64,000 bases of DNA from Sulfolobales archaeon (lineage in GTDB: Archaea; Thermoproteota; Thermoprotei_A; Sulfolobales; AG1): assembly GCA_038867615.1 (NCBI GenBank), contig JAWBYA010000001.1:384001-448000 (forward strand). Reading direction: 5' to 3'. The translations under genes were made by a program, and so were the position numbers. The notes beneath the pieces are model-generated. The model did not search any database and was not told where the DNA came from. It was given only the letters and a program-made list of their open reading frames with translations. Of this stretch, positions 1 through 64,000 are shown piece after piece; positions within the stretch are counted from its first letter, which is position 1; each line of letters starts with the position of its first letter.

Positions 1-237
1 CTCTCTGGGTTTGGCTCAGCGTCTTCCTTCAAAGGGGTTGCGCCCTCGTAGTCCCGTATCTTGCTATTACACCCAAAGATCCTTTTAATATCCTTAGGAT
101 CTTCACTAATCTTATGCGGATCCCATTGTTCGAGACCCTTAATACTGTTCGATCTAGCATTTCTGGCTATCCGTTTCAAGCAGAGGTCTTGGTGTGCTAG
201 AGTCGAGAAGGCAAAGCCTTCCGGATATCCGGAGGTA

Positions 238-1212
238 TTAGTGCCATGTACACGTCCTGATCAGGTTTTTAATGGTATTTTCATCCAGTTCTCTTATTAT
301 TAGCTTGAGCATGATTAATGCTGAGGCGCATGATTCGCGGATCCTCTGATCCCCTATAACTACAGATCTGCCGATCATCCTGCCCACCTCCATCTCTAGA
401 AGGTCTTTAAGCAAGGCTTTGTTAGCTCTATATATAGATCCTGTGAGGGAGATCGGTATTTCGGGGCATTCAAGCTTCTTAAGGATCGTGGTTATCGAAA
501 GAGCAACTTCTCTAACCTCCTCGCCTATGATCTCTACTGCCACAGGATCTCCTTCCATGTATGCCTTGAACACGTAGGGTGCGAAGGAGGCTATCAAACC
601 CTTAGGATCTTCTGAGGAATAGATTTTAGACACAAGCTGGTGAGCGTCTGAGACATTATAGTGCTGGAAGGAATATGTTGTTAATACTGTCTTGCCGATC
701 CTTCCATCAAGAGATTTAACAACCATTGAGAGAGCCCTGGCCCCTATACTGTAGGCTCCCCCGCGATCATCGATCAGATGGCCCCAACCCCCAACCCTCC
801 AGCTCCTCCCACCACATACTCCGTAGAAGTTACTCCCGGTTCCCAGGATTCCTATAACACCGTCTCCCAGCAGGTGTGCTGAGGCATGTGCCGCTCTAAT
901 ATCCTCAAAAACCTCAACCCTTGTCTCTGGATCAAGCATTTTGGCGAGCTCTCTCTTTATATGCTCATCCCACAAACCCTCCAGATACCCCGCCATCCCA
1001 ATGCCTACACACACGATCCTTTCTCTAGGGATCTTCTCAAGAGTCCTGGCTAGTGCTTTTGAGAGGTTTTTCAGAGACCTCTCCAGGCCTATTGAGGCGG
1101 GGTTTCCAGGCCTATCGTGTCTGAAGATCTCTATCAATATTCCATCTGGATTTACTACTGCTATCTCGATCTTGCTTGCCCCAGAGTCTATTCCCAGCAC
1201 AATGTCCTTCAA
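238..1212 (-). CDS. BadF/BadG/BcrA/BcrD-family sugar kinase (N-acetylglucosamine kinase-like)
   Basis: ASKHA phosphate-1 motif GIDSGASKI; GTGSN...GGWGHLIDDRGG motif typical of BadF-type GlcNAc kinases. Confidence 0.85.
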   Translation of the reverse strand: MKDIVLGIDSGASKIEIAVVNPDGILIEIFRHDRPGNPASIGLERSLKNLSKALARTLEKIPRERIVCVGIGMAGYLEGLWDEHIKRELAKMLDPETRVEVFEDIRAAHASAHLLGDGVIGILGTGSNFYGVCGGRSWRVGGWGHLIDDRGGAYSIGARALSMVVKSLDGRIGKTVLTTYSFQHYNVSDAHQLVSKIYSSEDPKGLIASFAPYVFKAYMEGDPVAVEIIGEEVREVALSITTILKKLECPEIPISLTGSIYRANKALLKDLLEMEVGRMIGRSVVIGDQRIRESCASALIMLKLIIRELDENTIKNLIRTCTWH

Positions 1213-2081
1213 GCCGTCTCCCCGCGATAGATCATGTTTCTCAGATCCTCTAAAGAGATCTCTTTGAGTGTTTCATAACCCGTGCACTTACCCTCAAGCC
1301 ATTCTTCTAAATACTTAGATGTATAGTGATCATCCCTTGGACGGGGATACATGTTATAGATCCTATCGATCTCCTCAACCCATCCTGACGAAAGACCTTC
1401 TTCAAGATCTAGAACTCTTACCTCCTCAACAAATCCAGACCTCATCAGCACCTCGAGAATCTCTGCAATGCAACCCTTAAAATCATGATCTGCGTCGAAG
1501 ATGGCTTTATTAGCATCGGTGATCTGTGTGTTGAGTATCATGGGCTCGATCGGATCGGTATGGAGTCCTTCTTACTCTTGATATTATTCACAAACCTGAA
1601 GATCTCCACGGATCTCCCGGTTCAGAAGACCCAGTGTTCCAGCAGCCCCACAACGATCTCGAGCTCTACATCTCTCCCTGAGCTATCTCTAAAGCGGAAT
1701 GCTGTTAAGAGATCGATTATAATGTTATCATCATTACCAGTGTATAGAGCCACATCCTGCCTCCCGCATCAGCGATAGCCCTTGCAACCTCGATGGTGTG
1801 GTATCTGTTAAATGGTGCTGTCTTTATAGCCGCGAGGTTCTCGATCTCCTCAGCAAACTCCAGAACCTATATCTTGGTATGCCTCCTACAGCGGGTTGGA
1901 GATAGAATCCAGATATCGGGATCTCCTTCGCAACGGTTTTCGCATGCTCTAGGATCATGTCTTCAGAGTATCCCTTAGGCATGTGAAAGCTTAAAAGCCC
2001 TGCGTGATAGCCTAGATCCCATACTGTTCTAGCCTCCCTCACGGCCTGTGCTGTGCTTCCCACAATCCCGCCAAAGATCTC
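1209..2081 (-). pseudogene. Dihydrodipicolinate synthase-family protein, 5'-truncated and fragmented
   Basis: Consecutive family segments lie in different frames: GGIVGSTAQAVREA..GFYLQPAVGG / IENLAAIKTAPFNRYHT / ALYTGNDDNIIIDLL..GLLEHWVF* (in-frame TGA at 1622-1624) / ITDANKAIFD..GCIAEILEVL..EEIDRIY. The N-terminal part is absent. Confidence 0.8.
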
Positions 2082-2122
2082 TAATAAGGGGTTAAACTCC
2101 TCGGTCTATGTGGTGTGGTGCG

Positions 2123-3514
2123 TTAGTTGCTTTTCGGTTTTTTCCTTGCATATATTATAAGTGCTATTATTGATGTTATTATGAGTGCTGATATAGATGC
2201 ATAGTCCAGTGGGTGGGGGTATGCAGTGTTCCTGAGTATGAAGAGAACTATATATGTTATGAATCCTGTTAGTGTGAGCAGCGACACCTCTTTTCCCGAG
2301 GGTTTTTCGAAGAGCGTTAGCATGATGATCGGTACGAGGTATAGCAGTGCTGCTGAGCTGGCTACAGCAAGGATCACGACTGGTGCTACTGTGTAGTATG
2401 AGAAGATGCCTAGCGCAAGTATAATGCCTAGGACTGAGTATCTCCCCACCCTAACGCTCGCCCTACCAAGGATATCGACACTTATCACGGATGACAGTGT
2501 GAGTAATATCGAGTCTAAAGTGGATAACGCTGCAACCCACACGGCCAGGGCTAGGGCTAGAGCCATCCATTCGGGTAGGATGTTGACCATGAGGTAGGGG
2601 GTTATCTGGTTCGGATCCCGTAGATCTATTCTTACGATTCCTGAGGCTCCTAACCCTGCTACTACCATGAGGAGTGTGAGGGTAAACCCGGCTATGAGGA
2701 ACATGAGGATTCCTCTAGATAGTTCAGATCTATCCCTAGCCATATAGATTCTCTGGAGAACCTGGGGGTTTGTTATCGAGAAGAAGATCCATGGGAGTGT
2801 TAGTGATACAAACCTCTCCAAGCTCCAATAACCAAAGCCTCCTGGGAGTGTGTGGAGCTGTGGCTGTGACGATGCTAGCCCTGGGGCTAGGTATGCTGCG
2901 AAGAGGAGCGCTATGGTGAGGAAGAATGATCCCTGGAGTATATCTGTATACATAACCCCCCTCAAACCACCATAAAATACGTATATAAATACAGTCGTAA
3001 GGGTTGCGAGGATCGCTACCTCCCTTGGAAGCCCTAGGAAGCTTAGTACCACAGCAGGCCCTATGATCTGGACGCTCATATATGGTATCATAAAGCCTAG
3101 ATATGTTAGCGAGACAATATATCTAGCAGCCCTCGAGCCGTTCTCGGCATAGATAATCTGTGTGGGGGTTATTAGCTTCAGTGATCTCGCCTTCTCAAGG
3201 ATCCTTGGTGCGAGGAGGCTTAGAAGCGCTGCAGTTCCCATTAGATATATAAGCTCGAAGCCAAGGGTTCCTACACCATAGAGGTATGTGAACCCCACCA
3301 GCCCGACGAACATGAACGCGCTATATGTTGTTGCAAAGTATGTGAAGAAAAAGTGGATCTTACTAAGAGTCCTACCACCTAAATAATACTCCTCAACAGA
3401 CCTCAGAGCACCCCTCCTCCTCGCAACCACACCCAACAACATACTTGCAAGCATGAATACTGAGAAGAGGGCTATGAGCGGGAAGTAGAGCTCCCCACTG
3501 CTCATGGGGATCAC
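2123..3514 (-). CDS. Sodium:solute symporter (SSS) family permease
   Basis: About 13 hydrophobic segments; EYYLGGR, ATTYSAFMFVG, GGLRGVMYTDILQG, PQVLQR and STLDS motifs. Confidence 0.9.
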   Translation of the reverse strand: MIPMSSGELYFPLIALFSVFMLASMLLGVVARRRGALRSVEEYYLGGRTLSKIHFFFTYFATTYSAFMFVGLVGFTYLYGVGTLGFELIYLMGTAALLSLLAPRILEKARSLKLITPTQIIYAENGSRAARYIVSLTYLGFMIPYMSVQIIGPAVVLSFLGLPREVAILATLTTVFIYVFYGGLRGVMYTDILQGSFFLTIALLFAAYLAPGLASSQPQLHTLPGGFGYWSLERFVSLTLPWIFFSITNPQVLQRIYMARDRSELSRGILMFLIAGFTLTLLMVVAGLGASGIVRIDLRDPNQITPYLMVNILPEWMALALALAVWVAALSTLDSILLTLSSVISVDILGRASVRVGRYSVLGIILALGIFSYYTVAPVVILAVASSAALLYLVPIIMLTLFEKPSGKEVSLLTLTGFITYIVLFILRNTAYPHPLDYASISALIITSIIALIIYARKKPKSN

Positions 3515-3696
3515 CTCCTAAGTGCTAGATAGGCCAGCAGTATGGAGATAATTGCTGCAAGGGACCAGAAAGTGAATAAAACATAGGGTGGTGGCGAGCT
3601 TAGAAGCGTGTAGGGTATTATGAAGGATGCTAGTATCAGTGCTGCAAATAATATAGCATAGACCCCTTTATCGGAAACCTTGGAGCGTCTAAACAC
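3511..3696 (-). CDS. Small two-TM membrane protein, probable SSS accessory subunit
   Basis: 61 aa with two hydrophobic helices; stop overlaps the SSS start codon, as is typical for SSS partner genes. Confidence 0.7.
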   Translation of the reverse strand: MFRRSKVSDKGVYAILFAALILASFIIPYTLLSSPPPYVLFTFWSLAAIISILLAYLALRR

Positions 3697-3936
3697 GATA
3701 ATCTCCGAACATATGTTCGTTTTACAGCCTTATAAATAAAGACTTAATCTCTAAAGAATAAAAGCCATGTTATGCGAGACCAGGAAAACCCATTGAATCC
3801 CTCTCAATCCTATAGTAGATCTTCGCTATACGTATTTATTCTCTGAATTGTAGGTATATAGCCTGGTTTGGATTGATTTAAAAATACTGCTATGCATGGA
3901 TATTAGGAGCCTGTTCTTATTCATCCCGGTGGGATT

Positions 3937-4896
3937 CTGGTTTCCTTCAACCTACGGGATGTTTATAGGGCTAGGAGTGTGATTAGCAAGTATGTGGTTA
4001 GAACACCGCTGAGGTATTCGAGAAGGCTTTCAAGGCTCTTTGGCTTTGATGTTTATCTAAAGCTTGAGAACACACAGATCATGAGATCGTTTAAGGTGAG
4101 GGGAGGGATTCACTATATGAGTGTAATGGGCGATGAGGCTATTAAGAGAGGCGTTATCACAGCGTCTATGGGCAATCATGCCCAGTCCGTTGCCTATGCA
4201 TCGCTGGTCTTTGGGGCTAGATCCACTATAGTCATGCCCCACGGTGTTTCGAGGGTGAAGGTAGAGGCTCTCAGGGATCTCGGGGCTGAGGTGATCTTCC
4301 ATGGCAAGATCTTTGAAGAGGCTAGAGAGTATGCTGAAAAGCTAGCCATGGATAGGGGTATGCTGTATATCCATCCAGTTAACGAGATCCTACTCTACCC
4401 AGGAGTTGCTACAATGCATCTCGAAAACATAGAGGATCTCCCCGACGTTGACGTTGTAATAAACCCAATAGGAGGAGGCTCGGGCGCTAGCGGTGCTGTG
4501 GTTGTTGCCAAGAGCGTTGATCCCAGGATAAAGGTGATAGGCGTCCAGGCCGAGGGTGCTCAGAGCTTCTACCAGTCATGGTTGCAGAAGAGGCTAGTGA
4601 GCACTGGAAAAGCCGACACAATAGCAGAAGGTATAGCTACCTCAAAAGCATATGAGCTGCCGTTCACAATACTGAGGGATAGGATAGACAATATAGTGCT
4701 TGTGAATGATAACGAGATCATAAGGGCCGTAAAGATCCTGGCGGAGGTCGAGGGCGTGATCGCTGAGCCAGCAGGGGCGGCAGCACTTGCAGCCGCAGTA
4801 AAGCTAGGATCTAATTTAGCTAACAAGAAAGTAATAGTCATGGTCACGGGAGGAAATATAGATCCCGAAGCCCTGGTTAGATATATACAGGCCTAG
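3937..4896 (+). CDS. Threonine/serine dehydratase (PLP-dependent, fold type II)
   Basis: LKLENTQ..SFKVRG PLP-lysine motif, SMGNHAQ, PIGGGSG, EPAGA. Frame is open to a CTG at 3937 behind a GGTG site; the track start is 3979. Confidence 0.88.
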   Translation: MVSFNLRDVYRARSVISKYVVRTPLRYSRRLSRLFGFDVYLKLENTQIMRSFKVRGGIHYMSVMGDEAIKRGVITASMGNHAQSVAYASLVFGARSTIVMPHGVSRVKVEALRDLGAEVIFHGKIFEEAREYAEKLAMDRGMLYIHPVNEILLYPGVATMHLENIEDLPDVDVVINPIGGGSGASGAVVVAKSVDPRIKVIGVQAEGAQSFYQSWLQKRLVSTGKADTIAEGIATSKAYELPFTILRDRIDNIVLVNDNEIIRAVKILAEVEGVIAEPAGAAALAAAVKLGSNLANKKVIVMVTGGNIDPEALVRYIQA

Positions 4897-5006
4897 AGAT
4901 CCTAGCTTTAATAATTCATAGACCGATCTAGAAGCATTACCAACAAACAGAGCATCATGGATATATTACATTAAAAATCATAATATAGGAGGATTGCAGC
5001 CTAGTA

Positions 5007-5585
5007 TTATGTGTGGCTTTCGCCTTGTCTTCTGCTTTTGGCAAACATCTCTATAATCTCATCGACGGTCATTATTTTTGCGTTATAGATGTTCTCGAGG
5101 TATTTCAATCCCTGCTCGTGATCCTCTTGTGAGAAGGATTCTACACCATCTTTTGCCACGACTATCTTGTAGCCTCTGAAGAACGCATCTGCAGCTGTAT
5201 GCCTTACACAGATGTTTGTGTGTAAACCGCCTAGAATGACTGTTTTTACTCCTTCGCCATTGTAGAGGCTTTTCAAAAGTGAATCCATGCCTGTCTCGTG
5301 GAAGCAGCTGTAAACCCTCTTCTCCACGATGAGATCCTTATCTGTTGGTTTAAGCTCTGGGATAACCTCAGCGCCTTTAGTGCCTTTTATTGCGTGTTCT
5401 CCCCAGCGGTTAACAACTTCGAAATCGAATGGATAGTGGGCATCACCGCAATAGATCACAGGAACACCATATGTGCGGGCTGCCTCGATGAGCTTTTTAA
5501 GGTTGGGGATTATCCGTTGTGCCCTCTCGCATTTCAGGGCTCCTGTAACGAAGTCGTTGAGCATGTCGATCACTATTACGCTCAT
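5007..5585 (-). CDS. Isochorismatase/nicotinamidase-family cysteine hydrolase
   Basis: IVIDMLNDF, D-x-H, KRVYSCF, GLHTNICVRHTA (Asp-Lys-Cys triad); start could extend to 5645. Confidence 0.88.
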   Translation of the reverse strand: MSVIVIDMLNDFVTGALKCERAQRIIPNLKKLIEAARTYGVPVIYCGDAHYPFDFEVVNRWGEHAIKGTKGAEVIPELKPTDKDLIVEKRVYSCFHETGMDSLLKSLYNGEGVKTVILGGLHTNICVRHTAADAFFRGYKIVVAKDGVESFSQEDHEQGLKYLENIYNAKIMTVDEIIEMFAKSRRQGESHT

Positions 5586-5806
5586 TCTTTCCGATGTATT
5601 CTGGGAGGTCAAGGGTTTCTCCCATAACGAACATGTGTTCGCCACTTATAAATTTACTTGTCATGTATTATCAGCCATAGAAACAGGTTCGTTTGCCATG
5701 CTTAATAAATAATGGGTTAGGAATAAGGATCCTCTGCAAATCCTGCTGCTCAACGCTAAAAGCATGTTTGCATGTAAAGATCCGACTGGGGGATCCCATA
5801 TAACCA

Positions 5807-6601
5807 CTATAGATCCACTATGAGGCTCCCTGGCTCACATCTATACCAGCAGAGCTTCTCGGCTAGTAAGGCTGTTTTGCCTATAACTATTAGTGAGGGG
5901 TTTTTAAAATCATGCCTAGCCATGTTTTCTGGTAGTTTTTCCAGCGATGTTACTAGGGTTCTCTGCTCTTCTGTTGTTCCCTTCTCTATGACTGCTACTG
6001 GTGTGTTTGGATCTATTCCGCTGGCTAGCAGCTCCCTCACTATCTCTCCTGCTCTCGCCACGCCCATGAGGATCACTAGTGTGTCGACAACCCTGGCTAT
6101 TGCTGCTAGGTCTATGCTTCTCTCCTTACCCTCAGCCTCTCTCCCTGGGAGTATGGCTACTGATGATGAGATCCTTCTATGGGTTATTGGTATGCCTGCG
6201 TAGGCTGGCACAGCATAGATCGATGATACCCCTGGCACTACTTCGTAGCACACACCGCTCTCTCTGAGGATCTCCATCTCCTCACCGCCTCTTCCAAAGA
6301 CTATTGGGTCTCCTCCCTTGAGCCTCACAACGATCTCTCCCTTCATGGCTCTCTTCACCATGATCCTGTTGATCTCTTCCTGCGTATACTCATGCCTCCC
6401 AGGCTCTTTACCAACATGGATTATCTCGCACCCAGGCTTGGCATAGCTGAGGAGCTCTTTGGGTACAAGTCTGTCAACAAGGATCACGTCGGCTATCGAT
6501 ATAGCCCTTAACCCCTTGAGGGTTATTAGCCCCGGATCTCCTGGCCCAGCCCCAACCAAGTATACTATACCACTAGATCTGCACCCTCGATTCCCGCTCA
6601 A
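5807..6601 (-). CDS. cobA: Uroporphyrinogen-III C-methyltransferase
   Basis: VGAGPGDPGLIT, RLKGGDPIVFGRGGEE, VPGVSS motifs; lies in the hem operon. Confidence 0.95.
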   Translation of the reverse strand: MSGNRGCRSSGIVYLVGAGPGDPGLITLKGLRAISIADVILVDRLVPKELLSYAKPGCEIIHVGKEPGRHEYTQEEINRIMVKRAMKGEIVVRLKGGDPIVFGRGGEEMEILRESGVCYEVVPGVSSIYAVPAYAGIPITHRRISSSVAILPGREAEGKERSIDLAAIARVVDTLVILMGVARAGEIVRELLASGIDPNTPVAVIEKGTTEEQRTLVTSLEKLPENMARHDFKNPSLIVIGKTALLAEKLCWYRCEPGSLIVDL

Positions 6602-6604
6602 ACT

Positions 6605-7534
6605 CTATTCTTCCTCCAACCCCCCGCTAGTCTTTCTAGACCATTCTTCAACAAGCTCTAAGCCTCCTTCCCTCTCAAACCTCTTGAAGATCTTGTTAAC
6701 GATCTCGTCCACACCGAGTCCTTGGTACCTCTCCTCAAAATAGATCCTAGATATATAGTCCGGCGATACAAGCGAGACTATAACCGTGATCCCGTTATCG
6801 CCAGCCTCTGCGGTAACCCCTACTGGCGCTCTACACCCAGCTTTAAGGGCGCTTATAAAGCCCCTCTCTATAGAGGTCTCGATCCTCGAGATAGGATCAT
6901 CGATCATGGAGGCAATCTTGACAGCCTCTGACCCCTTCCTAGCAACAACTGCTAGAGCCCCCTGCCCAGCCTGGGGTGTGATTATATATGGGCTTACAGG
7001 CTCGTAGTCATTATGGCCTATCCTCTGAAGCCCAGCCTCTGCCAGCACTACCGCGTCCACCTCAACCCCGATCTTCCTTATCCTCGTATCTATATTCCCC
7101 CTAATCGCTTTGACGCTAAGATCCCTCCTATGGTATAGTATATGTGATGCTCTTCTAAGACTCCCAGTACCTATGATAGCCCCGCTATGTATAGCTTCTA
7201 GAGAGCCACGGCTTTTGGGGATTATCGCATCCCTTCTAGATCTTCTTCTAGGTATTGCGGCTATGTCAAGGTCTTCTGGTGTTTTTGTTGGATAGTCCTT
7301 GAGGGAGTGGATGGCAAGATCTATTGAGCCTTTCATAAGCTCGAGATCGATCTCCTTGGTGAAGATACCTGGCGATCCTATATCCCTTATGCTGCTCCTC
7401 ATAACATCCCCCTTGGTTTTTATTCTCACTATTTCGAACTCGATCTCTGGGAAGATCTTTTTAATCTCCTCGATAACCTCTAGGGTTTGCTTAACCGCCA
7501 GTAAGCTACCCCTGGTTCCGACCCTTAGTTTCAA
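6605..7534 (-). CDS. hemC: Hydroxymethylbilane synthase (porphobilinogen deaminase)
   Basis: GTRGSLLA, HSLKD, GTGSLRR, RGNIDTR, and cofactor Cys in AGCRAP. Confidence 0.95.
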   Translation of the reverse strand: MKLRVGTRGSLLAVKQTLEVIEEIKKIFPEIEFEIVRIKTKGDVMRSSIRDIGSPGIFTKEIDLELMKGSIDLAIHSLKDYPTKTPEDLDIAAIPRRRSRRDAIIPKSRGSLEAIHSGAIIGTGSLRRASHILYHRRDLSVKAIRGNIDTRIRKIGVEVDAVVLAEAGLQRIGHNDYEPVSPYIITPQAGQGALAVVARKGSEAVKIASMIDDPISRIETSIERGFISALKAGCRAPVGVTAEAGDNGITVIVSLVSPDYISRIYFEERYQGLGVDEIVNKIFKRFEREGGLELVEEWSRKTSGGLEEE

Positions 7535-8820
7535 GAGATCCTCCCCAGAGCCTCTCTAATAGCCTCGATGGTGATCGAGAGATCCTCGTCTGTATGTGCG
7601 TATGAGGGGAACCAGGCTTCGAGCTGGGATGGTGGTATGAAAACACCTCTCTTCATTAACTCTAGGTGGAACTCGCTGTAGAGCTTTGTATTGCTTTTCA
7701 CAGCATTGCTGTAGTTCCTCACAGGCCCTCTCGCCATGAAGATCTGGAGCATTCCTTCGAACCTGTTAACATGGGCATTAATCCCTCTCCCGCTGATCAC
7801 TCTCTCGGCTTCTTCCTCGATCTCGGAAGCTATCTTCCTAAGCCTACTATAGATCTTACCACCCTCCCTCTCCACAGCATCGAGGGTTGCTATAGCAGCA
7901 GCGACAGAGACAGGGTTTCCGCTATATGTTCCAGCCTGGTATACAGGGCCTGATGGTGCTATAAGCTCCATGATCCTTTTTCCACCTGCGTATGCTGCTA
8001 TGGGGAGTCCTGAGCCTAGGGCTTTTCCTATTGTTATTAGATCTGCTTTTATCCCGAAATACTCCTGGGCTCCTCCGGGTGCTATTCTAAAGCCCGTTAC
8101 GATCTCGTCGAAGATTAATAGGCATCCGTAGGTGTTGCACAGCTCTCTAGCTGTTTTGAGGAACTCTGTATCTGGTGGTACGAGCCCCATGTTGGCTGCG
8201 ACTGGCTCGAGTATTATTGCTGCTACTGTGTCGCCATGGATCCTCATTACTTTTTCAAGCCCCTCGGGATCGTTGTACTCTGTGACAAGGGTTTTTGCAG
8301 CTGCGTCTCTTAAAACACCTTTGTGGGAGGGTATCCCAGCAGCACCTGATCCTGGTGATACTAATACGTAGTCGTGGGATCCGTGGAAGCAGCCTCTGAA
8401 TTTAACTATATATTCCCTCTCGGTATAGCCTCTTGCAAGCCTTATAGCACTCATAGTAGCCTCTGTACCTGTGTTGACAAGCCTGACCATCTCTATATTT
8501 GGGATCATCTTGATCAGTTTTTCAGCAAGGATCACCTCGGCTTCTGTGGGCATTCCGTAAAGAACACCGTTCCAGAGGATCTCGGAGATCCTTTTGACAA
8601 GCCATTCAGGCGAATGCCCAAAGAGGTTTGCCCCATAGCCCATCACATAGTCTATATAGCTGTTCCCATCAACGTCATATACCCTCGATCCCCTCGCTCT
8701 CGCTATGAATACCGGGTATGGTTTGAAAGCCCTTACCGGGCTGTTAACACCTCCCGGTATGAGTCTCAATGCCTTGTCATAAAGCTCCCTGCTCCTTCCT
8801 GTCCCAAGCATTTCTACCAT
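7531..8820 (-). CDS. hemL: Glutamate-1-semialdehyde 2,1-aminomutase
   Basis: PGGVNSPVRAF, NTGTEATMSAIRLAR, FDEIVTGFR, YQAGTYSGNP. Confidence 0.95.
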   Translation of the reverse strand: MVEMLGTGRSRELYDKALRLIPGGVNSPVRAFKPYPVFIARARGSRVYDVDGNSYIDYVMGYGANLFGHSPEWLVKRISEILWNGVLYGMPTEAEVILAEKLIKMIPNIEMVRLVNTGTEATMSAIRLARGYTEREYIVKFRGCFHGSHDYVLVSPGSGAAGIPSHKGVLRDAAAKTLVTEYNDPEGLEKVMRIHGDTVAAIILEPVAANMGLVPPDTEFLKTARELCNTYGCLLIFDEIVTGFRIAPGGAQEYFGIKADLITIGKALGSGLPIAAYAGGKRIMELIAPSGPVYQAGTYSGNPVSVAAAIATLDAVEREGGKIYSRLRKIASEIEEEAERVISGRGINAHVNRFEGMLQIFMARGPVRNYSNAVKSNTKLYSEFHLELMKRGVFIPPSQLEAWFPSYAHTDEDLSITIEAIREALGRIS

Positions 8821-8824
8821 TGAA

Positions 8825-9829
8825 TCATCTCCCCAGAAGCTCTGGGATCTTGTATGCGTAGTATGTTATTATTATATCAGCCCCAGCCCTCTTAATAGCT
8901 GTGAGGGCTTCGAGGACTGCTTGGTTCTCCGATATATAGCCGCTCATAGCTGCGGCCTTGATCATTAGATACTCACCGCTAACGCTATATACGGCTAGGG
9001 GGATCTCTGGGAAGTTATCCTTTATAAGCCTTACTATGTCTAGATACCAGAGCCCTGGCTTAACCATAACTATATCAGCACCCTCCGCTATATCCATCTC
9101 AACCTCTTTCAAGGCTTCCCAGGAGTTCCTTGGATCCATTTGATAGCCTCTCCTATCACCGAACTGGGGTTTTGATGAGGCTGCTAGTCTGAATGGTCCA
9201 TATAATGATGATGCGTATTTGGCTGAGTATGACATTATAGCTATGTCGCTGAACCCCTCGGAGTCTAGGGCTTCTCTTATAGCGCCTACCTGCCCGTCCA
9301 TCATTGCTGATGGTGCTACTATATCTGCACCTGCTTCTGCATGGCTTACAGCGATCCTCGAGAGGATCTTTATGCTCTCATCGTTATCAACAACATATCC
9401 AGAGCCTTTCTTAACAATTATTCCGCAGTGGCCGTGATCTGTGTAGGAGCATACACATACATCTGTAGCTATGAGCACATCATCGCCATACTCCCTCCTG
9501 ATATTCCTAAGCGCTCTCTGCACAGGGCCCTCGCTATTATAGGCCCTCTTAGCCATGGGATCTTTCTCTGAGGGGACGCCGAAGACCAGGATATTCTTGA
9601 TCCCGGCTTCTAGGAGTTCTCCAACGAATTTCACAACACCTTCTACAGAGTATCTATACTGATCCGGCATGGACTCGATAGCCACTCTATCCCCGCTAAT
9701 CTCTTCATCGACAAACACAGGCTGTACTAGAGCCTCTATAGAGAGCCTTGACTGGGATACAAGATCCCTGATACCCTGTGTCCTCCTAAGCCTCCTAGGC
9801 CTTATGACGGGATATCTATAGATCCCCAT
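8825..9829 (-). CDS. hemB: Porphobilinogen synthase (Zn-type ALA dehydratase)
   Basis: RPRRLR, DVCVCSYTDHGHCG Zn site, MSYSAKYAS, MVKPG; start taken at ATG 9829. Confidence 0.95.
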   Translation of the reverse strand: MGIYRYPVIRPRRLRRTQGIRDLVSQSRLSIEALVQPVFVDEEISGDRVAIESMPDQYRYSVEGVVKFVGELLEAGIKNILVFGVPSEKDPMAKRAYNSEGPVQRALRNIRREYGDDVLIATDVCVCSYTDHGHCGIIVKKGSGYVVDNDESIKILSRIAVSHAEAGADIVAPSAMMDGQVGAIREALDSEGFSDIAIMSYSAKYASSLYGPFRLAASSKPQFGDRRGYQMDPRNSWEALKEVEMDIAEGADIVMVKPGLWYLDIVRLIKDNFPEIPLAVYSVSGEYLMIKAAAMSGYISENQAVLEALTAIKRAGADIIITYYAYKIPELLGR

Positions 9830-10420
9830 GAGAAGCCCGGTAGTGGGAGCTCTCGGCGGATTAAAAGGTTCTCTTAACCATAAATAGCTACTCATGGGTA
9901 CTGGGTTGCTAGCATCCTTACCGTTAAAGTCAGGCTTTGTTTCTAGTATTCAGGTTTAATAGATCGCTGTCTAAGTATTTCCCCAAGATCTCAATATAGC
10001 TTGTAAGTATATTTCATATCCTCTTCGTTTAATACGTTGCATGTCTTTTTCCTCGCACCTGATACATGTGTTTATGTGCCTTAGCCCTGTTTAGGGAGAT
10101 AGGATCTAGCTGTTTAAGGTTTAGGCTAGCGACTCTAGAGATCTGAAAGAACGTTTAAAGGCACTATTGATATGGTGTTTCTGCTTTCTATCTTCTTTTT
10201 TGCCAATCATCCAGTCATTCTTACTAAGCCTTCGTCTAGGAACTCCTGCGCTTCTTCCATATGCTCCGGGTATTACAGATCTTGAGCTTATGCATTATAA
10301 GACCTATAGGATCTGGCAGGAGGAGTGATATGATCATTATAAACCTTCATGATATCTGAAATGGTTTGTGAAGGCGTAAGCTATAAAAAGGCTAGAAGAA
10401 ATAGATATGGGATGATTTTC

Positions 10421-10666
10421 ATGAGCAAGGCGATTGTTTTGATAAACACGGATGTAGGTGCCGAGGAGGAGGTATTTAACCAGCTATCAAAAATACCCAA
10501 CGTTACCGAGGTCTATATAGTGTATGGTGTATACGATGTTGTTGCCATGGTTTCTGCAAAGTCTCAGGATGAGTTGAGGGAGATCATTGTTAGGCATATA
10601 AGGAGAATGCCTAAGGTTAGATCTACGACGACCATGATGGTTGTTGAGGAGTCTAAGAAGGGGTAG
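10421..10666 (+). CDS. Stand-alone Lrp/AsnC ligand-binding (RAM) domain protein
   Basis: AIVLIN..EVYIVYGVYDVVA..IRRMPKVRSTTT with no HTH; start taken at ATG 10421. Confidence 0.85.
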   Translation: MSKAIVLINTDVGAEEEVFNQLSKIPNVTEVYIVYGVYDVVAMVSAKSQDELREIIVRHIRRMPKVRSTTTMMVVEESKKG

Positions 10667-10739
10667 TGCTCCGCCTTATCCACTAACTATAATCTAGAAT
10701 CTTTTCTCTCTAAACATAGTGTTCTTTGGTGCTATATGG

Positions 10740-11465
10740 TTAGCATAGCGAGTGTTCCTCAAAGATCTTTGCGATCTTCATGCCAGCCCTGCTTTTACAT
10801 ATACCCCTTATAACCTCCTCGATGGGCGAGTCACCATCGAATATGGCTTTGAAAAACACCCCTGTCCTCCCCAGCTTATCCCTTCTAGTTAGAACCCTCA
10901 CTCTCTCTGCGACTGTTTCTACAGAGATCCCCAGGATCCTGGCTACCTCTGCTTCATGCCCGATCACGTCTCTCTCTATATGGCCTCTCTCTGTTGGTAT
11001 TATGAGTCTCAGTCTCTTATTAACCCCAGGGACTCTCTGGCCGAGCAGCAGTTGATCCAGGCTGGCCATTCCGCCGAATTTGTAGAACTCATACTCCGTT
11101 GTTGAGGGTTTCCAGAGGTGTTTTGAGACAGAGATCCTGCCCTCTATATCGAGGTATAGATAGAGCACGGGGGTTCTTGTGGGTGTTGCCATAATGATCT
11201 CTCCTCTATAGATCCTCCACTTTCTCTCTATGCATAGTCTGAGGATATTTGTGGGGATATCATGTATGATCGCTATATCAACATCGCTTTCTTTATCGAC
11301 ATCGCCCCTAGCTATAGAGCCGTATGCATAGCCCTCTATACCGCATTCCTTAAGACCCTCGAGGATCTCTATAGCGATTCTCCTAAGCCTATCAAGGATC
11401 CTGAGTCTCTCCTCGTCGTAAATCACCTCAGCAGTCTTTCCCCTAAGATCCACTTTGTCTCTCAA
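10740..11465 (-). CDS. Archaeal Pol-beta-superfamily nucleotidyltransferase (COG2413-like)
   Basis: YGSIARGDVDKESDVDI motif; C-terminal RVPGVNKRL and RRDKLGRTGVF. Confidence 0.8.
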   Translation of the reverse strand: MRDKVDLRGKTAEVIYDEERLRILDRLRRIAIEILEGLKECGIEGYAYGSIARGDVDKESDVDIAIIHDIPTNILRLCIERKWRIYRGEIIMATPTRTPVLYLYLDIEGRISVSKHLWKPSTTEYEFYKFGGMASLDQLLLGQRVPGVNKRLRLIIPTERGHIERDVIGHEAEVARILGISVETVAERVRVLTRRDKLGRTGVFFKAIFDGDSPIEEVIRGICKSRAGMKIAKIFEEHSLC

Positions 11466-11499
11466 TTCCCTATAAATATGGTTATTATGGGGATAAAAA

Positions 11500-12900
11500 C
11501 TAGGCGTTACCCAGGATCCTTTTCACGAGATCCTCGGCTTCTGAGAGGTTATACTCCCTCGCCAGGCCGATCCTGCTGGCCTCGGCAGATCCCTCAGCAT
11601 GGATCATGAGGCCGAGTGCGTAGCCGGCAAGACTGCTCCCCGCAAGCTCCTTAGCGATCTTAAGTACAGCTATCCTTTCCTTCCCATCTACGGCTCCTGC
11701 TAGGTATTTGGCTATGAGGTCGCCGAGCTCTCCCTTGAGATCTTCTTCCGATGGGAGTGTTGAGACTATCCCTCCAACAATGTCTACAAGGGCTTCGAGG
11801 ACTTTTGAGAAGTTTGTGTTGGAGTATAGCTTGGCTATGTTGGTATATAGGGGGTTGGGGATCGCTATACCCTCGTCTATGACAGGGTTTACTGCTGATG
11901 CTATAGCCCCCATCCTCATTATCTCCTTCCATAGAATGATCTCGATGATCCTGCTCCTTATATGTGGGGCTTCAAACACACCGTTAGCCTTAGCTGCGAG
12001 GCTTGCAGCGCCTAGGTAGAGGTTAGCCATAGCAGATCTATATGACACAGCTGTGAATCTATGGTATGTTGCGAAGAGGTTTGCCAGAAGCCCGGCGTAT
12101 TCATGCTCCCTGAACATGAACACCCTATCCCACGGGACAAAGACGTTATCGAATATGGTTAGGGTTTCCAGCTCATAGTCCTTTCTACTTAGGACAGCAC
12201 TGCTATTACCCTCAACCTCGTCTATGGGTCTTACAACCATCCTCAGACCCTTGGTGTTTGCTGGGATGGCGAATGCAACGGCATAGTCTGAATCCTTCGG
12301 CGTCATAGCCCTCGTGGGGATCACTATAATCTCGTCTGAGACGGCTGCTTGGGTTGTGTGGGCTTTGGCGCCTCTAACGATGATTCCATCGCTCCTAACA
12401 TCAACAACCCTTACATATAGATCTGGGTCTCTCTGCTCGTGGGGTCTTTTAGACCTATCACCCTTAACGTCTGTCTGTGCCACTGCTATTGATAGATCGT
12501 TCTTGACTATATATTTATAGTAGTTGATAACCCTCTCGTAATAGTTAGTCCTATACTTAGCATCGATCTTCCTCGATGCTATCATTAGCGCGAAGAGCGC
12601 GTCAGACCCTATAGCCTGCCCTATATTGAAGATCCCGTTGCACTCATAGGTATGCCTATAGATCATTCTATGCCTCTCAAGAAGATCCTCAGAACCTCTG
12701 GGGATTTTATAGTACTTACTTATACTCCCAAGCTCGCTATCGTGGTAAAGCCTATCACCCATTGCGTAGAGCTTTGACAAATGCCTAGCAGCTATGCTTA
12801 GCACAGGATGGCTGGCTATCGAGGTAACCCTAACTCCTCTATACCAGACCTCCCTTCCATCCTCCAACGATGATATATACTCATCCGGGGTTCTAGCCAT
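11500..12900 (-). CDS. 4-hydroxybutyryl-CoA dehydratase / 4-hydroxyphenylacetate 3-hydroxylase family protein (type-2-like, lacks the Fe-S Cys ligands)
   Basis: AQTDVKGDRSKRP, GIIVRGAKAHTT, FDNVFVPWDRVF, HAEGS. Confidence 0.85.
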   Translation of the reverse strand: MARTPDEYISSLEDGREVWYRGVRVTSIASHPVLSIAARHLSKLYAMGDRLYHDSELGSISKYYKIPRGSEDLLERHRMIYRHTYECNGIFNIGQAIGSDALFALMIASRKIDAKYRTNYYERVINYYKYIVKNDLSIAVAQTDVKGDRSKRPHEQRDPDLYVRVVDVRSDGIIVRGAKAHTTQAAVSDEIIVIPTRAMTPKDSDYAVAFAIPANTKGLRMVVRPIDEVEGNSSAVLSRKDYELETLTIFDNVFVPWDRVFMFREHEYAGLLANLFATYHRFTAVSYRSAMANLYLGAASLAAKANGVFEAPHIRSRIIEIILWKEIMRMGAIASAVNPVIDEGIAIPNPLYTNIAKLYSNTNFSKVLEALVDIVGGIVSTLPSEEDLKGELGDLIAKYLAGAVDGKERIAVLKIAKELAGSSLAGYALGLMIHAEGSAEASRIGLAREYNLSEAEDLVKRILGNA

Positions 12901-13136
12901 AGAGATCCCCGGGGGAGTTATTAATGGGGATATTATAAATAAACAACGGCTCGTGGGTATTTCTTTAATAGCTATCTCTTCATAGTTATAGGAGAGCTTT
13001 ATCTCGATTAGCCTGGTATTTAATATTAATGTCGTGTCAGATATGCTTGGATCTCAGATATTGTTAAGCCAAATATGATGTGACAAGGTTTGTTGAAAAA
13101 CCAACATAGCCGCTATAATGTGGAGTGTGTCTAGGC

Positions 13137-13841
13137 TTATACGAATAGGTGTTTTTTGATTATGTCGAGCTCTCCTTCGGCTTTCTCCTTCTCGCCGAAA
13201 TAGACGATCCTCCCGCTGCTCATCACAGAGATCTTTGTCGCTATCCCCATAATGTGCTGGAGTTTTGTTCCAGACTCTATGAGGATTATCGTCATACCCC
13301 TCTTCTTTAGTGTGTCGAGCATGCTGTGGATCCTTTTAACCATAAGCGGCATGACACCTTCTGTTGGCTCGTCTAGGAGGAGGATCTCTGATCCTGTGAG
13401 CAGCGACCTGAGAATAGATACTATCTTGCGCTCGCCCCCGCTTAGGAGATCTGCTCTTCTGTTCAGCAGCCCCTTGATCTCTGGGTAGATATCCTCTAGG
13501 GGTTCTGTGGAGAAGTTCTTTTTACCAGCCGCTAGTCTTAGATTATCCATGACGCTCATTCCCGGGAATAGGCCTGCGTCGTCGGGTACATAGAATATGC
13601 CTCTCTTAGCTATCTCGTGGGGCTTGAGCCTCGATATATCCTCGTCTCTGAATAGGATCTCGCCTCTTCTGGTCACCTCTATACCCATGATTGATTTTAG
13701 CAGTGTTGTCTTGCCAACACCGTTTCTACCTAGCACTGCTACTATGTCGCCGCGATCCACTGGTAGGCTTACCTTGTGGAGTACATGGGCTCTGCCGTAG
13801 AACGCGTCTAGGCTTCTTATAGTTAGGAGGCTACTCGCCAA
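13137..13841 (-). CDS. LivF-type ABC transporter ATP-binding protein
   Basis: Walker A GRNGVGKTT, LSGGE signature, LLLDEPTEG. Confidence 0.9.
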   Translation of the reverse strand: MASSLLTIRSLDAFYGRAHVLHKVSLPVDRGDIVAVLGRNGVGKTTLLKSIMGIEVTRRGEILFRDEDISRLKPHEIAKRGIFYVPDDAGLFPGMSVMDNLRLAAGKKNFSTEPLEDIYPEIKGLLNRRADLLSGGERKIVSILRSLLTGSEILLLDEPTEGVMPLMVKRIHSMLDTLKKRGMTIILIESGTKLQHIMGIATKISVMSSGRIVYFGEKEKAEGELDIIKKHLFV

Positions 13842-14538
13842 GGTAGATCTCCCTCACACGCTTATCTTCAGCAATATCGTTGGGGCTTCCTTCTGCAAGA
13901 ACCTCGCCTCTGTTCATTACAATTATCCTCTTGGATATATTAAACACCACGTCCATGTCGTGCTCGACAAGAACGATCGGTATTTCGGAGCCCAGGCTCT
14001 TTATAACCGAGATCACCTCCTCCTTCTCATTAATATTAAGGCCTGCTGTTGGCTCGTCTAGGAATAATAGCTTGGGTTTTGTTGCAAGGGCTACGGCTAT
14101 CTCAACAACCCTCTGGATGCCGTGGGGTAGTTTGTAGACCTCTAGATCTCTGTATTTTTCTAGATACAGCTTGCTCAAGATACTATCGACATCGGGGTTT
14201 GAGTTCTTACCCCTCGAGAGCGAGGCTATCAATACATTCTGATAGACAGTCAGCGATGTGAATAGGTTTATTAACTGGAATGTTCTCGCTATCCCTAGCT
14301 TCACGATCTTGTGGGGGCTCATGCCGGTTATATCTATGCCCATGAAGAGCACTTTACCCTTATCGGGTTTAAGCCTCCCGGTAATGACATTTATAAGTGT
14401 TGTCTTGCCAGCACCGTTGGGGCCTATTATAGATGTTATTCCGTCGCTGAAGATCGATAGGTTCACGCCGTTTAATGCTGCGAAGTCGCCGAACTTCTTA
14501 ACTACACCCTCAACCCTGAGGATCTCCCTGCCCTCCAT
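13831..14538 (-). CDS. LivG-type ABC transporter ATP-binding protein
   Basis: GPNGAGKTT, ARTFQ, LDEPTAG, VEHDM. Confidence 0.9.
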   Translation of the reverse strand: MEGREILRVEGVVKKFGDFAALNGVNLSIFSDGITSIIGPNGAGKTTLINVITGRLKPDKGKVLFMGIDITGMSPHKIVKLGIARTFQLINLFTSLTVYQNVLIASLSRGKNSNPDVDSILSKLYLEKYRDLEVYKLPHGIQRVVEIAVALATKPKLLFLDEPTAGLNINEKEEVISVIKSLGSEIPIVLVEHDMDVVFNISKRIIVMNRGEVLAEGSPNDIAEDKRVREIYLGE

Positions 14539-15482
14539 ATCCTTTCAACCACCTCCGCGATACCTCCCCTAGATCCGAGAATAAGGCTTGCGAGGATCAA
14601 TCCTAGCATGAGTTGCCATATATCGGCTATTCTTGCTACAAGTGTGGTTATAACTATAAAGATCAGGGATCCCAGGATGGGTCCTGCAAAGAACTTAGAA
14701 CCCCCTATTAGTGTTGCTACAAGGGGCTCTGCACTTGTTGTCCAGTAAGCAAGGTCAGGGGTTATAACTCCCATCAATAGTGCGTAGAGCGCTCCAGCAG
14801 CTCCTGCCACACTTCCCGAGATTATGAATGCAATCATCCTGAGCCTGTATACCGAGTGGCCTGTATATGGCATGAAGTCCTCGTTAACCCCTAGTCCTCT
14901 TATAAGGAGACCATATCTGGATCTATGGAACAGGTATAGCAGGATCAGTATTAATGCGAAGGCTCCGTATATGAAGTAATACCTAGCAACAGGATCCATG
15001 ATGTTTACTATGAAGCCGCTTCTAGGTATGCCTGCTATCCCGTCACTCCCACCTGTAACGCTCCTCCATTTTATGAGGAGTGCGTAGAGGAGCATTCCAA
15101 AGGCTAGTGTGAGCATTGCGAAGTAGATCTTGCTATGCCTCAGTGTTAAGGCGCCAACGGCGAGGGCTAGGATTGCGGATGTTGCTAAAGCCACTAGAAC
15201 GCCTATAAAGGGGTCTCTGATGACGTTTATCGTGAAGAGGGCTAGGCTATAGGCGCCGGCAGCATAGAATAAAGCATGTCCAAAGCTTAGGAGGCCTGCG
15301 TATCCGAAGAGTATGTTGTACGAGAGCGAGAATATAGATAATATCATGAAGAGTGATGATAGGTAGAGGTAAAATGGATCCCTGGTTAGGGGGATTATGA
15401 GTAGTGATATGAGTAATAGGATGATTATATATACCAACGGATCTCTGGGCATCATCTTCACAGGATCATCACCTCTCTCCAA
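14502..15482 (-). CDS. LivM-type ABC permease
   Basis: GYAGLLSFGHALFY, YFAMLTLAF, TGGSDG. Confidence 0.9.
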   Translation of the reverse strand: MERGDDPVKMMPRDPLVYIIILLLISLLIIPLTRDPFYLYLSSLFMILSIFSLSYNILFGYAGLLSFGHALFYAAGAYSLALFTINVIRDPFIGVLVALATSAILALAVGALTLRHSKIYFAMLTLAFGMLLYALLIKWRSVTGGSDGIAGIPRSGFIVNIMDPVARYYFIYGAFALILILLYLFHRSRYGLLIRGLGVNEDFMPYTGHSVYRLRMIAFIISGSVAGAAGALYALLMGVITPDLAYWTTSAEPLVATLIGGSKFFAGPILGSLIFIVITTLVARIADIWQLMLGLILASLILGSRGGIAEVVERIWRAGRSSGLRV

Positions 15483-16332
15483 AGATTCCCTGCGGCCTTA
15501 CTAGTAGCGAGATAGCCATTATGAGGTATATTAGCAGGAGATCTATCTCTGGTAAATAGAGCGTAAAGAGACTCTCCGAAACACCTATTATAATTGACAC
15601 TATATATGCTCCCAGCAGGTTACCCATGCCAGCTATTACCGTGACTATAAAGGCAGATACTATTAAAAAGTCCCCGAGGCCTGGAACCACGGGTGAGAAC
15701 GCGACTATCAACGCTCCCCCCATGCCGGATATAACGCATCCGAGGAAGAATACTGAGGAGTAGATAGTGCTTGTATTTATCCTTAAGGACTCAGCTACCT
15801 CGGGCCTCCTCCACGTAGCCCTCACCTTCAGGCCCCACATGGTGTTGTTGATCAGGATCGCCATCGCTATATATACGGCGAGACCAATGGCTATTATTAG
15901 GATCACGTAGAGGGGGAATACTCTTCCAAATACATTCACGCCCAGGCTAAGGATATCTGGTAGCGGTACAGATACTGGGAGCGTGCCCCAAAATATCTTT
16001 GATAGATCGTTTATTATTAGAGCTACTGCAAAGGTCATCAATAGCTGGTATGTGGACTCCACCTTATAGAGGGGCTTTAGAAGGAACCTCTCGACCAGAA
16101 GTCCTATAAGTCCTACTGAGAGGGCTGAGAGAGGTACGGCTATCCAGAAATTCCCCACGATCGTATAGAATGTGAATGCTATATAGCCTCCGAGCACTAG
16201 AAGCACTGCTTGTGCAAAGTTAACCACCCTTAGCACGCCAAAAATCAAGGTTAAGCCTGAGGCTATTAACCAGTATATGGATGCTCTGTAGAGGCCTGTG
16301 ACTATTTGGTAAAAAATGGGCGATAGATCCAC
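15469..16332 (-). CDS. LivH-type ABC permease
   Basis: SGLTLIFGVLRVVNFA, RPQGIFG. Confidence 0.9.
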   Translation of the reverse strand: MDLSPIFYQIVTGLYRASIYWLIASGLTLIFGVLRVVNFAQAVLLVLGGYIAFTFYTIVGNFWIAVPLSALSVGLIGLLVERFLLKPLYKVESTYQLLMTFAVALIINDLSKIFWGTLPVSVPLPDILSLGVNVFGRVFPLYVILIIAIGLAVYIAMAILINNTMWGLKVRATWRRPEVAESLRINTSTIYSSVFFLGCVISGMGGALIVAFSPVVPGLGDFLIVSAFIVTVIAGMGNLLGAYIVSIIIGVSESLFTLYLPEIDLLLIYLIMAISLLVRPQGIFGER

Positions 16333-16346
16333 CTATGTTCAACCCC

Positions 16347-17732
16347 CTATTCTATGAGGGGGATTTTATAATCAGGCGGCGATCTATAGTATAGAAACGC
16401 TGGGACGGCCCTTATATCTGTTAACAGAGGCATATCACCGCCAACGTTGATGACTTCTCCAGAGACTCTTCCGTAGGGCACCTCATATACGGCTTGGTGA
16501 TCCTGGGGTCTTATCCATCTAACGCCTGCGGGCGATACGATCACCATGCCTTCCATAGCCTTAACGAGGGTATCGAGATCTAGGGTGCCTGTCTTCTCGA
16601 TAGCAGCCTTTAACAGGTATATAGCTGTGTATGTGGTTTCTGAGGAATATGCTGGGAGCCTTCCCCACCTCTTTACGAAGGTATCGACAAACCTCTTGTT
16701 AATATCTGTGGGTGGGTAGAACCATGCGTACCTACCACTAATCCACATGCCGTTGGGTAGCTGTGGATAGGCTTTCCCAAGGCCATAGGCCACATCGACA
16801 GAATATCCCATGGGGTTAAAGACCGCCTTGAGCTTTCTATAAAGGCCGAGCTCTACCGCTTGTTTGTGGAAGGTGACAGCCTCTATGGCCCAGTTGGTTG
16901 TGAAGAGCCCCTCGGCATCTGTCGCCATGACAGCGCTTATCCATTTGCTGAAGTCCGTAGTACCTGGGGAGGGGTTCCACTGCTCTGATACGAACTCTAC
17001 CTCTGGTCTGAGTTTCTTGAGGGTTGTTTTGAAGAATTCCCACGATACTCTTCCGTACTCGTAGTCTGGGTTTATCCCGGCCCACTTCTTAACAGGGAGA
17101 TCCTTTGCTATCCATGCGGCCAGTATTCCGTCCTGATAGACGGGAACCGATACCCTGAATATGTGTTTTATCCCTTGCTTATACACTAGCTCCTCGGTTG
17201 CTCTGTGGGTTGCTGCGTGGGTTAGGATCAGTATCCTGTTCAGCTCGGGCATTATGGGGCCGACTCTCATGGCGTTACCGCTGGAATCGATACCGACGAT
17301 GAAGTCAACTTTCTCTTGCTCAACAAGCTCTCTAGCCTGTTTAACGGCATCGGCGGCCTCGTCTCTTATGGAGAGCTCTATCTTAGCACCCAGGATCCCT
17401 CCCGCGGCGTTTATCTCTTCCGCAGCTAACCTGGCCCCCTGTTCTATAAGTGTCCCATATGTAGCCCAGGTACCGCTTCTAATCCCCATAACACCTATCT
17501 TTATAGTATCTTTTGGTAGCTTGGCGACGGGGGCTTCTGTCTTTGTCACTGTTCTTGTCTCTGTGACTGTTACTGTTGCTCCTCCAGGTCCTGTTTGTGT
17601 TATTGTTGTTGTTTTTAGTACTTCTCTAACCCTCTCGGGTGCTAGTGTGAGTCCTCCTGCGGCTCCTATAGCTAGGCCTACGATCCCGGCTCCTATAATT
17701 TTGATAGCGGATCTCCTACCCTCGTTGGTCAA
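16347..17732 (-). CDS. Branched-chain/aromatic-acid-type ABC substrate-binding protein with a twin-arginine N-terminal anchor and Thr-rich linker
   Basis: N-terminal GRRSAIK followed by a hydrophobic helix; TTTITQT..TVTVTETRTVT linker; EEINAAGGILG, DYEYG, IRPQDHQA. Confidence 0.88.
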   Translation of the reverse strand: MTNEGRRSAIKIIGAGIVGLAIGAAGGLTLAPERVREVLKTTTITQTGPGGATVTVTETRTVTKTEAPVAKLPKDTIKIGVMGIRSGTWATYGTLIEQGARLAAEEINAAGGILGAKIELSIRDEAADAVKQARELVEQEKVDFIVGIDSSGNAMRVGPIMPELNRILILTHAATHRATEELVYKQGIKHIFRVSVPVYQDGILAAWIAKDLPVKKWAGINPDYEYGRVSWEFFKTTLKKLRPEVEFVSEQWNPSPGTTDFSKWISAVMATDAEGLFTTNWAIEAVTFHKQAVELGLYRKLKAVFNPMGYSVDVAYGLGKAYPQLPNGMWISGRYAWFYPPTDINKRFVDTFVKRWGRLPAYSSETTYTAIYLLKAAIEKTGTLDLDTLVKAMEGMVIVSPAGVRWIRPQDHQAVYEVPYGRVSGEVINVGGDMPLLTDIRAVPAFLYYRSPPDYKIPLIE

Positions 17733-17860
17733 TATATATCACCACTAATCCTCTAGATTCGGAATATATATATCATTATAATAGAGGATCTTAATAGATC
17801 ATTGCTATTATTATGTTTATTTTAAGGGCTTTTAGTTAGATAGATATTGGGGAGAATACT

Positions 17861-19483
17861 ATGTTTATGCTTAATATACGGCATATACTTGAGAGGGCGA
17901 GGCTATATTTTGGGAGAAAGGAGGTTGTGTCGAGAACCGATGAGGGGTATGTGAGGTATACGTATAGGGATATGTTTGATAGGGTGTGCAGACTGATCAA
18001 CGCCTTAGAGGGTCTCGGTATAGGGTATGGGGATAGGGTTGCTAGTATGGCTTGGAATACCCATAGGCATCTGGAACTCCACTTCGCTGCCCCGGTAATG
18101 GGTGCTGTGCTCCATACCGTGAATCTGAGGTATAGTCCTGAGGAGATGATCTATACGATCAATAAGGCTGGGGATAGGATTCTCTTCATAGATCCCGACA
18201 TGATACCCACGGTTAGGAAGATCTTGGAGAAGCTTGAGACTGTTGAGAGCGTTGTTATCATGTCCTCCAAGGGTCACGAAGATCTAGGTTTTAACAAGCC
18301 GGTCTATATATACGAAGAGCTTCTAGAGAAATCCAGCAGTGAGTGTAAGTTAAGGGATGTTGATGAGAACTCCCCGGCTGCTATGTGCTTCACGTCAGGG
18401 ACAACGGGCTTTCCTAAGGGTGTTATCTATACCCACAGAGGGATCTTTCTCAGGAGTCTTGCCACATGCCTAGCAGACACCTACGCCCTCTCGGAGAGGG
18501 ATGTTATACTCCACATAGTACCTATGTTCCATATCAGTAGCTGGTTCATGCCATATGCAGCAACACTTGTTGGGGCTAAGCAGGTTCTCCCAGGGCCGAG
18601 GCCTAGGCCCGAGATCATATACGATCTGATCAAGAAGGAGGGCGTGACCGTGAGCGATGGCGCCCCAACCGTGTGGATCGATTTCCTCAACTATCTAAGA
18701 ACCCTTGGTGAGAAGAACATAGAGCCCTTGAGGAAGCTAATAATAGGTGGGTCAGCCCCTCCAAAAGCCCTTATAAAGAGCTACTGGGAGCTCGGTGTTG
18801 AGGTATACCACGCGTGGGGTATGACCGAGACCTATGACTCGGCTATCGCGTTTACCAGGCCTAAGAGCTACCTGGATGATCTCTCTGAGGAGGCTAGGTT
18901 AGGCTTGATTGCTAAGCAGGGTCTCCCATTCCCAGGAATAGAGGTTATGGTTGTGGATGAGAGTAGAAAGCCCCTACCATGGGATGGTAAGTCTATCGGG
19001 GAGCTCTTGATAAGGGGTGCATGGGTTGCTGAGGAGTATTACGGAGATCCTGAGGCTACTAAGAAGTCCTTCGTTAATGGATGGCTCAGAACAGGGGATC
19101 TTGTTACAATAGATGGGGAGGGCTATATAGAGATTGTTGACAGAGTTAAGGATGTGATCAAGAGTGGCGGTGAGTGGATATCCTCGGTGAGGGTGGAGAA
19201 CGAGGCTATGGCCCACCCAGCTGTTCTAGAAGCGGTAGCCATAGCTGTTCCCCACCCGAGGTGGGGCGAGAGACCCCTGCTAATAGTAAAGCTTAGAGAA
19301 GGCTATGCCGGCAAGGTTTCGAAGGAGGATATACTTGGCTTTCTCCGAGAGAGGCTTCTCAAATGGTGGGTTCCGGATGATGTTGTCTTTGTTGACGAGA
19401 TACCCAAGACAGGGACTGGGAAGTTTGATAAGAAGGTTCTGAGGGAGAGGTTTAAAGACTATTACAGGGGTTCTGGTTTATGA
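17861..19483 (+). CDS. Long/medium-chain fatty acid--CoA ligase
   Basis: FTSGTTGFPKG, AWGMTET, RTGD, IKSGGEWISS, PKTGTGKFDK. Confidence 0.92.
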   Translation: MFMLNIRHILERARLYFGRKEVVSRTDEGYVRYTYRDMFDRVCRLINALEGLGIGYGDRVASMAWNTHRHLELHFAAPVMGAVLHTVNLRYSPEEMIYTINKAGDRILFIDPDMIPTVRKILEKLETVESVVIMSSKGHEDLGFNKPVYIYEELLEKSSSECKLRDVDENSPAAMCFTSGTTGFPKGVIYTHRGIFLRSLATCLADTYALSERDVILHIVPMFHISSWFMPYAATLVGAKQVLPGPRPRPEIIYDLIKKEGVTVSDGAPTVWIDFLNYLRTLGEKNIEPLRKLIIGGSAPPKALIKSYWELGVEVYHAWGMTETYDSAIAFTRPKSYLDDLSEEARLGLIAKQGLPFPGIEVMVVDESRKPLPWDGKSIGELLIRGAWVAEEYYGDPEATKKSFVNGWLRTGDLVTIDGEGYIEIVDRVKDVIKSGGEWISSVRVENEAMAHPAVLEAVAIAVPHPRWGERPLLIVKLREGYAGKVSKEDILGFLRERLLKWWVPDDVVFVDEIPKTGTGKFDKKVLRERFKDYYRGSGL

Positions 19484-20250
19484 AGGGATGGGTGGCTATT
19501 GTAACAGGGTCTGGCAGGGGTATTGGTAGGGCTATAGCCCTCAGGCTTGGTAGAGAAGGTCTAAAGGTTGTTGTGAATGCTAAGAAGGGTTATGAGGAGG
19601 CTGTGGAGACTGCGGAGCTCATAAGATCGAGGGGTGGCGAGGCTATACCGATCCTCGCTGATGTCTCTACCAGGGAGGGGTGTAGACAGCTTGTTGAGGA
19701 GGCTGTTAAGAATTACGGGAGGCTTGATGTTCTTGTCAACAACGCTGGGTTGGGTTTATACGCGCCCTTCACGGAGCAGAGTGATTCGATGATAGAAAAG
19801 GTTCTCTCCGTATCTCTTAAATCAGCTATATATTGCTCCCAGGAGGCTGCGAGGGTTATGGAGAGCGGGTCTATAATAAACATAGCATCTATAGCTGGTA
19901 TAGAGCCTCTCTACGGGCTCTCGATATATAGCGCTGCTAAGGCCGGTGTTATAGCCCTCACAAGGGCTCTTGCAGTAGAGCTTGCACCAAGGATCAGGGT
20001 TAACGCCATAGCTCCCGGGGTTGTGAGGACAAAGATGGGTGATAGCCTCTTAAAAGTCCTCGGACTAAACGAGGATGAATATATTGAGAGATACACGCTT
20101 CTCAAAAGATTCGTAGAGCCCGAGGATATAGCCGAGGCTACTGTATTCATACTCAAAACACCCTCTCTCACCGGACAGGTTATAGTGCTCGACTCAGGCA
20201 TGGGTCTTGTGTCATCTATGATGAGGGGATCTGGGTCTAGAAGCTCTTGA
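19480..20250 (+). CDS. Short-chain dehydrogenase/reductase (FabG-like)
   Basis: TGSGRGIG, NNAG, S..YSAAK catalytic motif, NAIAPG. Confidence 0.92.
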   Translation: MKGWVAIVTGSGRGIGRAIALRLGREGLKVVVNAKKGYEEAVETAELIRSRGGEAIPILADVSTREGCRQLVEEAVKNYGRLDVLVNNAGLGLYAPFTEQSDSMIEKVLSVSLKSAIYCSQEAARVMESGSIINIASIAGIEPLYGLSIYSAAKAGVIALTRALAVELAPRIRVNAIAPGVVRTKMGDSLLKVLGLNEDEYIERYTLLKRFVEPEDIAEATVFILKTPSLTGQVIVLDSGMGLVSSMMRGSGSRSS

Positions 20251-20395
20251 TCCTCTTCTCTCCCCACATTATTTTCGTTCTTCTTAGCACTATGCTGGTT
20301 AGCGAGCCTGCCGAGATCCACGATCCCTACGAGATCATATACGGCAATACCAGGGTTCGGGTTTCATTGCGGTTAGTTCTTTTTAGCATTCTCAC

Positions 20396-20869
20396 TTATT
20401 GCTGCATCCCGATCCTGCTTTTGGGTTTTCCACTATGGCGGTATATGTATCTCTTTGTTAATATCGATGAATAGCTCTGCGAGATCATTAGGTAGATCGT
20501 TCTTAACCAGTAAGTGATCCTTGAGACTAGATCATTATTCTCTATTCTCGGCTCGCACCCCGGGGGTTTAGGGTCTAGGAAAGCGTTGCTCCCAGGCCTT
20601 GCTACTGAGATCAGGGATTCGAGTATTATTGGTGGTAGTATGCTTATTCCTCCTCTTATTTTCTTGCTATCTATGAGCCAGGGCATTGAGCTGTAGATCT
20701 CCTCGTTGCCGCCTAGAATATCGAGGATCTTTGATCTATATTCTCCGGCCTCTTCGGAATACATGCCGAGGATCTTGATCCTGCCTCTAGTGATCCTCCA
20801 AGCTATCCTGGCCATTCTATAGCATATCGAGCATCTATCATTATAGAGAAGGATTTTTTCCAAATACAC
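20396..20869 (-). CDS. DCC1/DUF393-like thiol-disulfide oxidoreductase family protein
   Basis: N-terminal LLYNDRCSICYR resembles the DxxCxxC start of the family. Confidence 0.5.
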   Translation of the reverse strand: MYLEKILLYNDRCSICYRMARIAWRITRGRIKILGMYSEEAGEYRSKILDILGGNEEIYSSMPWLIDSKKIRGGISILPPIILESLISVARPGSNAFLDPKPPGCEPRIENNDLVSRITYWLRTIYLMISQSYSSILTKRYIYRHSGKPKSRIGMQQ

Positions 20870-20956
20870 ACCTAGCTATAGATCGCTGCAGGGTTATTAT
20901 AATCCCATAGCTATTACTTATAAGCCTTGATATATCGCTAAAAACCATGGAGGACT

Positions 20957-21679
20957 ATGTGGGATAGCAGGATACCGATCGGTATTTATGCGAGGCTCTA
21001 TGCCAGTTGGAAGAGGGTTTTGAGAGAGGTTAGGATAATTGAGGGTATTTTTAGAAAACACGGTGTTAGGAGGATTGTTGAGTTCGGATGCGGCCTGGGT
21101 AGGCATGGCTATCTCCTCTCGAAGAGGGGTTTCGATGTTCTTCTAACAGATATAGAGGATCGGAGGTTCGGTGTCGCTAAGAAGCTGCCTTTCAAGAGAT
21201 ATAACCTCCTCGAAGGCGGCTCAATAGGTGTTTTCGAGGGGGGATATGCTGTTGGTGTTATCACACTCTTTAGATACGAGGATATAGTAAGGATTCTGAG
21301 GAACATAAAGAGCGTGATAGGCAGTGGCATCTTTGTCTTTGACTATAACTTCACACCATACATAGATCCTGAGAAGGTCGAGGTAAGGATCAATGGGAAG
21401 AAATACATAGCTATCCTCGAAGAGAATAAATACACACAGATAAACGGAGGACTTATCTACGAATACAGGGTCAGGGTTGTTGATGAGAATGGCAGCACTG
21501 TGGGGGTGGAGGAGGCATCCTATCCAATATATAATAAAGAAGAGATACTAAGAGCGATCGAAGAGGCTGGATATATGGTTAAAGAAATAGCCTGGGTCTC
21601 ATGGGATCCCCTCGAATATATCTATAAACCAAGCGATGAAGAGTCTGATAGCGCATTCATAGCAATAACACCTAGATAA
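20957..21679 (+). CDS. Class I SAM-dependent methyltransferase
   Basis: IVEFGCGLGRH motif I, VLLTD motif II. Confidence 0.82.
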   Translation: MWDSRIPIGIYARLYASWKRVLREVRIIEGIFRKHGVRRIVEFGCGLGRHGYLLSKRGFDVLLTDIEDRRFGVAKKLPFKRYNLLEGGSIGVFEGGYAVGVITLFRYEDIVRILRNIKSVIGSGIFVFDYNFTPYIDPEKVEVRINGKKYIAILEENKYTQINGGLIYEYRVRVVDENGSTVGVEEASYPIYNKEEILRAIEEAGYMVKEIAWVSWDPLEYIYKPSDEESDSAFIAITPR

Positions 21680-21948
21680 TAGCCATCCATATACCCACAC
21701 CCACTGGTTTTCCCGGGATACGTCGGATCGTGAGCTTGTTTCGGCATACAAAGGGAGTGGCATAGTGATGCCTGCTTTTCCCTAACGGCTATGTCGCATT
21801 GTAACAAGCATGCTATGTAGATCTATAGATCTATAATAACCAGGATCATTTAAAACTCCACCCAGTATTAGTGTAGCTTTCTCTATTCCATTCTAGATCC
21901 GGTAAAGGCGGTTGGTTTCTTAGGCAAAGGATAATCCTGTTTAGAGGA

Positions 21949-23874
21949 TTATTTTCCGGTCCAGGAAGGGTGTTTTCTATGTAAGAATGATCTCATTCCC
22001 TCTGCGAAATCCTCTGTAGATGCTAGCTCGGCTAGCTCGTGTAATCCTTTCTCGAGGATCTGTTTGTACATGTTCTTATAGGTTTTAGAGATCTCTTTTA
22101 TTGCTCTTATTGAGAGGGGGGCTAGTCTTGTGATCTTATTGACATACTCGACTCCTGTGATCTCGAGCTGGTCTTTTGGCACAACCACATCAACGATCCC
22201 TAGTTGTTTAGCTTCCTCAGCATCCATATGCTCTCCTGTGAGGCAGTATCTTGTTATTTTTCTCCCTATGATGGCTTGGCCTAGTGATGATGCTATTGGG
22301 GGTATTGCTCCTATGAGTCCTTCTGGGACTGAGAATGTTGCGTCCTCGCTTGCGATCACTATGTCGAAGAGTAGGTTTATCTCTAAGCCTCCTCCGAATG
22401 CTATTCCGTTGACTAGGGAGATTATGGGTTTCTCATAGTTTATAATAGTGTCGAGCAGTTGTGAGACTGTTTTCATGAAGAACTCTCTACCATCTGAAGG
22501 GCTTTTCCACGACCCCATCATCGCGATATCGTCTCCCGCACTAAACGCTCTCCCCCTACCTGTTATGATTACGACTCTAACCTCTGGGTCTCTCTCGGCT
22601 TGTGTGAAGGCTTGGTTTAATCCTCTCCACATTTCTTCGTTGAGTGCGTTTAGCTTTTCAGGCCTGTTCATAGTGATTAGGGCGTAGTTATGTCTCTTCT
22701 CGTAAAGGACTGGTCCGAACTCTCTCTTCTCATAAGTCCATCTGTAGAAGCCCTCTCCGGTCTTCTTCCCCAGTCTCCCTTCTCGAGCCATGTTGGAGAG
22801 CAATGGATCGATGTTTCTACCCTCAAGAGCTTTTAGAATACTATCTATCCCGAAATCATCGGCCATCTCTAGCACGCCTTTGGGATAGGACATCCCGAGA
22901 ACCATGGCCTTATCTATGCTATCTCTATCTGCGACATTGTTTCTCAAGAGCCATGCTGCCTCATTCACACCTGGTGCTATTATTCTTAGAGGGTTAAGCC
23001 TGTAGGCATGCCTCGGGGATATCTTCGCCCTATCCTGGGGATCGGTGTACTCGTAAAAACCCCTGCCTGTTTTTACGCCGAGCCTGTTCTCTTTGATCAT
23101 TTTTTCCGTAATCTTGGGGATCTCTATATCCATGCCTCTTTCAGCGGCTTCCTTCATCATGTTATAGATCGTATCAACCCCGCTGGAGTCTATCGCTTCG
23201 AAGGGGCCTAGCGGCATCCCGATCCTGTGCCTTGCAACAGCATCGATCTCCTCTGGTTTGTGGCCCTCTTCTAAGAGTCTCAGGGCCTCGCTAAGGATCC
23301 TCAGGTTTATCCTGTTAGCAACAAAGCCCGGGACATCTTTCTCCACAACTATATACTCCACACCAATTGATCTGATAAACTCTGTGGTTTTTCTAAGCGT
23401 GTGCTCACTTACCCCTTCTCCCTTCACTATCTCTACAAATCTAGCACGGATCGGTGTTCCGAGGAAGTTAAGCCCCATAACCCTATCCTGTCTCTTCACA
23501 GCAGAGGCTATATAGGATACCGGGGTTATGGGGGTTATTGTTGAGAGTACAGCGTCTGATCTACAGCTCTCATCAAGCACCCTGAGCATTTCTCTCTTAA
23601 CCTCGGCTCTCTCATCAAGAGCCTCGATAACAAAATCAGCCTCCCTACAAGCCTCGGTCAGGCTCTCCACAACCCTTACCCTATTAGCCGCGTCTACAGC
23701 GATCTCCGATGCCTCTTTTCCTCCAAGCCTTCTCAGACTTTGGCTAATCTCTGCTGCAACAGATCCTATGGTTTCCCTCGAAATAGCAGCGAGATCCACA
23801 TAGAAACCGGCAATCGCGCAGAGAGCTGCAACCCCCCTACCTATAGTTCCAGCCCCAACGACTAGAATCCTCAT
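21949..23874 (-). CDS. 3-hydroxyacyl-CoA dehydrogenase / enoyl-CoA hydratase fusion (dehydrogenase active site degenerate)
   Basis: N-terminal GAGTIG, KDVPGFVANR, GVKTGRGFY; C-terminal crotonase NRPEKLNAL, AFSAGDDI, GGGLE, PEG. Confidence 0.88.
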   Translation of the reverse strand: MRILVVGAGTIGRGVAALCAIAGFYVDLAAISRETIGSVAAEISQSLRRLGGKEASEIAVDAANRVRVVESLTEACREADFVIEALDERAEVKREMLRVLDESCRSDAVLSTITPITPVSYIASAVKRQDRVMGLNFLGTPIRARFVEIVKGEGVSEHTLRKTTEFIRSIGVEYIVVEKDVPGFVANRINLRILSEALRLLEEGHKPEEIDAVARHRIGMPLGPFEAIDSSGVDTIYNMMKEAAERGMDIEIPKITEKMIKENRLGVKTGRGFYEYTDPQDRAKISPRHAYRLNPLRIIAPGVNEAAWLLRNNVADRDSIDKAMVLGMSYPKGVLEMADDFGIDSILKALEGRNIDPLLSNMAREGRLGKKTGEGFYRWTYEKREFGPVLYEKRHNYALITMNRPEKLNALNEEMWRGLNQAFTQAERDPEVRVVIITGRGRAFSAGDDIAMMGSWKSPSDGREFFMKTVSQLLDTIINYEKPIISLVNGIAFGGGLEINLLFDIVIASEDATFSVPEGLIGAIPPIASSLGQAIIGRKITRYCLTGEHMDAEEAKQLGIVDVVVPKDQLEITGVEYVNKITRLAPLSIRAIKEISKTYKNMYKQILEKGLHELAELASTEDFAEGMRSFLHRKHPSWTGK

Positions 23875-24147
23875 CTATGTCCCTACACTACCTTGGGCAA
23901 TAGTCTTTATAATACGTTAAAATATGTTAATCACCCCAGCTCTCTCACCTCCTTGTTCGTAGAGGATGAAAATGATACTCAATATTTTAAGGACAGGCTA
24001 TAGCTTACTCCGCTCTAACTAACCCGAGCTTTAAGATCGAAACATGGCGATCGGCGGCTTTGATTGAAATAGCTAGCGGTTAAGAGGTGAGAAAAAAGAT
24101 GTGACAATGTTTTATAGTGTAACGATGACCAGAGAGCCCCGGCATGG

Positions 24148-24600
24148 CTAGCCTTTCCTAGAGATCATGAGGATGGCTTCGAAAACTGCGACGAGCTCGT
24201 TCTTCTGGTTATACACCTCGTTCTTTATAGTAACCAGACCATTGTTATCCTTAAGCCTTTTATCAATAACCGTTAATCTAGCCCTAATAGTATCACCGAT
24301 CTTTACTGGTTTGACAAAGCGGAGCCGGTCTATTCCGTAAAAGGCTATGAGGCTGCCTTCAAAGATCCCGAGCCTCATCCACAATCCAGTCACAATGGAT
24401 ATTGTTAGGAGGCCGTGGGCGACTCTTCCGCCAAAGATTGTTTTAGAGGCAAAGATCTCGTCTGTGTGGAGGCTATAGAAATCACCACTCACACCAGCGA
24501 AGTTAACTATATCAGCCTCTGTTATGGTTCTTGCGGGGGTTTCGAATACCTGGCCTATTGAGAAATCCTCGTAGTAAAGGATAGGCACGATAGACACCAA
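24148..24600 (-). CDS. MaoC-family (R)-specific enoyl-CoA hydratase/dehydratase
   Basis: FAGVSGDFYSLHTD hydratase-2 motif, VAHG, FVKPVKIGDT. Confidence 0.9.
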   Translation of the reverse strand: MVSIVPILYYEDFSIGQVFETPARTITEADIVNFAGVSGDFYSLHTDEIFASKTIFGGRVAHGLLTISIVTGLWMRLGIFEGSLIAFYGIDRLRFVKPVKIGDTIRARLTVIDKRLKDNNGLVTIKNEVYNQKNELVAVFEAILMISRKG

Positions 24601-24710
24601 GCTTATTGATGATATGGGGGATTTATCATGACCCTCAAAAGGCTGGGGTGTGTGATATAGCTGTAATGATCCTTGTATGGGTTATCCTTAAAAAAAGATT
24701 AGACTGTTCT

Positions 24711-25889
24711 TTATCTTCTATACGGTGGCTTCTTCTTCAGCACTTTTAACGTGTTCTTTATGGTGCTGGGATTCCATATATAGTATGCCATTCCATGAGG
24801 CATTGTCAGGACTATGGTTATGAAGAGTACGCCTACAAATACTAGGCTCCATCCCCCGGCATAGTCGGCTACGAACCTCTCTATTATGGTTACAACTATA
24901 GCTCCTATGATTGAGCCTTCTATGGGGTATAGACCTCCTATTAGTGAGTAGATAAGACCATATACGGATAAGAGAGGGCTGAACGTTCTCTCTGGGTTTA
25001 TGTTAAATGCATATACCGCGTATAGGCTTCCGCTTACAGCTGCTATGGCTCCCGAGATCGACATGGCTATTGCTTTGTATATGAAGACGTTGTATCCAAG
25101 GCTGGCTGCTCTAGACTCGTTCTCCCTTATCGAGACCCATATTAATCCCAGGGGTGATTCCAGGATCTTTTTAATAGCCATGTGCACCGCAATGAGGATT
25201 GTTAGTGAGAGAATGTAGAGGTTAATCGAGATCCTGAGAGGCTCTGCCCTATTCGCTATGCTGTCTATGAGTAGTATTAGTGCTGACATGAGGATCAGTG
25301 ACAAGGGTATTATGGCTATACTAGATCTTGAAGCTCCTGCTTTGGAGCCTGATTTACCACCCCTCAGGATCGTATATATGGAGGCAGTGATAAGGATGGC
25401 TGTGAGGGCTAGGGGTATATATGATATTATTGTTGATGTTAGGAGCTGTGGTGTAGGGATCAACAATCCCTGCTCGGATCCGCTTATCGCCCTGAGCTCT
25501 CTTCTCGTATAGAGGAAGTAGACCATGAGGAGGACTGTTAGTGTTATGAAGGCGAAAGGTATGCCTCCAAAGGCTCTTCTAACTATTAGGGATAATAGGA
25601 ACCCGGCTGCGGCTCCAAAGATCATTGATATTGGTATCACTAATACGTATGGGATACCCCACCATATAGTCTGGTAAGCTGTGAGATACGCTCCAAGCCC
25701 GAAGAAAAGGGCATGTCCAAAGTTGAGGAGTCCTAGGTAGCCTAGGAGGAGTGCGAATGATAATGCATATATGGACATTATATAGCTGAAGGCTAGTATC
25801 GATACCAATCTGGAGACTCCTATGCTTTCCAGTGCTAGTGGTAATAGTGAGAGAACGGTATATATGATCGCTAGCCATGCGATCCTCAA
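24711..25889 (-). CDS. LivM-type ABC permease with an internal insertion
   Basis: GYLGLLNFGHALFFG, SIRENESRAASLG. Confidence 0.88.
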   Translation of the reverse strand: MRIAWLAIIYTVLSLLPLALESIGVSRLVSILAFSYIMSIYALSFALLLGYLGLLNFGHALFFGLGAYLTAYQTIWWGIPYVLVIPISMIFGAAAGFLLSLIVRRAFGGIPFAFITLTVLLMVYFLYTRRELRAISGSEQGLLIPTPQLLTSTIISYIPLALTAILITASIYTILRGGKSGSKAGASRSSIAIIPLSLILMSALILLIDSIANRAEPLRISINLYILSLTILIAVHMAIKKILESPLGLIWVSIRENESRAASLGYNVFIYKAIAMSISGAIAAVSGSLYAVYAFNINPERTFSPLLSVYGLIYSLIGGLYPIEGSIIGAIVVTIIERFVADYAGGWSLVFVGVLFITIVLTMPHGMAYYIWNPSTIKNTLKVLKKKPPYRR

Positions 25890-25892
25890 TCG

Positions 25893-26744
25893 CTACACCC
25901 TGAGGAGTCCTGAGGGTCTTAGCATGAGGACTGCTAGCATTAGGAGGAAGATCGATGGCTCTGCTAAGTATGGTGCGTAATAAGCTGATAGCTGTTGTGC
26001 TAACCCTGCTAGTAGTGATGCCACCATTGTCCCCCCTATGCTTCCTATCCCACCGATCACTACTATGGCGAACGCGTAGAGCAGGTAGTTTATCCCAAGA
26101 GTTGGATAGACACCCTGCCATGGAACCAATATGGACCCGGCTACTCCTGCTAGGATCGATCCTACTACGAATATCCCTGTAAACACACGCTCTATATTAA
26201 CCCCAAACGCCTGGATCATCTCTCTATCGTCTATCCCAGCTCTTATTATCATGCCGTATCTGGTTCTGTTGAAGAAGATATACACTGCTATTAGGAGAGC
26301 TATGCCCACCGCTATCACGAAAAGCCTGTATTTATAGATAATTGTTGGGCCGAGGAGTATGGTTCCTTCGAGCTCTGGTGGTAACCATATATAGGTTATA
26401 TCTCCCCATCGGAGCCATGCTACGCGGTCTAGCAGGAGCATGAGGCCTATTGTGATTATCGCCTGTGTTAGTGGTTCTCTTAGCCTTTTTAGCAATAGAT
26501 ACTCGATGAGGAAGCCCATCAAGCCTGTTATAGAGGCTGATGCTAGGATCCCTGCTAGTAAATTGCCTGTTCTTGAGGAAACCTCGTACCCAATATAGGC
26601 TCCCCACATGAACATGCTACCATGTGCGAAGTTAACGATCCTCATTAACCCAAAGATCACTGAGAGTCCTAGGGATAGTAGGAGGAATATAAAGCCCAGC
26701 GCAACCCCATCTATTATTGCCGATACAAGGATCTCTAGCGCCAT
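25893..26744 (-). CDS. LivH-type ABC permease
   Basis: GLSVIFGLMRIVNFAHG, VVIGGIGS, RPSGLL. Confidence 0.9.
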   Translation of the reverse strand: MALEILVSAIIDGVALGFIFLLLSLGLSVIFGLMRIVNFAHGSMFMWGAYIGYEVSSRTGNLLAGILASASITGLMGFLIEYLLLKRLREPLTQAIITIGLMLLLDRVAWLRWGDITYIWLPPELEGTILLGPTIIYKYRLFVIAVGIALLIAVYIFFNRTRYGMIIRAGIDDREMIQAFGVNIERVFTGIFVVGSILAGVAGSILVPWQGVYPTLGINYLLYAFAIVVIGGIGSIGGTMVASLLAGLAQQLSAYYAPYLAEPSIFLLMLAVLMLRPSGLLRV

Positions 26745-26754
26745 TCTAGATACC

Positions 26755-27480
26755 CTAGCTCATGGTGACTCCTAGGTATCTCTCTATAAGATCCCTGCTG
26801 CTCATGAGGTCCTTTACACCCCCCTGGGAGACGATCCTACCGTTATTCATTATAGCATACATACCCCCGATCTTCCTCATAAGCCATGGCTTTGTCTCAA
26901 CAATAACCACTCCCCGGTCCTCTCTCACAAGATCCTGGATAACTGAGGCTATTTTTGATGCATAGATCGGGCTAAGCCCTTCCGTCGGCTCGTCTATGAG
27001 GAATAGCTTTGCGTCTGGATGTGCTATCGCTCTAGCTATGTTTAGCATCTGCTGCTGCCCTCCGGAGAGCTGTTTCGCCCTGAGCTTCCTAAGTTTCTTG
27101 AGATCCGGGAAAACGGTGTAGATATATTCAAGCCTATCTAGGGTCTTCTTCCGTTCATGGATGTCGGAGAGCCCTACGAGCAGGTTTTCCTCAACAGTGA
27201 GGGTTGGGAAGAGCCTCCTATTATCAGGAATATATCTTATCCCCATCCTGGCTCTCTCATAGAGGGGCTTGCTGGTTATATCGATCCCCTCATAAAAGAT
27301 CCTGCCGCGCGATGGGCTTATAAAGCCCATTATGGTTTTCAAGAGCGTTGTTTTCCCCGCACCGTTTCTTCCCAGGATAAAGAGGACATCTCCCCTCTCA
27401 ACCCTTAGGCTGACCCCTTGGACCACGTATAGGTGTCCTAGGTAGGCGTGGAGATCCTGGATCTCAAGCATAGCCCTCAC
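26755..27480 (-). CDS. LivF-type ABC ATP-binding protein
   Basis: GRNGAGKTT, LSGGQQQM, IDEPTEGL. Confidence 0.9.
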   Translation of the reverse strand: MRAMLEIQDLHAYLGHLYVVQGVSLRVERGDVLFILGRNGAGKTTLLKTIMGFISPSRGRIFYEGIDITSKPLYERARMGIRYIPDNRRLFPTLTVEENLLVGLSDIHERKKTLDRLEYIYTVFPDLKKLRKLRAKQLSGGQQQMLNIARAIAHPDAKLFLIDEPTEGLSPIYASKIASVIQDLVREDRGVVIVETKPWLMRKIGGMYAIMNNGRIVSQGGVKDLMSSRDLIERYLGVTMS

Positions 27481-28228
27481 CTAAGTATGCCTCGATAACC
27501 TCTCTATTGTTCATTACACTGCTAGGCGGGCCCTCAGCTATCACGCTCCCCTCTTTCATGACGATCACGCGGTCTGCTAGCTCTTTCACAACCTCGATCT
27601 TGTGTTCCACTAAAATTATAGTTAGAGGATCGCTGTTACCCCTGAGCCTTCTTATCAAGCTCAGTATGGATGGTATCTCTTCTACTGATAAGCCTGATGT
27701 GGGTTCGTCGAGTAGAAGGAGCTTGGGTTTTCGAGATATTGCGAGGGCTATGTCGAGTTTTCTCTGATCGGCCTGTGTAAGGGATCCTGCTATAAAACGC
27801 TCCCTTCCACCAAGCCCTACAGCCTCGGCTATAGCTATTGCCTCTTCTAACAAATCGTATCTGTTCAGCCTCTTCAGCGGGTTTAGGGATGCACCGAATT
27901 CTCCGAGCCCTATGAGGAGGGCTATCTTTATGTTATCAAGCACCGAGAGGTTTGGAAAAATGCTTATGTTTTGAAAGGATCTACCTATACCCATCCTAGC
28001 TCTTTTATGGGCTGGGTAGCCTGTTATATCTTTCCCCTCAAAGATCACTCTACCCTTGTCGGGTAACAGCACTCCGCTTATCATGTTAAGCAGTGTTGTT
28101 TTCCCAGCACCGTTGGGGCCTATTATAGCCGTTATAGATCCCCTCTCTACAGATATAGAGACGTTGTTAACAGCTACGAGGCCTCCGAACCGCTTAGTAA
28201 GTCCGTGTGTCTCTAGGGTTGCTGTCAT
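27464..28228 (-). CDS. LivG-type ABC ATP-binding protein
   Basis: GPNGAGKTT, GRSFQ, LLDEPTSG, VEHK. Confidence 0.9.
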   Translation of the reverse strand: MTATLETHGLTKRFGGLVAVNNVSISVERGSITAIIGPNGAGKTTLLNMISGVLLPDKGRVIFEGKDITGYPAHKRARMGIGRSFQNISIFPNLSVLDNIKIALLIGLGEFGASLNPLKRLNRYDLLEEAIAIAEAVGLGGRERFIAGSLTQADQRKLDIALAISRKPKLLLLDEPTSGLSVEEIPSILSLIRRLRGNSDPLTIILVEHKIEVVKELADRVIVMKEGSVIAEGPPSSVMNNREVIEAYLGEGYA

Positions 28229-30063
28229 CTAGACCTCCTTCTCATAAGCGCTATTGCTACACCCACCACAACCAGAATTGCTATTATCACCGCCACCATG
28301 GTTGTATCTATCGCTTGCTCCGGCCGTGGTGTTGCTGGTGTCGTTACCTGCGGTGTTGTTTGTGGTGTTGTTATCTGGGGCGTTGGTGTTACCTCTGGTT
28401 TGAGGATCACTATTCCTGCTGAAGCGTTAGCCTTGAGTCCTATGGAGTCTGTACAGCTCAGCGTGATATTGATGATCCCTGGGTTTGTGAATGTATATGT
28501 TATGCTTGTTCCGCTCATGGATTTTTCTTCTATTCTCCATTCACAGGCATAGGGGGGAGTACCGCCCTCTATGACGGCTGTCAGTGTTGCTGTGAATGGT
28601 GCTGTTCCTGCTAGTGGTGATTTTACCGATACAGAGAATGTCTTGGGATAGGGTTTATAGCTTGTCAGGATTCTTGGGGCAACCTTTTCGGGTGGTATTG
28701 TTGCTATATATTCACCTATTGTGAGACCATATGTATCAGAGTTAGGATCATTGTCTACTATATATCTAACTATATAGAATGGTCTTAGAGCCTGGTGATC
28801 CTCAGGCCTTATGGTTGTGATCCCCATGGGGGTTTCAAGCGTTAGTCCCTCTAGGAAGGCTATCATCCTGTCCACGTTGAGATCAGGTACCGCCTTGATC
28901 GCTTCGACTATGAATTGGGCTGTTGCGAAGGCGGGCGGGTGCCATAGATCTGGGACTCTCGCTCCTGAGAGCTTATCTAGGGCCTTGCACGGGTTGCCCT
29001 TTAGGAAGTCGTATGGGTAGAGGTTCTCCTCCTTCATCATCTTCTCAAGCACTCCATATAGAGGGGTCTGGCTGGCTCTGTTTCTCACATAGGCATCATA
29101 GGTGACTGCTGTGATGTTAATCAGGGATCCTTGGACCCCTGGTACACAGTTATTTATATAGTTTGTTGTGAAGAGATCTATCATGACGCTGGCCAGCGGT
29201 ATTCTCCCAAGCATGTTGAGGGCTGAGAGATCCCTTATTATTAGGCTGAAATCGCCTGCCCATATTATCCCCAGCACCTCTGGGTTGGAGGCGTTTATCC
29301 TTAGTAGGTAGGGCTTAAAGTCTGTCGCTGTTAGGGGTACCCATTCAAGGGCGACAATCCTTGTTCCAGGGTATTTGGAGAGTGCTGCCTGTATCGACTC
29401 CATATATGACCAGCCGAACTCGTAATCAGCTGCTAGGAAGGCGAATCTCTTGTACCCTAGATTCTCAACCATGAAGTAGGTCATGGCTGCTGCATCCTGG
29501 TCGGTGTTCCTTGCAACTCTGAATACGTATTTATTAAACACAGGATCTTGTGTTATTGATGCAGCGGCTGCTGGGAATACGAAGTATAGCTTCTTATACT
29601 GTTTAGCTATTGAGGCTAGGGTTACTGCGAGGCTGCTGAATGTCTCTCCTGCTAGTATGTCTGCTCCCCACTCCTCTATGGCCTCCCTAGCCTTGGATAT
29701 GGCTACATCGGACTTCCCCTGTGTGTCGAACACTTTGACAACGATCCTCCTACCGTCTGGGAGGCTGTATGAGGCCTCCTTAAGCCCCATTAAGAGTGCG
29801 AGATTCTCGGGTTTTTTATCACCTGTAGCGTATTCTAGGCCTAGGTGGAAGCCCTGTATAGCCCATGTTCCATAGAAGTTCAGGGCAGGGGCTGTTCTGG
29901 GTTGGAAGAGTGCTATCTTGATCGTGGTTTTAGGGGCTTGGGCTGTTGCTACATCGGCTAGGGCTACCAATGCTGCTGCTAGGAGTATGGCTGTTATTGC
30001 CAGGGATCCTATTTGTTTTAACCTATATCGAGACTTATACCATATACCCACGGAACCTACCAT
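28225..30063 (-). CDS. LIV-type ABC substrate-binding protein with PKD-like domain, Pro/Thr linker and C-terminal membrane anchor
   Basis: Signal peptide; GFHLGLEYAT, FRVARNTDQDA, ADYEFG, IRPEDHQAL; GTAPFT..GGTPPY..YTFTNPG..TDSIG PKD-like segment; TPQITTPQTTP linker; TM helix plus RRRSR. Confidence 0.88.
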   Translation of the reverse strand: MVGSVGIWYKSRYRLKQIGSLAITAILLAAALVALADVATAQAPKTTIKIALFQPRTAPALNFYGTWAIQGFHLGLEYATGDKKPENLALLMGLKEASYSLPDGRRIVVKVFDTQGKSDVAISKAREAIEEWGADILAGETFSSLAVTLASIAKQYKKLYFVFPAAAASITQDPVFNKYVFRVARNTDQDAAAMTYFMVENLGYKRFAFLAADYEFGWSYMESIQAALSKYPGTRIVALEWVPLTATDFKPYLLRINASNPEVLGIIWAGDFSLIIRDLSALNMLGRIPLASVMIDLFTTNYINNCVPGVQGSLINITAVTYDAYVRNRASQTPLYGVLEKMMKEENLYPYDFLKGNPCKALDKLSGARVPDLWHPPAFATAQFIVEAIKAVPDLNVDRMIAFLEGLTLETPMGITTIRPEDHQALRPFYIVRYIVDNDPNSDTYGLTIGEYIATIPPEKVAPRILTSYKPYPKTFSVSVKSPLAGTAPFTATLTAVIEGGTPPYACEWRIEEKSMSGTSITYTFTNPGIINITLSCTDSIGLKANASAGIVILKPEVTPTPQITTPQTTPQVTTPATPRPEQAIDTTMVAVIIAILVVVGVAIALMRRRSR

Positions 30064-30067
30064 ATTC

Positions 30068-30952
30068 TCACCTCCTTACAAAAGGCAGATCCAGGGTTTC
30101 TCCGTTAATCATCATGGGTTCCTTTACGGGTTCGTATTCTCCTCTCTCAACTGCTGCTATGAATCTCCTCACAATGTTGTTGAACTCCCTAGCCCTCTCT
30201 ATATTAACCACATGCCCGGCTCCTTTGAATATTATTAGTGTTGAGTTCTTGATCTTTGAGTATAGCTTGAACGCGTTGGATAGGGGGACTACTCTATCAG
30301 CCTCTCCATGTATTATTAGCACCGGGCATTCTATCCTCGATACAGAGGCTGAGGCGTCGAAACCCAGTATAGCCATGGTCTGGTTCATGTAGGCATCATA
30401 GGGTTGTGGCTCTCTAACTCTAAGATCTATTAGTTTCTCGAAGAGATCCTTGTTGCTCTCGATCCATGTTTTTGATAGTGCGTAGCTCATCTTATACCTA
30501 TATAGATCCTTCTCATCCTTAATATGGGGAGGCGGGGGTCCATACATGGCTTTCAGCGTCTCATCGGGGGGTCTCTCTATATCTTTACCCCCGTGATGTG
30601 TAGCCACGAGTATTAGTGATCTAACCCTCTCTGGGTATTTCAGGGCGAACTGCTGTGCTATCATCCCTCCCATCGATACACCGAGTATGTGTGCCGATGC
30701 TACACTTAGGTTGTCGAGCACTGTTTTTAGATCTTCGGCGAAGAGATCCATGGTGTAGGGGTATTGCGGCTTATCAGACTTCCCAACGCCTCGGTTGTCA
30801 AATGCTATTACCATATGGTCTCTGGATAGATCCTCGATCTGTAGGATCCACATCCACATAGCGTATCCAAGCCCTTCAACGAGGGTTAGTGGGGGGCCTG
30901 AGCCCCTCACTTCATAGTAGATCCTGGCGTCACGGGATACTACGTATGGCAT
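30068..30952 (-). CDS. Alpha/beta hydrolase (enol-lactone hydrolase/esterase-like)
   Basis: DNRGVG, GVSMGG nucleophile elbow, HGEADRVVP, GAGH. Confidence 0.9.
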   Translation of the reverse strand: MPYVVSRDARIYYEVRGSGPPLTLVEGLGYAMWMWILQIEDLSRDHMVIAFDNRGVGKSDKPQYPYTMDLFAEDLKTVLDNLSVASAHILGVSMGGMIAQQFALKYPERVRSLILVATHHGGKDIERPPDETLKAMYGPPPPHIKDEKDLYRYKMSYALSKTWIESNKDLFEKLIDLRVREPQPYDAYMNQTMAILGFDASASVSRIECPVLIIHGEADRVVPLSNAFKLYSKIKNSTLIIFKGAGHVVNIERAREFNNIVRRFIAAVERGEYEPVKEPMMINGETLDLPFVRR

Positions 30953-31960
30953 TCATCCCCACCTCAGTACGGTGGCTCCCCATAAGAAACCGGTACCCCC
31001 TGATGCTAGGACCACTACTGAGCCGTCCTTGACGAGGCCTTTTTTGATCCCTATATCCAGTCCTATAATCATGTCACTACTCTGTGTGTGTCCATAGTCC
31101 TCGAGATATGGTGCTTTTGCCTCCTCTAGGCCGAGTTCTCTCACAATCTCTCTGTGGAAGCTTCTCTTCATATGGTTGATCACCAAGAGATCTACGTCCT
31201 TAACCGTATACCCACTCCTATCTAGGGCTTCTCTTATTACTCTAACGAAGTTCTCTTTGCTTGTTCTTGAGAGGTCGCTTCTCACCTGGTCCTTATCGAT
31301 CAAGCTATCGAAGTAAGGCCTCTCTATGTATTCCGGGTTCTTGTTATCTCTGAATATAATAGCGCCGAGGGACTTTACAACAACCATGTTCCAGAACCTC
31401 CCATCGCTTATAAAAGAGCTCTCAAGCACTCTGTTCCTCGTATATGATCTAGATACTACTACTGCTGAGGCGCCGTCAGCAAAGTCGGAGATCCAGGTGG
31501 TGTTGGGGTTCTTATAATTAACTAGGTAGGATTCCTTAGATGCTGCTACTAATAATATGTTCTCGGCAAGATCACTGATCCTCTTGGCTATGGCGAGCCC
31601 CACAACATGGCCAACACACATAGCGACTATGTCAAAGGCGAAGGCGTTCTTAGCTCCAAGGGCATCCTGGATTCTTGTTGACATCATCCACACGCCATAG
31701 TCTTTAAACTCGCTACCAACATAGAGAATAGCCCTTATATCGTCGGGCCCGATCCCTAGTTTCTCTGATCCCTCTATGGCGTTTGCGACAGCCTTTATAG
31801 CCATCTCAGAGGGCATTTCATGGTGATCACTGATCCTCTTGATCCTCCACCCCTGTTTCTCCTCGATAACCTCTTTCGGGATCCCGGATACTCTTGATAT
31901 TTCATGGCTAGTAATTACACGCTCTGGCAGGTATATTCCATAACTAACTATCCCAATCAT
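30953..31960 (-). CDS. 3-oxoacyl-synthase III (FabH)-like condensing enzyme with a Cys-His-His triad
   Basis: GIYLPERVI, AFDIVAMC (catalytic Cys), FADGASAVV, INHMK, YGHTQSSD, SGGTGFLWGATVLRW. Confidence 0.85.
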   Translation of the reverse strand: MIGIVSYGIYLPERVITSHEISRVSGIPKEVIEEKQGWRIKRISDHHEMPSEMAIKAVANAIEGSEKLGIGPDDIRAILYVGSEFKDYGVWMMSTRIQDALGAKNAFAFDIVAMCVGHVVGLAIAKRISDLAENILLVAASKESYLVNYKNPNTTWISDFADGASAVVVSRSYTRNRVLESSFISDGRFWNMVVVKSLGAIIFRDNKNPEYIERPYFDSLIDKDQVRSDLSRTSKENFVRVIREALDRSGYTVKDVDLLVINHMKRSFHREIVRELGLEEAKAPYLEDYGHTQSSDMIIGLDIGIKKGLVKDGSVVVLASGGTGFLWGATVLRWG

Positions 31961-31978
31961 GAAAAATAACTCCCTACA

Positions 31979-31991
31979 TAGTGACTCACTA
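31979..31991. promoter_or_regulatory. Palindromic candidate operator TAGTGA-C-TCACTA
   Basis: Perfect 6-bp inverted repeat between the TATA element (minus strand AAAAAGCTTTATAT) and the start of the FabH-like operon. Confidence 0.55.
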
Positions 31992-32062
31992 GTAAGAATA
32001 TAAAGCTTTTTCTCTCTAGACTACATTAATATTTATAAATAGTGGTTCATAGTATATAGATA

Positions 32063-33646
32063 TTGATGGGTATGCAGCCAAACCTTCCTGGGCAGTATAT
32101 TCAGGCTAAAGATATACTCGAAGAGGCTGAGAGGATATACTCTTCGAGAACAGCGGTTATCGACTATGTGTCAGGCTATAAATATAGCTATAGTGATCTT
32201 GGGGGAAGATCTTCGAAAATAGCCGGATTTCTCCAGGACCTCTCGCTAAAGCCTGGTGATAGGATCGCTTATATGCTCACAAACAGGATCGAGTGTATAG
32301 ATCTATTTAAGGTATCAGGAATGCTGGGACTCATACTTGTACCGCTTAACTGGAGGCTATTGGGGAGCGAGCTTAGAAGCATTATCAGGAATACCGCTCC
32401 TAAAGTGATATTCTATGAATCGGTATTCAGAGATCTCGCGGCAGAGGCTCTTAAAGGCATCAATGGGATCTTTAGGGTGGTTATCGACGGCGAACCAAGA
32501 GAGGGTGAGTATAGCTATGAGGAAGCCCTTAAGGCAGGAGGCATCAAGACCCCGAGGAAGGTTTCTCTTGAGGAGCCGCGGATGATCCTATATACTGGCG
32601 GGACTACAGGGATTCCCAAAGGTGCTGTGATATCTAATAGACAGATCCTCTTTAACATATTCTCAGAGATTCTGACATGGAGGTTAAGAGAGGATCACAG
32701 GACAGTCGCTCTGCTACCTTTATTCCACACCGGGGGATGGAATCTATTGACTCTGCCTCTTCTGGCCAGAGGAGGCATGATTTATATGATAAGGAGATTC
32801 GATCCAAAGCTATTCCTTGAGATCATAGAGACAGAGAAAGGGCCTTTCACGATATTCGGCGTTCCTACTATGTATTATATGATTTCTAAGCATGGGGACT
32901 TTAGAGAAGCGTCTTTCAGGAACGTTGAGTGGATGATGAGCGGGGGCTCCCATATAGATAGGAAGATCTTGGAGGAGTTCTGGGCGAAAGGAGTGAAGAT
33001 GGCTCAGGGTTATGGGAGCACTGAGGCGGGACCTAATAATCTAACACCTCCTATACAGGATCTATCTCTCGACGATATGAAGACGAGGTGGAGGAGCGTT
33101 GGTAAGCCATTCGCCTTTAACGAAGTATTTGTAGTTGATGATAACGGGAACATACTGGGTCCTAATCAGTATGGGGAGCTGGTGTTCTGCGGCCCTCTAG
33201 TCTTCTCAGGATACTGGGGAATGCCTGAGGAAACAAAGCTTGTGCTCAGGGATGGATGTGTATATACCGGTGATATTGGTTTCTACGATGATGAGGGTTA
33301 TTTCTATGTAGTTGATAGGAAGAAGGATATTATAAAGAGCGGCGGGGAGCAGGTATACCCGAGGGAGATAGAGGAGCTCGTGCTTCAACACCCAGCCGTT
33401 GAGGACTGTGCAGTTATACCTGTTCCTGATGAGAAGTGGGGAGAGGTTCCCAAGCTGGTTGTTAAGTTGAGAAGCGGTTTGGGGATCACTAAGCACGAGA
33501 TCCTGGGCTTCCTCGAAGGGAAGATAGCTAGGTATAAGATACCAAAATATGTAGCGGTAGTTGATGAGATACCTAGAAACCCTGCGGGGAAGATCCTAAA
33601 GAGGGTTCTGATCGAGAAGCACGGGTCCCCGATCGATGAGATCTAG
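32063..33646 (+). CDS. Acyl-CoA synthetase (AMP-forming)
   Basis: YTGGTTGIPKG, LPLFHTGG, QGYGSTE, YTGD, KSGGE, PRNPAGKILK. Confidence 0.92.
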   Translation: MMGMQPNLPGQYIQAKDILEEAERIYSSRTAVIDYVSGYKYSYSDLGGRSSKIAGFLQDLSLKPGDRIAYMLTNRIECIDLFKVSGMLGLILVPLNWRLLGSELRSIIRNTAPKVIFYESVFRDLAAEALKGINGIFRVVIDGEPREGEYSYEEALKAGGIKTPRKVSLEEPRMILYTGGTTGIPKGAVISNRQILFNIFSEILTWRLREDHRTVALLPLFHTGGWNLLTLPLLARGGMIYMIRRFDPKLFLEIIETEKGPFTIFGVPTMYYMISKHGDFREASFRNVEWMMSGGSHIDRKILEEFWAKGVKMAQGYGSTEAGPNNLTPPIQDLSLDDMKTRWRSVGKPFAFNEVFVVDDNGNILGPNQYGELVFCGPLVFSGYWGMPEETKLVLRDGCVYTGDIGFYDDEGYFYVVDRKKDIIKSGGEQVYPREIEELVLQHPAVEDCAVIPVPDEKWGEVPKLVVKLRSGLGITKHEILGFLEGKIARYKIPKYVAVVDEIPRNPAGKILKRVLIEKHGSPIDEI

Positions 33647-33653
33647 TGACCTC

Positions 33654-35207
33654 TCAAGATCCCTGTTGCTTTAGAAGCTCTGAGAACTTTTTCTTCAAAT
33701 ATACATAATCCACCTTACCCACCGCGGTTTTCGGGATTTCGTGGACTATCCACACATACTTAGGGATCTTATACCCAGCTATCCTTCCTCTCAGAAAATC
33801 CCTTATAGTCTGGGGATCTATTTGATAGCCTGCTTTGGGCTTTATAGCTGCTGCTACAGCCTCTCCCCATTTCTCGTCAGGGACTCCAAAGACGGCTACC
33901 TCCTCTACTCCTGGATGCTCCCTAATACGCTCTTCCACCTCAAATGGGTATATGTTCTCCCCACCGCTTTTTATCATGAACTTCTTCCTCTCGACGAAAT
34001 AGAAATGCCCATCCTCATCCTTGATGAACAGATCTCCTGTTCTCACCCACCCATCTTCTGTGAACGCTTCTTTTGTTTCCTCAGGCCTTTTCCAATATCC
34101 TGAGAAGGTTATAGGGCCTCTCACGAGTAGCTCGCCCACTTCGCCCGGCCTGGCTTCTGTTCCATCATCCTTAACGATCTTTAGCTCGGCGAAGAGGCTC
34201 TGCTTTCCAACACTCATTGGCTTCTTCTCCATATCCTCTGGTGGTGTGTAGAGGAGGTTGGGGCCTGCCTCTGTTAGTCCGTATCCTTGGAAGTACCTGA
34301 CACCTTTATCCCAGTAGATCTTTACAAGGCTATAGGGGCTCATGCCCCCTCCGCTTTTGAAGAACTTAATATTCTTGAAGCTTGTGTCTTTGAACTTGGG
34401 GGATTTTGTTAACATGTAGAAAGCTGTTGGTACCGCTATCACTAATGTGCATCTCTCTTTCTCTATAATGTCTAGCGCCTCTTCAGGATCGAATCTCTTT
34501 GTAATAATAATCCTCCCCCCGATCATGTAGAGGGGTATTGTTATCACATGCCAGCCTCCTGTGTGAAATAGTGGGAAGAAGAGAGGAGCTATATCGTCTC
34601 TTGTAAGGCTCCAGCTGATTATTGTGTTTATCGCATTCCATATAACCTGCCTGTAGGGTATCATAGCAGCCTTAAGAGTACCTGTAGTTCCCCCAGTGTA
34701 TAGAAGCATGCTTATATCGCTACCCCCGACATTCTCCCTTCTATAGTCCCTCTGGATCTGTCTCTTATAGATCCCTCTGAGGGTCTCTATCCTCTCTATT
34801 AACGGTCTGTGGGAGCTAATTTTTAAAGCCTGTTCTAAGAGATCCTTGAGCTCTTCTTGATAGAATATTAGAGAGGGCTCCACATCATCTATCATAAACG
34901 CTAGATCCTTAGGCGTGGCTCTCCAGCTCAGTGGAGCCAGTATTGCTCCTTTTTTAATGGTTGCCAGGTAGATGAAGATATACTCAGCGTTGTTATACGA
35001 TAGAACCGCGACTCTATCCCCCTTCCCAACCCCTATCTCTTCAAGTATGGAGGCGATATTATTAGCAGCCTTAGCAGCGTCGCGGTAGCTATACTCCTCC
35101 CTAGATCCCCATGAGTAGTCAACAATAGCTATTCTATCAGGATATAGTCTTGCCCCGACCTCGGCTAGGTCGGGGACTGGGTGTTCATAAGCATTATCGT
35201 GATTCAT
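33654..35207 (-). CDS. Acyl-CoA synthetase (AMP-forming), paralogue of 32063-33646
   Basis: YTGGTTGTLK, PLFHTGGW, QGYGLTEAGPN, RTGD, KSGGENIYP, PKTAVGK. Confidence 0.92.
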   Translation of the reverse strand: MNHDNAYEHPVPDLAEVGARLYPDRIAIVDYSWGSREEYSYRDAAKAANNIASILEEIGVGKGDRVAVLSYNNAEYIFIYLATIKKGAILAPLSWRATPKDLAFMIDDVEPSLIFYQEELKDLLEQALKISSHRPLIERIETLRGIYKRQIQRDYRRENVGGSDISMLLYTGGTTGTLKAAMIPYRQVIWNAINTIISWSLTRDDIAPLFFPLFHTGGWHVITIPLYMIGGRIIITKRFDPEEALDIIEKERCTLVIAVPTAFYMLTKSPKFKDTSFKNIKFFKSGGGMSPYSLVKIYWDKGVRYFQGYGLTEAGPNLLYTPPEDMEKKPMSVGKQSLFAELKIVKDDGTEARPGEVGELLVRGPITFSGYWKRPEETKEAFTEDGWVRTGDLFIKDEDGHFYFVERKKFMIKSGGENIYPFEVEERIREHPGVEEVAVFGVPDEKWGEAVAAAIKPKAGYQIDPQTIRDFLRGRIAGYKIPKYVWIVHEIPKTAVGKVDYVYLKKKFSELLKQQGS

Positions 35208-35220
35208 TAGTGAATCACCG
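35199..35220. promoter_or_regulatory. Candidate operator TAGTGAATCAC within the inverted repeat GTGATTCA-N4-TGAATCAC
   Basis: Matches the 31979 palindrome at 10 of 13 positions; covers the RBS and start codon of the 33654-35207 ligase, in the spacer shared with the TetR gene. Confidence 0.5.
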
Positions 35221-35291
35221 TTTAATAATACATAGAGAAGAGGGATAAATTTTTACACACGTTATCTCTAATATTAGTTAGGAAGCCCAGT

Positions 35292-36509
35292 ATGCCTCGT
35301 AGGAGTAGCGCTAATATGGCTAGGCAGAAAATAATGGAGTCTTTCTCGAAGTTGGCACTTAAGAAAAGCTATAAAGATATATCGCTTAAGGAGATCTCAG
35401 AGCTGGCAGGGATCTCAGTTCCTTCTTTCTATACTTATTTCGATTCAAAAGAGGATATGCTTAGATACTATATAGACTATTCCCTCGAGCATCTAGAAAA
35501 CTTGATAAACTCACACCTCGGTCAAGCGGTCAGTGCTAGTATAACGATCAGGTATCTTCTACACATACTCTCCACACTTCTCGAGGACAGGATCCTAACA
35601 GCTTTTCACAGAGTCTTTCGTGAATACGAGTTTGTGGAAAAGAGCCTTGCCAAGCTATACTATAAGAGGCTCTTTGACCTGCTTGGGAGCTTTATTGGGG
35701 AGAGGCTCTATGAGCTCAGCTACCAGGATCCAAGGATAATATCGCTAGCCATAGTTGGGAGCTCTAGTTTCATATACCTTTTCAGAAAGATCTTCAACCT
35801 AGAGGGGAGCATTTTGATCGACATAGAGGTTTCGGGAGACCTTCTGCTTAAGGGGTTAGGGTCTCAGAGGGTTCCTGAGGTACTTCCGATCGAGAATCCA
35901 CCAGATCTCGTGGAGCTCATGGATAGATATGGAGCGCTTGAGGTTCCAGGGATGCCCAAGGGCAAGAAGCCTATCTTGATGGCGACGCTCGATATCCTTA
36001 GCTCTAAGAGTTTTAAGGATACCAAGATCTATGAGATCATGGATAGAGCTGGCTATTCTGTAGGCTCCTTCTACAAGATCTATAGGAGTAAGGAGGAGCT
36101 CTTAGAGGATCTAGTGATCATCATAGGGAGAACTCTGAGAAAGTATCTCTCTGAGTGTATAGAGGGTATAGAGGATCCCGCCGAAATCGAGGCCAAGGGA
36201 TCGGCATGCTTTCTCGGGTTTGTTAGGAAGAATGAGAACATCTATAGGATCGTTAGGGAGGCAGCATATATAGATCTTAGCATTGCTATGAAATACCACA
36301 TACCATTCCTAAAAAGATATGCAGAAAGACTAAGTGCAGAGGCGGAAAGAGGGCTTATAAGAACATTCAATACAGAATCACTAGCAATAGCCCTCATGGG
36401 GATAAACCACACAGCTGGTATAGAGGTTCGAATGTTGGAAGGTATGGATGAAAGAAAAGTTCTAGAAGGGCTAGCACGAATATATGCTAAAGGTGTTCTT
36501 AGCGCGTAA
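35292..36509 (+). CDS. Tandem (double) TetR/AcrR-family transcriptional regulator
   Basis: Two TetR HTH units: SLKEISELAGISVPSFYTYFDSKEDM and KIYEIMDRAGYSVGSFYKIYRSKEEL, each followed by a ligand-binding domain. Confidence 0.88.
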   Translation: MPRRSSANMARQKIMESFSKLALKKSYKDISLKEISELAGISVPSFYTYFDSKEDMLRYYIDYSLEHLENLINSHLGQAVSASITIRYLLHILSTLLEDRILTAFHRVFREYEFVEKSLAKLYYKRLFDLLGSFIGERLYELSYQDPRIISLAIVGSSSFIYLFRKIFNLEGSILIDIEVSGDLLLKGLGSQRVPEVLPIENPPDLVELMDRYGALEVPGMPKGKKPILMATLDILSSKSFKDTKIYEIMDRAGYSVGSFYKIYRSKEELLEDLVIIIGRTLRKYLSECIEGIEDPAEIEAKGSACFLGFVRKNENIYRIVREAAYIDLSIAMKYHIPFLKRYAERLSAEAERGLIRTFNTESLAIALMGINHTAGIEVRMLEGMDERKVLEGLARIYAKGVLSA

Positions 36510-37029
36510 AATACCTCAGCACTAAACATCCATAAGTAGCTCTCACCACTAATACTGAGGATCAGCTTATTAGAGGTTTAAATGCCGCATCCCAACCCCT
36601 GAACAGTCGCCTGCTCTAAACGCATCTTCCACACTCGAAAGCCGTCTATCCGATTTATCCGGCTCACACAATTTTTCATGATCATTGGAATAATACGAAG
36701 ATAACGATCTGCTCAGTGAGGCTTAGGTATAGCCCAACCCGTATATTTCCTTAGATCTAACAGCCTCCTAGACAGCATAACCCCAATGATTAGACTTGCT
36801 GAAGATTATAATGTTCATTGCCAGAACAGCTTTAATTATGGCGAAGTATGGGTGTTGGCAAAGAGCAGATGCTTTCTCTTTTACTGATTACTAGCGCTAT
36901 ATTTATTATAGATAATAGAAAATGAAATATCGTTTTTATGTATCAATATATGAGTAATTATGGCAGTTTCATCAGCGTTTAGGGAAAAATATATAAGTAG
37001 CTTTATGTAATAAAGTGATAGTGATTAGG

Positions 37030-37287
37030 TTGAGTAAAGTGAGGATCTATAATGTGGAGCCGGGGCTTTATAGACTGGATCTTAGAGGGTATGTGTGCCC
37101 CTATCCACAGATCTTTACGTTGAAGGCGCTCTCGGAGTTGAAGAGGGGCGAGGTTCTCGAGGTGATTATAGATAATCCAGCGTCTTGTGAGAATGTGCCT
37201 TCGGCCGTTTCTAGTAAGGGTCACAGGGTTCTTAGGGTTGATAAGATAGGTGCTGGTGTGTGGAGGATCTTGATTGAGAGGGGGTGA
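37030..37287 (+). CDS. TusA/YeeD-family sulfur carrier
   Basis: LDLRGYVCPYP (CPxP), GEVLEVIIDNPASCENVP; start taken at TTG 37030 (track start 37015). Confidence 0.9.
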   Translation: MSKVRIYNVEPGLYRLDLRGYVCPYPQIFTLKALSELKRGEVLEVIIDNPASCENVPSAVSSKGHRVLRVDKIGAGVWRILIERG

Positions 37288-38486
37288 GGTTGGTGGAGAA
37301 GGTTCAGCAGGTTCTCAGGGCTAGGGGTGTTTTCTGGAATCGATATGGTCTCTATATCTATGCCTTGATCTTTGGTGCTGCTTCGATAGCCCTTACATAC
37401 TCCGATCTAGTCCTTTTTGGGAGGGGATCTATATGGGGGATAACTACTGGTGAGTCCAAGCTTGGAGGTATTGTGTGGGCATCGATAATAGATCCCGGGA
37501 TAGCTGCTACCCAGTATTACAAAGAATTCCCCCTTATCAACCCGCTAAGTGATCCGGCGCAGATGATTGTTATAGGGATCCTGCTGGGCGGCATGATCGC
37601 ATCGCTAGCCTTGGGAGAGTTCTCTTTAAAGCATCTGCCAAATACATGGATGCTGATCCAAGCCCTCTTGGGAGGGTTCCTCCTAGGCTATGGATCTAGA
37701 CTTGCTCTCGGCTGCAACATAGGTAACTTTCTCAGTGCATGGGCATCAGCCGGGCTGAATGCTGTTTCCTTCACACTAGGCATGATCCCTGGGGTGTTCA
37801 TAGGCAGCAAGATCTTTGAGAAGATCTTCCTATTCAGGGCTGGCCCCATAACAACGAGATCCATAGCCCCTCCCCAGAATCTAAAGATACCCTTAACAAT
37901 CCTAGTAGTATTTCTAGCAATATTTCTAGCACTATACTCACAACCCCGGGCATCACTATTCCTAGCCTTCGGGATAGTCTTCGGCGCAATAGGATATCTA
38001 TCAAAGCTATGCTGGGCCACAGGACTCAGGGAGATCGCATCACCCATATGGGGCTCGTGGAAAATGCTCAAAGCTGTATTGATAACCATAGCTACATACG
38101 CGGTCGGAGTCTGGATCCTATATATAGGAGGAGCACCACTAAGCCTAGCCCTTGCTAAAGGTATAGGACAGCTACAGATCTTTATAGGAGGAGTTATATT
38201 CGGGATCGGTATGGGGATTGCGGGAACCTGTATATTTAGCAGCGAGTGGAGAGCAGGTTCCGGTAGCATTTACTCCATGGTGGTCCTCGTATCGACAATC
38301 TTAGTAGGAATGCCAGTGCTAGCCTACCACTACCAGTGGTGGAGATCGGTCTTACCCCAGCCCCTCCCCAACATGAGCTTCTACAGCATCATGGGTCCCC
38401 TAGGCATACTACCCACACTAGCGTTCCTGCTCATTCTAATCCTTATAGTCCATATAGTTCATAGGACCTATAGCAGGGCTGGTTAA
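37284..38486 (+). CDS. YeeE/YedE-family (thiosulfate-type) sulfur transporter
   Basis: GSRLALGCNIG, KLCWA, FGIGMGIAGTC conserved Cys motifs; multi-TM; overlaps the TusA-like gene. Confidence 0.88.
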   Translation: MRLVEKVQQVLRARGVFWNRYGLYIYALIFGAASIALTYSDLVLFGRGSIWGITTGESKLGGIVWASIIDPGIAATQYYKEFPLINPLSDPAQMIVIGILLGGMIASLALGEFSLKHLPNTWMLIQALLGGFLLGYGSRLALGCNIGNFLSAWASAGLNAVSFTLGMIPGVFIGSKIFEKIFLFRAGPITTRSIAPPQNLKIPLTILVVFLAIFLALYSQPRASLFLAFGIVFGAIGYLSKLCWATGLREIASPIWGSWKMLKAVLITIATYAVGVWILYIGGAPLSLALAKGIGQLQIFIGGVIFGIGMGIAGTCIFSSEWRAGSGSIYSMVVLVSTILVGMPVLAYHYQWWRSVLPQPLPNMSFYSIMGPLGILPTLAFLLILILIVHIVHRTYSRAG

Positions 38487-38578
38487 AGAAGATCCCTGAG
38501 CATCTTAAAACCTGAATATTTTAGGACTAGGATCATATTTAATGGGAGCATGTTTTGAGGCTGGGTAGGATTGTTGGG

Positions 38579-38628
38579 AGGATCGGTCATATATATCCTA
38601 TGAGAAGAAGGATCGGTCATATATATCC
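38579..38628 (+). repeat. 20-bp direct repeat x2 (AGGATCGGTCATATATATCC), 30-bp period
   Basis: Identical copies at 38579-38598 and 38609-38628, each containing a TATA-like TATATAT. Confidence 0.9.
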
Positions 38629-38642
38629 AGCTAGGAGGGCAG

Positions 38643-39077
38643 GTGCTGATAGTGGCTGTAAGGGTAAAGCTCAGGATTAGATCTCTATTCTCTAACACTG
38701 AAGTGGCGACCTCAGCCCTAGTTAACTCGGGCTTCGAGGCTGAAACACCACAGCTACTCATCCCAAGATCACTTGCAGCAAACCTAAAACTATGGCCTCC
38801 ACCACCAGAGGCTCAGCTTGTTGAGGTAGGCACGGCTGGAGGTCCCGTTAGGAACTACCTGATCCCCGGGGCTGCCGAGGTCTCTGTAGATGCTGGCGAT
38901 AGGATCGTGGGTCCGGTGAGATGTGATATCATGGTCTCAAGCCTTGAGTATGAGGTTCTGATAAGCGATATGCTTGGGGGAGAGCTCGGGATCGTGATAC
39001 TGGATCTCAGAGGTAAGTGGAGATTCTCGGATGAGGATAGGATTAGGGAGAGTGAGAGGCCGCAGTACTGGTTCTAA
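38643..39077 (+). CDS. Retropepsin/clan-AA aspartyl-protease-like protein with Asn at the catalytic position
   Basis: ALVNSG in place of ALVD[TS]G; flap-like VGTAGG; C-terminal VLISDML..LGI. Confidence 0.55.
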   Translation: MLIVAVRVKLRIRSLFSNTEVATSALVNSGFEAETPQLLIPRSLAANLKLWPPPPEAQLVEVGTAGGPVRNYLIPGAAEVSVDAGDRIVGPVRCDIMVSSLEYEVLISDMLGGELGIVILDLRGKWRFSDEDRIRESERPQYWF

Positions 39078-39115
39078 GATCTATTAGTAGAATAAAAAGT
39101 TATTGATCGTGATCT

Positions 39116-40825
39116 TTATTTGATTGAAGGAGCCCTGATCCCCTTCTCCCTTATTATTCTTTTGGATGTCTCGTAACCTGCGTCTGCGTGTCTCACTACA
39201 CCTAGTCCTGGGTCTACTGTTAAGACTCTCTCGGCCCTTAGATCGCTCTCTCTGGTTCCGTCGAGGACTAAGCCTAGTCCTGCGTGGATGCTATAGCCTA
39301 TGCCGACTCCTCCGCCGTGGTGCACGCAGACCCATGTTGCTCCTGCTGCTGTGTTTAGGAGTGCGTTGAGGATTGGCCAGTCTGCTATTGCGTCGGAGCC
39401 GTCTAGCATTCCCTCTGTTTCTCTGTATGGGGATGCTACTGATCCTGTGTCTAGATGATCCCTCCCGATCCATATGGGGCTTATGACTCCTCTCTTCACG
39501 AGCTCGTTTATCCTCAGCCCGAAAAGGGATCTTTCTCCATAGCCTAGCCATACAACTCTTGAGGGGAGGCCTTGGAACTTAACATATCTCCTAGCATTCT
39601 CAACCCATCTAACCAGTCTTCTGTTATGTTTGAACATCTCTATAACCTCGTCGTCAAGGATCTCTATATCCCTGGGGTCTCCTGTGAGGGATGCCCATCT
39701 AAATGGTCCTCTACCCTCCTCGAACATTGGTCTTATATATGCTTGCACAAACCCTGGGAATGAGAATGCATCCTTATAGCCTGCCTCGTAGGCCATCTTT
39801 CTAATATTATTACCATATTCGAAGACAACAGCTCCTCTCCTCATGAAACCAACCATAGCTTCTACTTGTCTCTTCATGCTCTCGAGGCTCAGCCTCTTAT
39901 ACCTCTCCGGATCCCTTGATCTGAGTTCCATGGCCTCCTCAAGGCTCATTCCAGCGGGAACATAGCTGAGGGGATCATGGGCTGGTGTCTGGTCAGTAAC
40001 CACGGATATGTTGACACCTCTTCTAAGCAGCTCCGGGTAAACCTCGGCAGCATTGCCCAGCAAGCCTATAGATATACCCTCACCCCTCTGCGAATACCTC
40101 TCGGCAAGATCTATAGCGCTATCAATACTATCGGTCCATGTATCGAGGTAGCCGAACCTAATCCTCCTCTCGATCATCCTCTTATCAACCTCAACAACTA
40201 TAGCAGCTCCCCCGTTCATCTTGATAGCGAGGGGCTGGGCTCCTCCCATCTCTCCAAGCCCTGCTGTGAGGACTATCCTCCCGCTCAGGGATCCCTGGAA
40301 ATGCTTCTCAGCAACATAGGCGAATGTCTCATAAGTACCCTGGAGGATCCCCTGGGTCCCTATATATGCCCAGCACCCTGCTGTCATCTGCCCATACATT
40401 GTCAACCCCTTCCTCTCGAGCTCGAGGAAGTAATCCCAGTCAGCCCATTTGGGGACTAGGAGTGCGTTTGCCATAACAATCCTTGGCGCGAGCCTATGGG
40501 TTGTGAACACCGCTACAGGCTTTCCACTCTGGATCACGAGGGTGTCATCGCTCTTCATAGTCATGAGTGTATCGACAATCGTTTCAAAGGCCTCCCAATT
40601 CCTACAAGCCTTACCAGTGCCTCCATAGACTATCAGGTTCTTGGGATCCTTAGCAACATCGGGGTCGAGAACATGGAAGAGCATTCTCAAAGCACCCTCG
40701 ATCTGCCAGTCCCCGCTCTCAACATGGAGCTCCCTACCCCTTATAGCCCTCACACCCCTTGTTGAGGGATCATAATAACCCTTCTGAATCAGTTTATCAA
40801 TAGGCCTCCCGAACATGATCACCAT
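39116..40825 (-). CDS. hutU: Urocanate hydratase
   Basis: [51 protein letters not shown]. Confidence 0.97.
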
Positions 40826-41068
40826 CTACAATACACCTGGAGAGAGTATAAAGCGCTCTCCACGCCTTAATCCAGATCTTCTTAACGATCTATGGCGATG
40901 CCGATCTTTGGGCGAAATACCGAGGTATAGTGGATATTGGAATAAACACTGTGATCCTAGATCGACGTGGCTAGAGGCTCGACAACCCTTGCTCGAGCAT
41001 TATTCAATAATCATGTTATAAGTAGCATATCTAATACCTTGGGTAGCGAATAAGTAGTAGGGCTTTAT

Positions 41069-42328
41069 ATGACGTCTTTTAACGCTGATCTCATAGTTAG
41101 AGCTAAACTTGTACTCTCCCTCCCAAACGTTGTGAGGGGTCGTGCTGATTGCAGATCTCTTGGCTGTGTTGAAGATGGGGCTATAGCTATTAGGAATGGT
41201 AGGATCGTTTCTGTAGGGCTTAGCGATGATATTCTCAGGAGGTATAGGGCTAGGAGGTATATAGATGCCTCTGGACATATTGTTACCCCAGGTCTTGTTG
41301 ATCCCCATACCCATTTGTTATACCACGGATCCAGGGAGGATGAGAGGGAGGAGATCCTTGGGGGAGTGTCTTACGGGGATATACTGGCTAGGGGAGGCGG
41401 GATTCTGAGAACAATGAGGGAGACTTCGAAGGCGGATCGAGAGATCCTTTTAACATCGTTGGCAACCAGGATAGACGCTTTGTTAGAGAGTGGTGTGACA
41501 ACTGTTGAGGTGAAGACCGGCTATGGGTTATCGCCTCGGGATGAGGCAAGGCTTCTCGAGATCCTTGGCGAGGCTGTTAAGGCAAGCCGTGTGGATATCG
41601 TGCCAACACTGCTTGCCCACGTACCGATGCCTGGTGTTGATTTCAAAACCCTTGTTGAGGCCTATAGGGATAGCTTGGTTCCAAGGGCTCTGGAGCTTGG
41701 GGTGAGGTTTATAGATGTTTTCTGCGATAGAGGCGCCTTTAACCCTGAGGAGTCGAGGATCCTTCTGAGTCTTGGGAGAAGCCTAGGCCTGGTTCCACGG
41801 ATCCATGCGGATGAGTTCAGCTATATAGGATGCAGCGATGTTGGTTTAGAGGTCCAGGCAGCATCACTCGATCATCTCAACCAAACACCCTCAGAGATTG
41901 TTAGAAGAATCGCGGCAAGCGATTCAACAGCAATACTCGCCCCAAGCACGGCTCTAGCTATAGTTGGTAAGAAGCCTCCCTCAAGAGAGCTCCTAGATCT
42001 CGGGGCCATAGTAGCGATAGCAACCGACCACTCCCCAGCCCTTATGAACCTCAACATGGTTGAGACAATAAACCTTGCTGTCAACTATCTCTCAATACCC
42101 CCGGGAAACGCCATAGCCGCTGCTACTGTCAACGCTGCCCATAGCCTTGGGCTGAAGGGCGAGGTTGGATCTATTGTTGAGGGTTCAAAAGCGGATCTCG
42201 TTATATGGTCCTTCCCCCACTATAGGTGGTTTGGCTATCTAATGCACAGATCCCCCATAATGTGTGTGATAAAAAACGGCGTGGTTGTTAAGAACCCAGG
42301 TGGTTGTATCGTGCATGAGGGGCTGTGA
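41069..42328 (+). CDS. hutI: Imidazolonepropionase
   Basis: PGLVDPHTH, GGGILRTMRET, EVKTGYGL, DVFCD, IHADE, ATD. Confidence 0.93.
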   Translation: MTSFNADLIVRAKLVLSLPNVVRGRADCRSLGCVEDGAIAIRNGRIVSVGLSDDILRRYRARRYIDASGHIVTPGLVDPHTHLLYHGSREDEREEILGGVSYGDILARGGGILRTMRETSKADREILLTSLATRIDALLESGVTTVEVKTGYGLSPRDEARLLEILGEAVKASRVDIVPTLLAHVPMPGVDFKTLVEAYRDSLVPRALELGVRFIDVFCDRGAFNPEESRILLSLGRSLGLVPRIHADEFSYIGCSDVGLEVQAASLDHLNQTPSEIVRRIAASDSTAILAPSTALAIVGKKPPSRELLDLGAIVAIATDHSPALMNLNMVETINLAVNYLSIPPGNAIAAATVNAAHSLGLKGEVGSIVEGSKADLVIWSFPHYRWFGYLMHRSPIMCVIKNGVVVKNPGGCIVHEGL

Positions 42329-42349
42329 TATCTAATAACAGGTTCCAGG

Positions 42350-43276
42350 TTATTGAGGGGCTTTATGTCTCGCAGAGCTCGTCCACATGTTATTGATAAT
42401 TCTGTAGGCTATCAGGGCTAGGTTTCTCCCACATAGATCTCCTTGGTCTAGTGGTGGTGTGTATTCAACAATATCTCCTCCCACGATCCTGTATCTCTTC
42501 ATAACCATGTCGAGGATCTTTACAGCGTCTTTGAGAGAGATCCCTAGGGGTGATGGTGAGTTCACTCCGGGGCATTGTGAGGGATCCAGGGAGTCGGAGT
42601 CAAAGCTAATATATATCCAGTCAACGTTTGAAAAGATCTCGTCAAGAGTGTTGACCACGCTTCCAATATCTAGGTCATCTGAGTAGAGGTACTTAACCCC
42701 AAGCTTCTCGGCTAGGCTGAGCATGTATCTAGGAGTACTATGGCTCCTCACACCTATAACCGCTACTCTAAGCCTATCACCTCTTTCGGAGAGAAGATCT
42801 CTGAGATATGTTCCTGATGAGAGGCCTTCGGATAGTTCTCTCAGGTCTAGATGGGCGTCGAAGACTAGAAGCCCGGCTCTCCCGCCAAGCGTTTCTAGGG
42901 CTGAGGATACTGAGTATCTCGTGATGCTATGATCCCCTCCCAGTAGTAGGAAGCCTTTGCAGGTTCTCGATAGATTCTCGACAGCCTCATAGATTCTCTG
43001 CGAGGTTTTTCCAAGATCGCCTGGTGCGATCGCTATATCTCCCCAATCACACAAACACAGATCTTTATGGAGGTTATAGCTATAGAGATACTCCCTAAGC
43101 CTGGATGGTGCGAACCTAGCCCCAGGCCTCCCAGCGGTACTCCAATCCCAGGGAACTCCGGCTATGCATAGGCATTCTGATGGGCAGTTGGTGCTACTCC
43201 TAACAATATCGCCTAGCCTCAGATCCCCGGGATCCCTGATCATTCTCTCCCCGGGTTTTCTGAAAACGCTCATCAC
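42350..43276 (-). CDS. hutG: Formimidoylglutamase (arginase/ureohydrolase family)
   Basis: GRPGARFAP, GGDHS, FDAHLD, SFDSDSLDP; lies within the hut cluster. Confidence 0.82.
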   Translation of the reverse strand: MMSVFRKPGERMIRDPGDLRLGDIVRSSTNCPSECLCIAGVPWDWSTAGRPGARFAPSRLREYLYSYNLHKDLCLCDWGDIAIAPGDLGKTSQRIYEAVENLSRTCKGFLLLGGDHSITRYSVSSALETLGGRAGLLVFDAHLDLRELSEGLSSGTYLRDLLSERGDRLRVAVIGVRSHSTPRYMLSLAEKLGVKYLYSDDLDIGSVVNTLDEIFSNVDWIYISFDSDSLDPSQCPGVNSPSPLGISLKDAVKILDMVMKRYRIVGGDIVEYTPPLDQGDLCGRNLALIAYRIINNMWTSSARHKAPQ

Positions 43277-43374
43277 GCATCCCTAGATTCTAGCGGATCC
43301 CTGCAGATATATTGCTTTGAAGGCTTGATCCTTGTTTCTATGCCTTATTGTTCTGTATTGATTCTGATCTTTGC

Positions 43375-44856
43375 CTAGTATCCAACCATCTCCAGGATCT
43401 TTGATAGTGTTGCCTCGACAGAACTGCCTAGGGGTTGGGTTTCGACAGGGATCTCCAGGATCTTTTCTACAGGGTCTCTCACACGCTTGCTTGAGCTATC
43501 TATCCAGCCCCTCATTGATAGGGCTCTCGCCATGACCATGATCTCTATCGCTGCTATCCTCATCCCCAGCTCCACTATCTCTAGAGCCTTAAGCCCTGCG
43601 TTGAGGGAGTTGCTCACATGATCCTCGTGGTTTGCTGATGTTGGTGTGTTATCAACGGTTGCTGGGTATGCTAGGCCTCTAGCCCTGTTTATGAGGGATG
43701 CTGCTAGGTATTGGAGCATCATGAAGCCAGGGCTTTTCCCAGGGTCTTTTGAGAGGAATGGTGGGAGGCCTCTGTTCATGTTCGCGTCAAGTATTGCTGC
43801 TACTCTTCTCTCGCTCTGTGTGAGGGCTGGGATCAGGGCTATTGAGAGGAGATCCATGGCTATCCCGATCGAGATCCCGTGGAAGTTGCACCCACTAACA
43901 CACCTCCCCCTCATGAACAGGGGGTTATCGGTTACAGCGTTTATCTCCCTATCTATTGTTTCTCTCACAAAGCCGATGGCATCGCTTAGGGCTCCAAGGA
44001 TCTGGGGGATGCATCTATAGCTATATATATCCTGGACAACGCCAGACCTACCTAGGTTTCCCGAGCCCTCTAGGATCTCTCTCAACCTCTCACCCTCTCT
44101 AGAGGCGCCTGGGTGTCTCTTCAACAAGCATAGATCTGGGTCTAGATGCTCTCCAGGCGTCCCCATAGCCTCCATAGCGATGGCGCCTCCGAGTTCGAGC
44201 ATTTTGAGAAGCCTCTCAGCCCCTACGAGTGCGTGGACGGCTATTGATGTTGACATAGCGGTGTTGTTGATTATTGAGAGAGCCTCTTTAGGACCTAGGG
44301 AGATGGGCTCTAACCCCTCCTCTCTGAGAGCCTCGGCAGCATCCATCCTCCTCCCCCTCTTCTCAACAAGCCCTTCTCCGGCGAGGGCTAGGCCTATATA
44401 GGCCATTGGTGCTAGATCCCCGCTAGCACCTAGAGATCCGTATCTAGGGACTATGGGTACTATGTCTCTGTTAAGCATCTCGACCAAAAGCCCCGGGATC
44501 TCTGGCGACACGGCTGAGTATCCATTTAGTAATTGTTTAGCAAGGATCGCCATGGCTCCCCTCACAATACCCCGATCCAGAGGCTGTCCCGAACCAGTTG
44601 CATGCTCCCTCAAAAAATCCCTAGATCTCTTAGCAAACTCCACAGGATCTACGGAATAACCCTTTAAACCTCCAACGCCTGTTGAAACACCATAGCATCT
44701 CTCACCCCTCATAATAATATTTTCTAGAAACTCCTCACGCCTCTTCCTAAGGATCTCAACAGCACTACCTTCTATTTTAGCCGAAGCAAGACCTATAGAG
44801 ATCATCCACACATCCCTATAACCAACAAACCCAGAAAGATCTATAACAAGCCCCAA
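43375..44856 (-). CDS. hutH: Histidine ammonia-lyase
   Basis: YGVSTGVG, GSLGASGDLAP (MIO-forming ASG), QDIYSYRC, NHEDHVS; start taken at TTG 44856. Confidence 0.92.
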   Translation of the reverse strand: MGLVIDLSGFVGYRDVWMISIGLASAKIEGSAVEILRKRREEFLENIIMRGERCYGVSTGVGGLKGYSVDPVEFAKRSRDFLREHATGSGQPLDRGIVRGAMAILAKQLLNGYSAVSPEIPGLLVEMLNRDIVPIVPRYGSLGASGDLAPMAYIGLALAGEGLVEKRGRRMDAAEALREEGLEPISLGPKEALSIINNTAMSTSIAVHALVGAERLLKMLELGGAIAMEAMGTPGEHLDPDLCLLKRHPGASREGERLREILEGSGNLGRSGVVQDIYSYRCIPQILGALSDAIGFVRETIDREINAVTDNPLFMRGRCVSGCNFHGISIGIAMDLLSIALIPALTQSERRVAAILDANMNRGLPPFLSKDPGKSPGFMMLQYLAASLINRARGLAYPATVDNTPTSANHEDHVSNSLNAGLKALEIVELGMRIAAIEIMVMARALSMRGWIDSSSKRVRDPVEKILEIPVETQPLGSSVEATLSKILEMVGY

Positions 44857-44982
44857 TAACACTCCCAACACACTATACAACTGGCTACATATAAAAACAA
44901 CAAAAACACAAGGGGGCATTGCAGACAATTCAATGATCCATGGGTTAGCCGCAGGGTTGGGGAACCTGAATCCACAGGATTT

Positions 44983-45108
44983 TTACTCGAACTCCTCCTC
45001 AAGATCTATATCGGCTAGGTCTCCTAACCTGGCCTCCTTACCACCGATCCTCTCTCTTCTCCCCCTGATCCACTCAATGATCTCTTCTATAGTAGATCGA
45101 CGACTCAT
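44983..45108 (-). CDS. 41-aa acidic-tailed peptide resembling an antitoxin C-terminus (possible remnant)
   Basis: Hand translation MSRRSTIEEIIEWIRGRRERIGGKEARLGDLADIDLEEEFE*; not in the ORF track. Confidence 0.35.
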   Translation of the reverse strand: MSRRSTIEEIIEWIRGRRERIGGKEARLGDLADIDLEEEFE

Positions 45109-45258
45109 TTTCCCCCACTCTATATATCTCCCCCTTTCAATTCTATAATAGATCTGCTTACCTCTATTTTATTCTTATCCTGCTTATGAGTTTTTGATGA
45201 TCTAGTATAGGATTGAGCGTTATAAGGTTGCTGCATTTATGTTGTTTGGTGCTGTGGT

Positions 45259-46194
45259 CTGCGTGTTCTTGTTACTGGTGGTGCTGGTTTTATAGGCCAT
45301 AATATCGCTATCCATCTCTTCTCAAGGGGTTTCGATGTGGTTGTATATGATAGCATGGAGAGGGCTTCTAGGCTTGGCGTTAGGAGGCTTGGGGAGCTCG
45401 GGATCCCTGTTGTGAGGGTCGATGCTATGGGGGTGAGGGATCTCAGGGGTTTCGATGTGGTTGTCCACTGTGCTGCTTATGTTGATGTTGCTGAGTCTAT
45501 GGAGAACCCTGGGATCTATTTTAGCAATAATGTTGCTGGAACTGCTAGTGTCGCTAAGGCTTCCGCCGATTCAGGCTCTCTGATGATCTATGTGAGCTCT
45601 GCCTCTGTCTATGGAGATCCTGTGAAGATCCCTATACCAGAGGATCATCCCATAAAGCCTATCTCCCCATATGGTTTGAGCAAGGCTATGGGGGAGCAAG
45701 TTGTCGAGCTCTTCTCAAGGATCTATGGTTTGAAATATATAATCCTGAGACTCTTCAACGTCTACGGCCCCGGGCAGAGCCAATCATACGCGGGGGTTAT
45801 AACCAGGTTTATAGAGAGCGTCTTGAGAAGAGAACCCCCAAGGATCTATGGCGATGGAACCCAGACAAGGGATTTCATCCACGTATCAGACGTAGCCAGG
45901 GCTGTAGAGCTCGCTATAGAGAGAAAAGCCTATAACGAGGTATTCAACATAGGATCCGGAAAACAGATCTCGATCCTAGAGCTAGCCAAGCTAATAATGA
46001 GGCTAGCAAACCTCGAAGGAGAACCAGTGTTCGACAAACCAAGGCCTGGTGATATAAAGCACAGCCTCGCAGACATATCGAGGGCTAGAAAAATCCTCGG
46101 CTTCGAACCCTCAATACCCCTAGAAAAAGGTCTCGAGGATCTATTGAGAACATGGTATAGATATCAGTCTACAAACCATTCTTCACCGCCATAG
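45259..46194 (+). CDS. NAD-dependent epimerase/dehydratase (UDP-glucose 4-epimerase-like)
   Basis: The Rossmann motif RVLVTGGAGFIG lies upstream of the track start, implying a CTG start at 45259; SSASVYG, YGLSK, FNVYGP, RDFIHV. Confidence 0.9.
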   Translation: MRVLVTGGAGFIGHNIAIHLFSRGFDVVVYDSMERASRLGVRRLGELGIPVVRVDAMGVRDLRGFDVVVHCAAYVDVAESMENPGIYFSNNVAGTASVAKASADSGSLMIYVSSASVYGDPVKIPIPEDHPIKPISPYGLSKAMGEQVVELFSRIYGLKYIILRLFNVYGPGQSQSYAGVITRFIESVLRREPPRIYGDGTQTRDFIHVSDVARAVELAIERKAYNEVFNIGSGKQISILELAKLIMRLANLEGEPVFDKPRPGDIKHSLADISRARKILGFEPSIPLEKGLEDLLRTWYRYQSTNHSSPP

Positions 46195-46842
46195 ATCATT
46201 AAAACCACATTTAGAAACCTCCTAACATTCGCATAAAATCTGTTGGCAACGATCCGGTCTCTATAGACTCTAGGTGATGGAAGCAACATTCTAAGCCATT
46301 CGAGGATGATCTACTAAACCTGAACCTAAACAAGGGCCCATGCTGTTGAGCTCAACGGCAGCCCACGAACCCATGTGGATAAAAAGATCCCTGTGGCGCG
46401 TTGAAGTCACTTGATATGGCCATGAATGAAGATAAAGTGATCTGAATGAATATCCAGGGACATACGGTTTAGGGTGGATCCAAAGACCGGGGTTCAGGTT
46501 TCATAGCGGTTTTCTCTATCAACCGCTCTTCCCATATCCTCGGTCTCGGCTCAATGCTGTGGGGAACCCTACATCCTGGCTTTTATTTAACCCGCCTGCT
46601 TGGGTCTCTATCTCTATCCTCGTTGAATGTTACCATAGGACTATGATCTAATATCAATCCATATAAACCATCGTGAAACTCGAAACAGTCGGCTACAGCG
46701 GCTTGAGGGTGTGGAGCTTTATCTTTTAGTAGTGTTATGGTCGTGTTCTCAGCTTGCTGATGCAGGTCTTGCAGGCACAGATATATTCTAATTAAAATGA
46801 AGGGTTCGGGTTTGTGTGGATATTAAGAGGCGAGGATCTGTT

Positions 46843-48048
46843 TTAGGTTTGTGGTTTGCTTAGTTTTGAGGCGAACATTATTAGTTCTAGGTCGTGGTAT
46901 CTTTTCCCAATGATCTGTATTCCTACTGGCATGCCTTGGGATTTTAGGAGGGGTATTGATATTGCTGGGGCTCCTACGAGGGATGGGTAGATCACGTTGC
47001 TTGTGAGTATTGCTCTTATCTCTCCATCTTCTTTTCCCAGGACTTCCTCGATTTTTGGTGCTGGGATTGGGGTTGTTGGTGTTACTAGGAAGTCAACTTC
47101 TTTCATGGCTTTATCGAACTCCCTGGTTATTGCTTCCTTCATGTGGAGGGCCTCTATATATTCTGTAGCCTTGTACTCGAGCCCTCTCTCTAGTAGTCTT
47201 CTCACATCTTGGTGGAGCTCTCCCCACCTATCCCTTATGCCTAGGAATGTTCTTGTAGCCTCGCTATACCTTATTGCTGGGAATACTGAGTATAGGTTTC
47301 TCACTGCTAGCTCTAGCTCGACCTCCTTGTATTTGAAGCCTGATAGGAATCTATAGAATTCCTTCTCAACCTCTTCGGAGGCTTTGAAGAGCCCTGAGGG
47401 GATCCCTAGCACGGCTTTATCCGGATCTATCTCTCTCACCTTCTTTCTAAGTATATCGGGTCTGGCTATGATCCTGAATACCCTCTCGATCCACTCGGTG
47501 TTAGAGGCAATGATCCCTACGTGGTCTAGGCTTGGGGCTAGGGGATAGAGCCCTGAGGAGGGGATCGAGCCGTAGCTGGGTTTCAGGCCATAGACGCCGC
47601 AGAGGGATGAAGGGATCCTCACAGAACCCGCTGTATCACTCCCAAGAGCTACTGGGACAATCCCCGCTGCAACTGCTGCTGCAGAGCCACCGCTACTCCC
47701 ACCAGCTATTCTTGAGAGATCGTGGGGGTTTCTCGTAGGGCCGAAAACCGAGGATGTTGTTGTAACGCCTGAGGCTAGCTCGTGTGTGTTGGTTTTTCCA
47801 ACCATGATCCCGCCTGATCTCTTGATCCTGCGGATAACCTCGGCATCTATAGATGGTATGAGGTCGTAGAAGACCTTGGAGCCGAGGGTTGTTCTAATAC
47901 CCCTCGTCATAATGTTATCTTTAACAGCTATTGGGAAGATCTCTAAACCCGCTGATAAAGCTTCTCTAGCCTCTTTCTCAGCGTTGGGGTTCCACGTAAC
48001 TATAGCGTTGATCTTCTTGTTCTCCTCTATAGCGTTGAGGGATCTCAT
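46843..48048 (-). CDS. Amidase-signature family enzyme
   Basis: AVKDNI, GGSSGGSAAAVA, GSDTAGSVRIP (Lys-cisSer-Ser triad). Confidence 0.92.
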   Translation of the reverse strand: MRSLNAIEENKKINAIVTWNPNAEKEAREALSAGLEIFPIAVKDNIMTRGIRTTLGSKVFYDLIPSIDAEVIRRIKRSGGIMVGKTNTHELASGVTTTSSVFGPTRNPHDLSRIAGGSSGGSAAAVAAGIVPVALGSDTAGSVRIPSSLCGVYGLKPSYGSIPSSGLYPLAPSLDHVGIIASNTEWIERVFRIIARPDILRKKVREIDPDKAVLGIPSGLFKASEEVEKEFYRFLSGFKYKEVELELAVRNLYSVFPAIRYSEATRTFLGIRDRWGELHQDVRRLLERGLEYKATEYIEALHMKEAITREFDKAMKEVDFLVTPTTPIPAPKIEEVLGKEDGEIRAILTSNVIYPSLVGAPAISIPLLKSQGMPVGIQIIGKRYHDLELIMFASKLSKPQT

Positions 48049-48212
48049 GACAAGATCCAGGGTCGTGGAGCAACACCAAAAAGAATCACTATAAGAGCTA
48101 TATAATAGATGCTATTAACACCACACGATCCGCCTTAATCAATAGTAAGAAATAGAGCGTTGGAGAGGTAGGGATTTATATAGCCATCACCAAAAACACT
48201 TGGTGCCCCGGC

Positions 48213-49307
48213 TTGGTTGTTAAGGTTAGTGTCTCTCCCAATAAGAGATGCGCGGATCAAGAGGATGTTTGTCATAACAGATGGCACCCCGATATAAAGC
48301 CAGCTGTCGAGATAAGCCCGGGCGACGAGATCGTGCTAGAGACCCTCGATGCCCTGGATGGCCAGATAAGGGATACGCCTGACACTAGCGATATCGCTAA
48401 TATAGATGCAGGCCCTGTCCACCCGCTCACAGGGCCTATCTATGTTAAGGGCGCCGAGCCCGGTGATCTCCTAGTAGTGAGGATCCTTGATGCAGGACCT
48501 CTCGGAAGCTTTGGCTATACCTTTGTAACAAAGGGTTTCGGCTTTCTGAGAGACGTGTTCGACAAACCCTACAAGGTTAGGTGGGAGCTTGGGAGGCATT
48601 ACGCATCAAGCCCAGATATACCTGGTGTGAGGATCCCTGCAGCCCCCTTCCCAGGCGTGATTGGTGTCGCCCCGTCGAGGGAGCAGGTTAGGGAGTGGAG
48701 GTCTAGGGAGGCTGGGATAGCATCTAAAGGGGGTCTCGTGCTTCTTCCAGACCCGAGGGGTGCTGTACCCTCTAGAGAGCCGATAGCTTCTGAGGGTCTT
48801 AGGACGCTGCCTCCGAGGGAGAATGGGGGTAATCTCGATGTGAGGAACCTAGCACCAGGATCAGAGATCCTGTTCCCGGTTTTCGTGAGAGGAGCTCTAC
48901 TATCTGTTGGTGATATGCACTACGCCCAGGGTGATGGTGAGGTTAGTGTTACTGCTATAGAGATGGGGGGTGTTATAAGGCTCTCTATCTCTCTGATCAA
49001 GGATGGTGCTAGGAAGTATGGTTTGAAGAGGCCTCTCTATAGACCCTCGCCCCTCGCGGAAGCCTATAAAGACTATATATGCATAGCAGGGCTTAATCTG
49101 GATAGTGCTGAGGATGCTACGAGTGCTGCTAGGGATGGGCTTCTCAACATGATCGAGTTCTTGGAGAGGACTGGTTATGATAGATACCAGGCATATATTC
49201 TGTTCAGCGTGGCCGGTTTCCTCAGGCTGAGTCAGGTTGTTGATGTACCCACATATACAATCTCGGCGTGTATTCCTAGGGAGGTGTTTACAAAAATTTC
49301 TATCTAG
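48213..49307 (+). CDS. Acetamidase/formamidase family protein
   Basis: HNRWHPDI, HPLTGP, PRENGGNLD, GDMHYAQGDGEV..AIEM. Confidence 0.92.
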   Translation: MVVKVSVSPNKRCADQEDVCHNRWHPDIKPAVEISPGDEIVLETLDALDGQIRDTPDTSDIANIDAGPVHPLTGPIYVKGAEPGDLLVVRILDAGPLGSFGYTFVTKGFGFLRDVFDKPYKVRWELGRHYASSPDIPGVRIPAAPFPGVIGVAPSREQVREWRSREAGIASKGGLVLLPDPRGAVPSREPIASEGLRTLPPRENGGNLDVRNLAPGSEILFPVFVRGALLSVGDMHYAQGDGEVSVTAIEMGGVIRLSISLIKDGARKYGLKRPLYRPSPLAEAYKDYICIAGLNLDSAEDATSAARDGLLNMIEFLERTGYDRYQAYILFSVAGFLRLSQVVDVPTYTISACIPREVFTKISI

Positions 49308-49386
49308 CCTCGGCAAGCTGGCAAGTGTGGACTATATGTGTGGCTAAGCTTTTTAACGTCTCCTCGCTATACTTATTGGTGATGTC

Positions 49387-49668
49387 TTGCCGGCTCAGCA
49401 GAAGCCAGAGAGCCCTATAAAGGTTCTGAGGGCTGCTATGTCTAAGACTGTTATGGTTAAGCTGAAGGATGGTTCGGAGTTTGTGGGTAGGCTTGACCTT
49501 ACGGATGGGACTATGAATGTTGTTCTGAGCGATGCTGTGCAGGTTAGGGAGGGGAGCGATGAGCCTGCTACTAAGTTTGGGAAGATATTGATTAGGGGTA
49601 GCCAGATACTCTATATCTCTACTGACTATATCGCTACTGAGTATGGTGAGAAGAGCCTTACCGGCTAG
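49387..49668 (+). CDS. Sm-like archaeal protein (SmAP/Lsm)
   Basis: Sm1 VKLKDG..VGRL...D..MNVVL and Sm2 ILIRGSQI. Confidence 0.92.
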   Translation: MPAQQKPESPIKVLRAAMSKTVMVKLKDGSEFVGRLDLTDGTMNVVLSDAVQVREGSDEPATKFGKILIRGSQILYISTDYIATEYGEKSLTG

Positions 49669-49691
49669 GAGGTGGGTTTCTGCCCCTCCTG

Positions 49692-50570
49692 TTGAAGATC
49701 TATTCGGGCCTATCTAGGGAGGAGATCCTTGTTCTCAGAAGCCTTGCATCTCTTGTAAAGCTATATGAACACGTACCAGTAGAGGTTATTAAGAGGAGGA
49801 CGGGTCTTCCTGAGACACGTGTACCAAAGATCCTTAGGAGTCTTGTGGGCAGCCGTCTAATAGTTCCCCACAAGGTTTATGGGGATATGTATAGACCGAC
49901 ATTCATGGGGCTTAACATAGCCTCTCTACATGGCCTCCTCGGGAGGGGTGTTATAGATGCTCTTGGTGATAGGATAGGTGTTGGTAAGGAGAGCCTGGTA
50001 TACCTGGCATATAAGAATGGAGAGCCCTTGATCGTTAAGTTCCACAGGATAGGTATTAAGAGCTTCAGGCATGTGGTTAGGGTTAGGAGCTATGGCGGGG
50101 GGTTTGAGAGGCTCTGGTGGGGTGCTAGGAGTGTTATCTCTGCTGAGAGGGAGCACAGGGCGTTAGAGATCCTTAGCAGGGTTGGGGCTAGGGTTCCAAG
50201 GCCTTTTGGTAGGGAGTATAATGCTGTGGTTATGGAGTATATAGAGGGTGTCGATCTATATAGGGCTGGGGATCTTGAGAACCCCTTAGCTGTGTTGGAG
50301 GATATTATCGATACGGCTAGGAAGGCCTATATAGATGCTGGGATTGTTCACGGAGATCTAAGCCCCTTCAACGTTATTGTCTCGAGGGGTGGTGCTGAGA
50401 ATGGCTATGTTATTGACTGGCCCCAGTGGATCAAGGCTGGTGATCGTGTTTCCCACGAGATCCTTAGGAGGGATCTTAGATATATGGCTGAGTTCTTCTC
50501 TAAGAAATACGGGTTGGGAATAGATCCCGAGGATCTATTCGCAAGGGTTGTTGGGAGCGATGGGCGGTGA
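49692..50570 (+). CDS. rio2: RIO2-type atypical Ser/Thr kinase
   Basis: N-terminal wHTH, IGVGKES, VKFHRIG..SF, HGDLSPFN, IDWPQ. Confidence 0.9.
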   Translation: MKIYSGLSREEILVLRSLASLVKLYEHVPVEVIKRRTGLPETRVPKILRSLVGSRLIVPHKVYGDMYRPTFMGLNIASLHGLLGRGVIDALGDRIGVGKESLVYLAYKNGEPLIVKFHRIGIKSFRHVVRVRSYGGGFERLWWGARSVISAEREHRALEILSRVGARVPRPFGREYNAVVMEYIEGVDLYRAGDLENPLAVLEDIIDTARKAYIDAGIVHGDLSPFNVIVSRGGAENGYVIDWPQWIKAGDRVSHEILRRDLRYMAEFFSKKYGLGIDPEDLFARVVGSDGR

Positions 50571-52578
50571 TAGCGTAGTCTCTATGGGGATAGATCTCTA
50601 TAGGGGGAGCCCGGCCTCGAGGCTTAGGGCGACATATGCTGTTTGCATTGTTAGGGGTGGGGAGGTTATATATGAGGCTACAGATCTCCCACTACCCAAG
50701 GTGATCAGGCTTGCCCTTGAGTATAAGCCTAACTACATAGTGATCGATAATCTCTACGAGCTTGCCAGGTCTAAGAGGGAGCTTTTGAAGGTACTCTCGT
50801 TATTCCCCTATGGGAGCCAGATACTCCTGGCGACTTTCAGCGATGCTGAGGGTTTCAAGGATCTCAGGGATATTGCTGCTGAGCACGGTATTCTTGAGAG
50901 TAGGAGGAAGCAGGATCCCCAGAGTACTGCCAGGATACTGGCTATGCTTGGTCAGAGGGGTGTGGGGCATCCTATAAGGGTTTGGGAGGAGAGGACTAAG
51001 GTTATAGTCTCTAAGGGGAGGTCTGGGAGGGCTGGGGGTAGTTCTGAGGATAGGTATCTCAGGGGTTTGAGAACCGCTGTTCTTAGGTATGTGAGGAGGA
51101 TTAGGGATGCTCTGGATAGTGCTAAGATTCCTTACCAGCTATCCTATAGAAAGGCTGAGGGCGGTCTTGACAGGGCTGTGTTTATAATAGATGCTCCTAA
51201 GGATAAGCTTGCTGGGATTGTGAGGAGTAAGAGGGGTAGGTATGTTACTGTGAGGGTTAGGCCTATTGCTAGGACTAGGGTTGTGATTTCCGAGAATATT
51301 GAGAGGAGGATGAGGCCTGTAATAGCTGGTGTGGATCCTGGGAGTGAGTATGGTGTTGCTGTGATAGATCTTGATGGGAGGGTTATAGCTACGGAGACTA
51401 TAAAGGGTGGCGATGTTTTACAGGCAATATCCTCTATACTTAGATACGGAACCCCGGTTCTTGTTGCTAGTGATAAGAAACCCGTGCCGGAGGCTGTTAG
51501 GAGGGTTGCTGCTGCCTTTAATGCCAAGCTTTACGAGCCTGACTATGTTGTTAGTGATCAGGAGAAGAGCTCTCTGGTAGCCTCCTCGGGATACCGGGTT
51601 GGGTCTGTGCATGAGAGGGATGCTCTTGCGGCTTGTCTCCTGGCTTATAAGGGCTATGTTAAGAAGTTTGAGCAGGTTGAGAGGATCCTGGAGTCCCTCG
51701 AGATCAAGATCCCTGTTTCGAGGGTTAAGGCCGAGGTGATCAAGGGTTCGAGCATAGCTTCAGCTATAGAGGCTGCTATCGAGGATGTGATCGGGAGCTT
51801 GGAGGAGGATCTGTATAGGGATACGAGTATTATTCAGAAGCTTGTTAGGGAGGCTATCGAGGATGAGGGTAAGATAAGGAATCTTGAGAGAAGGATCTCT
51901 GAGCTTCTCTCGGAGAGGCAGGTTCTTCTAGACAGGGTCAGGGGGCTTGAGGAGGAGCTTAGGAGGATCTCGAGTGAGTATGAGGCCTTCAGGAGGAGTG
52001 TTAGGGTTGAGGTTGAGAGGGAGAGGGCTGTGGCTTCCTTGATAGATAGGCTTAGGTCTTGTCAGGATTCCTATAGATCTCTTGAGGAGGCTCTTGGAGA
52101 GCTTAGAAGGAGTCTCGAGGATCTGAGGAGGATTATTCTTGAGTATGATGAGAGGGGGTATAGGAAGATCCAGAGGATCTATGCCCCGGTAGATGAGGAG
52201 GATCTCGAGGATATAGTTAAAAAAGGACCTATAGATGGGATCTATATCCTCTACACAGAAGACCCCGAGTCCCTGAAGAGACAGGATATAGAGTATATAA
52301 GGAGTAGGCTGAAGAGAATAGCCCTCATAGCACCGAGATGCCCATTCAAATACACAGGGGATAGGGAGGAGCATGTAGTATGTATAGAAACACCCCCTGA
52401 GCTGGTTGCCACTATCTCGAACAAATATGTGCTTATAGATAGACCAGCATTGGAGAAGATCAAGGGGTATTATAGAGAGCTCTACAACACAATACCAAAG
52501 AAGCCTGGAATGAGTGAGGAGGATCTGGAGAGGCTTATAATGGAGTACAGAGGATCTAAGCTCTCTTCTAAAGGATAG
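50560..52578 (+). CDS. DUF460-family protein (RNase H-like folds plus coiled coil)
   Basis: MGIDL.., IDNLYEL, GGSSEDRY, AGVDPG..GVAVIDLDG, HERDALAA, long coiled coil; follows RIO2. Confidence 0.8.
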   Translation: MGGDSVVSMGIDLYRGSPASRLRATYAVCIVRGGEVIYEATDLPLPKVIRLALEYKPNYIVIDNLYELARSKRELLKVLSLFPYGSQILLATFSDAEGFKDLRDIAAEHGILESRRKQDPQSTARILAMLGQRGVGHPIRVWEERTKVIVSKGRSGRAGGSSEDRYLRGLRTAVLRYVRRIRDALDSAKIPYQLSYRKAEGGLDRAVFIIDAPKDKLAGIVRSKRGRYVTVRVRPIARTRVVISENIERRMRPVIAGVDPGSEYGVAVIDLDGRVIATETIKGGDVLQAISSILRYGTPVLVASDKKPVPEAVRRVAAAFNAKLYEPDYVVSDQEKSSLVASSGYRVGSVHERDALAACLLAYKGYVKKFEQVERILESLEIKIPVSRVKAEVIKGSSIASAIEAAIEDVIGSLEEDLYRDTSIIQKLVREAIEDEGKIRNLERRISELLSERQVLLDRVRGLEEELRRISSEYEAFRRSVRVEVERERAVASLIDRLRSCQDSYRSLEEALGELRRSLEDLRRIILEYDERGYRKIQRIYAPVDEEDLEDIVKKGPIDGIYILYTEDPESLKRQDIEYIRSRLKRIALIAPRCPFKYTGDREEHVVCIETPPELVATISNKYVLIDRPALEKIKGYYRELYNTIPKKPGMSEEDLERLIMEYRGSKLSSKG

Positions 52579-52657
52579 CCAGGGCTGCTCCGATCAGCTT
52601 ATCGCCACAGGATCTTTAGGGCTATATGCCTCCGAGGGGAGATATAGTGGTGTTAGC

Positions 52658-53464
52658 TTGAAGGCCTTTGAGTTCATAAGAATAGATGATCTACCGCCCA
52701 AGCCTAGGGATAAGGCTATGACAGAGATTAGGGGTAGCTACTACGTTGTTGTAACACCCACGTATCTTGAGGAGCTGTTTAAGATCGCTGGCGACTATAT
52801 CGATATATTTAAATACGCTGGAGGCTCTATGAGGCTCCATCCGAGGGAGATAGTGTTGAGGATAAACAGGCTCTGCCACGATCACGGGATTCTTGTATCG
52901 ACAGGCGGCTTCACCGAGAAGGTTCTGACCCAGGGTGCTGATGCTTTTGATAAATACCTAGACGAGGCTTCATCTCTCGAGTTCGACGTTGTTGAGATCT
53001 CTTCTGGCTATATCGATATAGATAATGATGATAAGGTTGAGCTTGTCAAGGCTGTGAGGAGGGCTGGGCTTAGGTCCAAGCCCGAGGTCTCTCTTGTTAA
53101 GGGTGCTGGGGGTGCTCATGAGGAGTGGGAGACGGAGAGCATGCCGTATGATCATATGTTGAGGGATGTGGAGATCTATCTATCGGCTGGTGCGTGGAAG
53201 ATCATGGTTGAGTCTGAGGGTATAACGGAGAATGTAAGGAAGTGGAGGGTTGATGTTATTGAGGCTCTTGTTAAGAGGTTTGGGATTGAGAAGCTAATGT
53301 TCGAGGCTGCTGAGAGGCCTGTGTTTAGGTGGTATGTATATACCTTTGGTAGAGACGTGAACCTGTTTGTGGATCACACGCAGATTATAGAGCTGACGGC
53401 GCTTAGGACTGGTTTATGGGCTCCTAAGGAGCCCTGGGGAAGGGTTAAATATAGGAGGTCTTAG
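52658..53464 (+). CDS. Phosphosulfolactate synthase (ComA)-family protein, HSA32-like type
   Basis: KPRDKAMTEIRG, IFKYAGGS, TGGFTE, EISSG, KPEV, ESEGITE, FEAA, NLFVDH. Confidence 0.8.
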   Translation: MKAFEFIRIDDLPPKPRDKAMTEIRGSYYVVVTPTYLEELFKIAGDYIDIFKYAGGSMRLHPREIVLRINRLCHDHGILVSTGGFTEKVLTQGADAFDKYLDEASSLEFDVVEISSGYIDIDNDDKVELVKAVRRAGLRSKPEVSLVKGAGGAHEEWETESMPYDHMLRDVEIYLSAGAWKIMVESEGITENVRKWRVDVIEALVKRFGIEKLMFEAAERPVFRWYVYTFGRDVNLFVDHTQIIELTALRTGLWAPKEPWGRVKYRRS

Positions 53465-53473
53465 TTTTCATGG

Positions 53474-54370
53474 TCATGCTGGTCTTGGCTCCATAGCTTT
53501 TTCTCCCCTCTCTTGCCGTTCGCTGGGCTGCGTCTTGTTCTTTATACGTGCTAGTGTTTCTCTTATCCTCTTCTCGGCTGTTTTTACGTATTGCTCGTCT
53601 ATTTCGAAGCCTATGTATTTTATGCCGAGTTTTATTGCTGCTATTGCTGTGTTTCCTATGCCTATGAATGGGTCTAGGACTAGTTTTGTTCTCTCTAATC
53701 CGTGGAGTTTTATGCACATTTCGGGTAGTTTTGGTGGGAATGGTGAGGGGTGGGGTCTTTCTTCTCTAGATCTTATTGTTTCGTATGGTATGAACCACAC
53801 GTTACCCCTGTCTCTTAGATCTCTTGTTGCTGATTTCCACCTGCCTATGTTGCTTTTATCCTGGTAGGGGACTCCTATTGCTGTTTTATCAAGCTCTACA
53901 TCGCCGTTTTTTGTGAAGTGGAATATATATTCGTGGTTTATGGCTAGGTATTTCTTGCTATTCACAGGCTTATAATGACCGACAGCTATGTCGCCCCTTA
54001 TGTTTGGGTAATCCCCCACATCTTTCTTCTCGATCGCTATTGATTTGACCCAGTGGATCACGTTCTGGAGGACGAAGTATTTTCTAAAGACAAAGGCAAC
54101 CTCCCAAGCAACCCAGGGATCCCTATAGCTATACCCCATGTTGAGGAAAAGAGAACCCTGATCCGAGAGAACCCTTCTAAGCTCAGCAGCAACCCTATCC
54201 ATCCAGGCTAGATACTCATGCCTAGGTATACTATCATTATAAACACCATACCTCACACCAAGATTATAAGGCGGCGATGTAACAATAACATCAACCTCAC
54301 CATCATCCAAACACCTCCTCATACCAACAAGACTATCCATAACATAGATCCTATTAACCTCACACCTCAA
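53474..54370 (-). CDS. Solitary beta-class amino-DNA methyltransferase (probably N4-cytosine)
   Basis: Motif IV TSPPY before the target-recognition region, HPSPFP, and C-terminal motif [11 protein letters not shown]. Confidence 0.9.
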
Positions 54371-54455
54371 ACACCACCACCCCTACACCCAACACAGCCC
54401 CCGATCCCACTAGTAAATAAGCCCCACCATTCTAATAACCACCAAGGAGAACACC

Positions 54456-54989
54456 TTGACACACCGAGATCTAGCTATTAGCAACACCGTACGCAGAGTT
54501 GCTAATATCCTGTCCTCGCTGGGTCTAAGGATCTTTGTTATTGGCGCTAGAGGTATCATGATCCACGGTGTGGATCTTGGTAGAGAAACTAGGGATTGGG
54601 ATTTAGCAATAGATCGGTATCCCACACTCGAGCTTAGAGATAAGATCACTGAGATCCTGAGAGGCTCCGGTTATAAGGTGCAGTGGAGGAAATGGGGTTT
54701 TCTTGTCGAGGATGATATACATATAGATATCAACTATGCTCCTCTCACGCTTGATGAGGAATTCATAGCAAGATCTACAGAGTTAGAGCAAGGAATATTA
54801 TTACCCTCCCTCGAAGATATGGTGGTGATGAAGATAATGTCAGGGGAGAGAAAGGATCTAGACGATCTTAAAAAGATATTGAGCAGCAAGTGGCAGGAGC
54901 TCGACAAGCACTACCTCTATAGGAGAGCAAAACAGGCAGGGTTGGAGAGGGAGCTTGAGAAACTCGTCAGGAGGCTAAGGCTAGCATGA
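54456..54989 (+). CDS. Nucleotidyltransferase-like protein (AbiEii/DUF6036-like)
   Basis: VIGARG..HG...RETRDWDL, HIDI, EDMVVMKIMSGERKDLDD. Confidence 0.7.
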   Translation: MTHRDLAISNTVRRVANILSSLGLRIFVIGARGIMIHGVDLGRETRDWDLAIDRYPTLELRDKITEILRGSGYKVQWRKWGFLVEDDIHIDINYAPLTLDEEFIARSTELEQGILLPSLEDMVVMKIMSGERKDLDDLKKILSSKWQELDKHYLYRRAKQAGLERELEKLVRRLRLA

Positions 54990-55261
54990 GCAGTACGATA
55001 CGCCTTGTTCCCGGAATAGCGATCCCTGTTTCCATGTCCTTTCTCCTCGAGCTCTGCGAGCCTGTAAGATATACTAAAAAAGCTATTGAGGCAGGACATC
55101 TCCTAAAGATCGACTACCACCCTCCATATATCCAGTTCTCGTGTAAAGATATCGATAGAGTTATTGAAGAGGCGAGGAAGAGAGGCTTAAGAATATATAA
55201 AGCTAAGAGATGGATCACAATAACAGATCAGATCTACAGAGTCAGAATATACTTACCCTAG
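54986..55261 (+). CDS. Hypothetical 91-aa basic protein translationally coupled to the NTase
   Basis: ATGA overlap with the upstream stop; C-terminal half weakly resembles a VOC/glyoxalase beta-alpha-beta unit. Confidence 0.6.
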   Translation: MSSTIRLVPGIAIPVSMSFLLELCEPVRYTKKAIEAGHLLKIDYHPPYIQFSCKDIDRVIEEARKRGLRIYKAKRWITITDQIYRVRIYLP

Positions 55262-55567
55262 TTTCCAATTTTATATTGTTCGATACCAACCACCCTCCTC
55301 TTGGCTTATTGGCCTTAGGATTCCTCCTTTCATTGAGACTCTATCTTTGGTCTCAACTCGTTTAGTGTGACCTCTATTCATGGCTTCTCCAAAATAGTAT
55401 AGCTGATCTTGGCTTCTTGCATCTCCTTAGATTAGATCCCGGATCGACTTATACGAACCTCTATGGAATCTGAGACAGCTAGCTGCGGCTAATCGTGCTA
55501 GATAGCTAGATATTAGGAGAAACGTGGGTTATTGCTGATGGGGGATGTTTTTAAATTTTAGAGTGAT

Positions 55568-56044
55568 ATGTTTAAATGTATGGGGTTGCTTAGGGATCTT
55601 GAGCTGTTGAAGAGTAGGCTTGAACTTGTTAGGGAGAGCTGTGTGAAGGCTGTATTGTTGTTTGGTTCTAGGGCTAGGGGTGAGCATGGGGAGAGGAGTG
55701 ATGCTGATCTTCTCGTTCTCCACGAGGGTTGTGGGATTAGTGATATCGTTATGAGGAGGAGGTATTTGTATAATGCTTTGAGGGAAGCGTTGGGAGAGGT
55801 GTTTGAGGATATCACTCTCATCGATATGGAGCTCGGGGATTTCCTCAAGCCTAGAGAGGTTAGCTCGCTGCTCTTGAACATATACTGGGATGCAGTTGTG
55901 GTTTACGATAAGACCGGGGCTATTGAGGATTTCTTGAAAAGGGTTAGGGGGAGGATAATGGAGAGCGGTCTAAAGAGGATCAGGGAGGGGAAGGGCTATT
56001 ACTGGGAGCTTCCAAAACCGATGGAGGAAGTCAGGATCCTATGA
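55568..56044 (+). CDS. Minimal nucleotidyltransferase (MNT) antitoxin
   Basis: LFGSRARGEHGERSDADLLV; ATGA overlap with the HEPN gene. Confidence 0.88.
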   Translation: MFKCMGLLRDLELLKSRLELVRESCVKAVLLFGSRARGEHGERSDADLLVLHEGCGISDIVMRRRYLYNALREALGEVFEDITLIDMELGDFLKPREVSSLLLNIYWDAVVVYDKTGAIEDFLKRVRGRIMESGLKRIREGKGYYWELPKPMEEVRIL

Positions 56045-56475
56045 GTTATAACCCCTTAGATGAAGCTAGGTATAGATATAGACTCGCCCTCGAGCATTTA
56101 AAAAGAGCTGAGAGGCTATTCTCCCTTGGCGACTGGGCTGGAACCGTTTCGGCATCACAGCTAGCGGTCGAGAATTTTGCTAAGACCATTATAGCTGTTT
56201 TTGAGATCCCAACATGGAGCCATGACCCTTCAGGACAGCTAAACAGGCTGATTGAGAGACTGCCTGCTGGAGCGAGAAGCGAAGCTAGGGAGCTTGCCAC
56301 ACTAGCAAGAGAACTTGCCCCAGAGCATGGCAGATCGAGCTATGGAGAGCCTTCTGCAGGACTATTACCAAGTGACATATATAAGGAGGAACACGCCTTA
56401 GATGCTCTTGAAAAATGTAGAAGGGCAAAAGTTATGACCGAGAGAATAATTGAAATGCTCAACATTAGATTTTGA
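56041..56475 (+). CDS. HEPN domain protein (MNT-HEPN module)
   Basis: A..HLKRAERL..GDW...SQLAVENFAK, PTWSHD, HGRSSYG. Confidence 0.85.
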   Translation: MSYNPLDEARYRYRLALEHLKRAERLFSLGDWAGTVSASQLAVENFAKTIIAVFEIPTWSHDPSGQLNRLIERLPAGARSEARELATLARELAPEHGRSSYGEPSAGLLPSDIYKEEHALDALEKCRRAKVMTERIIEMLNIRF

Positions 56476-56798
56476 AAAGGAGGAATGCTGAGTTACCAGT
56501 ATGAAAGAGTAGCTAGCCTTATACCGAACTTAATAGATAACAGTCTATTCCTAGTTTGCTAACCTGCTAGGTTGTTGAGGCTAAGGCTATTCTCGATCGA
56601 TGTTTTAGATGCTGCAAGGATGATGATTTCGAACTTCTATAGAATTAAGAAGATCTCCATAGTATCTTAGAGTTCTTCCGGAAGTGCGTTATGAATTCAA
56701 ACTATCTCTGTTTTAGACTAGCTATGAGGTGGGTTTCGGTTATAGGCGAGAATAAGGTAGTATTTATATGTTTACTATGGTAGTTGTTATAGAGTAGT

Positions 56799-57029
56799 AT
56801 GGGCAGGTATGTGACGGTCTCTATAAAGATCCCTAGGGAGGTTAAGGAGAAGCTCGAGTCACGCGGGATCAGGATTTCCGATATATTGAGGAGGGCTATT
56901 GAGGAGGAGGTTAGAAGGATAGAGCTTGAGGAGGTGGAGGCAAGGCTAGCTGGGCTTAAGGATCTGCTTCAAGGGTTTACTACGGAGTTTGTTGTGAGAT
57001 CCATTAGAGAGGATAGGGGCGCGTTATAA
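56799..57029 (+). CDS. RHH-type VapB-like antitoxin (no adjacent toxin)
   Basis: VTVSIKIPREVKEKL...ISDILRRAIEEEV RHH; C-terminal VRSIREDR typical of archaeal VapB. Confidence 0.75.
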   Translation: MGRYVTVSIKIPREVKEKLESRGIRISDILRRAIEEEVRRIELEEVEARLAGLKDLLQGFTTEFVVRSIREDRGAL

Positions 57030-57057
57030 AATTATGTGTTGTATGGTTGTATGGTTT

Positions 57058-58242
57058 CTATGCTGGTATTATTAGGTCTTCGAGTTCTTCTGGATAGTGT
57101 GTTATGAATTCGAAGCCGTCTTTTGTTACTACTATTGTGTCTGAGTGTCTGAATCCTCCTAGGTTTTCGACATAGATCCCTGGCTCTACTGTCATTACCA
57201 TGCCTTCCTCGAGTGTTCTGTTATCTCCTATGTCGAAGAATGGTGCTTCGTGGTATTCTAGGCCGATTCCGTGGCCTGTGTGGTGTCTCCAGTATTTCAT
57301 TAGGTCTTTTTCTTTGAAGAACCTCCTAACATTCCTATCGACATCGCTGCACTTTACTCCCGGCTTTATGCTTTCCAGCGCTACTCTTCTGGCTTCGAGC
57401 ATTAGTTTGAAGAACCTTCTCTGCTCTTCAGATGGTTCTCCAACGATCATTGTTCTCTCGAGCTCTGCTCCGTAACCACTTACAAGGGCTGTTGCTCCTG
57501 TTACTAGCACGTCTCCCTTCTTTATGATTGCGTGTATTGTGAGGGAGTGTGGGTAGTAGGAGTGCTTCCCAACCTGTCCCCTGAAGCCTGCCCTTGCTCC
57601 TGAGCTCCACCCGGCTGGTCTGTAGATCCCTTTGAGTGCTCTGGCCATAGCCATTGTGGCATCCATGCTTGCTTTGAGCGAGACCTCGTCTTCATATAGC
57701 CCTGGCCTTGTATATTCCTGGAGCAGTCTGTGGGCTAGCGAAGCCCACTTAGCACTCTCCCTCAGAAGCCTTATCTCCTCCTCGGATTTTACAAGCCTCA
57801 TATTCTCGATCAAATCCCTCTCATAGCTATAGCTAGCCTTAAGAACCTCGCTAAGCCTCGGACCCCTATAGCCATATATATGGGCATAGCCATCAACATC
57901 AAAACCTATTCTTTTACCCTCAAGCCCGAGCCCTCTCAGATAATCCGCTATAACAAGCATTGGGTGCTTCTCATCGGGATACTCATCATAGCTCAAAACC
58001 CTATCAGCGTATGAATATCTCTCAGCATGCTCCAACTCAAGCCTAGGGACTATAAGGATCTTCTCACCACTCGAGAGAATCACGGCAGCAATAGGCCTCT
58101 CAGTAGGTATGTGGAAGAAGTTAGTAACATAAGCTATATTAGCGGCCGAAACCAGGTAGAGGGCGTCGAGATTCCTCCTAGCCATCTCGGAAGTTATATT
58201 CAAAACCCTCCTCTCAACCTCCCTCTTAGATATAACAAGCAT
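57058..58242 (-). CDS. Xaa-Pro peptidase (M24 family)
   Basis: HHTGHGIGLEYHEAP, TVEPGIY, GGFRHSDT; start taken at ATG 58242. Confidence 0.9.
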   Translation of the reverse strand: MLVISKREVERRVLNITSEMARRNLDALYLVSAANIAYVTNFFHIPTERPIAAVILSSGEKILIVPRLELEHAERYSYADRVLSYDEYPDEKHPMLVIADYLRGLGLEGKRIGFDVDGYAHIYGYRGPRLSEVLKASYSYERDLIENMRLVKSEEEIRLLRESAKWASLAHRLLQEYTRPGLYEDEVSLKASMDATMAMARALKGIYRPAGWSSGARAGFRGQVGKHSYYPHSLTIHAIIKKGDVLVTGATALVSGYGAELERTMIVGEPSEEQRRFFKLMLEARRVALESIKPGVKCSDVDRNVRRFFKEKDLMKYWRHHTGHGIGLEYHEAPFFDIGDNRTLEEGMVMTVEPGIYVENLGGFRHSDTIVVTKDGFEFITHYPEELEDLIIPA

Positions 58243-58498
58243 ATAGACACCAATGATAATAATCAAAGCTATATATAAATCGCGGTTCCCATAGCGGGTA
58301 GGCATCTAATCACAGATCACTGGTTTTTAACCTATAGCAGTGTTGCTAGCCATCGCTATAAACGTAATATAGATAGTAAATATAATAAATTAGATATAAG
58401 AGCAGTAAATATAAGAGCCCTTTATCCCAGGTATAAGTGAGGTGGTATAGATTAGAGAGCAGATTATCCCTATAACTAGAGGTCTAGCCAGCTTCGTA

Positions 58499-60325
58499 AT
58501 GCTGGTTATAGCTGTTATGAGTATAATAGGACCAGCAATACCCGGGCTCATACTAGTAGCCGAGGCCCAGGCGAGACCCAGGCTTAGCTTTGAAATGCTC
58601 TCCCTCCCATGGTTCCCTCTCTCAGATAAGGCTGCAGAGGTGGTTGCTGAGCAGCTGAAAAAAGTGGGTATAGAGATCAAGGTTGTTAAGCTAGAGTCCT
58701 CCGTAATGTATCCGAGGATCATGAATACCTTTGACTACGACTCCTTCGCACTAGCCGTATCCCAGAGCCCAGACCCTACTGGGATGCTTAACGCTATGCA
58801 TAGTAGAAACGCCATACCAGGCGGCTCTAACTACTGGGGCTATGCAAACCCCGAGGTGGATAGGCTTATAGATATGGTTCTAACTGCTAAGAGTGAGGAT
58901 GAGGCTAGGGAGCTGGCGTGGAAGGTTCAGGCAATGGTGGCTAATGGTCCATTCATACCGCTATATCTAAGCATAAATACACAGGTGATAAGGGCTGAGT
59001 GGAAGAACTATACATTGATGCCTGGAGGTATAGTAGAGGCTTATAATAGGTGGAGCCTGCTCTACATGTATAAATCCGATAAGCTTGAGGAGAATGTGTT
59101 TAGAATAGCCTTCCCCTCAGATATACTGAGCCTCAACCCATTCATGGCAACTGATCTGAGGTCCCTTTGGATCATATCCCAGATCTATGATCCCTTAGTA
59201 GCGCTCAGCCCAGACCTCAAACCAGTCCCCTGGCTAGCCGAGAGATGGGAGGTCTCGCAAGACGGGCTTAACTATACATTCTACCTGAGAAAAGGGGTTA
59301 AGTTCCACGACGGTTCAGAGCTGACCGCCGATGATGTGGTCTTCACATATAAATTCGGCATATCTAATAAAGCACCGAGATATCTGGGAGCAATAGCTGT
59401 TTTGATCAAGGATATAGTTAAGATCGATGACTACACGGTTAGGTTTATCCTGAAGGATCCATCGCCATTCTTCCTAGTAAGCCTGGCCACCAGCTTCCAG
59501 TTCATAGTTCCGAAAAAGATCTGGGAGAATCAGAACGTAACATGGGCTAACCCCAACCCAGTGGGGACAGGGCCTTTCAAGTTCGTGAGCAGAACTCCTG
59601 GAGAGAGCATTGTTCTAGAGAGGAATCCCGATTACTTCAAAGGAGCCCCAAAGATCTTCAGGGTTGTGATGAGGGTTATTCCAGAGGCAGAGACCAGGTA
59701 TTACTCAATAAAGAGAGGGGACGTCGATACCGAGAGGTATGCTACAAGCTTTAGCCTTATCCCCGATGCGGAGAAGGATCCCAACCTAAGGGTTGTGAAA
59801 ACCCCCGATATATGGCTCATCTATATAGCCTTCAACTATAGGAGATATAATGACACGAAGGTCTTTGAGGCTATCAACTACGCCCTCGATAGAGATGAGA
59901 TTATAAAGAGAGCCGCTGGAGGGTATGGAGTGCCTGTATATACTATACTTAATAAGGAGTGGCACGGTGGTTATGCAAACACAAACATAACGTTCAAATA
60001 CGATCCTGCGAAGGCGATCAAGATCCTGGAGGATGCAGGCTGGCTTCCAGGACCCGATGGGATAAGGATCTATGTGGGGAAGCAGCAGACAGCAACCCCG
60101 ACACCACAGACAACACCGCCCACCACGCCTACCACGACTCCAACTACGACTCCAACCACGCCTACACCGACTATAACGACACCACCGCCACAGACAACAC
60201 CAGCCCCTCCTGCAGCGCCTGGGGCAGCACCTGGTCAGGGTATGATTATTGCGATAGCTGTTGTGGCGATCATAATCATAGCGGCTATAGCTGCTATAAC
60301 AAGGATCCTTAGAAGGAGGTCGTAA
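58499..60325 (+). CDS. Peptide/nickel ABC substrate-binding protein (family 5), circularly permuted, with Pro/Thr linker and C-terminal anchor
   Basis: LAERWEVS.DG..YTFYLRKGVKFHDG, GTGPFK and YDPAKA motifs are present, but the usual C-terminal block comes first; the start may extend to ATT 58451. Confidence 0.88.
   Translation: MLVIAVMSIIGPAIPGLILVAEAQARPRLSFEMLSLPWFPLSDKAAEVVAEQLKKVGIEIKVVKLESSVMYPRIMNTFDYDSFALAVSQSPDPTGMLNAMHSRNAIPGGSNYWGYANPEVDRLIDMVLTAKSEDEARELAWKVQAMVANGPFIPLYLSINTQVIRAEWKNYTLMPGGIVEAYNRWSLLYMYKSDKLEENVFRIAFPSDILSLNPFMATDLRSLWIISQIYDPLVALSPDLKPVPWLAERWEVSQDGLNYTFYLRKGVKFHDGSELTADDVVFTYKFGISNKAPRYLGAIAVLIKDIVKIDDYTVRFILKDPSPFFLVSLATSFQFIVPKKIWENQNVTWANPNPVGTGPFKFVSRTPGESIVLERNPDYFKGAPKIFRVVMRVIPEAETRYYSIKRGDVDTERYATSFSLIPDAEKDPNLRVVKTPDIWLIYIAFNYRRYNDTKVFEAINYALDRDEIIKRAAGGYGVPVYTILNKEWHGGYANTNITFKYDPAKAIKILEDAGWLPGPDGIRIYVGKQQTATPTPQTTPPTTPTTTPTTTPTTPTPTITTPPPQTTPAPPAAPGAAPGQGMIIAIAVVAIIIIAAIAAITRILRRRS
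60085..60230 (+). repeat. Low-complexity Pro/Thr linker-encoding repeat (ACNACNCCN-like units)
   Basis: Encodes TATPTPQTTPPTTPTTTPTTTPTTPTPTITTPPPQTTP. Confidence 0.8.
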
Positions 60326-61302
60326 TGGGGTTCGCCTCCTATATATCCCGTAAGGCGGCCCAGCTGGCAGTAGTAATGGCTATAGGTATAATTGTGTCTT
60401 TTTTCATGTTCCGCCTACTCCCAGGAGATCCTACCGCGTCTCTTCTAGATCCGAGGCTGGATCCCGAGGCCAAGATCGAGATAATAAGGAGATTCGGTCT
60501 TGATAAACCGCTCTACGAGCAGTTTATCCTCTATATCACGAACATCCTCAGAGGGGATTTCGGGATCTCCTTCAGCTATACTGGTATGTCTGTCTCTGAG
60601 GTGATCTTTGGGCAGAGGCTCATAAACACCTTGGCCCTGATGTCAACGGGGATCGCGTTGTCAGCTGTTATAGGGACGTTACTGGGCTTAGCTATTGGCT
60701 GGAGATCTGGGGGTATTCTTGATAGAACCTTCACGGGGCTCCTATACATGGTATTCTCGGCCCCGGTGTTCTGGGTGGCCCTCCTCATACAGTTCTATCT
60801 AGGCTATCAGGCTGGCTTAATACCTATTAGTGGTACTTCATCGTATATAGGTGTTGATGTTGATTTCACCACATATCTAGCTGACTATATGTTGCACATG
60901 GTGGGTCCTGTAATAACCCTTGCCTTCTTCTTCATACCTAGCTATTATATATACATAAGGAATGTTGTCTCCAGTATGAAGGGCGAGGATTTCGTTGTTA
61001 CTCTAAGGGCTGTGGGGCTTAGCGAGAGGATCATTTTGGTGAGGCATATAGCGAGGCATGTGGCGATACACACGCTCACCATAACATCTAACCAGTCGCC
61101 TCTGCTTGTAACAGGGGCTGTCTTCACAGAAACCGTCTTTGGGTGGAACGGTATTGGGAGGCTTCTCTACGACTCTATCTTAAGGGCTGACTACCCGGTG
61201 CTTCAGGGGATATTTATTTTAACGATCCTTGTGGTTGTTATCACCAACATTGTTACTGATGTTATTTACTACATAATAGATCCGAGGATCAAGGTTAGGT
61301 GA
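60325..61302 (+). CDS. DppB/OppB-type ABC permease
   Basis: LPGDP, FGLDKPLYEQF, ETVFGWNGIG, DYPVLQG, DPRI. Confidence 0.92.
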   Translation: MGFASYISRKAAQLAVVMAIGIIVSFFMFRLLPGDPTASLLDPRLDPEAKIEIIRRFGLDKPLYEQFILYITNILRGDFGISFSYTGMSVSEVIFGQRLINTLALMSTGIALSAVIGTLLGLAIGWRSGGILDRTFTGLLYMVFSAPVFWVALLIQFYLGYQAGLIPISGTSSYIGVDVDFTTYLADYMLHMVGPVITLAFFFIPSYYIYIRNVVSSMKGEDFVVTLRAVGLSERIILVRHIARHVAIHTLTITSNQSPLLVTGAVFTETVFGWNGIGRLLYDSILRADYPVLQGIFILTILVVVITNIVTDVIYYIIDPRIKVR

Positions 61303-61308
61303 CCTGGC

Positions 61309-62142
61309 ATGAGGTCTTCAGACTCTGTGATAGCATCGCTAAGAGATCCAGCAATACTGGCTGGCTTGGTATCACTGCTGGCTATGATCATGCTCTCCTT
61401 AACAGGCTTACTGCTAACCCCATGGGATCCTAACCTGATCAGGGGAGATCCATTGAGCCCTCCCTCCCTAGCACATCCCCTAGGTACTGATGACATTGGT
61501 AGGGATGTTGCTGCCATGATCTATAGGGGGGTTCTTACATCGATATTCATAGGGGTTTCCGCAGCAATTGTTACAACGATCCTGGGGCTTGTGGTGGGGA
61601 TAATAGCATCGATATTCAGGGGCTTTGTAGACGCGACTATGATGAGGATTGTTGACTTCCTGCTAGCAACACCCTCCCTCGTCCTCGCATTAATACTAAT
61701 AGCATTTCTAAAGCCAAGCATATATAACGTGATACTCGTGCTCGCAATAACAGGCTGGCCCGGTGTTGCAAGGATAGTGAGGGCTCATTCGCTGCAAATC
61801 CTCTCAACAGGCTATGTGGAGGCAGCCAGAGCTCTGGGGGCGAGTTCGTGGCATATAGCGTTGAGACACCTAGTCCCGGCATCGATCCCCGTAACCCTGG
61901 CTGCTATAGTGACCACAACAAGGGCGGCTGTCCTGCTAGAAGCTGGGCTAGGCTTTCTAGGGCTGGGTGATCCTTCAACCATAAGTCTCGGAACAATCCT
62001 ATTCTATGCGAGAAGATCAGCAGCCCTCGCCTCAGGAGCATGGTGGGTCATAGTCCCTGCAGGGCTCCTCATAACAATCATAGTGTTCGCACTAACAATG
62101 ATCTCGATAGGGATGGAGAGCAGGACTTTAAAGAGGGGGTAG
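61309..62142 (+). CDS. DppC/OppC-type ABC permease
   Basis: HPLGTDDIGRD, EAA motif YVEAARALGAS, EAGLGFLGLG, WWVIVP. Confidence 0.92.
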   Translation: MRSSDSVIASLRDPAILAGLVSLLAMIMLSLTGLLLTPWDPNLIRGDPLSPPSLAHPLGTDDIGRDVAAMIYRGVLTSIFIGVSAAIVTTILGLVVGIIASIFRGFVDATMMRIVDFLLATPSLVLALILIAFLKPSIYNVILVLAITGWPGVARIVRAHSLQILSTGYVEAARALGASSWHIALRHLVPASIPVTLAAIVTTTRAAVLLEAGLGFLGLGDPSTISLGTILFYARRSAALASGAWWVIVPAGLLITIIVFALTMISIGMESRTLKRG

Positions 62143-62345
62143 GCTCTCGTTTTTATACGCTGCGAATTATCATGTATTGTCTAGATCTATATCCTCGTTA
62201 TCCACCTATGTTTAGCTCTACGCTAAACCACAGATAGATCGGGAAAACTACCTATATCCTATAGAGGGCTGTGATAGCTACTAGGCTACTAGATCTCTTG
62301 AGATATATTATGAGCATGCTAAGGAAATGATACAGGGTGCGTTGA

Positions 62346-63191
62346 TTGTACCATGTCTGCTTAACATTTGATTTCGACGCATACTCCCCCTGGATAGCTA
62401 GGAGGCTGACTAACTATACTAACCTATCTAGAGGTGAGTTCGCATCAATAGGGGTTAAGAGGATCCTCAAGCTATTGAGGGATCACAATATAGAGGCCAC
62501 CTTCTTCATTCCAGGCCATACCGCTGAGCATTTCCCAGAAGACGTGGGTTTAATAAAGGATCATGGGCATGAGGTTGCCCACCATGGCTATATACACGAG
62601 CCCCCGGAGACTCTGGGAGGTCCTGAGGAGGAGAGGAGAGTGATTGTAAAGGGGATCGAGGCTCTCAGGAAGACCGTTAATATAGTTCCCAAAGGCTATA
62701 GATCGCCCTCGTGGGCTTTGACGAAATATACACTCTCTATTCTGGAGGAGCATGGGTTGATCTATGACTCGAGCCTCATGGGTAATGACTATACACCGTA
62801 TAGGCCTCCGCTCTACCTTGAGGTGGATAGCGAGGGGAGAGTTGTTAAGGGGCCTCTCTCGAGGCTCGTAGAGATCCCGGTTCACTGGAGTCTTGATGAT
62901 TACCCGCACTTCGAGTATGTTAGGTTCCAGAGCTATGTGCTTCACGGACTATACTCTGTGAGTGATGTGCTTGAGAACTGGATCCTTAGTTTCGAATATA
63001 TGGTTAATAACATGGATGAAGGCGTTATAGTATATACATTCCACCCCGAGGTTGTTGGTAGAGGACATACAATGATCTTTCTTGAGAGACTAATAAGCCA
63101 TATCAAATCACATGTAAAGAAGGATAGGATAAGCTTCTCAAAAATGATCGATGTTGCCAACAAGTATAGAGAGAAGCTAGGGATAGTGTAG
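62346..63191 (+). CDS. Polysaccharide deacetylase (CE4, PgdA/PuuE-like)
   Basis: LTFDFD, ATFFIPG, HEVAHHGYIHE, GYRSP, YDSS, LDD, TFHPEVVG. Confidence 0.88.
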   Translation: MYHVCLTFDFDAYSPWIARRLTNYTNLSRGEFASIGVKRILKLLRDHNIEATFFIPGHTAEHFPEDVGLIKDHGHEVAHHGYIHEPPETLGGPEEERRVIVKGIEALRKTVNIVPKGYRSPSWALTKYTLSILEEHGLIYDSSLMGNDYTPYRPPLYLEVDSEGRVVKGPLSRLVEIPVHWSLDDYPHFEYVRFQSYVLHGLYSVSDVLENWILSFEYMVNNMDEGVIVYTFHPEVVGRGHTMIFLERLISHIKSHVKKDRISFSKMIDVANKYREKLGIV

Positions 63192-63400
63192 AGATCTTCA
63201 CAGCATATTCTATGGTTTTTCTTTGGGAAGCCTGGGTTTGTATTTGGGTAGGCTCTATACCTTTATCCAGGCTCGATCCCCTTCAGCGATCACCAGGACC
63301 TGGTTGGTAAGCTTCGTGTCTGTGGAGGCTGTTTCAAGGACTCTGTGGCTTTTATAGATAGCTATTTATACTTCAAAGCAATATAGTGTGGTGCAGCCAG

Positions 63401-64000
63401 TTGATTCCAAGGATCCTTGATCTCCCGAGGTTCAGGCTGATCAACACCATGTCGCCTCTCGAGAAGGCTGTTAATCTTAGCAAGGAGCTGGGCGTTGACC
63501 TCTATATTAAGAGAGACGATCTTTTGGAACTAGCGCTCGGAGGCAACAAGGTCAGGAAGCTCGAGTTCATCTTGGGAGACGCTCTTAGGAGGGGGTGCGA
63601 TACATTGATAACAACTGGGGCTGTTCACTCCAACCATGCTAGGCTTACCGCGGCTGCTGCTAGAAAGGCTGGGCTTGAGGCCTACCTGGTTCTCACACCC
63701 CCTGGTCCTAGAGATCCTAAGGGTAACCTGCTCCTCGACAGGCTTTTTGGTGCGAAGGTGATCTATGTTGATTCCCGTGAGGAGGCTGACGAGGCTATGG
63801 AGAGGCTTGCAAGGGATCTTGAGGGGAGGGGTAGGAAGCCATATATAGTTAGGCGTGGTGGTGCATCTCCCCAGGGGGTTATGGGCTATGCTTTGGCTGC
63901 ATACGAGATCTTGATGCAGGTTTATGGGCGGGGCATCAAACCCAACTATATTGTCCACGCGACAGGGACTGGGGCTACCCAGGCCGGGTTGATCCTTGGA
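63401..64000 (+). CDS. D-cysteine desulfhydrase / ACC deaminase-family PLP enzyme (runs off the window end)
   Basis: Hand translation from TTG 63401: ..LYIKRDDLLELALGGNKVRKLEFILGDA..GAVHSNHARLTAAAA..GNLLLDRLFGA..ATGTGATQAG. Confidence 0.9.
   Translation, partial: MIPRILDLPRFRLINTMSPLEKAVNLSKELGVDLYIKRDDLLELALGGNKVRKLEFILGDALRRGCDTLITTGAVHSNHARLTAAAARKAGLEAYLVLTPPGPRDPKGNLLLDRLFGAKVIYVDSREEADEAMERLARDLEGRGRKPYIVRRGGASPQGVMGYALAAYEILMQVYGRGIKPNYIVHATGTGATQAGLILG

Follow-up and report, generated by a model that had tools for sequence, protein, structure and literature searches.

Gene content and extent of the locus

The locus raises the question of what a KAS III (FabH)-like enzyme does when it is encoded beside a transporter, a serine hydrolase and acyl-CoA ligases, in a genome in which no ACP gene was found. 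An earlier note on this DNA had described the locus as one island of 25 kb centred on the enzyme. The window, that is the whole stretch of 64,000 nucleotides analysed, comes from a hot-spring archaeon. Pfam and NCBIfam scans recovered all genes named in that note, at the coordinates given below.

The KAS III-like gene (30953-31960; 335 aa, Pfam ACP_syn_III and ACP_syn_III_C) is the first gene of an operon on the minus strand, as had been proposed. It is followed by an alpha/beta serine hydrolase (30068-30952; 294 aa, Pfam Abhydrolase_1) and by the second LIV/HAAT-type ABC importer of the locus (24711-30063), whose five genes were assigned with Pfam as a binding protein of 612 aa (28225-30063), two ATPases (27464-28228 and 26755-27480) and two permeases (25893-26744 and 24711-25889). 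Throughout the run that starts with the KAS III-like gene and ends with the last permease, intergenic spacings lie between -17 and +10 nt, so that neighbours overlap or directly adjoin. A MaoC-type (R)-specific enoyl-CoA hydratase/dehydratase (24148-24600, minus strand; 150 aa, Pfam MaoC_dehydratas, 119 bits) begins 110 nt past the last permease, and after a further 273 nt follows a fusion of an N-terminal 3-hydroxyacyl-CoA dehydrogenase (HAD) and a C-terminal enoyl-CoA hydratase (ECH) part (21949-23874, minus strand; 641 aa, Pfam 3HCDH_N, 3HCDH and ECH_1). On the other side, the AMP-forming acyl-CoA ligase Lig2 (32063-33646, plus strand; Pfam) is divergent from the KAS III-like gene, a second AMP-forming acyl-CoA ligase, Lig3 (33654-35207, minus strand; Pfam), lies next to it, and a tandem TetR-family regulator of 405 aa with two TetR_N stretches (35292-36509, plus strand) is divergent from Lig3.

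The left part of the locus contains a homologue of the HpaB/4-hydroxybutyryl-CoA dehydratase family (11500-12900, minus strand; Pfam/NCBIfam, nearest solved structure 1U8V, 243 bits), the first LIV ABC system (13137-17732, minus strand; Pfam/NCBIfam), an AMP-ligase of the long-chain acyl-CoA synthetase type (17861-19483, plus strand; match to T. thermophilus 1ULT, 536 bits) and a FabG-like SDR (19480-20250, plus strand; NF004746, 376 bits against a cut-off of 320). In other genomes, the genes of 11500-20250 are unlinked to the KAS III-like gene, with the exception of the SDR in one locus (L017). The single island therefore did not hold up, since only about 24148-36509 accompanies the KAS III-like gene elsewhere. 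This conserved unit comprises MaoC, the LIV importer, the hydrolase, the KAS III-like enzyme, two ligases and the double TetR, and the left part is a separate set of 4-hydroxybutyrate and fatty-acid genes. Elsewhere, the HAD-ECH fusion stands beside MaoC only in the near-identical locus L013, and neither in L012 nor at any further locus; it is likely a downstream step outside the conserved module.

The KAS III-like enzyme

The protein passes the cut-off of NF005308 (PRK06840; 343 bits, cut-off 315) and stays below that of the FabH model TIGR00747 (144 against 292 bits). In HMMER alignments to FabH structures, C115, H263 and H291, the last in the motif YGHTQ, align with the Cys, His and Asn of FabH, which bears out the Cys-His-His triad read earlier from the sequence. 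The triad is invariant across 28 family members, as are Lys265 and Asp296. The AF2 model (pLDDT 88) has the FabH fold, with a TM score of 0.82 and 21-28% identity to FabH (B. subtilis FabHA, 8VD9; E. coli, 1HN9). While FabH's Pfam domains and Gly-rich loop are kept, along with its nucleophilic Cys and first His, the FabH residue Asn274 is replaced by His, an invariant Lys lies two residues past the first His, an invariant Asp lies five residues past the second, and some 30 residues at 190-225 form an insertion that is modelled with low confidence. The setting also differs from that of FabH, as the gene lies in an uptake operon instead of among fab genes and the host genome has no ACP or carboxyltransferase matches. 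Among KAS enzymes, a full Cys-His-His triad is characteristic of the decarboxylating KAS I/II types.

Full-length family matches occur in 5 of 401 Thermoproteota genomes, a rare and patchy spread. Contigs from a hot-spring RNA library, 90-97% alike, cover 25.9-31.9 kb, and one spans the junction of hydrolase and KAS III-like gene; the evidence for expression is weak because these are contigs only and DNA carry-over is possible. A literature search found no published paper on the family or the module, in line with the earlier suggestion of an undescribed system.

Conservation of the module

The earlier note had asked whether homologues of the KAS III-like gene keep the same neighbours. They do so in 25 genome loci from Thermoproteota, Thermoplasmata and two bacterial phyla, where the gene is linked with the hydrolase, an AMP-ligase and the LIV importer, and the linkage recurs in 80 bacterial-type metagenome loci, many of them on short contigs. 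Among the genome loci, the hydrolase adjoins the KAS III-like gene in 20, the contigs of the remaining five ending on that side, the ABC system is linked in 19, and a ligase of the Lig2 or Lig3 type is found in 24. A Lig3-like gene is present in 23 loci, beside the module in 22 and about 8 kb off in L027, and Lig3 is the ligase that accompanies the KAS III-like gene across phyla; Lig2 is conserved in the Thermoproteota loci L012-L015, L017 and L018. In the metagenome loci, matches were obtained for the ABC system (43), the ligase (41, and 27 of the 34 loci of 9 kb or longer), the hydrolase (30) and an SDR (29), and the usual order is ABC, KAS, hydrolase, SDR, ligase. Thermoplasmata have a compact operon of binding protein, two permeases, two ATPases, hydrolase, KAS, ligase, MaoC and TetR. 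This linkage in genomes and metagenomes supports a conserved, ACP-free, transporter-linked module that would act on CoA thioesters.

One partner of the module varies: archaea have MaoC (13 of the 25 loci) where bacteria have an SDR similar to FabG/acetoacetyl-CoA reductase (NF004198, 303-325 bits; cut-off 296). (R)-3-Hydroxyacyl thioesters are the substrates of both families. The structural relatives of the window's MaoC are PDB 1Q6W, the hydratase domain of PaaZ and PhaJ, and it retains the Asp and His of what we take to be the hydratase motif (SGDFYSLH).

Absent genes and the probable level of substrate entry

A Pfam scan of 25 ORFs in and beside the island yielded no match to thiolase, ACAD or PP-binding, as the earlier note had reported for thiolase, acyl-CoA dehydrogenase and ACP. 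In the whole genome, which is 94% complete, there are five thiolase and six ACAD matches, all outside the window, and none to PP-binding. An ACAD was found in 0 of the 105 loci and a canonical thiolase beside the KAS III-like gene in three; these three argue against a simple replacement of thiolase by the KAS III-like enzyme, which the earlier note had considered. Given the MaoC or SDR partner and the scarcity of ACAD and thiolase at the loci, the entry point for substrates would be the 3-hydroxy or enoyl stage.

A search for the acyl-CoA carboxyltransferase PF01039 gave no match in the genome of this archaeon, which is 94% complete, or in any of five other Thermoproteota carriers, but did so in three of five Thermoplasmata carriers. 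Thus 8 of the 11 carrier genomes yielded no such gene and with it no usual source of malonyl-CoA. Neither an enoyl reductase nor an OleD-type gene was found in the archaeal modules.

The hydrolase and its relation to PHB depolymerases

The hydrolase has a GVSMGG box and a predicted triad Ser93-Asp219-His247 that is invariant in 18 orthologues. Its top NCBIfam match is PcaD (151 bits, under the cut-off of 256), and its nearest solved structures are the family V esterases 6EB3 and 8V16 (157 bits), the latter being Ade1, for which quorum-quenching activity was reported (10.1101/2020.12.16.421545). Against NF050089, the model of intracellular short-chain-length PHA depolymerases, it scores 96 bits where the cut-off is 300. 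In the bacterial branch, in contrast to the archaeal one, 28 of 32 KAS-adjacent hydrolases match this Bacillus-type PhaZ model at E<=1e-60, and the hydrolase of L046 reaches 441 bits. Among the archaeal hydrolases, which lie outside the model, only eight of the 18 reach E<=1e-20, and their best match is PcaD-like and below cut-off; the link to PHB therefore depends on the bacterial branch. PhaZ of B. thuringiensis had itself been annotated as a 3-oxoadipate enol-lactonase and has a G-W-S-M-G box (PMC7236355), and the window hydrolase resembles it in its PcaD-like best match and its GVSMGG box.

Of the PHB breakdown pathway, the archaeal module provides the (R)-hydratase MaoC, and the window adds the crotonyl-CoA hydratase/dehydrogenase fusion. 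The described pathway gives a KAS III-like enzyme no role, and the importer implies a substrate from outside, unlike the intracellular PHB system. We know of no PHA synthase in these archaea.

Ligases, importer and regulator

Among solved structures, both ligases are closest to the fatty-acyl/feruloyl-CoA synthetase 8WEU/8WEV (Lig2 298 bits, Lig3 315 bits). Lig3 also matches FadD13 (256 bits) and MatB (244 bits) and reaches 321 bits on the malonyl-CoA synthase model, whose cut-off is 558. In 4 of the 105 loci a short-chain-type CoA-transferase takes the place of the ligase, with a best match to butyryl-CoA:acetate of 313 bits, below cut-off. The binding protein is closest to 3NND/3N0X of R. 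palustris and to 3I09, among solved structures, and 3I09 was reported with acetoacetate bound (10.1101/251942). For the C-terminal half of the TetR the nearest solved structure is 6EL2 (65.6 bits), the lauroyl-CoA-bound form of FadR from S. acidocaldarius (PMC6449355). The double TetR recurs in L012-L014, L016 and L017, and in the Thermoplasmata loci L030 and L034 a single TetR follows MaoC.

Proposed route and alternative readings

We tentatively read the unit as a repressor-controlled module for the import and catabolism of a small (R)-3-hydroxy acid, free or as (oligo)ester, with 3-hydroxybutyrate or PHB fragments as the leading candidates. The binding protein and ABC system would import the substrate, the serine hydrolase would cleave ester bonds and a ligase would form the CoA thioester. 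MaoC could then dehydrate the (R)-3-hydroxyacyl-CoA to enoyl- or crotonyl-CoA, which the adjacent HAD-ECH fusion would convert to 3-oxoacyl-CoA or acetoacetyl-CoA, and cleavage of this product would give acetyl-CoA. The TetR would act as a FadR-like acyl-CoA sensor that derepresses the module genes. The KAS III-like enzyme may catalyse thiolytic cleavage, ester-to-CoA transfer or condensation; it most likely acts on CoA thioesters without ACP, in a thiol-dependent cleavage or transfer step, which could be a retro-Claisen thiolysis of 3-oxoacyl-CoA or a reaction that moves a hydroxyacyl group from an ester to CoA.

Of the two pathways considered in the earlier note, the catabolism of an ester or lactone without ACAD fits the evidence best, given the 0 of 105 ACAD count, the MaoC or SDR partner and the PHB-depolymerase neighbours in bacteria. 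The latter, together with the short-chain CoA-transferases, support a 3-hydroxybutyrate or PHB substrate, and the FadR-like TetR and the likeness of the binding protein to an acetoacetate-bound one support hydroxy-acid catabolism. Against PHB stand the ligases, which resemble medium-/long-chain and feruloyl-CoA synthetases and not known activators of 3-hydroxybutyrate or acetoacetate, and the regulator, as S. acidocaldarius FadR responds to longer acyl-CoAs (PMC6449355). Against a cleavage role stands the complete Cys-His-His triad, familiar from KAS I/II condensation; to our knowledge, no thiolytic enzyme of the KAS III fold has been described.

These same ligase scores suit a broader reading that we consider unlikely, namely a generic module for another already unsaturated or hydroxylated carboxylic acid or ester, such as hydroxycinnamate/phenylpropanoid esters, lactones or medium-chain 3-hydroxy fatty acids. 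The KAS III-like enzyme would then cut the last C-C bond, in an unusual 3-oxoacyl-CoA, e.g. aroylacetyl-CoA. The locus linkage serves this reading equally well, already unsaturated substrates need no ACAD, and the hydrolase is nearest to promiscuous esterases and scores as PcaD-like and meta-cleavage-hydrolase-like. However, the module has no aromatic-specific feature, downstream aromatic-CoA genes are not linked at the examined loci, and the bacterial branch is associated with members of the PHB-depolymerase family and with short-chain CoA-transferases.

Less probable still is an ACP-independent condensing pathway, in which the enzyme would couple the acid, once imported and activated with CoA, to another thioester, either decarboxylatively, with malonyl-CoA made from imported malonate by a MatB-like ligase, or non-decarboxylatively like OleA, and the hydrolase would release or decarboxylate the beta-keto product. 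It accommodates the intact triad and Gly-rich loop, the Lig3 scores on the malonyl-CoA synthase model and MatB, and the nearby SDR and MaoC, and a preprint notes that in S. acidocaldarius a decarboxylating ketothiolase has not been identified (10.1101/2024.07.05.601840). The (R)-specific chain-building route of the earlier note, which belongs here, is nevertheless disfavoured by the carboxyltransferase not found in this genome (94% complete) or in any of the five other Thermoproteota carriers, the missing enoyl reductase, the catabolic hallmarks of importer, FadR-like repressor and PHB-depolymerase neighbour, and a distribution unlike that of a core lipid pathway.

Relation to described systems

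OleABCD (olefin/beta-lactone) and PqsA/PqsD/PqsE (alkylquinolone) combine the folds of a KAS III-like enzyme, a hydrolase and an ANL-family ligase. The same three folds sit together in the module, which counts for condensation and for Ole- or PqsADE-like logic, but the likeness is one of parts only: OleA is neither among the sequence matches at E<=1e-10 nor among the fold matches listed, OleD is missing from the archaeal loci, the ligases score as acyl-CoA synthetases, and importer and repressor are included.

The FadR-regulated lipid and fatty-acid cluster of S. acidocaldarius, Saci_1103-1126, resembles the island in its clustered esterases, acyl-CoA ligases, HAD-ECH, FabG-like SDR and TetR sensor, the latter being the nearest solved structure to the window's regulator. 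That cluster has ACADs and thiolases and lacks both a KAS III-like gene and an ABC importer, the reverse of the island (PMC6449355), and the window's regulator differs as a tandem double TetR. The CoA-dependent fatty-acid synthase of the same organism uses a ketothiolase/DUF35 pair, the reductase Saci_1104, the MaoC Saci_1085 and the enoyl reductase Saci_1115, and the preprint on it contains neither "KAS" nor "condensing" and does not mention KAS-type enzymes (10.1101/2024.07.05.601840). The window shares its ACP-free CoA-ester chemistry, with an NF004746-type SDR and MaoC, whereas the ketothiolase/DUF35 pair and enoyl-CoA reductase were not found among the island ORFs scanned and the SDR lies outside the conserved module. 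With a FabH-like enzyme at its centre for which our search found no published description, the module appears to be spread over this archaeon, other archaea and many bacteria.

Gene organisation and conservation of the module

The genes named in the earlier note for the island (11500-36509) were all confirmed by an ORF map together with Pfam and NCBIfam matches. At its centre is an operon on the minus strand, in which the KAS III (FabH)-like gene (31960 to 30953) is followed by an alpha/beta hydrolase (30952 to 30068), a LIV-type binding protein of 612 aa, two ATPases and two permeases, the last of which ends at 24711. The spacings from the KAS-like gene through the last permease are -17 to +10 nt, so that the genes abut or overlap. 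On the same strand, MaoC (24600 to 24148) lies 110 nt beyond the last permease, and the gene 273 nt beyond MaoC encodes a fusion of HAD (N-terminal) with ECH (C-terminal) (23874 to 21949). The AMP-ligase Lig2 (32063-33646) points away from the KAS-like gene and is convergent with the AMP-ligase Lig3 (35207 to 33654), from which a 405-aa double TetR_N protein (35292-36509) is in turn divergent. The left part of the island holds a FabG-like SDR, a third ligase, another LIV system and an HpaB-family gene.

Unrelated genes flank the island. On one side is a tetrapyrrole biosynthesis cluster (5807-9895) with TP_methylase, porphobilinogen deaminase, class III aminotransferase and ALA dehydratase, and on the other a complete-looking histidine utilisation set (39116-44928) with urocanase, an imidazolonepropionase-like amidohydrolase, an arginase-family (formiminoglutamase-like) protein and histidine ammonia-lyase. 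The window also contains an amidase and a formamidase/acetamidase as a divergent pair (46843-49307), a toxin-antitoxin-like nucleotidyltransferase/HEPN pair (55568-56475) and a lone nucleotidyltransferase gene (10740-11465) at the island border; a HepT/nucleotidyltransferase gene sits within one related copy of the module (L017).

A scan seeded with a nine-sequence alignment yielded 25 genome loci carrying homologues of the KAS-like gene, whose neighbours were located by tblastn with the proteins of the window. The hydrolase is directly adjacent to the KAS-like gene in 20 of these loci, the contig ending on that side in the other five, and a ligase is linked in 24, the ABC genes in 19, MaoC in 13 and the double TetR in five (L012-L014, L016, L017). 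The linkage to ligase, hydrolase and ABC genes, on which the earlier note had staked the idea of a distinct system, is therefore conserved. The module is real and conserved, but the 25-kb island, proposed as one unit, stands only in part: 24148-36509 is conserved together with the KAS-like gene and the remaining left part is not, as its 4HBD homologue, first LIV system, ligase and SDR are unlinked in the other loci, except for the SDR in L017. Behind MaoC, the HAD-ECH fusion recurs in L013, the locus with 97% identity, and not in L012.

Gene order varies by phylum, with binding protein, permeases, ATPases, hydrolase, KAS, ligase, MaoC and TetR as the arrangement in Thermoplasmata. A second scan, seeded with bacterial members, gave 80 metagenome loci with the usual order ABC, KAS, hydrolase, SDR and ligase; a ligase is present in 27 of the 34 metagenome loci of at least 9 kb, as counted among those listed. 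Bacterial modules with two KAS-like paralogues also occur (L069:8995-10999, L040:4012-11000), and in L065, L069 and L046 the place of TetR is taken by a large regulator, some 1075 aa long, that has TPR and BTAD domains.

Two of the genes outside the conserved unit were examined for their relatives. Among solved structures, the HpaB-family gene (11500-12900), which adjoins a LIV importer of its own, scores 243 bits with 1U8V and 232 bits with 6VJR, both 4-hydroxybutyryl-CoA dehydratases, as opposed to 173 bits with HpaB, and the third ligase (17861-19483) matches the long-chain acyl-CoA synthetase of T. thermophilus with 536 bits. The two together suggest that the wider island gathers routes meeting at crotonyl-CoA or acyl-CoA. 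Judged from sequence, the 4HBD homologue, the ligases and the HAD-ECH fusion may be reminiscent of archaeal CO2-fixation cycles, in their 4-hydroxybutyrate half, or of a pathway that breaks down 4-hydroxybutyrate.

The KAS III-like enzyme and its family

The KAS-like protein belongs to NF005308 (PRK06840, an unnamed "3-oxoacyl-ACP synthase"), with 343 bits over residues 1-335 against a cut-off of 315 (344 bits in the genome-wide profile search), and falls short of the FabH model TIGR00747 with 144 bits against a cut-off of 292. At E<=1e-5 it contains only ACP_syn_III Pfam domains; the ketoacyl-synt domains of KAS I/II are absent, and there is no Pfam match to Thiolase_N or Thiolase_C, the domains of the thiolases with their two catalytic Cys. 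The Cys-His-His triad read earlier from the sequence was upheld by HMMER alignment with solved FabH structures, in which C115, H263 and H291 (YGHTQ) align with the Cys, His and Asn of FabH. The enzyme thus differs from the Cys-His-Asn triad of FabH in the replacement of Asn by His291, and shares the Cys-His-His triad of KAS I/II (FabB/FabF) in composition only. C115, H263, M264, K265, H291 and D296 are invariant in 28 members from Thermoproteota, Thermoplasmata, Chloroflexota and Bacillota. In a MAFFT alignment of the best 124 full-length representatives, the position of the FabH Asn is occupied by His in 82 and by Asn in 37; the middle triad column was left uninterpreted because the FabH-type rows are one residue off register. 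Ser replaces the nucleophilic Cys, with both His kept, in six of the 124 representatives and, in the wider family set, in the B. cereus group (P0102, P0111), a combination also seen in acyltransferase-type or decarboxylase-type KAS relatives.

The AlphaFold model (pLDDT 88) has the FabH fold, with a Foldseek TM of 0.82 to FabHA of B. subtilis. A family-specific insertion relative to FabH, at residues about 190-225 (window about 31285-31390), is poorly modelled (pLDDT 50-61); in FabH, the active-site entrance is formed at this place. Matches in the ESM Atlas were to generic "3-oxoacyl-ACP synthase" clusters only, and fused, longer proteins containing the enzyme were not found at E<=1e-20, which is weak evidence. 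A predicted complex of the KAS-like protein and the hydrolase, each entered as an alignment, scored 0.00 against a mark of 0.32, which speaks neither for nor against binding.

The nearest records to the locus are a Sulfolobales MAG (97%) and "Desulfurococcaceae archaeon AG1" (96%). A library of 1.84 billion protein representatives gave 66 matches at E<=1e-30. Full-length matches (at least 290 bits) occur in five of 401 sampled Thermoproteota genomes, three of them exceeding the cut-off, and none of 14 control genomes rose above the NF005308 cut-off. The remaining Thermoproteota matches are partial, N-terminal and at most 73 bits, and are presumably HMG-CoA synthases because of the HMGS matches in the NCBIfam search. 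In a quick maximum likelihood tree (IQ-TREE, with SH-aLRT support only), the 19 archaeal sequences form a single clade (SH-aLRT 100), within which the 8 rows of Thermoproteota and the 11 of Thermoplasmata each make up a monophyletic group (SH-aLRT 99), both beside bacterial groups.

Evidence for a proposed breakdown of 3-hydroxy acids or esters

The earlier note had left a choice between chain building and catabolism of an ester or lactone lipid. The ester-catabolism reading is favoured by the lack of ACAD, the (R)-specific partner enzymes and the type of hydrolase found in bacteria. In tblastn searches of all 105 genome and metagenome loci, the genome's own ACAD found no counterpart in any locus, and thiolase appeared in only three (L021, L078, L091). 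The variable partner in the module is MaoC in archaea and an SDR in bacteria; the latter passes the FabG model (303-325 bits, cut-off 296) and comes close on the acetoacetyl-CoA reductase model (247-271 bits). Since the MaoC and FabG-like SDR families both act on (R)-3-hydroxyacyl thioesters, such a thioester is the likely hub intermediate. In the MaoC of the window, the hydratase motif retains its Asp and His. At four loci, a CoA-transferase with butyryl-CoA:acetate CoA-transferase as its best match stands in place of the ligase.

The most telling catabolic pointer is provided by the bacterial neighbours: of the 32 hydrolases beside bacterial KAS-like homologues, 28 hit the model of the intracellular short-chain-length PHA depolymerase, NF050089, at E<=1e-60, and that of L046 reaches 441 bits (cut-off 300). 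The hydrolase of the window, with 95.7 bits against the same cut-off, is not a member, and only eight of 18 archaeal orthologues match the model at E<=1e-20. It has a GVSMGG box and a Ser93-Asp219-His247 triad that is invariant in its orthologues, and its best NCBIfam match is PcaD, below the cut-off. PhaZ of B. thuringiensis is described as annotated 3-oxoadipate enol-lactonase and as having a G-W-S-M-G box (PMC7236355). The solved relatives of the 612-aa binding protein include 3I09, which is described as acetoacetate-bound (10.1101/251942).

Contigs of a hot-spring RNA library, which are 90-97% alike and come from a relative, cover 25.9-31.9 kb. One of 416 nt spans the junction of hydrolase and KAS-like gene. 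As evidence of expression this is weak, because the sequences are contigs and the library may contain DNA. The ligases, TetR, SDR and HAD-ECH have no cover, from which no conclusion can be drawn given that these are contigs.

The regulator (35292-36509) consists of two TetR units in tandem fusion, a covalent pseudo-dimer, which five Thermoproteota loci share in the same position, and Thermoplasmata have a single TetR. Its closest solved structure is 6EL2 (65.6 bits), the acyl-CoA-responsive FadR of S. acidocaldarius (PMC6449355). A 6-1-6 palindrome (TAGTGANTCACTA / TAGTGACTCACTA) occurs in perfect form at 31979-31991, upstream of the KAS-like gene and 19 nt from its start, and with two mismatches at 35208-35220 before Lig3, where it overlaps a GGTGA ribosome-binding-like motif. 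It is conserved only in part at related loci and, with five occurrences in the window against 3.3 expected, is not above chance; it was rejected as a TetR operator and is not counted as evidence.

Chain building and related pathways

The chain-building reading was not supported. The genome of the window (2.22 Mb, 94% complete) has no match to ACP (PP-binding, PF00550) or to the carboxyltransferase PF01039, though at this completeness a missing match is not proof that the gene is lacking. No enoyl reductase lies within the conserved module, which has a binding-protein-dependent importer and a TetR, nearest to FadR, at its start or end. PF01039 is also absent from all five other Thermoproteota carriers and present in three of five Thermoplasmata carriers, and therefore the usual malonyl-CoA source is lacking in eight of 11 carriers. 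The fatty-acid synthase of S. acidocaldarius uses a ketothiolase/DUF35 pair, and a decarboxylating ketothiolase is stated not to have been identified there (10.1101/2024.07.05.601840). Among 25 ORFs scanned here, neither such a pair nor the NADPH enoyl-CoA reductase of the archaeal CoA-dependent synthase was found, and the thiolase-like genes of the genome lie on other contigs or far from the island. The KAS-like enzyme could look like the missing decarboxylating condensing enzyme, but its gene context is against it. A relationship to OleABCD found no support, as no OleA was among the PDB sequence matches at E<=1e-10 or the fold matches listed, and an OleD-type (3beta-HSD-type) SDR is found in none of the archaeal loci, one adjoining the bacterial L027 copy.

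Proposed route and significance

In the catabolic route that we propose, a substrate would be taken up, its ester hydrolysed and the product ligated to CoA. MaoC would then dehydrate the (R)-3-hydroxyacyl-CoA to enoyl-CoA, which the HAD-ECH fusion would hydrate and oxidise, and cleavage of the product would give acetyl-CoA, while TetR would sense acyl-CoA and the genes would be derepressed. The KAS-like enzyme alone is left without a step in this route. Among the roles named for it, thiolysis of 3-oxoacyl-CoA comes first, though it is less likely than not; that the enzyme moves ester-bound hydroxyacyl groups onto CoA is rather unlikely, condensation or decarboxylation still more so, and the rest of our expectation goes to some other function. 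It is a doubtful but conceivable proposition that the Cys-His-His NF005308 family and its relatives form a new class of the thiolase superfamily, catabolic on CoA thioesters. As an "ester thiolase", such an enzyme could conserve energy by passing the ester-bound 3-hydroxyacyl units of PHB-type oligomers straight to CoA; as a retro-Claisen enzyme, it could serve an ACAD-free, (R)-specific breakdown route. If so, hot-spring and soil archaea, which are not known PHB makers, would feed on bacterial polyester debris.

No paper on the family or the module was found in the searched literature, which mostly excludes subscription journals, and "PRK06840" occurs in none of its papers. The module is apparently undescribed and most likely catabolic, not a form of archaeal fatty-acid synthesis. 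The KAS-like gene lies in an uptake operon of a genome in which no ACP or malonyl-CoA source was detected, and the annotation "3-oxoacyl-ACP synthase", used everywhere for the family, is very probably wrong. [quoted passage not shown] If the enzyme should instead be the thiolytic or acyl-transfer step in the catabolism of hydroxy acids or PHB fragments, polyester turnover would gain a missing enzyme and the Bacillus-type PHB depolymerase an unrecognised partner, and archaea would prove to be scavengers of storage polymers made by bacteria.
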